Shown piece by piece: positions 1-34,773 of a stretch of DNA of 34,773 nucleotides. Numbering within the stretch: position 1 is the stretch's first letter; each line of letters begins with the position of its first letter. The DNA comes from an uncultured bacterium (GTDB taxonomy: Bacteria; Zixibacteria; MSB-5A5; UBA10806), in assembly GCA_965541585.1 (NCBI GenBank), contig CBEUCH010000024.1, forward strand, positions 1-34,773. Direction: 5' to 3'. Position numbers and translations under genes: made by a program. The notes under the pieces were generated by a model. That model was not told the DNA's origin, searched no databases, and saw nothing but the letters and a program-made list of their open reading frames with translations.

Positions 1-2649
1 AATTGTTCCGCCGCCGGTATACTTCACGCCGTACCGGTTACCGACTATTGTGTCATTGGAGGCCTCGAATGAACCTTCTAAACCATAAATACCGTACAGA
101 CCGCTGTCTTCTATCCTCGAATTCTTGATTTCCGTTCCAGATGGTACCCAGGACATATAGACACCTGCCACATTATTGTCTGTTATCGTGCAGTTCGTGA
201 CAAAAAGTTTAGAAGGAATATACGCTTTGATACCATAATCTGCATGTTGAATAATGCAGTAAGCCAGGGAATCTACGCTTCCTTGATTAGCACGAATTCC
301 GTACCAGTCGCCCGCCTTGGGATTCGGATCGGACGATTTGAATATTATCGGTTCCAATTCGTCTCCCCAGGCCTTTAGTTTGCCATTGATTATCATCTCG
401 GATTTCATGGAACTTGCGCCTCCGCCATTCTTATCAAAACCGTAAACGAAGAGTACTTCGGTTCCGGGCTCAATAGTCAGCGTTGCACCTGATTCCACCG
501 TTACATCTCCATTGACGATCACAAGGCCCGGGCCCCAGGTTTCTTGCGCGGGAGCGGATATCGTACCGGATTTTACAGGGTTCTGTAGCTTGTAAACGCC
601 ATCGTCCGTGGTTACATAAAACGTATCGGGGCTAATCCTATCAGCAGCTATATCATATGCTACCAGATTGTTTAAACCCTCACTAATGGGGCTCCAACTT
701 CGAGCCGAATCAGCCGAGAGAAACATTCGGCCAGTACCGTTATCATTGCCGCTTAAGCAGACTATTGAATTATCAGTCGGATGAAACACCATGCTTTCGA
801 TAGGGCCTGTAAATCCCCCATAATTCGATGTGGCCCAATTCGGGAATGGAGAATCCATATTGCTTGACTTGAAAATACCTGTAGACGAACCTGCAATTGC
901 CATGTTAGGTTGAAAAGGGCAATATTTTACATTCACTGCCTCCGTAATTAGACCACCATTTATTTCTACCCAATTAGCTCCGCGATCCGAAGTTCGGTAA
1001 ACACCGTTTATCTGATCAGCCACAATGATCTCGGCAGCATAAGTTGGGTGAATGGCTATATCCAATATCTCCATTCCCGCTGTGTATTGGTACCGATTCC
1101 AGCTGTCCCCATTATCGCTACTGACATAGAATGCATCCTCAGGAGCCTCACCTCCGCCAATATATATATAGTCGCTCCCATCCGCTGAATCTACCGCTAT
1201 ACAGTTAATCTTTCGATAATCGTACCATTCGGATACTATTTCCCATGTATCACCGTCGTCAAGACTCCTATATAGCCATCCTGTAGTACGATTGAATTCG
1301 TTATCATACCAGTTATTCGCGGCAAACCACAACCCCTCTGTCCCCCAATCCTTTACAACAGACTCGGCATAACCTGATGTGGCATTAACTGTTGCTCGAA
1401 GCGCCCACTCTAATGCAACGTCTGTGCTCCTATAAATAAACGATCGAGGATGACTCTCGTTTATCATATTGATTACAGGGAGTCCGATGTCAAAATATCG
1501 ACTGATAGTGGGCCTAGAATCGTTGACCATTTCACTAAAACCGGAACCGCGATCCGAAGATGAATAAAACATATAATCAGTCCCAACGTATAAATAATCA
1601 TCGTCGTTAGGGTCGATTGTCACGCACCACGCATCCATATCTCCCGGGTAGCTTCCTGAAGTAGGCAGATAATCTGTAGAACCGTCAGGGTTATAACGCA
1701 GCACAAATAAACTCGGATCAAAATCACCAATACTCCATGCCATGTATACAGCCCCTGATTCATCAATCTCCACATCCCTGCATCTCTCAGAGTAAGTATG
1801 ATCAGCAAAGAAAATGGATTCATACCACCAACCCTGGTCCGTTGAAAGATAAACAGCTGCACGATCTGCTGAAGAGTACGCAAAGCGATTCGGATTATTT
1901 GGATCGACCGCAAAATCAAGAGGCTGTGAATATAAAGGTCTGTGGTCCCAGCTTTCCCCCCCGTTCTCCGACAAATATATGTTAGAATTTTGGGTATGCG
2001 GAGAAACCATGAGCGCAAATATCAACTGTGGATTGGCTGCATAGACGATAATCTCCAAAATTGTTCCCTGGATACCAGGTAAAACAGGAATCCCATTTTG
2101 GGACAGAGTCCAATTTTCACCACCATCTATTGATTTGTACAAATACTCGAAATCATTATATTCATCCCCTCGACCGCCAACAAATGCTACCTCAAGGTTG
2201 CTAGAACTCTGATCGGCCGCTAATGCAAAAAGCCGTTTAGAATCATCTAAACCGGCGAAGCGCGGCACCCAAGACTGGCCCCCGTTTGCGGTCCGATATG
2301 GACCAGCATCTGGATCGTTAGGCGCACCCCATGATGGCACAAGAGTCCATCCGTATTCAAAATTGCTCTCTTGAATAACTACGTGACTATGATCATGATC
2401 GGGAACCTCATTGCTAATAGCCCAATTCTGCCCCTCGTTTGTACTAAACCATAGCGCCCCATCGTTTGAATTTTCAGCTGCATAGATATGCTTAGTGTAG
2501 TTTTGATCGAGCCCCACACTTATATCTGTGATCCGCCCAATATAGTATGTGGCACTAACCCTTTCCCAGCGCCCGTCATCAGCGAGTGCCAAGGAACCGA
2601 TAAGAGGTATTAGGCAAAATAACACAGTCGCTAGACGAAATACTGGCAT
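1..2649 (-). CDS. Large secreted BNR/Asp-box (VPS10/sialidase-like) beta-propeller protein with right-handed beta-helix region; partial, runs off the left edge (>883 aa)
   Basis: Not in the ORF track. Manual translation gives an ATG at 2649 after RBS AGGAGGG and no stop down to base 1. Signal peptide MPVFRLATVLFCLIPLIGSLALA; repeated Asp-boxes (STNEGQNW, TANGGQSW, SIDGGENW, SENGGESW, SSDNGDSW, TSDRGANW); then TWGPGLVIVNGDVTVESGATLTIEPG...PKAGDWYGIR and beta-helix coils. Confidence 0.9.
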   Translation of the reverse strand, partial: MPVFRLATVLFCLIPLIGSLALADDGRWERVSATYYIGRITDISVGLDQNYTKHIYAAENSNDGALWFSTNEGQNWAISNEVPDHDHSHVVIQESNFEYGWTLVPSWGAPNDPDAGPYRTANGGQSWVPRFAGLDDSKRLFALAADQSSSNLEVAFVGGRGDEYNDFEYLYKSIDGGENWTLSQNGIPVLPGIQGTILEIIVYAANPQLIFALMVSPHTQNSNIYLSENGGESWDHRPLYSQPLDFAVDPNNPNRFAYSSADRAAVYLSTDQGWWYESIFFADHTYSERCRDVEIDESGAVYMAWSIGDFDPSLFVLRYNPDGSTDYLPTSGSYPGDMDAWCVTIDPNDDDYLYVGTDYMFYSSSDRGSGFSEMVNDSRPTISRYFDIGLPVINMINESHPRSFIYRSTDVALEWALRATVNATSGYAESVVKDWGTEGLWFAANNWYDNEFNRTTGWLYRSLDDGDTWEIVSEWYDYRKINCIAVDSADGSDYIYIGGGEAPEDAFYVSSDNGDSWNRYQYTAGMEILDIAIHPTYAAEIIVADQINGVYRTSDRGANWVEINGGLITEAVNVKYCPFQPNMAIAGSSTGIFKSSNMDSPFPNWATSNYGGFTGPIESMVFHPTDNSIVCLSGNDNGTGRMFLSADSARSWSPISEGLNNLVAYDIAADRISPDTFYVTTDDGVYKLQNPVKSGTISAPAQETWGPGLVIVNGDVTVESGATLTIEPGTEVLFVYGFDKNGGGASSMKSEMIINGKLKAWGDELEPIIFKSSDPNPKAGDWYGIRANQGSVDSLAYCIIQHADYGIKAYIPSKLFVTNCTITDNNVAGVYMSWVPSGTEIKNSRIEDSGLYGIYGLEGSFEASNDTIVGNRYGVKYTGGGTI

Positions 2650-2687
2650 ATTTCCCTCCTGCCTGCTTCTTGAATGATGTTAATGTA

Positions 2688-4175
2688 TCATTTTAAGTAA
2701 ATCAATTTGAGCACCTTATATGACTTAGAGTTCTCTGCCTTAACGAAGTATATCCCTGCTGAGAGTCGGTTCCCCCGGTCATCGATGGCTCTCCATACTA
2801 TTTTACCACTCTTCTGCGCTTTAAGATCGAATGTATTAATACGTTGCCCCCTAATGTTAAAGATTTCGATATTCAGATTACATACTTCCCGATTTACGAA
2901 GGAAATTGCTATTGTTGAATTGAATGGATTAGGATATGCTGTCAAAGATATGCCATCGTAGATCGACGGATTTGTCTCATCTTCCACTGAATTTATTTCT
3001 CCCCGCTGGAAATAATAAAGATCCCTTCCACCATCTGGCTCATCCCTGGACATGACGCAATGCAATACATCACTATACGGAGAAATATTATGGAAAAGAA
3101 AGGCCGAAAGCTCATTTTGCTCTACAGATCCAGAAATTACTTCCGGCTCCGTCCAATTCAAACCCCAATCCGCTGAACGGGAATACATTATCTTGGGATT
3201 GAAGCACCCCACCGGAAGCTCATCCGCCCAGACAACGTGAAGTTCATCATATAGAATAATACAGGACGGAGATGAACCTGTCTGAGTAAACGTTATCCTT
3301 GACTCAGGTTCCCAAGTATATCCGTTATCAGTGCTTACCCTACCAAGTATATCTCCAGTAAAGCCGCATTCGCTGCCATATTTATAGTCATACCAAACAA
3401 TAAATACATTTCCCTCGTCATCCAAGAAAGCAGACGGTCCCAAACTATGGCGGTAATCGGGGAACGGCTCGGGTGTCGAAATAATGAATCTCTCTGACCA
3501 GCTTAATCCATAATCATCGCTATTCCGATAGTAAATCTCATAACCAAGAGAATCACCTACTATACTCAATTGATATACTATGTGTAAGAGACCAGTGGAA
3601 TATCTTATTATCGGCCAATGGCTGATGACGATGGGGCCGTTTTCCAGTATCATGCTATCGGCCCAAGTCGCCCCACCATCAAGACTTCTAAATAAGAGGA
3701 TATTTTGTGAAATCGCGCATGTCAGAAACAATGTATCTCCATTTACCGCAAGTCCGGGGTATTTTAGAAAAGCACTTGAATTGTTAAACACCCTTACAGG
3801 CGCATTCCAATTCCTCCCCCCGTTGCTACTGGAGGTATAAAAGATTTGCTGACGGGGTACGTGTTCTACCCTGCCTACCCACGCCAGATGAATCTCATCT
3901 CTTGAGCGGGTGATTTCGGCGTAGCCGCTGCCATTGAAAGTATCTGCGATTGAAACAGGGTCAGTCCAAGATTCACCACTATTAGTGGATCTAAGATAAT
4001 AGATATCGGTACCCCCGCTTGCAACAACATGCAGAGTATCGCCTATAGCGACAGCCCTAGGCGTACTAAGCCCCAACTCTTCAGCTATTCTTATAGGCTC
4101 GGTCCATTGGGCGAAACTATAATTGCTCAACAAATATAGACAGCATCCGAAGGTTGTGACTAGAATCCGTCTCAT
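2688..4175 (-). CDS. Secreted BNR/Asp-box (exo-sialidase-like fold) protein with T9SS type A/FlgD-Ig-like CTD
   Basis: Signal peptide ending SFA-Q; six Asp-boxes (STNSGESW, SSNGGRNW, SLDGGATW, SDDYGLSW, STDNGYTW, SADWGLNW); C-terminal YPNPFNS...IFNIRGQ...SAGIYFV...KLIYLK. Confidence 0.9.
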   Translation of the reverse strand: MRRILVTTFGCCLYLLSNYSFAQWTEPIRIAEELGLSTPRAVAIGDTLHVVASGGTDIYYLRSTNSGESWTDPVSIADTFNGSGYAEITRSRDEIHLAWVGRVEHVPRQQIFYTSSSNGGRNWNAPVRVFNNSSAFLKYPGLAVNGDTLFLTCAISQNILLFRSLDGGATWADSMILENGPIVISHWPIIRYSTGLLHIVYQLSIVGDSLGYEIYYRNSDDYGLSWSERFIISTPEPFPDYRHSLGPSAFLDDEGNVFIVWYDYKYGSECGFTGDILGRVSTDNGYTWEPESRITFTQTGSSPSCIILYDELHVVWADELPVGCFNPKIMYSRSADWGLNWTEPEVISGSVEQNELSAFLFHNISPYSDVLHCVMSRDEPDGGRDLYYFQRGEINSVEDETNPSIYDGISLTAYPNPFNSTIAISFVNREVCNLNIEIFNIRGQRINTFDLKAQKSGKIVWRAIDDRGNRLSAGIYFVKAENSKSYKVLKLIYLK

Positions 4176-4214
4176 TGCCTAAAATCCATAGATGAAATTC
4201 CTAACCTAATAGTA

Positions 4215-4242
4215 AATATAATTCTCCATATTTGTGTGTCAA
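4215..4242 (-). promoter_or_regulatory. Putative sigma70 promoter of the 4175 operon
   Basis: TTGACA (4242-4237), 16-bp spacer, TATATT (4220-4215). A second TTGACA lies at 4256-4251. Confidence 0.55.
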
Positions 4243-4291
4243 GGAAAATCTGTCAATTTTGGTTTACAGAGTCTTATTATAGCGATGGGGC

Positions 4292-4320
4292 ATTTCCGAT
4301 AAATTACAATTATCGGAAAC
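4292..4320. repeat. Palindromic dif-like / tyrosine-recombinase-like site, copy 1
   Basis: ATTTCCGATAA-ATTACAA-TTATCGGAAAC: perfect 10-bp inverted arms around a 7-bp spacer, nearly identical to 28499-28527. Confidence 0.7.
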
Positions 4321-4324
4321 GCAA

Positions 4325-4357
4325 TTAATAAGCCGGGCCGTCTGATCACGACCCGGC
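4325..4357 (-). terminator. Putative intrinsic terminator after the 4389..5906 gene
   Basis: Minus-strand hairpin GCCGGGTCGT-gatcag-ACGGCCCGGC (one G.U pair) followed by TTATTAA. Confidence 0.55.
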
Positions 4358-4388
4358 ACAATATCATGACAATGATCTTAAAGAAGCC

Positions 4389-5906
4389 TTACTTCAACAA
4401 CACCATCTTCCTCGTCTCAGCATATTCTCCCGCCTGAATCCTGTAGAAGTAGATCCCTGACGAATGTTCATTCGCATCCCATACTATTTGATGATAGCCT
4501 GCTGGCTGCTCTCCTTGAATCAGTGCTTCAAGCTTACGGCCGAGTATGTCGTAGATGTCGATGGTTACCTTGGAGGCTGAAGGCAGGGTGTATCGTATTA
4601 TTGTTTTTGCATTGAAGGGATTGGGATAGTTTTGGATCATCACGATATCACTTGGCAATTCTCCGTAATCGTCTTCAGTTACTCCCACGAGATCGCTTGC
4701 TATTTTGAGTAACCAGGCATCATATGAACCTGCGCCGAAGGTGGAAGTATGTGCGCCAACAATATATCCCCCATCAGATGTCAGGTGGACAGAATGTGCC
4801 CTCTCGTCGTCGAAGCCTCCATATGTTCTTGTCCAAAGGGTATTACCTGATGCATCGGTTCTCACAATATAACAGTCAGTAAATCCTGCGCCGAAAGAGG
4901 CTGTCGACCCCACTATAATAAATCCGCCATCCGGGGTCTGCTTCACCGACATTGCGTAATCGTGGTCGGAGCCGCCGAATGTCCTTGTCCAGATGGTGTC
5001 ACCTGAGGCATTTGTTCTGACAACATAGAAATCCTGGTTTCCCGCACCATAAGATAAGGTGTATCCGGCGATAATAAGACCATCGTCTGAAGTCTCCTGT
5101 AAACAAAAGGCCTCTTCGCCATACGTTCCACCGTATGTTCTGGTCCAGAGCGTATCACCTGAGGAGTTAACTTTAACAACATAGAAATCCCAGCTACCGG
5201 CGCCGTAGGTATCGGTATATCCTGCCATGACGAAGGCACCATCCGAGGTCTGCACAACTGAATTTGCTCTATCGTTACCGGATCCACCCGCGCCATAGGT
5301 CCTTGTCCATATCGTATCGCCCAGGGCGTCCGTTCTTACGAGAAAAAAATCATAGGGATTGGGTCCGGGGGCGGTGCTCCCACTCAAAATATACCCTTCA
5401 TCAGAAGTCTGTTGAAGCGATTTGCAGTAGTCCCACCGCAGGCCTGGCGTGCTATAGGTTCTTGTCCAGAGAGTGTTGCCCGACGCATCGGTCTTTACCA
5501 GGTAGTAATCAATGCGAGTATCGTTCCAGTTAGCACGGCTAACCCCGCCGGCGACGTAACCACCATCGGCGGTTTGTTGAACTGAATTAAAATGGGTGTT
5601 GGTTGTGGCTTCTTCGTAAATCCGTGTCCAGATTGTATCCCCGTTGGCATCAGTTTTTACCAACCACGGTAGAATCCCTGCTGGGGGGTGGCCCCGTCCA
5701 GCAAAAATAAACCCGGCATCACTCGGCTGCTGGACCTGATAGCAATAATCACCTTGCGACCAACCATAGGTCCGTGTCCAAAGGGTATCCTGAGCGTGGA
5801 GAATATTCGGAGCCGGTATGAGCATCCAGCCAAGAAATATCAGGCATATTCGGATCCACCATATCCTTGAACTTCGTTCTCCATGATGCAAGTGACATTT
5901 TTTCAT
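4389..5906 (-). CDS. Secreted repeat beta-propeller protein (DTLWTRTYGG / QTSDGGY repeats) with T9SS type A-like CTD
   Basis: About seven ~50-aa repeats after signal ...LHA-Q; C-terminal QNYPNPFNAKT...SSGIYFYRI...RKMVLLK. Confidence 0.92.
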   Translation of the reverse strand: MKKCHLHHGERSSRIWWIRICLIFLGWMLIPAPNILHAQDTLWTRTYGWSQGDYCYQVQQPSDAGFIFAGRGHPPAGILPWLVKTDANGDTIWTRIYEEATTNTHFNSVQQTADGGYVAGGVSRANWNDTRIDYYLVKTDASGNTLWTRTYSTPGLRWDYCKSLQQTSDEGYILSGSTAPGPNPYDFFLVRTDALGDTIWTRTYGAGGSGNDRANSVVQTSDGAFVMAGYTDTYGAGSWDFYVVKVNSSGDTLWTRTYGGTYGEEAFCLQETSDDGLIIAGYTLSYGAGNQDFYVVRTNASGDTIWTRTFGGSDHDYAMSVKQTPDGGFIIVGSTASFGAGFTDCYIVRTDASGNTLWTRTYGGFDDERAHSVHLTSDGGYIVGAHTSTFGAGSYDAWLLKIASDLVGVTEDDYGELPSDIVMIQNYPNPFNAKTIIRYTLPSASKVTIDIYDILGRKLEALIQGEQPAGYHQIVWDANEHSSGIYFYRIQAGEYAETRKMVLLK

Positions 5907-6049
5907 AGAATTGCTCCATATTTTTGAATTTGAGAGACCAAATCGAGCCTACCTTGATTCCCTTTGATCGAATAGTCAGCCTTTTTGTTGCTTTTAAACT
6001 TATTGAGCAAGTTCGCCACGATTCGGATCATACCATCATTTTGACATCT

Positions 6050-6190
6050 TTAGTCATCGTTATTCGTCGGCTGAACACGCCCACTGCAATCAAGACTGCC
6101 TCCAGCGTAAGTTCGCATCCAGATTGCATCACCCGTTTGCTGGGCATTGAGAAAACAAAGTGCCAAAACAATCACGGAGGCAAGCTGCAT
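6050..6190 (-). pseudogene. Degenerate N-terminal remnant of a fourth repeat-propeller paralog
   Basis: MQLASVIVLALCFLNAQQTGDAIWMRTYAGGSLDCSGRVQPTNNDD* aligns with ILFAQEQGDTIWTQTYGSTQLDIGYDVQQTDDGG of 9191..10501, then stops. Confidence 0.65.
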
Positions 6191-6234
6191 CGACACCAGC
6201 GGTCGATTATCTATGATCTTAATATTCTTGGGCG

Positions 6235-9144
6235 TCACACGGCTCCTGTGGTAGTGGCCTTGCGCCGCCTGATGGCCGCCACCGTACCGGCGACCAGCAA
6301 TGACAGCGCCATGATGATCATGCCCCATTGGGATAGGGTGGGGATCTGAGGCAGCTCGCTTGAAACATGAAGACTAACAGGTATATCAATGCTCGGATTC
6401 ACAGGATCATTGCTGGCCAGATTGATGTTGCCGGTATATATTCCCTCATACAGCGTCCTTGTATCGAAGGTAAGGGTTGCATTAAAGCTGTCATGCGGAT
6501 CTACTGTTCCCGAAGCCGGAGAAACCATAAGCCAATCCGCTACTATATCTATGGCCAGATTATTGTGCATATATGGAGCGTTAAAAACCACTTCGAGCCC
6601 ATCGGTACCGTCTATATTTTCAATACCTATGGTAGCGCCTTCGAGACCATCGCTGTCGGAGCCAGGATCCATTGTTCCGTATTGTAGTGTTATCTTACCA
6701 CTTGAATATAGTATCGCCTGAAAGCTCAACGAACCGGTTCCTCCACCGCCGGCAGCACGATTCGGCACGTTGTCAAAGCTGGCAATGAATCGATCGTTCT
6801 CGCTGTCCTGATAATAGTAAATGTCGCCGCCTGCCGATGGATTGAGATCGTCCCACCAGACACAGATCATATTATCGGGATTTGCCTGATTGGGGATATC
6901 CGCGTTGCCATACACTGTCGACCCCCCCGTGAATGTTAGCATTCCATTCGCGCAGATATAAAGGTATGAGACGTTGTATTCATAAAACGGAAATGAAAAA
7001 CCGATAGGGATCGGACCGGCATAATCGTCGTCTCCAAGGACAACTGGCGTTCCAACATCTGAGATATCTACCCATTCAAACGTTGGGCCATAGGTCTCAT
7101 CGGAGTCAATCCAGATATGACCGTAGCCATCCGGTCCACCCCCACCCATGATGGTCGGAGAGGAAAATGGTTCGTTTATAATACCCTCTTTGTCTACGTC
7201 GCCGATTCGATAACCGGGAGGAGCAGGTTGCTGCGTGAGCAAAGCTTTGGTCCCATCGCCTCCGCGGAAGCCATGATCGAAGACCTCCTCAGTCAGGGTA
7301 TAATCCAGGGGGCCGTCTCCGTCATTGTAGATGGTCAGAGATCTTTCCTCTATATCACCCGGTTGAACATAAACATTAAATGATGATGGACTGTACGAAA
7401 CGACCGGAGGTGGAATCTGGTCGAGTTGAAAGTCCAATGATACGGTGTCCTCGGGGGAGAAAGAAACCGGTACCTCCTGGGAAAGATAGCCGAAATGAGA
7501 AGCCCTTACGGTATATGTTGTCTCGGGGAGTGCGCTGAGGATATAGTAACCTGATTCGTCCGCCTGAGTAAAAGCCCAGTATCCTATTATTTCTATATTC
7601 GCGGGAAGGGGCTCGGAATTCGAAGCATCAGTAACGTATCCTTCGACGTACCCAAAATCTGCCATAGCCAGCTGCACTGCTTCGTAGGCATCAACCATGC
7701 CCCAACCGTAATCGTTGTCTTCCCCCGGATCTCCGAGGTCAAATGCTGCGTCATACATTACCTGCTTTACTTCTTCTATACTGAGGCTGGGATTGACTTG
7801 CCTGATCAAGGCCACCACGCCGGCTACATGCGGCGCCGCCATGGATGTGCCACTCATAACATAGTAATTGCCTCCGGGATAGCAGGAACGGACCTGCACA
7901 CCTGGAGCGGCTATATCCGGCTTTATAGCGGCACCGCCGCCCGGTGTGCAATACGTGGGTCCTCTGGATGAAGAGGAGGCGATCGGCCAGTCGGGATCGT
8001 GGGCGTTAACAGATGCCACCGCAAGCGTCCGATAATCGTCGGTGGCCCGGTCAGCGGGGCGATCAAGGCCGGCATCGCCCATGTTGCCGGCGGCGAAGAG
8101 TATCAGCGTACCAGCAGCCTCGGAGGCATCGAGATAGCTCCAGAAGAGCTCATCGCAGGGAGGATACCCGTGACCGTCCCTCACGCCCCAGGAGTTAGAG
8201 CACACATCGGGTACGTCCCAATTGGTTGACGGGTTGCCGTCAGGATCGATCATCCACTGAAAACAGAGAATTATATCAGCAATCATCTCCGGTGTCCCTG
8301 TACCCCTGCCGACAGGTGCAGAAGCGATCCAGGTAGCACCCGGGGCTACTCCAACGGTATCTCCCGGCTCCGCACCGGCAAGCGAGCCCATCGTATGCGT
8401 GCCATGGCCATTATAGTCGTAAGGAAGATCATTCTGGTTAAGAGGGTCATACCAAGCCCATTCCGGATGACCGTCATAACGAGGATCGGCGACTCCCGCC
8501 CAGCGATCCGCCAGCGCTGGATGGCTGCCGTCAACGCCGGTATCCATGTTGGCCACCAGAACTCCCGAGCCGGTAGCGCCAATGGCCCAGACCTCAGGAG
8601 CCCTAACCGCTTCAATGCCAATTTCAACCGAAGTTATAGCCCCACCGATATGACGATTGATTTCCACCGGCTTAACGAGTTCAATCTCATAGTTGTAATA
8701 GACTCTGGCGACATCCCGGCGCTCGGCAATTTTTTCAATTTCGGCTTTTTCGGCGTCGACCCTGATAGCATTAGTTATCCAGAAGGCTCTAAAATCCCTG
8801 ATCTTCCCTTCAATTTTAAGCCCGGAAAGATATGTGATTATATCCTTCTGGGTGGCCTCAGCTAAAGTCTGCAGGGCGCTAACAACTGTCTCGTGGGTAT
8901 GTTGAGCCGTTGCATCTTGCCTGGCCATATCCTCGCTGATCGCTGTCAAGTTCACCTGGTCGGCCAGGTATACAAGTACAGATATCTCCTGGTGGGGAGA
9001 AGTGGATTCCAGAATAACCTCAAGGCCAGAATCAAGCTCGCCCCCCAACGCGGATAAGCCCCCAACATTCAGCCCGAAAAGCTGCAGAGAAAGGGAAATT
9101 GCTCCAGCAATCAGCAACTTATTCGGCTTCATATTATTTCTCAT
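6235..9144 (-). CDS. Secreted S8 (subtilisin-like) serine protease with carboxypeptidase-regulatory-like and GGPD/nidogen-like modules and IPTL-CTERM
   Basis: Catalytic motifs VANMDTG, HGTHTMG, GTSMAAPH; oxyanion AAGN; propeptide; C-terminal IPTLSQWG + TM + RRRK. ATG at 9144 or 9132 preferred over the TTG at 9171. Confidence 0.93.
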   Translation of the reverse strand: MRNNMKPNKLLIAGAISLSLQLFGLNVGGLSALGGELDSGLEVILESTSPHQEISVLVYLADQVNLTAISEDMARQDATAQHTHETVVSALQTLAEATQKDIITYLSGLKIEGKIRDFRAFWITNAIRVDAEKAEIEKIAERRDVARVYYNYEIELVKPVEINRHIGGAITSVEIGIEAVRAPEVWAIGATGSGVLVANMDTGVDGSHPALADRWAGVADPRYDGHPEWAWYDPLNQNDLPYDYNGHGTHTMGSLAGAEPGDTVGVAPGATWIASAPVGRGTGTPEMIADIILCFQWMIDPDGNPSTNWDVPDVCSNSWGVRDGHGYPPCDELFWSYLDASEAAGTLILFAAGNMGDAGLDRPADRATDDYRTLAVASVNAHDPDWPIASSSSRGPTYCTPGGGAAIKPDIAAPGVQVRSCYPGGNYYVMSGTSMAAPHVAGVVALIRQVNPSLSIEEVKQVMYDAAFDLGDPGEDNDYGWGMVDAYEAVQLAMADFGYVEGYVTDASNSEPLPANIEIIGYWAFTQADESGYYILSALPETTYTVRASHFGYLSQEVPVSFSPEDTVSLDFQLDQIPPPVVSYSPSSFNVYVQPGDIEERSLTIYNDGDGPLDYTLTEEVFDHGFRGGDGTKALLTQQPAPPGYRIGDVDKEGIINEPFSSPTIMGGGGPDGYGHIWIDSDETYGPTFEWVDISDVGTPVVLGDDDYAGPIPIGFSFPFYEYNVSYLYICANGMLTFTGGSTVYGNADIPNQANPDNMICVWWDDLNPSAGGDIYYYQDSENDRFIASFDNVPNRAAGGGGTGSLSFQAILYSSGKITLQYGTMDPGSDSDGLEGATIGIENIDGTDGLEVVFNAPYMHNNLAIDIVADWLMVSPASGTVDPHDSFNATLTFDTRTLYEGIYTGNINLASNDPVNPSIDIPVSLHVSSELPQIPTLSQWGMIIMALSLLVAGTVAAIRRRKATTTGAV

Positions 9145-9190
9145 ACGGTCGGCCACGGCGACCTGGTGCAAGAACGCAGAGGATTGGCCT

Positions 9191-10501
9191 CTACGAAACG
9201 TTCACCACATTTATCTTTCGCCTGCGAACTACAGCAATCGTGCCGGATGCAAGCAAGAGTAATCCCAGAACGATCATTCCCCATTCAGAGAGCGTTGGCA
9301 CTTCCTCCTGCGTACCTTCGCTCTCTATCTTCAGCAGCCAGACCTGGTATTCATCCTGGGGGTCGTCAAAGGACTTGCTTTCTCCGACAATAACATACGC
9401 GCCGTCATCAGCTTGAATTCCTCCGTAACCATAATCGTGGAAGTTTGCGTCGCCATAGCTTCGTTCCCATTCTAAGGTACCCTCGCTGTCAGTTTTCACC
9501 AGGTAGACATTGAAATCAGTTGGATAGGTGCCGGTGCCTCCGAAAATTGCATAGCCGCCATCGGACGTTTGCACAACAGAATGAGCCCGTTGGTATAAAG
9601 TCATCCCATAGACGTTCTCCCAGACCAGAGCGCCACTGGCATCAACCTTCAGAAGGTAATACTTAAGCCCTTCCCCGAAAGAATAGGTGTAGCCTGCAGC
9701 TATAAAATCGCCATCGGAGTTCTGTATAACCGACCAGGCCTCATCATTTTGTCCACCCCCAAAGGTGTTATCCCAGGTGAGGTTGCCGGTCGCATCAGTC
9801 TTCGCCATGTAAACGTCAATATTACCGGGGGCGTCGGTTTTCCCGACCAGTACATACCCGCCATCTGCGGTCTGCTGGACGGAATAAACGAACTCATTGG
9901 TTTGATTACCGCCATATTCGTCATCCCATTCAATACTGCCATCAGCATATGTTTTTACCAGGTAGGCATTTTTATAGCCCTGGCCGGCTCCTGTCTTGAA
10001 CCCGGCAACAATATACCCTCCATCTGTGGTCAGCTTTACAGAATGGCCCATATCTTCATAGTTACCGCCGAAAAGATAATCCCACTCCATCAGCCCTTGA
10101 GAATCGGTTTTTATGAGCCAGAGATCGTAGTTGCCAGAAGGATTAGTTGTGGTGCCAACAACTATATATCCTCCGTCGGTAGCCTGATGAACTTCTCTAC
10201 CTTGGTGAATTGAAAAGCCTCCGTATATACGTTCCCAGAGTAATTCACCACGATCATCGGTTTTAACGAGCAGGAGATCATAGAGACTGCCGCGGTCAGC
10301 GATGCCCGTAATTATATAGCCGCCATCATCTGTCTGCTGCACGTCATACCCAATATCAAGCTGAGTCGAGCCATAAGTCTGGGTCCAGATAGTATCGCCT
10401 TGCTCCTGAGCAAAGAGAATGCATGGGATGAGAACCAGCGATAGGGTTAACAATATCATCCTCATCCGACAGCATTGCCTGCTCCTCTCACGTTTCATCA
10501 T
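9191..10501 (-). CDS. Secreted repeat beta-propeller protein with IPTL-CTERM
   Basis: QTxDGGY / WxxxYGG repeats; C-terminal VPTLSEWG + TM + RRRK. Confidence 0.92.
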   Translation of the reverse strand: MMKRERSRQCCRMRMILLTLSLVLIPCILFAQEQGDTIWTQTYGSTQLDIGYDVQQTDDGGYIITGIADRGSLYDLLLVKTDDRGELLWERIYGGFSIHQGREVHQATDGGYIVVGTTTNPSGNYDLWLIKTDSQGLMEWDYLFGGNYEDMGHSVKLTTDGGYIVAGFKTGAGQGYKNAYLVKTYADGSIEWDDEYGGNQTNEFVYSVQQTADGGYVLVGKTDAPGNIDVYMAKTDATGNLTWDNTFGGGQNDEAWSVIQNSDGDFIAAGYTYSFGEGLKYYLLKVDASGALVWENVYGMTLYQRAHSVVQTSDGGYAIFGGTGTYPTDFNVYLVKTDSEGTLEWERSYGDANFHDYGYGGIQADDGAYVIVGESKSFDDPQDEYQVWLLKIESEGTQEEVPTLSEWGMIVLGLLLLASGTIAVVRRRKINVVNVS

Positions 10502-10637
10502 TGGATTGTTCCTTTCTGCTATCTTGAATCAATTAAGCTTCTGCTTGATCTACCCTGATAAGTCTGTAAGAATCTATCATAAGTGACTAATCCATTTACC
10601 ATCCTCACCGCCTTCTAATTTAATGTCTTAGAGAGTT

Positions 10638-13600
10638 TTACTTCAGCAACACCATCTTCTTTGTCTCGACAAACTCACCAGCATGAATCTTGTAGAAATA
10701 GACACCGGAAGAAATATTGTTTGAATTCCAGGTTATCTGATGGTAGCCCGATTGTTGGTGTTCGTTGACAATAGTTTCAACTTTTCTACCAAGAAGATCA
10801 TAGATGGCAACAGTCACATGAGAAGCTTCGGGTAAGGCATATTTGATTGCTGTTTGTGCGTTGAAAGGGTTGGGGTAGTTTTGTGATAATGCAAACTCCG
10901 TTGGTAGTTCCATGGTGGTGGCGTCCTCGATATCTGTAGGCGTTACTAGAAAAGTAACGGGGATCGTTATCTCGCTGACCTCACGATAAAGATCGTAACC
11001 GTTCAATATCATCGATCCGCGGTATTCTCCTTCATCCAAAAATGTAGCATCGAATATGACAGTTACATCGAAATCATCACTTGGGGGCACCCTCCCGGAA
11101 CGTGGATCAGCCAAAAGCCATCTTTCCTGAATCTGGACCGTCAAACTGTCATGAACATATGGCTGATTATATGCCACCTGCAACCCGATCACCCCCGCTC
11201 CGTCCTGGATACCTATCGTCGCAGAATTATCGGGATAGTTTATCTCGGCGTAATTGAAAGTGATCATTCCGGAGGATGTCAATATAACCTGCGCAGTGTA
11301 AGGACCGCCGGACTCATAATGCGGGATATCTATCCACGAAACGACTGCGGAATCGGCGTTGGTGTAAACCCATACTTCACCTCCTCCTGGAGGAGTAAGG
11401 TCATCCCAGAACGGGGCCACCAGATTTTTGGGAGCTCCCGGTTCAGGAATTGGTGTATTAGCATATGCAGTTGAGACGTCGGTAAAGCTTATGAAACAGT
11501 TGGAGGAGACCCGGAAACCTGAGAAAAACTCGCCGTAAAACGGGAAGTCGAAATCAATGAAAAACGGACCATCGTTCTCATCGTCCTGCATACTTAACTG
11601 TTCGCCGCGGCCCACGATGTCCACCCATGCATAAGCCGGCCCGCCTGGCTCATCGGAATCTATCCAAAAATAACCGTACTCATCTGGCCCGCCCCGATCC
11701 AGGGTCAAAGGTGGATAGGTTTCCTGAGGATGATCTTCGGATTTATTGTACTCCTCAATGATATTCCGAAAGGCCGATACAAATGTCCAGTCGGGGACCC
11801 AACGACCAGGGTGCAGGCGACGGTCGTCAGTCTCCATCGAAATCCTGAAGTTCAGTTCGAGCCCCCCCGGATTCGATATGGTCAAATTCCCGAAGGTAAT
11901 CTCCCCTGAATACCCGTATACCTCGAGAGAATCCGGTTCGACCGCCATCCTGGCCCCCATCGTGGGGGTGGCTGAAATTTCGTTGGAAGGCATTGACTCT
12001 CCTGTCTCGCCATTGACATCATAAACCGAGGTTACCACATAAAAATACGTGGTATCATCGGTGACGGTGGAGTCGAAATAGACATTCTCCTCAATATACG
12101 TATCGTTCAACCTGTGGGTCGGATCTGTAGGCACGTCCGCCGTCAGGGAGCGATAAACGTTGTAGCCGAGCAGATCAAGGGTCTCCAACGGCCGAGGCCT
12201 TTCAACCCCGGCTGGCATTATAGTCGCTGCCTTAGTATCGCCGATGCCGGAAGCAATGGAGACACTCATTCTCCCAAGGGCATTGCGATTATCTATTGAG
12301 GCGAGCTCCATAGTAGGTGTGGATTCAGCCAAACGCAGTAGCCTGCCCCCATTATCGACTACGGTGGCCCTGATCATATGGTCGCCGTCGAATATATTCT
12401 GCAGGCCCCAGCTGCCGTCTTCTCGAGCCCACTTATGCTCCGGGTAATCGGTTGTTTCATCGATACCCATGCCGTCCTCGCCGCCACCGGGTAAGTTTTG
12501 AAAAGCGACCCAGAAATTGGGCCCGTCCAGCATAACTCCACCCGGAATAGGCAGAGTTATCCATTCCCCTAATTCACAGATGGTTTCTTGATAAAACGCC
12601 CGTTCTCCGGGCCAGCCAAAACCGTTGTCATCCCATACAGAGATTCCCACGGGGTCATGACCACGGTCCGGCCACGGCCAATGGTTATCTCCCTGAGTCA
12701 ACAGACGCACCCAGAGGGTTTCAACTTCAACCGGAGAAGTGGCCACGAACCGGTTCGCCATGAGATTATCGCGGGAGTAATAATAATAGCCGAGGCTAAG
12801 TCTGCCATCGTCATATTGGAGAGTCTCTGTAGGCCGAACGCCGGGCGCTGTCCATGAAAGCGGAACATGCCCGTCCCGGCCGGAGAGCCCCTCCAGGTTA
12901 AGAGGCGGCACGTTTCCCACCGAGACGAAGACCCAATTGGAATACTGAGACTCCAGCGGTGGACTGCCATCATCGATTGCTGTTACCACCACGATATAGG
13001 AACCGTCTTCACCCTCTGGGATCGCCATCACAAAATTTGGCTCTGTGCTGGATCCATGCAACTCATACGATCCTCCGGGAAATAGTTTTCTGTAGATGTT
13101 ATAATGATCCAGATCGCCCATCAGGTCCGTAAACGACCAGGCAAGGTAAACATCATAATCATCAACACTTGCCTGCAGATCTAAAGGAGGCTCAGGAGGA
13201 TGGTTTTGTCCGCGTCCCACGGCAATGTCGGTCGGGTCGGATTCTCCGACCGCTGGATAAACAGCTGTTACATAATAATAATGATCGACGCCGTTGGGAA
13301 CCGGTGAATCCAGATGGGAACTGATGTCACCTGGAAGCTCTGCAATCTGCTCGAACGGCCCGGAGGGATTATCGGCCTTGTAAACTCTGTAGCTTTGCGG
13401 GAAAACCTCGGAGGTGCGATCGACGTAATTTGCGGCGTTATGCACCAGCGCAATCATATCGCCTGTAAACTGCCGAGAATCTCCGATGTACTCATTGATC
13501 CCGACGACGGCAACATCCGGGGCGGTGGCCACGAAAGGCACGCCAGTATCCCATGATGCAACCCACTCACCGGCGTTGACGATGGCAACGTTTGCCAGAA

Positions 13601-16600
13601 AATAGCCGCCTATCCCATATACACCTTCCATTATCGGATGAGATTGGTTGTAATCACCGAGACTGTGCTCTGCATATTGCGTGCTGCCCACGGAGAAGGG
13701 CGAATAATCAGTCATAATTCTACCTTCAAGCTCGTATCCGGAATTGAAGGAAAACGACAGGATAATAACGCCGCCATTATTATCGACGTAATCGGCAAGA
13801 ACATCGCCCAAAGCCATTGGGTCGCCGAATCTAGTGTTGGACCAGACCACAACCACGTCGTATTCGCCGATCAGGTCCAAAGAGGGGGTGCCCCATCTGG
13901 CATCGTAATAATCGACTATCTCAATATCGTCAAATGCTTGCAGTTCACCCTGGAACTGACTGGCGAAATCGGCGGCGATCACCAATACACTTATATGAGG
14001 TCCACCGGGGGCCCGCCACCTGAGGGAGATCTGGAATTCCTCGTCAATACTCGCAGTTAGTTGACGCGGTGGTATAGCCCCGATGGCAAGGTCCACATTG
14101 TTTGAAAAGCCGGAGGATTGAACGCCCTCCACATCGACTGCAGCAATTCTATATCTGTAAACACCCTCTGATGTAAGCACCTCACTAAAGGTCACTGCCG
14201 GGTGTTGTAAAGTCGCCACAACCTCAAAATCCTGTTGGTTATGATCGCGCCTGAAAACCCTGTATTGAGCGATGTCATAATCAGTATTGGCATCCCAGGA
14301 AAGATATACCGTATCGGCAATCGAGAAAGCTACTAGATTCGTGGGGTTTGCGGGCGGCCGATTGACTGGCGTCGCAGAGTCTTCGTTGGATGGACCAACC
14401 TCCAGGAACTGGCCACCCCCAATATCATAAACGGTCGCTGCCTGATAATAATACGTAACGCCATTGTCTATGGGACCATAAGGGTCGTCTCCCCAATCGT
14501 CGTAGCTGGTCGGTTGAATCAACTCAGAGTTGATTACTAAACCTCGGTCATAGGGGTCAGGCCACGTGTCGCGATAGAGATTATAGCCGGCAATGATTTG
14601 CGTATCAGTAATTATCGAAGGACGTCCCGGAGAGAGGCGGAGATGAGGATAGTATGCGATTCTGTTTTGCCTGGCGGATGATCCTGTGACATCGCCAAAC
14701 TCGTTAGGCTTGGGAATTCCGCTGGTCAGAGAAGGATCTTTAAACACAGAGACGTTCGCTGCTATCTCCTTCGCAGGAGTAGCGTCGTAACCCAGCCACA
14801 AGGATCTATCGCCACCAAACACTTTGGCGCGAATCATATGATCTCCAGGGTAATAGTCTTGCAGTCCCCATTCTCCGGCCTCGCGACCCCATTTGTTCGC
14901 GGAGAAATTGGTCAGGGCATCCAGGCCCATGCCATCCTCACCGCCGCCGACAAGGTTGTTCATGGCAACCCAGAAATTGCCAGTTTCCACCAGTATTTGC
15001 TCCACGTCAACTCGTATCCATTCACCTGGAGAACAGGTCGTCTCCATGTAAAATACGGGATCATCTTCAGGGTATCCAGTGCCGTTATCGAGGAAAATAG
15101 ACAGCCCAACCGGATCGTGTACGCCATCCGGCCATGGCCAATAAGGGTCGCCTTCCGTCAACACATGGACCGCAATGGAATCTATGACTACAGGGTAACT
15201 CTGTGGCACGAACATGGTGGCCATCAAATTGTCATATGAAAAATAGTAATATCCATTAACCAGAATGCCATCGTCATAATACATCTCGTGCGAATCAGAG
15301 CCGCCCGGGGCAAACCAGCTTATCGGAACATGCCCATCGAATCCGGATTGCGCCGTCAGGTATAAAGGCGGGCCTTCGGTACCTGTAACCTGCAGGATGT
15401 ATGAATCGTCTGCGTCGTCAAAAATAAAATCGTATGAGGCATCGATCTCCGGTGTAAACTGTATGTCGGCACCGCCTATGCCGCCGATGCCATAGTTTGC
15501 CGCGTCGGAATGCATAACATAAAACCTGAAAGTATAGGTAACGTCTTCCACGAGTGGCGTGGATGCACCCCAGCTTGTCGGACGGTTGTTTATTCCCCTG
15601 GATAAATCCAGGGACAGGCCGTTGTCACCCTCTACCGATATTATCCAGTTATTGTCGAAACCAGACGGATTCACTACAAGTGTGGGAACCGGAGGGGGAG
15701 TTAAATCGAGTATCTGGAAACCCGCTCCCTCATCGAGATAAGCGTTCTCGCCCCCGTAGTCTTCGCTATATACCGCCCAGTGATAAGTATCAATCAGGTT
15801 TCTGACAAGCAATACGGCCCCCGTGAAAATGCCGTCGGCAGCAACCTCATCCGGTTCCAAGCCGTCGTCGTTGATCGGAACGAGGTCACCAGACCAACTC
15901 TCATCGTAGAATCCGTCGTTGTCCCAACTTCCTTTAACGTAGAATGTGCGATAAGAAACGTCTTCAGGGTTGGCGAATGAAGCTCTCAAGGTAGCAGTTA
16001 CTTTGCCTTCGAGAACGTAATCAACAAATGTGGTTTCGTTGGCAGAGACTATCTGCTGGTCGAGTATCGGCGGATGAGTAGGCGGATTCTCGACCTTAAT
16101 ATCCCACATGGTATCTGGAGGCACAAACAAAGAATAGTCGCCATCGCTACGCGAAAAAGCCCTCCATGGGCGTCCAATGACGCTGATCTGGGCTCCAAGG
16201 ATCGGCGATCCGGTAGCCTCGTCGGTGATAACACCTGCTAAGGTTCCCCAGCCTTCCCGAAGTGCCAGCGCTCGCGCTACAGCCTCATACGCATCGACAA
16301 TACCCATTCCATAATCGTTGTCCTCGCCGGGATCCCCGATATCCGCAGCCGTGTCCAGAATTATCTGCACTACCTGCTCTGAACTTAGGTTGGGGTTCGC
16401 TTGGCGCATCAGCGCCACCACGCCGGCTACATGCGGGCAGGCCATCGATGTACCGCTCATATTTGCATAGTTTCCACCGGGTATGGCACTATGCACACCT
16501 ACACCGGGCGCCGAAACCTCCGGTTTGAAGGTCGGCGTACCGTCCGGAGTGCAATAAGAGGGACCCCTGGATGAAAAGGTGGCAACGGGGAAATCGGGAT

Positions 16601-17717
16601 TGCCGCCGTCTAAGGCTCCCACTGCGAAACTCTTTAGAGTCGTTGTGGCCCTATCGGGGGGACGCCGCAACGAATTAGGGTCAGGCCCTTCATTCCCGGC
16701 AGCGAAGACTACCACCACTCCGGCCGCCTCGACTCCGTCCAGAACGATCCAGAAGGTTTCGTCACACGGGGGATATCCATGACCCGTCAACAATCCCCAG
16801 GAGTTGGAGCAAACATCCGGGACATCCCAGGCAGTGAAGGGGTTTCCGTCAGGATCCGCTATCCACTCGAACGCCGCCAGAGCATCCTGAACGGTGCGAG
16901 GGACAGTAACCCTATCGATAACACCGGCGGTGATCCACTCCGCTCCAAAGGCCACTCCTATGGTATCGCCAGACTCCTCACCGAGTCCACAGACGGTTCC
17001 CATGGTATGAGTGCCGTGTCCTCTGGAATCCGAGGGAAACTCCGTAAATGTCACCGGGTCAAGCCAGGCCCATTCAGGATGGTTCATATATCTAAGATCA
17101 TATCCTCTCCAGCGACTATTCAGGGCCGGATGGTTACCGTCCACTCCGGTGTCCAGATGGCTGACCAGACGCCCTTCACCGGTATATCCCATAGCCCATA
17201 CCTCATCGGCGCGAATCGCCCTTAAACCGGGCTCTACATTTGCAATGAGAGACTTATCCCCTTCTTTTTCGAAAGGTTCAATGGTCTCGATGAGGTAATC
17301 CGGGCTGACCTGCTCGACATCATCCCGGGCAACGATAATATCCAGAGCATCAGGGGTAGCAGTCACTATAATGATGTTTCCGATCCAGAGTCCACGGTAT
17401 TTCGCCACCAGCCCTTGAGCAGTCAGGTTGGCAAGCTGAGCTAAAACATCAGCCTGGGATTCTGTAGCAAGTTTCTGCAGGGCGCTAACAACTGCCTCAT
17501 GCCATTCTTGCCGATCGGCGTAGCGGGCATACAACTCGTCTTGTAGATTTCTAAGGTCCACTTGTTTGGCCATGGTTATAACTGCGCCGATCATTTCTTC
17601 CGCTTGATGGTCTTCCAGATACAAATCGAAATCCGAGCTATAATGGCCGGCAAAGGCGGTTGGAATGAATGCAAGAATGATTAGACTAATAAGGAAAAAC
17701 CTATATTCCGTTTGCAT
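10638..17717 (-). CDS. Giant (2359 aa) multidomain S8 protease with FN3-like repeats, a duplicated ~150-aa module, a GGPD/nidogen-like module and T9SS type A-like CTD
   Basis: Signal peptide; catalytic motifs HLDTG, HGTHTMG, GTSMACPH; NDDG...ADGIFTG (choice-of-anchor X-like); FN3-like PxNL..W..YxVYR..Y.V.AV repeats; ends QNYPNPFN...KKMVLLK. Confidence 0.94.
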   Translation of the reverse strand: MQTEYRFFLISLIILAFIPTAFAGHYSSDFDLYLEDHQAEEMIGAVITMAKQVDLRNLQDELYARYADRQEWHEAVVSALQKLATESQADVLAQLANLTAQGLVAKYRGLWIGNIIIVTATPDALDIIVARDDVEQVSPDYLIETIEPFEKEGDKSLIANVEPGLRAIRADEVWAMGYTGEGRLVSHLDTGVDGNHPALNSRWRGYDLRYMNHPEWAWLDPVTFTEFPSDSRGHGTHTMGTVCGLGEESGDTIGVAFGAEWITAGVIDRVTVPRTVQDALAAFEWIADPDGNPFTAWDVPDVCSNSWGLLTGHGYPPCDETFWIVLDGVEAAGVVVVFAAGNEGPDPNSLRRPPDRATTTLKSFAVGALDGGNPDFPVATFSSRGPSYCTPDGTPTFKPEVSAPGVGVHSAIPGGNYANMSGTSMACPHVAGVVALMRQANPNLSSEQVVQIILDTAADIGDPGEDNDYGMGIVDAYEAVARALALREGWGTLAGVITDEATGSPILGAQISVIGRPWRAFSRSDGDYSLFVPPDTMWDIKVENPPTHPPILDQQIVSANETTFVDYVLEGKVTATLRASFANPEDVSYRTFYVKGSWDNDGFYDESWSGDLVPINDDGLEPDEVAADGIFTGAVLLVRNLIDTYHWAVYSEDYGGENAYLDEGAGFQILDLTPPPVPTLVVNPSGFDNNWIISVEGDNGLSLDLSRGINNRPTSWGASTPLVEDVTYTFRFYVMHSDAANYGIGGIGGADIQFTPEIDASYDFIFDDADDSYILQVTGTEGPPLYLTAQSGFDGHVPISWFAPGGSDSHEMYYDDGILVNGYYYFSYDNLMATMFVPQSYPVVIDSIAVHVLTEGDPYWPWPDGVHDPVGLSIFLDNGTGYPEDDPVFYMETTCSPGEWIRVDVEQILVETGNFWVAMNNLVGGGEDGMGLDALTNFSANKWGREAGEWGLQDYYPGDHMIRAKVFGGDRSLWLGYDATPAKEIAANVSVFKDPSLTSGIPKPNEFGDVTGSSARQNRIAYYPHLRLSPGRPSIITDTQIIAGYNLYRDTWPDPYDRGLVINSELIQPTSYDDWGDDPYGPIDNGVTYYYQAATVYDIGGGQFLEVGPSNEDSATPVNRPPANPTNLVAFSIADTVYLSWDANTDYDIAQYRVFRRDHNQQDFEVVATLQHPAVTFSEVLTSEGVYRYRIAAVDVEGVQSSGFSNNVDLAIGAIPPRQLTASIDEEFQISLRWRAPGGPHISVLVIAADFASQFQGELQAFDDIEIVDYYDARWGTPSLDLIGEYDVVVVWSNTRFGDPMALGDVLADYVDNNGGVIILSFSFNSGYELEGRIMTDYSPFSVGSTQYAEHSLGDYNQSHPIMEGVYGIGGYFLANVAIVNAGEWVASWDTGVPFVATAPDVAVVGINEYIGDSRQFTGDMIALVHNAANYVDRTSEVFPQSYRVYKADNPSGPFEQIAELPGDISSHLDSPVPNGVDHYYYVTAVYPAVGESDPTDIAVGRGQNHPPEPPLDLQASVDDYDVYLAWSFTDLMGDLDHYNIYRKLFPGGSYELHGSSTEPNFVMAIPEGEDGSYIVVVTAIDDGSPPLESQYSNWVFVSVGNVPPLNLEGLSGRDGHVPLSWTAPGVRPTETLQYDDGRLSLGYYYYSRDNLMANRFVATSPVEVETLWVRLLTQGDNHWPWPDRGHDPVGISVWDDNGFGWPGERAFYQETICELGEWITLPIPGGVMLDGPNFWVAFQNLPGGGEDGMGIDETTDYPEHKWAREDGSWGLQNIFDGDHMIRATVVDNGGRLLRLAESTPTMELASIDNRNALGRMSVSIASGIGDTKAATIMPAGVERPRPLETLDLLGYNVYRSLTADVPTDPTHRLNDTYIEENVYFDSTVTDDTTYFYVVTSVYDVNGETGESMPSNEISATPTMGARMAVEPDSLEVYGYSGEITFGNLTISNPGGLELNFRISMETDDRRLHPGRWVPDWTFVSAFRNIIEEYNKSEDHPQETYPPLTLDRGGPDEYGYFWIDSDEPGGPAYAWVDIVGRGEQLSMQDDENDGPFFIDFDFPFYGEFFSGFRVSSNCFISFTDVSTAYANTPIPEPGAPKNLVAPFWDDLTPPGGGEVWVYTNADSAVVSWIDIPHYESGGPYTAQVILTSSGMITFNYAEINYPDNSATIGIQDGAGVIGLQVAYNQPYVHDSLTVQIQERWLLADPRSGRVPPSDDFDVTVIFDATFLDEGEYRGSMILNGYDLYREVSEITIPVTFLVTPTDIEDATTMELPTEFALSQNYPNPFNAQTAIKYALPEASHVTVAIYDLLGRKVETIVNEHQQSGYHQITWNSNNISSGVYFYKIHAGEFVETKKMVLLK

Positions 17718-17905
17718 AATGTGCTCTCCCGCTTAGGCTAAAGAATTGTAAAGTCAGGATCATCAACATATTGTTTGTTTTGCTCCCTGCTTTCTTACTC
17801 ACCCTCATTCAGCTATTTTTTGCTTCAATTTTCAGTTTTCCAGACAAATTTCACCTGCCAGGAGATAACAACATTATCACTGCACCCTTTTCGCATTATT
17901 CTCAA

Positions 17906-17932
17906 GAGACCCCCTCCCGATGAAGGGGTCTC
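17906..17932 (-). terminator. Hairpin / possible terminator after 18020..19339
   Basis: GAGACCCC...GGGGTCTC stem whose extension pairs by G.U on the minus strand; weak U-tract. Confidence 0.4.
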
Positions 17933-18019
17933 CCGGACGAAAGATCAGCCTACTTCTTTTGAAATTCCCCCACCCTTTGAAATTAACTCTGGACAACAGA
18001 TTAGTGGATACGCGTTTGC

Positions 18020-19339
18020 CTATCCGTGGATTCTTACCTCAATCGCCTTACGTTTGCGAATGACCGTGACTGTTGCAATGGCCATCAACGACAGCACCAG
18101 TATGAGCATGCCCCATTCGGAAAGCGTGGGAACAGGTTCCGCTGTATCGCTTGCCAGCCTCAACATCCAGCCATCGCTTTCACCGGCGCCAAACGAATAG
18201 GTTCTGCCGGAGACTACATACCCGCCATCGCTGGTCCGCTCAGCGCAGTCGACCATGTCCTCGTTCAGCGACCCGCCGTAAGTTCTCGTCCACAGCGTGT
18301 CTCCAGAGGAATTGATTCTTACAATGTAGAAATCGTTGCCTCCTGCGCCGAAAGAATCCGAGTTTCCCGCAATCAGGTATCCGCCGTCGCTGGCTTCGGT
18401 GACGCCGCCGGCCTCATCGTAACCACTCCCCCCGTAGCTCCGAGTCCAAACCGTATCGCCGTTGGAATCAGTCTTTACCACCAGGAAGTCGCCGTCACCA
18501 TCGCCGGTAGAGTATGAGGCGCCCACGATGAAGTATCCGCCGTCACTGGTGGGCACAACGTCATTAGCCCATTCGTCGCTGCCTCCACCATATTCGTTGT
18601 ACCAGTCAACGTCACCGTTGCTGTCAACCTTGAGGGCGAAGTAACTGTAAATCCATGAACCGCCGGCAACTCCACCAACCATAATGTAACCACCGTCAGC
18701 CGTCGGCCGAACCGACCAGGCCCAACTATCTTCACCCAGGTTATAATACCGGGTCCAGACCGTATCGCCATTGGCAGCAGTCTTCACTGCGTAAGCATTG
18801 TAAGCGCCGGATGATGGGTGCTCAGCCCATCCAACCACGATGTAACCGCCGTCAGAGGCCTGCTGTACTGAGGCGGCCTCCTCCATATAGCTCCCGCTAG
18901 TATAAGCATACGTTCGGGTCCAGACTGTGTCACCGGAAGAATTGGTCTTTATTAGGTAGAAATCACCATAGCCTTCGCCATATGACCACGTAGAACCGGT
19001 TATTATATATCCGCCATCGCTGGTTTGCCGAGCGCAACGGCCATAATCCCATTCACTGCCCCCGTAAGTCTGGGTCCAGATAGTATTTCCGGAAGCATCC
19101 AGTTTCGTCAGATATATGGCCTGTGAGCCGGGGCCGGAAGATTGTGTCGAGCCCACCATGATATACCCGCCGTCGCTGGTCTCCTGGGTATAGGGAGCGT
19201 CTTCCCAATCGGTGCCTCCATAGGTTCGTGTCCACAGGGTATCCTGGGCATAGAGGAGGCATGGGGCCAAAACGGACATCAAGATCAACAGTATCGACAT
19301 CTTGAGTCTTCGCTGTTCGTTTGTTTTAAATCTGCTCAT
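18020..19339 (-). CDS. Secreted repeat beta-propeller protein with IPTL-CTERM
   Basis: DTLWTRTYGG / TSDGGY repeats, paralogous to 4389..5906; C-terminal VPTLSEWG + TM + RKRK. Confidence 0.92.
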   Translation of the reverse strand: MSRFKTNEQRRLKMSILLILMSVLAPCLLYAQDTLWTRTYGGTDWEDAPYTQETSDGGYIMVGSTQSSGPGSQAIYLTKLDASGNTIWTQTYGGSEWDYGRCARQTSDGGYIITGSTWSYGEGYGDFYLIKTNSSGDTVWTRTYAYTSGSYMEEAASVQQASDGGYIVVGWAEHPSSGAYNAYAVKTAANGDTVWTRYYNLGEDSWAWSVRPTADGGYIMVGGVAGGSWIYSYFALKVDSNGDVDWYNEYGGGSDEWANDVVPTSDGGYFIVGASYSTGDGDGDFLVVKTDSNGDTVWTRSYGGSGYDEAGGVTEASDGGYLIAGNSDSFGAGGNDFYIVRINSSGDTLWTRTYGGSLNEDMVDCAERTSDGGYVVSGRTYSFGAGESDGWMLRLASDTAEPVPTLSEWGMLILVLSLMAIATVTVIRKRKAIEVRIHG

Positions 19340-19558
19340 TCGATTGCTCCAAATTTAGGTTCTTGGCTTTAAACTAACCATAAGCTGATTTCCTTGGTTT
19401 AAGGTCAGAGCTTTCTGCCAAATTTCTTGCTTGCCACTCTCAGTTGCTATGTCTTAGACTTTCTCAAAGTTGCTTTTGCCCGAGGGCAAGAGCGACTTGC
19501 TTGCAAAGGCCGTCAAACCTCCGTGTTTGGCGGCCGATCTCTACTTATTATTATAGTT

Positions 19559-20458
19559 CTAGCTGATACCACCTCCTTTAGTATTAAGAACGTGATAATC
19601 GGCTGCTTTTTCCCATAAAGCATTGAAAAGGGTCTTCAAGGTCTTGGCTAAACTCTGGTGCTCAATTATCAGAGTGGTTACTGACGGCTTTTTTAAAAGA
19701 GGATCTTCCATCGTAAAAATTACAGTCTTTTCATCGAAGATGGCCAATTTCATGGGAAGCTCCCCTAAGGCTCTTGCCTTCTCGCCTACCTTGACCATCT
19801 CATCCGCCTCTTGATAAATCAAGCGCCGCTCAACAGGATCGGAAGGTATCTCATATATCGATTTGTGAATGACACCCCTCTTCAAACTTGTTATCTCGCC
19901 CGAAACCTGGCCGTCTAACTCTTTCGATCCTAGACCTGCCGCATAGGGCGGTTTAGTAAAAACCAGAACCTCTCTCTTGGCTCCCTCCACTAGCCGCGCG
20001 AACCTGGTGGCCACCTGCGACGGCTCTTTTATGATCTCGATATAATCAAGCGGGCTCTCATTATTTCGGCTTCCTTTGTAAAGAGGGGTTAATTCCTTTA
20101 TCAAATTGGCTAAGTTCTCGCGGCCGGCCCTCTTTTTTTCAAGTATCTCGTCTTGCTTCGAATATAGCTTATTAAGCTCGATCTCAAATGTGCCTTCGAG
20201 ATCAGCAACCCCTTTCTCTTGAAGCAATGCGGGATCCGAGGCGCTGTATCTCCTTGACCTCCCTGGTCTTGAAACGCAAAACCCTTTGGCTAATAATCTC
20301 TCCAAGGATTCGTAAGCGTTGGTGCGAGGTATTCCGGCAATTTTGGAAACCTCTTGAACAGTCAGGGTGTCCTTTTGCAGAAGGGATAGGTAACTTTTTG
20401 CCTCATTGGCAGTTAGCCCCAACTCATGGAGCTTCTTAAGGGTGATGGGGTTGGTCAT
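19559..20458 (-). CDS. TrmB-family transcriptional regulator (winged HTH + PLD-like effector domain)
   Basis: LGLTANEAKSYLSLL...EVSKIAGIPRTNAYESLERLLAKGF matches the TrmB HTH; C-terminal LPMKLAIFDEK...FNALWEKA. ATG at 20458 follows AAGGA; the track start is a TTG at 20491. Confidence 0.9.
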   Translation of the reverse strand: MTNPITLKKLHELGLTANEAKSYLSLLQKDTLTVQEVSKIAGIPRTNAYESLERLLAKGFCVSRPGRSRRYSASDPALLQEKGVADLEGTFEIELNKLYSKQDEILEKKRAGRENLANLIKELTPLYKGSRNNESPLDYIEIIKEPSQVATRFARLVEGAKREVLVFTKPPYAAGLGSKELDGQVSGEITSLKRGVIHKSIYEIPSDPVERRLIYQEADEMVKVGEKARALGELPMKLAIFDEKTVIFTMEDPLLKKPSVTTLIIEHQSLAKTLKTLFNALWEKAADYHVLNTKGGGIS

Positions 20459-20498
20459 TTCGTTTTCCGTCCTTGTTGTGGTAGCAACCAACGCGACG

Positions 20499-20536
20499 AT
20501 ACATCAATAATATACATCAACAATTGAATGTGTCAA
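20499..20536 (-). promoter_or_regulatory. Putative sigma70 promoter of the TrmB gene with an overlapping 9-bp direct repeat
   Basis: TTGACA (20536-20531); TATATT or TATTAT at 16 or 18 bp; ATACATCAA at 20499-20507 and 20512-20520. Confidence 0.6.
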
Positions 20537-20894
20537 GAAAAAAAGATATTTGTACTAATTGGTTTAGGAATTTTTCAATGCTTAAGGCTTGATTCTAGCC
20601 CTCTTCAAACAACCTGACGAAGATTTTTTTCACTTTTGTATCCGGCATATCTAATTCTTCGGATCACGGATAATAATCTTTTCTACACACCATTGCACTG
20701 TTCCCCTTTTATATAATCGCCGGTCCAAAATTGTATCAGGTGGCGGTTGAAAAATGTTCCACCCGGGTTTAAATTAAACACGCCGTGGCGTGGCAGTCAA
20801 TTAAGATGCATAAGACATTCCAAACCATTATATGACCTACTGCCTCGAAGCGGCCTTTTCATATTTTAGTATTGTTGACGCGGCTGCCCTGCGC

Positions 20895-21023
20895 CCCTAA
20901 CTCCAAGATTCACCAGTAACGGATATTCGTGATAAATGAACTGAAACACATTAGCCTTAGAATGAAGACAGACTATTTTAAAAGCCGCAGCTATTAGCCA
21001 TCTGGTGCAATCTTTTGTTAGGG
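20895..21023 (-). mobile_element. Integron attC recombination site (129 bp)
   Basis: Minus strand reads CCCTAAC-AAAAG-ATTGCACCAG ... CTGGTGAAT-CTTGGA-GTTAGGG: complementary R''/R' boxes and L''/L' with one extra base. It lies 53 bp downstream of the 21077 stop. Confidence 0.85.
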
Positions 21024-21076
21024 TCTTTACTCATTGAAATCAATAATCAATTCTGACCTCTTCTTTTTACTCTGGC

Positions 21077-21604
21077 TTACCTTGCTATATCTGTGGCCTT
21101 AAAGGCTAAAGGACGCTTAGATAAAGTCAAGGTTTCATTCCCGAGCCACACAGCCGCAACGGTATTTCTTTCTTTAATCAATTTATGATCTGGTAGAAAT
21201 GCGACCAGCTTATCTCCATTACCGGCTGGGTGTAGCCTCGTATTGATAAGCGTCTGTCCATTAAGTACGATCGCAGGAGAGCTGGCTCTCGGGGTTGGAT
21301 CAATCTGTTCAACAAGAAGAACCTCAACTACTAACGGATTGTCGGCTTTCCCAAGAAAGTTCGTACCAGCCAGTTTTGCCATCTCTTCATCCATTTTGTA
21401 AACGGAAACTGATTGCAGTTCTACAGGTTTTACAAGTTGAGAACGATCTATGGTTTGAGGCCTGTCCTTGTCCACAGGCTTGATAGGCTGAGGCCCGTCT
21501 GGTACTGGTACCTTGCAGCAGGACATCAGCCCGATAATCAGAAAGGTTGCTATCAGCTTCAAAAGAAAATTAGCCTTATCGCGAAAATTCAATATCGTCG
21601 ACAT
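21077..21604 (-). CDS. Hypothetical lipoprotein (second gene of the integron cassette)
   Basis: RBS AAAGGAG; hydrophobic stretch ending GLMS-C (lipobox-like); overlaps the upstream gene end by 29 bp. Confidence 0.8.
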   Translation of the reverse strand: MSTILNFRDKANFLLKLIATFLIIGLMSCCKVPVPDGPQPIKPVDKDRPQTIDRSQLVKPVELQSVSVYKMDEEMAKLAGTNFLGKADNPLVVEVLLVEQIDPTPRASSPAIVLNGQTLINTRLHPAGNGDKLVAFLPDHKLIKERNTVAAVWLGNETLTLSKRPLAFKATDIAR

Positions 21605-24449
21605 AAATATCTCCTTTGGCGGGGTATGAAAATTTAAATTTTATTGTGTCAATATCCTCAAGTGTAACACCGGATTTATTCATAATAAAGGAATGCAACG
21701 GAATCCTGACAGTAGTCATAACATTATGGTCACTACCAATGCGATTGTACGGGTGAGGAATTTGACCAAAGTAAGTCGCCCATGTGGTTTTGTTCTTACC
21801 GCCACCGATTAATTCGACTTTGAAATCCTGCCCGGCGCTTGCCGGATTATCAGTTGAATTTGTCTGGGCAACCCTGAATGAAAGAACCTCGAACGTAGAG
21901 GCGTCTCGCTGGGCAACCGGAACCGTGTAAACCAGTTGGTCGGTGTATTGTGACCAGTTTACCTGAAGCACCTGAGAATCATGTACCGAAGGGCCCGTTA
22001 TTGAGCTGTATGTAGCTGCTGTGGCAGGTGCAACCGGTGTTGTCACATTTGTTCCGCTGCCACCTTCAATTTTTGAATGGTCCTTTTCATGTCTAAAATG
22101 ATATATCTTGAAACCAGCAGTAGACGGGAAAATAAGTTGCCCGCGAAGCATATCCTCGTACACCTGTTCATTATTCAGATGTATCCTCGTAAACGCCGCA
22201 AGGTACGCTTCGCCGATACGCTGTTGGTCTCCTTTTAATATGTAGTCATCACGTGGAGTCCACGAATCATCGCCATCATCGGCCCAAACAGTGTTGAAGA
22301 AGTTGTGATTAGCGCCGTAGACATCGATACCGCTTTTAGTTGTCAAGTCAACAGGAATTTCAGTGCTGCCGGCATTATCATAGATCCTAACGCCATAGAG
22401 GCTCGATACATCCCCATCTGCCGCCGGTATGATGACAAAATAGGGAACGTCCGGAAGGACATTATGACTTACATCCATTGGTGCAATCGAAGATACAGAT
22501 CCGATGGAAAAACCGTACTCGGCTGGATTGTCAGCGTTGATCAGGTAGGCCTTAACCGACGCTTCTCCGCCTCTTGAATGGCCTGAAACGGAAATCTTCG
22601 ACATATCAACATGGTTGTTAAAATTGCCGCTGAAGAAATCAGGATATGTCGCATAAGTAGACGGGTCATTCATGTGCGACCACAATTGAATATGTTTAAG
22701 AATGAGGGTGCCACGTTCTTCTGGCCACTGTGGAACAAAGCCTGTCAAGTCATAGGCATCAATAGAAACCGCTATAATGCCATGGCTAGCGAGGATTTCT
22801 AGTAATCCCATATAACCTTTATGATTGGGTGTTCGATCAGTGCATTCAGCATGTGTGGGATATCCCCCCGTTTCGCAGATTTTGTGATTGCCGTGTTCTA
22901 TAATAAAAATTGGGTGTTGGCCTGGTACCACTGGTGCGTTATCACCGGAGTGTGCTGCAGGGTATCGGACGATAGCGCGGAGATCTACATCGTAGGCATT
23001 GCCTATCGAGCTGAAGTAATCGTCCTGGCTGTACTCGCCCCGGCCGATTGGATATGGGCCTAATTCATACGGGTCCTTGGCAACGACAAAGCCAACCTGA
23101 TCGGCACCATCGAGAAAATCCACCGGTTCATTATATTCACCGTCTGAAGCATAATCATTTTTTGTTTCTGCCGCAAATTCGCCGAAGTCCACAACAACAT
23201 CATATTCACCCAATGTGAGAGGCGGCTCCCAAATCTCAATATCCGTGCCGTTGACACATCCTGGCTTGACAGGCATAATTTCAATGTTACCACCCGCTGA
23301 CACATCGAGAAGAGCAATCGATCCACCTGCAGAAGGGTCCCATCCATTTACATCGCGATGGTTTACTACGTAGTAAGCGGCATAGCTACCACCAAGATGA
23401 CCGTCAGGCAGATACGTGGGGTCAACGGCTCCCCAGACAGCATCATCGTTCTCGGCAAAAGAATCAGAAAACTGGAAATACGGAGAGCCGGGAATTGGTC
23501 GGCCTGCAATGTCCATCGTAGGACCACCAACTGGATATCGCATGAAAAGAATAAACGCACTGTCGGAACCGTAAGATATCATATCATTTCTTCGTACTAA
23601 TCGCGAAAACTTGCGCATATCCATGAGCCGCTGGCCAACAATATCATAGACACCTCGTCTTTGAAGCTCTCTATCCCATACACGAACCGTAAATCGACCG
23701 TTCTGATCAGCTTTGACCGGTAGTTGAGCGCCAGCCCCCCCAACTCCTGTGACATCATTTATTGGATCATCCACATACCAGCTTCGTTGATTCGGCACAA
23801 TTGATATCTGGACAACTTCCTCAGGTTTGAAGTTTCGTCCGCTCACATACATATCCTGTTCTTGCACAGCAGCGCTATTTAGTAAACAGCCCTCTGCGTC
23901 AGAAGGATATATCATCGGATTCTTCCTGGCTATCATCGGAATTTGGATTCTGGAAACTGCTTTGCCGGTTTTAAGTTTCATAAGAGGTATTTTCCCTCCT
24001 GGGTCCGATTGAACCGGATGAACAGAGATGTTCATATTGCCGCCGCTTAAGTATCTTTCTGCTTCCTCAAAAGTACGATACATGTAACGTGGAAGATCTT
24101 GGTCTTTTATACGTGGAGAACAGCCGATGACACCTGAGTGGTACTGCAATATAAACGATGGAATATTACCGTTTCGATCCGTTGACAATCTGGCAAAACT
24201 GACTGCTTGATCTAAAGCTACTATTTCCTCCGAGTTGATACCAAGTCGGAACTCATACAGTTGATTCGGTTCAAGACCGCGAGCCGACAGATGTAATGAT
24301 GAGCCAACCTCCAAAGAGTTAACTCTGCGATTACCAGCATCAAGTACCATAATACCATGCGTTACCGGTTCAAGTTGAGGACAAAGCGAAATGCAGCCGT
24401 TAGTCGCCATGAAAGCCACACTAATAAAAATGAACGAGTATCTATACAT
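21576..24449 (-). CDS. Large exported alpha/beta-hydrolase (chlorophyllase/esterase-like), possible lipoprotein; first gene of the integron cassette
   Basis: RBS AAAGGAGG; signal ending ATNG-C; HGNH, GY..L...LASHG, nucleophile elbow GHSRGG, ADGDV, ANHNFFNTVW; C-terminal beta-sandwich-like region. Confidence 0.85.
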   Translation of the reverse strand: MYRYSFIFISVAFMATNGCISLCPQLEPVTHGIMVLDAGNRRVNSLEVGSSLHLSARGLEPNQLYEFRLGINSEEIVALDQAVSFARLSTDRNGNIPSFILQYHSGVIGCSPRIKDQDLPRYMYRTFEEAERYLSGGNMNISVHPVQSDPGGKIPLMKLKTGKAVSRIQIPMIARKNPMIYPSDAEGCLLNSAAVQEQDMYVSGRNFKPEEVVQISIVPNQRSWYVDDPINDVTGVGGAGAQLPVKADQNGRFTVRVWDRELQRRGVYDIVGQRLMDMRKFSRLVRRNDMISYGSDSAFILFMRYPVGGPTMDIAGRPIPGSPYFQFSDSFAENDDAVWGAVDPTYLPDGHLGGSYAAYYVVNHRDVNGWDPSAGGSIALLDVSAGGNIEIMPVKPGCVNGTDIEIWEPPLTLGEYDVVVDFGEFAAETKNDYASDGEYNEPVDFLDGADQVGFVVAKDPYELGPYPIGRGEYSQDDYFSSIGNAYDVDLRAIVRYPAAHSGDNAPVVPGQHPIFIIEHGNHKICETGGYPTHAECTDRTPNHKGYMGLLEILASHGIIAVSIDAYDLTGFVPQWPEERGTLILKHIQLWSHMNDPSTYATYPDFFSGNFNNHVDMSKISVSGHSRGGEASVKAYLINADNPAEYGFSIGSVSSIAPMDVSHNVLPDVPYFVIIPAADGDVSSLYGVRIYDNAGSTEIPVDLTTKSGIDVYGANHNFFNTVWADDGDDSWTPRDDYILKGDQQRIGEAYLAAFTRIHLNNEQVYEDMLRGQLIFPSTAGFKIYHFRHEKDHSKIEGGSGTNVTTPVAPATAATYSSITGPSVHDSQVLQVNWSQYTDQLVYTVPVAQRDASTFEVLSFRVAQTNSTDNPASAGQDFKVELIGGGKNKTTWATYFGQIPHPYNRIGSDHNVMTTVRIPLHSFIMNKSGVTLEDIDTIKFKFSYPAKGDIYVDDIEFSR

Positions 24450-24492
24450 TAGATTATCCTCCTTTGATTATCAGTTTTGCTATTTTATCAGG

Positions 24493-24603
24493 CCCTAACG
24501 CCGGTTTAACTTGCCGATGGGCTTGAACGCACTGAACATCCAATCATAATCTTAACTTTATTAAAAACACAGTGCGTGATCTGATTTGGAACATTGCCCA
24601 TCG
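24493..24603 (-). mobile_element. Truncated attC-like site at the cassette 5' boundary
   Basis: Minus-strand CGGCAAGTTAAACCGGC-GTTAGGG lies 43 bp before the 24449 ATG; inner inverted repeats CGATGGGC/GCCCATCG and ACGCACTG/CAGTGCGT; the matching R''/L'' half is absent. Confidence 0.6.
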
Positions 24604-24693
24604 CTCCTTTTCATTTGGCGCTTGCGAAGGAAACACCATTTGACCCCTTCCTCCTCTCTTTTGGGTCCCTTTTTTCCCCATGAGAACTGATGC

Positions 24694-24954
24694 TTAATCG
24701 GAGCTCGTCGCCACTGCCGATCCCAGGGCGAGGGGGCTACGAACGCCAGCCGGTCCCCGGTTGAGAGCGTGGGTGTAAATCATGGCCGTCTTGACGTCTT
24801 TATGCCCCACGAGTTCCTGAACCGTCCTGATGTCGTAACCAGCTTCCAACAAGTGCGTTGCAAACGAATGCCGGAAAGTGTGACACGTAACCCGCTTGGC
24901 CAAGCCAGCCTTTGTGACAGCCTCTTTCACCGCCTTTTGAACCAATGATTCGTC
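24694..24954 (-). pseudogene. intI: C-terminal fragment of integron integrase
   Basis: [12 protein letters not shown]...[51 protein letters not shown] is the IntI C-terminal signature; the N-terminal ~three quarters is missing. Confidence 0.88.
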
Positions 24955-25226
24955 CTCGCCCACAAGGCAATCTAAACCTTCTCTCAACTCCAACTCCTAT
25001 TCTTCCCTCAAGATTCTCAAGTCAAACAGTCTTAGATGGCCAGCCCAGAAAAAGCCGGTATTTAAAAAACATTCCCGGGGGGTGGGAAACTTTACCTAAA
25101 GAAAGAGACTCTCGTCCAGATTTGTCAAGGACTTTTTAGCGGAATATTAGCCACCGCTACCATGGCCCCAGACTTTCCTTATTAGTCAACCTCAAAAAGG
25201 TCAGACGTGATGAATTGAGGGCTTGG

Positions 25227-25252
25227 GGAAACGAAAAAGCCCCGAGCGGAGC
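25227..25252 (+). repeat. Partial direct repeat of the site-2 right arm plus adjacent half-terminator
   Basis: GGAAACGAAAAAGCCCCGAGCGGAGC matches 28522-28547 GGAAACGAAAAAGCCCCGACCGGAGC at 25/26 positions. Confidence 0.75.
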
Positions 25253-25269
25253 TACATCAGGTGACAAAG

Positions 25270-25294
25270 AAAAAAAGGCTGCCGCAGGACAGCC
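25270..25294 (-). terminator. Intrinsic terminator of the lysyl-oxidase-domain gene
   Basis: Minus strand GGCTGTCC-tgc-GGCAGCC followed by T7. Confidence 0.65.
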
Positions 25295-25332
25295 CCATTT
25301 GTTTCTGAACGTGAAACCCTATCAATTACCAA

Positions 25333-28131
25333 CTAATCACTCCTGCCAAGAGCAACTCTGCGTCTCATCACAACAGCAACCGTCCCCATGGATATGAGCA
25401 ACAAAGCCAGGATGATCATTCCCCATTCGGAAAGGGTAGGGATATTAGTTTCCTGAAACATCTGGATATTGAGAATCGTCGTATCGCCCATATCGACAGC
25501 CACGCCATAAATGGTCGTGTCTCTAAAATCGATATGCGAGAATCCAATGTTATAAATACCGGGAGCCAGATTATCCAATGAGTATGCTCCCGCGGCATCG
25601 GTGGAATCTTCGATCGATGTCTTCAATGCCATTACATAAACATCCTCAATAGGATTGGATATCTCGTCGATCACGTATCCAACAATCGAACCCGCGAGTT
25701 CATCTCCAATGATGGTAACCGTTCCCTCCGACCAGTCGCCGGAGATGGATCCGCCATCTGTTATCTCGCAATAGGCCCAGTATATGTCCTCCTCCAGGTA
25801 CGCGGTATTGACTACATAGAAACCCAGATCAGCGTCGGTATAGAGTGATGATGACATAAGATATTCGTTGCCATCGAACTGAGGAAGGTGGTTCAAATAG
25901 ACGGTTACCCAGCATAGGTCGCTTTCGGGATCCGAATAGGTCCACTCAACATTAAACGTCTGGGCCCCATGGATAATAAAAATATTTCCTTCCGGGGGAT
26001 GAGTTGTTGTGACCGACGGCGTCTGGTTTTGAGGCGGATTCACGGTCAGCGTATAATATGGGTTGACCGCACCGTCGAAACCAAATACTCGAATATAATA
26101 CCATCCCTCGGGTCTGGATTCCATCGAAATAATCTCCACGTCGCCGACGCCGTTTGACTGGCCGACCTGTTCGCCGTTTTCATTTAACAGACGCAGATCG
26201 AGGTCGCCCAGGCTATGTTGAAACTCGATTTGCACGAAATCGTTCGAGCCGCCGTTATGGTTCGAATAAAACTTGAAAAAATCTTCATTGCCGCTTTCGT
26301 GAACGTTCAACCCGGCAATGATCCGCTCCGGACCGCAGGGTCCGAGATTAGGGCTGTTAGGCCCACCTGCTGGGCGGCTATCCACCATAGAAGTTGTTTC
26401 GTTTGGCTCATACGGATCGGGGTTAATCTGATCGGGGCTGCCTATTACGACCAGGATTCGAGTAGCGTTATTTGTCTCATCTTCCTCAAGAACACCGTCG
26501 GCAGGATCGGCGAGCGACTCAAGCCAGTAAACGCCATCCGGGACATCCGTGATATCGATATTCTGGCCGGGAAGCGATTTGCCGTAAATATCGATCCAAC
26601 CAACCGATATCCCCTGGATGGTCGAAGAACACGAATGAAACTGCCCGTCGGGATCGAAGTAGGGAAGATTGTTGTCGTAAATAGCGAGATCCAGAAGGCA
26701 AAAACTGGTCTTCGTTCCTTCTGCGACAAGAGGCCCGACGCCGCCCCCATCAAGTACTTCCCTTAAACGATATGAGCACCAGTTTTCGAAATGAATATGG
26801 CTGTGCCCCGGGTGGAAAACGAAAACTCCCGCCGCCCTATCCCAGAATGAACCGTCGGAGCGAAATATGCGTTGATTTACCTGCTGGGTGCTGTCGCTAT
26901 CAGGAGGAAAGAGCCCGTAGACGTATAGTTTGCCGGAGCCGATGTTGGCGGTTCCATTAGCTAACCTCAGATGAGTTCTTCCGGGTTCTATATCTGTTAC
27001 TATATCGTTGTCGTACAAATCGGATTCCCTGACGATGATGTCCGGCAGCCGATCCACTATATCGCCAGCATCGAAAGGAACGCCATCGACATTCAATTCA
27101 TATGCTCCCTCAGACGTTCGCCAGCCGTCCACTATTATATAGTATATCCCCGGATATAATGCTGCGTCTTGAATGAATGATTGATAGCTACTGCATCCAG
27201 GAGCGTCATCGTTGCAATACATTTGGTTCAGATTTTCATCTAATATGGCCAGTTTGCTGTCGAACCATACCGGGTCACAGGTGGTCCAGACATCCATCAT
27301 CATTGTCGTATCGAGGGTGATCTGATACCAGTAATCCGGCGCCGTATTGGGGCCTGATAACTCACAAACGATCATTACATCATCGCATGCTCCAACAGTA
27401 GTCCCCTGGTCTGTGTAAGGCAGAGTAAAGATAACAATTGCGTTTGACTGATTCGATCCAGAACAGGGCGGCTCCTGAATCGTCCAGCTGGCATTTAATT
27501 CGTACGGGCCAGAGGCTCCGTTGTAACCATCCACAACTACGAAATATGTCCCCGCTCCCAAGGGCTCATCGGTGATCCGCGATTGATAATATGGGCCTCC
27601 GCAGTCGGGAGCGTCGTCGTTGCAGGCCAGAAGAACAAGATTATTATCGAATATCCCCAGTCTCGTATCGTAGCTTGGCGGCCCGGATGATTCGCATGTC
27701 GTCCAGACCGTCAACAAAACCGTTGTATCAAATGTCACAACATACCAGGCATCCTCGGCCGTATCGTTACCCCCTGAAAGACAGGAGGGGATAGAGGCGT
27801 TGTTTCCTTTGCCCGAGGTGTTTCCTGAATCGAAGTAAGGATTGGAATTGATTATGGTGGCGTTGCTGGAATCGGTTCCGCCATCTAATCTGAATCCGGG
27901 CGGCTCCAAGGCGTCTCCAGTTTCCTGTAACCTCATGCGATATTCGGCTTCCAGCGCGTGCCAGAGATCGCCCGGGTATGGTTCGCCGATAGCTTTTAGC
28001 GAGTCAACCATAATCTGCGTTGGCGAGCCTCGCTTATCTGCCCTCGCGGGAGACAGGAGGATGAGATAGATCGAAACGAAAACCACTGTTGACCATAGAA
28101 TTGATTTCAAGGTTTTACCCTTCGAATTCAT
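25333..28131 (-). CDS. Lysyl oxidase-family domain protein with PPC-like domains, carboxypeptidase-regulatory-like domain and IPTL-CTERM
   Basis: LPD...FHPGHSHIHF...YRL...GTKTSFCLLD...QGISVGWIDIY...GQNIDITDVPDGVYWL...E.DETNN follows the LOX catalytic-domain pattern; two Cys-rich NDD/VDG repeats; ends IPTLSEWG + TM + RRR. Confidence 0.88.
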   Translation of the reverse strand: MNSKGKTLKSILWSTVVFVSIYLILLSPARADKRGSPTQIMVDSLKAIGEPYPGDLWHALEAEYRMRLQETGDALEPPGFRLDGGTDSSNATIINSNPYFDSGNTSGKGNNASIPSCLSGGNDTAEDAWYVVTFDTTVLLTVWTTCESSGPPSYDTRLGIFDNNLVLLACNDDAPDCGGPYYQSRITDEPLGAGTYFVVVDGYNGASGPYELNASWTIQEPPCSGSNQSNAIVIFTLPYTDQGTTVGACDDVMIVCELSGPNTAPDYWYQITLDTTMMMDVWTTCDPVWFDSKLAILDENLNQMYCNDDAPGCSSYQSFIQDAALYPGIYYIIVDGWRTSEGAYELNVDGVPFDAGDIVDRLPDIIVRESDLYDNDIVTDIEPGRTHLRLANGTANIGSGKLYVYGLFPPDSDSTQQVNQRIFRSDGSFWDRAAGVFVFHPGHSHIHFENWCSYRLREVLDGGGVGPLVAEGTKTSFCLLDLAIYDNNLPYFDPDGQFHSCSSTIQGISVGWIDIYGKSLPGQNIDITDVPDGVYWLESLADPADGVLEEDETNNATRILVVIGSPDQINPDPYEPNETTSMVDSRPAGGPNSPNLGPCGPERIIAGLNVHESGNEDFFKFYSNHNGGSNDFVQIEFQHSLGDLDLRLLNENGEQVGQSNGVGDVEIISMESRPEGWYYIRVFGFDGAVNPYYTLTVNPPQNQTPSVTTTHPPEGNIFIIHGAQTFNVEWTYSDPESDLCWVTVYLNHLPQFDGNEYLMSSSLYTDADLGFYVVNTAYLEEDIYWAYCEITDGGSISGDWSEGTVTIIGDELAGSIVGYVIDEISNPIEDVYVMALKTSIEDSTDAAGAYSLDNLAPGIYNIGFSHIDFRDTTIYGVAVDMGDTTILNIQMFQETNIPTLSEWGMIILALLLISMGTVAVVMRRRVALGRSD

Positions 28132-28253
28132 TGGTTTTTCCTCAATAACCAGTAAGGAGTTTCATTTGAATTGCTGCCCGGTAAGATTCTCCCCAAGTAA
28201 GGAATGAGGCAGATCCGGCCATCTGTTGATAACAATAGCCTTTTTCAATTTGA

Positions 28254-28282
28254 AATATACGAACAGGCGAGATATTTGTCAA
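28254..28282 (-). promoter_or_regulatory. Putative sigma70 promoter of the lysyl-oxidase-domain gene
   Basis: TTGACA (28282-28277), 17 bp, TATATT (28259-28254). Confidence 0.65.
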
Positions 28283-28498
28283 TCTATTTACCGGATAGGG
28301 TCCGGAATTGGGCCGATCGACAAGAAAAAGTGACTCTGGCGATGTCGGTTACGGCACGACCGTATGGAAAAAAGTAAGATCGGATTACGAATCGGTGCTA
28401 ACTGCAACAACCCTTCTCCGGCGGATAACGGCAACCGTGCCATGCCCCCACCCCTCAACCGCCGGGGGGATGATGAAGTGTAAGCAGAATTGTCCCCC

Positions 28499-28527
28499 AT
28501 TTCCGATAAGTTCCAATTATCGGAAAC
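28499..28527. repeat. Palindromic dif-like / tyrosine-recombinase-like site, copy 2
   Basis: ATTTCCGATAA-GTTCCAA-TTATCGGAAAC; arms identical to copy 1 and spacer 5/7 identical, in the same orientation. Confidence 0.7.
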
Positions 28528-28528
28528 G

Positions 28529-28555
28529 AAAAAGCCCCGACCGGAGCCGGGGCTT
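28529..28555 (-). terminator. Intrinsic terminator of the 33521-28592 operon
   Basis: Minus strand AAGCCCCGG-ctccgg-TCGGGGCTTTTT. Confidence 0.75.
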
Positions 28556-28591
28556 GCTCAAATAGATTTCGGCATCTAACTCATGAAAGAT

Positions 28592-29146
28592 CTAATGATC
28601 GAAATAAATCCTCACCCTGGCAAAGGGAGAGTCCCGATTGCGACTATATCGGAAATAAGGAAGCTCATCCGATGAGCAAAAAAGAATCAACCCATTATTG
28701 GTCATTGTCTCTTCCTTCCAGGCCCTGACGATATGTGTGATATCGAAATACGCATCCTGGTTGCCCTCGTCAGTTGTCGCATAATGAGTGCCCTCATCGG
28801 GAATGACATTGCTGCCCAACGAATCGCCCAGATCATCCCAGAGAATATTATTAGGATTCCAAGAAATCGCTAGAGGAAGGCATAATACTCTTAAGGCTGA
28901 GGAGTCCGGTATGTGGCTTGAAAGGGGAATATAGAATTCCGCGAAGAATAAATCCGCATTTGAGAGCTGTTCTGGGAGATTGAATCTAAGCAAAACTCGG
29001 GCATCCGTCGAATCGTCGTTGAGAAGGTATGCTCCAGTGGTGATATCTATATCAACAGAATCGATTGAACCCAGAGCAAATGAAGGTAACCACAGGACAA
29101 CAACGATCAACGAGATCAAGGATCTTGTTATGTTCTTCGAAAACAT
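28592..29146 (-). CDS. Secreted DNRLRE/CBM96-like single-domain protein
   Basis: Signal peptide; ARVLLRFNL...SW.....W...YFDITHIVRAW...NNGLIL pattern typical of DNRLRE-type domains; RBS AAGGAG. Confidence 0.7.
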   Translation of the reverse strand: MFSKNITRSLISLIVVVLWLPSFALGSIDSVDIDITTGAYLLNDDSTDARVLLRFNLPEQLSNADLFFAEFYIPLSSHIPDSSALRVLCLPLAISWNPNNILWDDLGDSLGSNVIPDEGTHYATTDEGNQDAYFDITHIVRAWKEETMTNNGLILFCSSDELPYFRYSRNRDSPFARVRIYFDH

Positions 29147-29176
29147 GGCGTTATCTCCTTTCCGCTTGGGTCAATA

Positions 29177-32100
29177 CTACCTTAATACGGTCATCTTCAG
29201 CGTCTTTTGTCTTTCTATCGTTCTCATCTGGCATAGATAAATCCCTGATGAAACATACTCACCCTTTGAGTTCCGGCCATCCCAAATGACCGCATTCTGT
29301 CCGGCTGGCATAGGACCATCCACGAGCGTTCTAACCTTCTGCCCCAAAATATTGTATAAGCTCACTGTAACGCTCTGCGGAGAGGAAAGATTAAAGCTGA
29401 TCACTGTGGTCGGATTGAATGGATTCGGATAAACTTTCGCAACAGAGAAATCTCGCGGAGGGCCTTCTATCTCCAAACCAGGGGCGATTTTTGCCGGTAA
29501 CGGGTCGGATGTAAGAAAAGAATCGTAAACAGCGTTAATAATTTCTGACTCGCGCGGCGGATCCTCATCCCACCAGTTGCCAATCGCATAAACCGGGTTG
29601 ATATTGAGACCGTTATCCAGGTCATAATAGTCCTGCGGGGTCAGGCCTGTGACAAATGAGTTAAACCCGAAGTCCGTAGCTACCCCGAAATCCGGGTCGC
29701 AAAAAACGCCGACCTTTACACCATGGCTAGAATTGTTCTTAAAACGAGTCCTCCTGACCGTAGGCGAGCTTGAAGAATACAGATATAGCCCATAAGTGTT
29801 GTCGTAAAATAAATTTCTTTCTGTGGCACCGCCACCGGAGATGGAAGCAGACGTATTATAGTAGTAAACCCCGTATGTTTCGCAGGAGACCACGTCAGTG
29901 TTCCTAATTATGCCATCGCTTGATATTTGGTTGAAGTAAATTCCTCCCTGCGGGAAATTGGCGATGGAATCGTTACGAACGTAGACATCTGGGTTTGCAG
30001 TACCCTCTTTACGAGCATATATGCCATAATACGACCCTGTTGATCCAGTACATGTGATCACGCAACTATCGATAACCGCTTCGTCCTCACCCTTCCAATA
30101 TATGCCGTATTTTTTTTCGCTTAGGGTTGTGGTGTATATCGAATCGATAGACTTCCACCCATATATACCCATAAGCCCATTACTTTCTAGCGTGCAACCA
30201 CGCATATTGAGTTTTCCAGGGTGGGTCCAAACGCCGACCACCGCATTATGACCAATGTCACAATCATCTATGTCTGCATAGCCGTCGTAAGTAATGTTGA
30301 CACCGTAATCGTTGTATGTCACAGTGCTACTATCAAGATCAAGATCGGCCTCCTTAACGTAAATACCGGAATCATCGTTTTTCGTAACCAAGCATGATGA
30401 CAGAGTTGCATCTGAGCTGCTGTCCATGTGGACACCATATTCAGCATATCTAACGGCGCAATACTCCATTACTCCTTCTGAACCGGGCATTAAGCGAATC
30501 CCGTACCAATCGCCTTTAGCTGGGCTTGCAAGTTGTTCCGAGGAAGGAACAAATAAGATCGAATCGGATGAGGTCCCCTGCGCGATGAGAGTGCCGTAAA
30601 CAATAAGCTCACATTTACCCGTATCTGCGCCGCCGGCCTGATTATCTTCAAGCTCCTGGAAATATATTGTGGTTCCTTTTTCAATCGTCAGAGTATCGGA
30701 GGCTTTCACTACTATGTCGCCGGTGATCGCGTAGCCCATATCCTGGGTCGGACTGCCCCACGTGGTGTTGCCATCCAACGTGTCATACCAGTTGTTAGCC
30801 AGAATGTCCAGAACAATAACCGTGGAGTCTGTTGGCAGGTATGAGGCGTTCCTGACACCGAAATGACCATTGATATCCTGGTGCCATTGTCCATCGTGAT
30901 AGGAATATAGATCCGAAGATGGATTAGTTGCCGCTCCGAAAATCTCGGCTTCACCTGGGATATATGCATCTCCCGAATCACCGTAATTTGCTCCCGTCAA
31001 TTCCCTGCAAGCCGAATCCGGGCATTCCCACATCCAATCAATCTCATCCAGACCAGATTCGGGATCCGCGATCAGGAGAGTATCGTCCAAGATGCTGAAA
31101 AGACCATCAGCTATTTCCAGATCTTCCGTTTTATGATAGGTATTAGATTGGCTATTAATTGAATCATCGATGTGGTAGATAAATATTCCTTTACTTGGCC
31201 AATGTTCCTCGTTGTATGTTAACCCCTGTCTATTGACTATTAAGAAATACTCCTCAACGCCAGCATAATATTTGACCAGATCCCCAGTAGTAATGTAATC
31301 TCTAATAGTGTCGCTATAAACCGGCTCGGTCAAAACGCTTATGTCTTGGCTCGCCAGCCACTCAAGACGCAGTGTCCAGTATGGTGAGAAATAAGAAGAT
31401 CTGTAACGGTTTTCCTCTCCTTCGGGAAGAAAATACCGTAAACCAATAAAATGATAGCCACTGGAATTGTTGTACGCCCAATGATGAAAACGGCTATTAA
31501 TCTCAGGGATGTGATGGCAATACTCGTGGACGAATGTCGCTGATATTGCATCATAATAATCCAGAAGAACCCACGGCGGTCGCTGCGTGTGCGCATTGGA
31601 AGAACCATGGATCTCAACCGTATCACCTACAGCATTAGTATCCTCGGTCGCGTATATACTCCCGCCAGGGAACCAAATAAACGCGATCCCACCCCAGTTT
31701 TGGCGTGGTGGCCTGTTCATTGCGAGTTGCCTATAACAGATGGCAATGTAATCCACAACACCGTCATTATCACCGTCATAGACTCCGTAGTTGACGAGGC
31801 TATCCACCCCTGCAACTACGTCCTCGCTTACATGCTTTAGGTATTCCGGGAACCATTGCAGAGTATCGTTACCATATTCATCTATATACCAGCTTTGCGA
31901 TTGAGGAAGTATAAAGAACTTATCTTGCAAGCCGGGGTTTACATCAACAGTTAGTATGTGCTTACGAAAGGACGAGCGTAATAATATCTGGCCCACGCCA
32001 TGTCCAGTTGTATCACCCATCTGTCTCAAACCTGTCCAAAGAGTATCAGAACCTAAAGCTATAGTGTCCTCCGGGAAAATAGCGAAGATCATGATGCCCG

Positions 32101-32236
32101 TAAGCGAATCAGATACGTTTATGTTTAATGCCGCGCCACCCTGCCCCAATGAATCCTCCACACCGCATTCGATCCACTCCTCTGCGAATGCTGTGGTAGC
32201 GAAAATAATGATGAAAGTGGAAACGATCTTTCGCAT
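29177..32236 (-). CDS. Secreted M6-like (immune inhibitor A-like) zinc metalloprotease with right-handed beta-helix and FlgD-Ig/T9SS-like CTD
   Basis: YDGDNDGVVD, HEYCH, SPYW..RLEWL, EYFLIVNRQ, GIFIYHID, FGAATNPSS; then beta-helix coils; ends YPNPFNPTT...WDGRN...SSGIY...KMTVLR. Confidence 0.85.
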   Translation of the reverse strand: MRKIVSTFIIIFATTAFAEEWIECGVEDSLGQGGAALNINVSDSLTGIMIFAIFPEDTIALGSDTLWTGLRQMGDTTGHGVGQILLRSSFRKHILTVDVNPGLQDKFFILPQSQSWYIDEYGNDTLQWFPEYLKHVSEDVVAGVDSLVNYGVYDGDNDGVVDYIAICYRQLAMNRPPRQNWGGIAFIWFPGGSIYATEDTNAVGDTVEIHGSSNAHTQRPPWVLLDYYDAISATFVHEYCHHIPEINSRFHHWAYNNSSGYHFIGLRYFLPEGEENRYRSSYFSPYWTLRLEWLASQDISVLTEPVYSDTIRDYITTGDLVKYYAGVEEYFLIVNRQGLTYNEEHWPSKGIFIYHIDDSINSQSNTYHKTEDLEIADGLFSILDDTLLIADPESGLDEIDWMWECPDSACRELTGANYGDSGDAYIPGEAEIFGAATNPSSDLYSYHDGQWHQDINGHFGVRNASYLPTDSTVIVLDILANNWYDTLDGNTTWGSPTQDMGYAITGDIVVKASDTLTIEKGTTIYFQELEDNQAGGADTGKCELIVYGTLIAQGTSSDSILFVPSSEQLASPAKGDWYGIRLMPGSEGVMEYCAVRYAEYGVHMDSSSDATLSSCLVTKNDDSGIYVKEADLDLDSSTVTYNDYGVNITYDGYADIDDCDIGHNAVVGVWTHPGKLNMRGCTLESNGLMGIYGWKSIDSIYTTTLSEKKYGIYWKGEDEAVIDSCVITCTGSTGSYYGIYARKEGTANPDVYVRNDSIANFPQGGIYFNQISSDGIIRNTDVVSCETYGVYYYNTSASISGGGATERNLFYDNTYGLYLYSSSSPTVRRTRFKNNSSHGVKVGVFCDPDFGVATDFGFNSFVTGLTPQDYYDLDNGLNINPVYAIGNWWDEDPPRESEIINAVYDSFLTSDPLPAKIAPGLEIEGPPRDFSVAKVYPNPFNPTTVISFNLSSPQSVTVSLYNILGQKVRTLVDGPMPAGQNAVIWDGRNSKGEYVSSGIYLCQMRTIERQKTLKMTVLR

Positions 32237-32306
32237 GGCTTCCCTCCTTAATGAACTCTTGACTTGACGATCAGGCCAGGCTTATAGTCCGTTCCGTTCC
32301 GTCCCG

Positions 32307-33521
32307 TCATTTTATGAACACCATCTTCCTAACAAGTTTATGGTCGTCTATCGATGCTACAGCAAAATAAATACCTGATGATACTGTCAGTCCATCATGA
32401 TCGGTACCGCCCCACTCATTAAATGGCTCGCGGCTTGCACTGTATCTTTTCACTAACTGCCCACGCATGTTGTAGATCTTCAATGTATATGGTTGATTAT
32501 CGTTCTCAACATGTATCAAAAACTGTCTGTTTGACGGATTGGGATATATTTTGATATTGTAAATGCTAATATCGACCGGGCATTCTTCGATTATACTAGT
32601 ACTTAACTCGGAGTAGAATAAATAACTGTAGAAATCGATGCAAAATACGGCTTCCCAAATCCATTTATTGTAAAAAAGTAACAACCCGTCAGACCCAATA
32701 GAGGGGTTCTCCGTTGTAACCAAATTACAAATATTGGGATACCAGAATCCATTTACGTTATCGCTCAATTCAACAGGATTCCCCCAGTTTCCATTTAGAT
32801 ATTCAGATTTTGCTATGGAATCTTCATCCCACTGGAAATCTGCGCTAGTGAAATATAGAGCTTGCCCACCATCATCAAAGAAAGGTCCATAAGTGTAGTT
32901 CCCGGGAATATTGATAATTGGAGGAAGCGATGACGGCACGCCCCACGTATTATCGCCATTTGACCGACAGGAATATATTTTTGAGAAATTAGAAGATGAA
33001 TCCCGGGTATCGAAGAAAAGAAAACCTAAAGAAGACGCATAATTTGGCGCGAACTCGTCGAAGGGTCCGTTTACTGAATCTCCAAGATTGATCGGATCCC
33101 GCCATATATTGTCGGTTTTGACCGACATCCAGAGGTCCAATCCTCCTCTTGTTCCGGGCCTGTCAGAACAGAAAAAGAGGGTGTCGCCGTAACGACTGAT
33201 ACTCGGATTTACGTTTCGGTAATCCAAAAGGTTAATCGGCTCCGGCAATGGTTCGGGATCGGACCAACGCCTCTGGCCATATTGGTCTATACTGTCCATT
33301 TTAGTGACATAAATTATTGTACCCTCATCAGGCAAACCTCTCTCGAACGTATCAAAATAAAGCAATGATTCCGATTGGCAATATGACGGATTAAAATAAC
33401 CGAGTAATACGTGCGGCGGGTTATCCCAGTCAATAACCTGCATCGGCCCCCATGCTTGGGAAAATGACGTTATCGTCATCGCCAGAAATAAAGCTGCTAT
33501 ATAGATTATGATTCTATTCAT
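32307..33521 (-). CDS. Secreted PD40/WD40-like (TolB-type) propeller protein with FlgD-Ig/T9SS-like CTD
   Basis: NPSISRYGDTLFFCSDRPG..GGLDLWMS...W..PINLGDSVN repeats; C-terminal YPNPSN...SSGIYF...RKMVFIK. Confidence 0.88.
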   Translation of the reverse strand: MNRIIIYIAALFLAMTITSFSQAWGPMQVIDWDNPPHVLLGYFNPSYCQSESLLYFDTFERGLPDEGTIIYVTKMDSIDQYGQRRWSDPEPLPEPINLLDYRNVNPSISRYGDTLFFCSDRPGTRGGLDLWMSVKTDNIWRDPINLGDSVNGPFDEFAPNYASSLGFLFFDTRDSSSNFSKIYSCRSNGDNTWGVPSSLPPIINIPGNYTYGPFFDDGGQALYFTSADFQWDEDSIAKSEYLNGNWGNPVELSDNVNGFWYPNICNLVTTENPSIGSDGLLLFYNKWIWEAVFCIDFYSYLFYSELSTSIIEECPVDISIYNIKIYPNPSNRQFLIHVENDNQPYTLKIYNMRGQLVKRYSASREPFNEWGGTDHDGLTVSSGIYFAVASIDDHKLVRKMVFIK

Positions 33522-33562
33522 AGTTTCTCCCCAATTAGGGCTTCATCGCTTAATACACAATT

Positions 33563-33591
33563 AAGATAATTGGTGACCAAGCCGCTGTCAA
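33563..33591 (-). promoter_or_regulatory. Putative sigma70 promoter of the 33521 operon
   Basis: TTGACA (33591-33586), 17 bp, TATCTT (33568-33563). Confidence 0.65.
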
Positions 33592-34247
33592 GAAGAATAT
33601 ACCACGTCGGTATGTACGAACTTTCCAGCTAGCCCTTCATATTCCGCTTCGCCTGTTGATATCGCCGTGTTATGTCCGTTAATAACAACTGGTTAGAGCA
33701 CTGCTTAGATATTTATACGGATTTACTACGCAAAAAAGTAGTATGGTTTACCTGCTCTTGAAATAGCCAATACCCTTTCCTTTGCTAACATCATCGCTCC
33801 TGCCAGTATTCCAGGAAACTTGTTCGGCGGAGATTCAGGATTAGGAGAGGGTGCGACAACCTTGTCGAGAGGAGCATTGGTTTTCCAGGCCGTAAATTGG
33901 GCAGCATAAGTAGCTTCACCCGATTTGAACCCCCGACCTTTTGGCCCATATCGTGTGATTTATACAAATCGGATAATGATTTGAGGTGACAGTCTTGGAA
34001 AGCTATTGAGACATGGGCAGCGGCCGATTCTCCAACAATCTACCCTAATGCTATGATAGCCTTGAGATTCCACATCGGCCGATAGTGGTGATGGCTATCG
34101 TTCATTTCTTTTCTATATGCGGCTACCCGATATAATGTCTTCTTTTCCTGTACGTGGCGCCCCCCCGCCACTAACAACTCTGAAGACATTTCTGCCCCTG
34201 AAAGGGCCTTTTTGGCACGGTACGCTCTGACGGGCTGCACGGTCACT

Positions 34248-34541
34248 TTATATCCTTGAAATGGTCTTACACGCAGGATAGCCTGAACAGCCATAGAACA
34301 GCACTCTCGCGCTCCTACGAATCACCATAGGCTTGCCACAGTTCGGACAAGTCCTTTGCTCTTCATCCTTTTTCCGTTCTCCAAAATTTATCTTGCCCTT
34401 GCATTTTGGGAACGTAGAGCAACTGAGGAATGTCCCATATCTGCTTTTACGATATATCATGGGTTTCCCACAAATCGGGCATATTTCATTGTTCGACGTC
34501 AGTATTAGACCGCATATAAAAGCCGCCCTTTTACAATACAA
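34248..34541 (-). CDS. Small protein with two topoisomerase-type C4 zinc ribbons (start uncertain; possibly a remnant)
   Basis: CPICGKPMIYRKSRYGTFLSCSTFPKC and CPNCGKPMVIRR....FYGCSGYPAC match zf-C4_Topoisom. Confidence 0.75.
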   Translation of the reverse strand: MYCKRAAFICGLILTSNNEICPICGKPMIYRKSRYGTFLSCSTFPKCKGKINFGERKKDEEQRTCPNCGKPMVIRRSARVLFYGCSGYPACKTISRI

Positions 34542-34650
34542 TCAATCAGCGTATATCGCCAAAACATATTGGATAATTAGTCTTTAATATAGAAAGCACT
34601 TCAAGGCAGATCAAGTAATATGACTATTCATCGGTAAAGATTCTTGTTGA

Positions 34651-34748
34651 AGCCCGTATGCGTTTAGAGCCACCCACCCTCAAACAAGCTTGACTTTAGC
34701 TATGGCAGAACTAACTTAAAATGTGGTACAATAATTGGGGACAGGTCA
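34651..34748 (+). mobile_element. Orphan IS3-family-like right end
   Basis: Ends CTAACTTAAAATGTGGTACAATAATTGGGGACAGGTCA (reverse complement TGACCTGTCCCC...GTACCAC, IS3-type terminus). The preceding frame SPYAF...ELT* resembles an OrfB tail. No transposase body is present. Confidence 0.5.
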
Positions 34749-34773
34749 ATCGGCAAGGGAGGTTACGGTGGCA

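Follow-up and report, generated by a model that had tools for sequence, protein, structure and literature searches.

What are the two short palindromes that bracket a 24-kb block of secreted-protein genes in this uncultured bacterium, and do they mark the ends of exchangeable modules? The window, i.e. the whole 34,773-bp stretch analysed here, is the entire contig C24 of genome G000 (3.52 Mb, 40 contigs). The original prediction had placed palindromes with identical arms at 4292-4320 and 28499-28527, and both were found there, ATTTCCGATAA ATTACAA TTATCGGAAAC (site 1) and ATTTCCGATAA GTTCCAA TTATCGGAAAC (site 2), well above chance: the window gave two pattern matches versus 0.03 expected, and two were reached in 0 of 100 shuffles. 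The conserved unit of both sites comprises 31 bp (4291-4321 and 28498-28528). Most probably, at a rough probability of 0.8, the palindromes are tyrosine-recombinase sites of symmetric build, at which cargo modules within integrative islands are joined.

A genome-wide family of 31-bp sites

On the minus strand, both window sites follow the proposed order of gene end, terminator, site and promoter, with terminators at 4332-4357 (site 1) and 28532-28555 (site 2) and sigma70-like promoters, as consensus matches only, at 4215-4242 and 28254-28282. Their spacers, which had been described as related, are present but differ at 2 of 7 bases, and genome-wide the spacer sequence is unconserved. By a weight matrix, which was seeded from mismatch matches and converged on 19 sites, 19 copies of CRTTTCCRHTAA-N7-TTADYGGAAAYG were identified on 10 contigs of G000 at a threshold of at least 24 bits. 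At this threshold G000 yielded no match with spacers of 4-6 or 8-10 bases, a spacer of 6 gave none even at 14 bits or more, and nothing rose above 16 bits in two locally shuffled genomes. Across 40 sites, most arm columns hold 1.4-2.0 bits of information and the spacer columns 0.12-0.31. The spacer is fixed in length at 7 bp and variable in sequence. The arm variants CCACT, CCGCT and CCGTT are also present, and all sites in G000 are intergenic, save for short shadow ORFs and one arm that holds the stop codon of a core gene.

Relatives carry the motif as well, with further copies in two of them, G129 and G159. In a sample of 201 phylum genomes, 7 matched (18 copies in G000, 8 in G129, 3 in G159 and one in each of four others; reversed-pattern control, 0), and multi-copy sites were confined to one genus or family, judging by these 201 genomes and by 24 genomes of the order. 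A looser pattern detected a variant, ATTGCCACTAA-N7-TTAGTGGCAAT, in G079, G084, G105 and G203 among the 24 genomes, along with weak two-mismatch matches at control level, and in a class of another phylum the motif occurred as single copies in 2 of 301 genomes. A strict pattern scan of genome contigs returned 4 loci only, being too narrow to gauge spread, and 13 metagenome records were searched in part only. With the sites as blastn queries, neither phages nor plasmids yielded a match of nearly full length, and Rfam gave 0 matches.

Exchange of flanks at the site

Read outward from each arm, flanks group into classes, with 55 of 2556 pairs above threshold versus 0 of 300 when shuffled. For 40 sites, comprising 19 of G000, 9 of G129, 4 of G159 and 8 from metagenome loci of apparent close relatives, the classes number 15; 106 site pairs have one flank alike and 7 have both. 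The graph of 14 class pairings is bipartite, as were 122 of 5000 random pairings; the related genomes are not independent, so these flank counts are descriptive only. Individual pairs exhibit where the likeness ends. Ungapped, C21:1634 and C28:1435 are identical at 39 of 40 positions on the left and 9 of 40 on the right, and window site 2 and C28:7208 at 10 of 40 on the left and 32 of 40 on the right. Metagenome locus L129 places the switch inside the site: it follows C21:2647 through left flank, left arm and spacer (92%) and C28:286 from the right arm outward (87%).

A further case is the C9 locus, which sits behind smc-ftsY-UPF0047. Here, G159 has a weak, empty pseudo-site, CCCCGATAA ATAGAGA TTATCCC, at the end of the core gene, and G000 shares the arm and spacer of G159, followed by a consensus arm and a 3.08-kb kinase insert; no site was found at C9 in the other 10 relatives read. 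The insert terminates in a second copy of the host gene end (56 bp, 89%), which comes with a second arm. This duplicate is beyond what simple site-specific insertion explains, and we counted it against the recombination reading. Homology breaks at the sites, to which the re-paired flank classes, the L129 junction and the C9 pseudo-site all attest, and modules are re-paired there across genomes as in Xer dif and pdif modules. The idea of symmetric, non-integron, site-specific recombination joints with a 7-bp overlap is supported.

Spacer groups recur, namely GTTACAA-like, TCCCCNN, CTACCTG, TATCCGG and GTGGGGA, and one flank class occurs with unrelated spacers. The spacers of rejoined sites often differ wholly, which likewise entered the count against recombination, as did homology that ends off the site: at C6:61473 and C28:7208, homology to congeners stops 135-180 bp short of it.

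Composition of the 24-kb block and of the islands

The features of the block and its borders are as follows.

4230-4290, minus strand: D-class module end, with a sigma70-like promoter (4215-4242) before the BNR/T9SS gene at 2688-4175
4291-4321, no strand: putative recombination site 1, CATTTCCGATAA ATTACAA TTATCGGAAACG, 12-7-12, with a D-class promoter flank on the left and an A-class terminator flank on the right
4322-4635, minus strand: A-class module end, with the terminator (4332-4357) and the 3′ end of a secretion-tail coding region
4389-10501, minus strand: three secreted-protein genes (beta-propeller/T9SS tail; S8 protease/IPTL-CTERM; propeller/IPTL-CTERM)
10638-19339, minus strand: S8 protease gene (2359 aa, T9SS tail) and 439-aa propeller/IPTL-CTERM gene
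19559-24449, minus strand: TrmB regulator, 175-aa ORF without family and 957-aa protein
24694-24993, minus strand: C-terminal fragment of an integron integrase (TIGR02249), a pseudogene and not an intact enzyme
24994-25150, minus strand: M-class promoter flank, with a half-site-like stretch (25136-25147) directly before TTGACA
25222-25254, minus strand: decayed internal site (25222-25233), an A-class terminator and then just the outer 7 arm bases
25333-28131, minus strand: lysyl-oxidase-domain/IPTL-CTERM gene
28442-28497, minus strand: B-class module end, found at 9 of the 40 sites, with partners from three or more other flank classes
28498-28528, no strand: putative recombination site 2, CATTTCCGATAA GTTCCAA TTATCGGAAACG, with a B-class promoter flank on the left and an A-class terminator flank on the right
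28529-33521, minus strand: A-class terminator (28532-28555) and DNRLRE / beta-helix / T9SS operon

The gene content between the sites agrees with the original prediction in its four IPTL-CTERM genes and the TrmB gene. The integron debris stood in part: the integrase fragment lies between the sites and matches TIGR02249 positions 238-312 of 315 (75 residues; 125.6 bits, under the cut-off of 265), while an adjoining attC found no support in folding, the candidate at 24485-24570 folding no better than its shuffles (z 0.08). No intact integron integrase scored above the cut-off in five genomes (G000 and four relatives). The flanking operons, proposed as paralogous, are so only loosely, with 28% identity over 213 aa of beta-helix and 29% over a 92-aa secretion tail. 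The 957-aa protein is likely alpha/beta-hydrolase-like, as judged from language-model features only. Between 19559 and 24449 no DNA match was found at E ≤ 1e-20 in five relatives, and the genes at 10638-19339 had just 64-68% paralogues in the two congeners searched.

Several module ends recur elsewhere in other company. The D-class end also adjoins sites at C30:11742 of G000 and on C121 of G159, with other right flanks; the A-class end at 4322-4635 and the DNA flanking site C22:3854 are 80% alike along 314 bp; and the M-class flank adjoins full sites on C142 and C2 of G129 and at locus L111. In four genomes, seven loci in all have a DNRLRE gene that stops 72-192 bp short of a site, and the neighbours across the site differ every time where compared. 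The block has the same polarity as single-gene modules, with the B promoter end at 28498 and the A terminator end at 4291.

The 24-kb block had been proposed to move as one unit. The decayed site is the 3′ end of a 3.3-kb cassette (25227-28528), which consists of the lysyl-oxidase gene and the B-class promoter. A 5.9-kb sub-block (4733-10629) is 87% identical on C40 of G129, with no site there, and its first gene has a T9SS tail in G000 and an IPTL tail in G129, so that some module ends come from recombination in tail-coding repeats. Because the decayed site at 25222-25233 closes the cassette and 4733-10629 is conserved site-free in G129, we take the block to be a composite of smaller modules rather than demonstrably one unit, and its mismatched spacers (2 of 7 bases) speak against a single mobile unit as well. 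The empty allele that had been envisaged, with the 28592 gene joined to the 4175 gene, was not found among the sites read, and no excised circle of the block was seen in run data over 24000-34773; both weighed against recombination in our count.

The comparison with sequencing runs covered 24000-34773, most runs holding small shares of the stretch. In run X1 (one related strain), two contigs together span the lysyl-oxidase cassette between 25227 and 28522. Contigs of related strains in runs X1 and X4 begin or end at 28499-28525, and two X1 contigs enter other DNA left of 28500. A joint between 25228 and 28524 in run X2 was explained by a paralogous terminator and excluded as excision evidence.

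Elsewhere in G000, complete small modules were identified on C22, where sites 3854 and 5461 enclose a 458-aa T9SS gene, and on C28, where a cupredoxin gene lies between sites 286 and 1435 and three genes between 1435 and 7208. Islands frame several sites. On C2 of G129, a tRNA-SeC island is partitioned by four sites, which set its replication genes and three blocks of cargo apart, and in G000 the distance between site and tRNA-Ser att remnant is 255-285 bp for 4 of the 19 copies. One element family (L132, C2 of G129 and L137) carries the site between its replication genes and excisionase region, with a conserved gene on one side and a D5 primase, a DnaB module or an IS-like end opposite. The cargo is rich in T9SS- and IPTL-tailed proteins and also includes kinases, glycosyltransferases, radical SAM enzymes and a defence-like operon, bearing out the expectation that the sites bound modules rich in secreted-protein genes. 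Within 5 kb of 54 sites, 1003 ORFs encode, among others, secreted and DNRLRE proteins, island integrases, and excisionase-like and satellite proteins; no new recombinase was found among the conserved genes. A second repeat family near several sites was rejected as attC and presumably represents IS ends, which it resembles.

Site type, competing explanations and candidate enzymes

The closest tested site is the att site of IntA from Rhizobium etli CFN42, TCCGATAA-GCATTAC-TTATCGGA, according to the part of PMC4928290 available to us; the p42a record itself reads CACTTCCGATAA GCAGTAC TTATCGGAGGTT, with the annotated integrase gene about 110 bp further downstream. Like attA and attD in that source, the present sites are symmetric and have the 8-bp arm core TCCGATAA/TTATCGGA and a 7-bp centre. 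IntA is described there as making and resolving cointegrates of p42a and p42d, with its gene adjoining its site and two plasmids being joined via sites one base apart, whereas in G000 the sites number 19, are chromosomal, have many different spacers and delimit cargo modules, and no IntA-like gene was found. By its arms and spacer length, as read from the sequence, the site type is the IntA type.

In viral contigs (IMG/VR), the motif TTCCGATAA-N-TTATCGGAA gave at least 120 matches at spacer 7, 24 at 6 and 11 at 8. Among 80 viral loci with long flanks, a tyrosine recombinase lies within 400 bp in 16, and in 10 of these it is an IntA-like gene directly downstream of the site (about 5 distinct proteins, 26-38% to IntA). 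In 39 of the 80, from HTVC010P-like phages, the motif lies within 700 bp of the terminase large subunit gene (terL) with no recombinase near, an observation that we also set against the recombination reading. One complete 35.4-kb HTVC010P-like phage carries the motif before terL and has no PF00589 match, so either a host enzyme is used or the motif has a second function. HTVC010P and HTVC203P themselves showed no such motif in the region read.

Under the preferred reading, the palindromes would be core sites for an IntA/Cre-type tyrosine recombinase, with one protein acting on both 12-bp arms and strands being exchanged across the 7-bp spacer, some spacer mismatch presumably being tolerated. 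The sites would be carried by integrative elements that replicate, namely islands targeting tRNA genes and elements resembling satellites. When two such elements recombine through their sites, or a site recombines with a pseudo-site of the chromosome, cointegrates would form and be resolved, by which module ends would be re-paired and cargo stacked head-to-tail. Cargo would thereby accumulate as modules of 1 to more than 20 kb with single sites between them, and as promoter-bearing ends join terminator-bearing ends, each module would be a self-contained transcription unit.

Other functions of the palindrome were weighed. It could be the operator of a dimeric transcription factor or nucleoid protein by which secreted-protein operons would be regulated or insulated, the mixed flanks then stemming from unrelated shuffling of promoter and terminator repeats. 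A palindrome with a fixed-length, low-information spacer would suit this, as would its usual place between terminator and promoter, the half-site directly before TTGACA in M-class promoters, the TrmB gene inside the block and the conserved position before terL in phages. An unconserved spacer had indeed been named as pointing to an operator; the spacer does vary here, but the 31 bp of the site contain the point at which homology breaks, and the sites keep no fixed position, with 116-654 bp to the next start codon and about 50-215 bp to the -35 box. Since, moreover, 3 of 19 sites lie between converging genes, the downstream genes are functionally unrelated, and the motif is found in only 7 of 201 phylum genomes, with more than one copy only within the genus, we consider an operator improbable. 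A single-stranded hairpin (REP- or attC-like, or a cruciform), serving as the target of an HUH/Ssn-type nuclease or as a breakage hotspot with short-homology repair, is distinctly improbable. The window sites do form stems of 10-11 bp when folded (-8.1 to -8.2 kcal/mol, z about -5), IS-like ends occur within about 100 bp of several sites, and arm positions 8-9 covary, agreeing between arms in 23 of 40 sites versus 12.6 by chance, a covariation that counted against recombination too. Nevertheless, the arms are unlike at these positions in the other 17 of 40 sites, arm variants go with the flank class, the loop is strictly 7, and C28:7208 folds no better than its shuffles (-0.6 kcal/mol, z 0); attC bulges and a GTTRRRY core were not seen in the sites, nor an IS91-type transposase in G000, G129, G159 and G079.

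Packaging is very improbable as well. A cos/pac-like terminase site with a 7-nt overhang, belonging to satellites or to phage-derived packaging of the host that packages and religates modules, would account for the motif at up to 700 bp from terL in 39 of 80 viral loci, for the complete phage without tyrosine recombinase, and for the satellite-like elements in which the site follows primase or DnaB genes; cohesive ends, however, require a conserved overhang and the spacer varies, two phages lack the motif in the region read as noted above, and the motif equals the site of a tested recombinase activity. The palindromes had been called dif-like, and ordinary dif/pdif sites of the XerC/XerD pair would explain the TCC-ATAA that the arm has in common with the XerC-side arm of the host dif, the pdif-like module logic, and the start of the C2 island of G129 about 7 kb from dif. 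The genuine dif of the genome, GAGTCCTATAA GATATA TTATGTAAACT, is separate, lying at C17:20390 where the GC skew changes sign, and is conserved in G129. It alone has an XerD-type arm (TTATGT(T/A)AA(A/C)T type), while both arms of the family follow one consensus; the family numbers 19 copies on 10 contigs rather than the single copy of a chromosomal dif, has a spacer of 7 and not 6, and its modules run head-to-tail instead of alternating as C and D modules. This makes a dif identity extremely improbable.

To our knowledge, the site-specific systems established for stockpiling and reshuffling accessory genes are two, integrons and the dif modules of Acinetobacter. Integrons comprise IntI, attI and attC and stack directional gene cassettes. 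The islands resemble them in their stacked, directional cassettes and in the IntI fragment of the block, but differ in having no intact IntI in G000 and four relatives, in their short palindromes of double-stranded type without attC structure, and in modules that bring their own promoters and may carry several genes. With Acinetobacter dif modules, as far as the accessible part of PMC13141974 describes them, they share many short sites, swappable accessory modules, spacer variants, a recombinase not beside the sites and modules fused at a decayed internal site; IS ends beside sites are likewise on record there (PMC10132070, in part), as are chromosomal dif module islands (PMC12907356, in part). 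By the same portion of PMC13141974, dif modules need identical or nearly identical spacers, and pdif sites have unequal XerC/XerD arms with 6 bp between them and delimit C modules that alternate with D modules, unlike the like arms, 7-bp spacer and head-to-tail modules with promoter and terminator ends found here. Cre/lox-type systems, in the sections of PMC10250229 consulted, also have a palindromic site for one recombinase with a spacer that gives direction, but their 13-8-13 sites lie within 1 kb of the gene, one per replicon. The present family works like the Acinetobacter dif modules and is not a member of them, nor is it an integron. In the literature searched, most subscription papers and supplements being outside it, we found no account of multi-copy module arrays of the IntA type.

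It is conceivable, though at somewhat less than even odds, that the sites belong to a third natural system for shuffling cassettes, next to integrons and dif modules. In it, symmetric IntA/lox-type sites with a 7-bp spacer would be served by one trans-acting recombinase, and spacer groups would define which sites are compatible. Modules running from promoter to terminator, the att ends of tRNA-targeting elements among them, would be stacked and exchanged, whereby the set of secreted proteins would be renewed; unrelated phyla would make the same use of this site type, as would, without an enzyme of their own, HTVC010P-like phages. If true, such a lox-like version with a natural spacer library would constitute a third route for reshuffling accessory genes, would explain the mosaic surface-protein islands of an uncultured lineage, and would provide a searchable 31-bp marker of module boundaries in metagenomes as well as natural spacer-variant sets for recombinase engineering. 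It raises the question of which enzyme recombines the sites when the chromosome has no cognate gene.

As first noted, the window contains no cognate recombinase. G000 has six PF00589 matches: the Xer pair (C3:215345 and C5:128722, assigned by conservation and not typed singly), two tRNA-island integrases and two fragments; in a quick integrase tree, which included three wrong-frame rows, coarse grouping only can be read. No IntA-like gene was found in G000, where the best score was 65 bits (an Xer protein) versus 196 for IntA itself; IntA-like profiles gave Xer-level scores only in the 24 genomes of the order, and none was found in 261 phylum genomes (best 108 bits), these assemblies being incomplete for mobile DNA, so that the gene is to be read as not found rather than absent. 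That no cognate enzyme was found, and that few island integrases lie beside a site, counted against recombination. As for other sources, RIT elements were rejected because none occurs in G000, and an IS91/ISCR-linked recombinase because PF04986 occurs in one of five genomes and G000 is not that one; by tblastn against plasmids, the XerC-like L141 protein had only matches of about 32%. If the sites do recombine, a possible though less than even choice is an IntA/Cre-like enzyme acting in trans from an element that these assemblies lack; the host XerC-type enzyme alone, a tRNA-island integrase and some other enzyme are each unlikely. A site lies within about 85 bp of the gene at 3 of 30 island-integrase loci. 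Under a stricter consensus, 5 of 41 metagenome loci carry a recombinase, namely two IntA/Cre-like, two XerC-like and one RIT-like trio, the last, at L108, about 2 kb from a site.

Recombinase genes and metagenome loci carrying the site

At two metagenome loci, the 31-bp palindromic site lies immediately 5′ of a XerC-like recombinase gene (L103:861 and L141:1210), and the two encoded recombinases are 70% identical to each other and about 30% identical to the host Xer. Related flanks were found at four further loci (L123, L127, L134 and L135), with the XerC-like gene not in view. The same site also occurs in a further group of metagenome loci:

L104, L105, L109, L112, L115, L118, L124-L126, L131, L133, L136: 54-62% GC metagenome group with the same site

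The flanks within this group are related, spacers such as CGCCTGT are present, and IS91, IS66 or RecG genes adjoin the site at some loci; the group probably represents another lineage carrying many site copies.

Cargo genes and neighboring repeats

A beta-propeller gene shared by G000, the genome of the window, and its relative G129 carries a T9SS tail in the former (window 4389-4733) but an IPTL-CTERM tail in the latter (C40, L089:8700-8830), which on sequence comparison reads as a sorting-signal swap. The gene at window 25333-28131, which forms a single-gene cassette, encodes a bacterial lysyl-oxidase-domain protein with a PPC domain and an IPTL-CTERM tail. The 957-aa protein encoded at 21576-24449 had no match in Pfam, NCBIfam or PADLOC, and its nearest neighbors by language-model features were secreted alpha/beta hydrolases. 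On contig C28 of G000, the saccharopine dehydrogenase gene (7416-8788) shares 96% identity with that of the relative G159, far exceeding the usual 78-85% between these genomes, and therefore appears to have been transferred recently.

Two repeat families occupy about 40 genome places, including window 34641-34773, 34206-34239 and 20843-20883. Both terminate in TG(T/A)CCTGCCCCC, which we take to resemble IS3-family ends, and in G129 C160 and at locus L137 the start of one family falls at the very end of a site arm, inside its final bases.

The same motif in phages

In viral contigs (L144-L166 and L247-L324), 39 of 80 loci carry TTCCGATAA-N7-TTATCGGAA just 5′ of the terminase large subunit gene (e.g. 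L292:10001), these phages being low-GC and HTVC010P-related. The parts of HTVC010P and HTVC203P that were read did not show the motif, and no tyrosine recombinase match was obtained in the complete 35.4-kb genome of one motif-bearing phage (G269). The motif could serve for P1-lox-like circularization by a host enzyme, as an operator, or as a packaging site.

Chromosomal dif and a probable tRNA-Ser island

C17:20390-20417, minus strand: chromosomal dif of G000

Directly beside this dif, G000 has about 0.9 kb extra compared with G129. In another relative, a dif-like palindrome, GTTTACATAA TACTTA TTATTTAAAC, lies at L037:1866 (G079 C151) next to a Xer gene. A tRNA-Ser-linked integrase (G000 C18:37316-38461) shows 77-89% identity in five relatives, a conservation equal to that of the Xer proteins. 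C18, C21 and C22 together carry several tRNA-Ser att remnants, pointing to a large tandem island.
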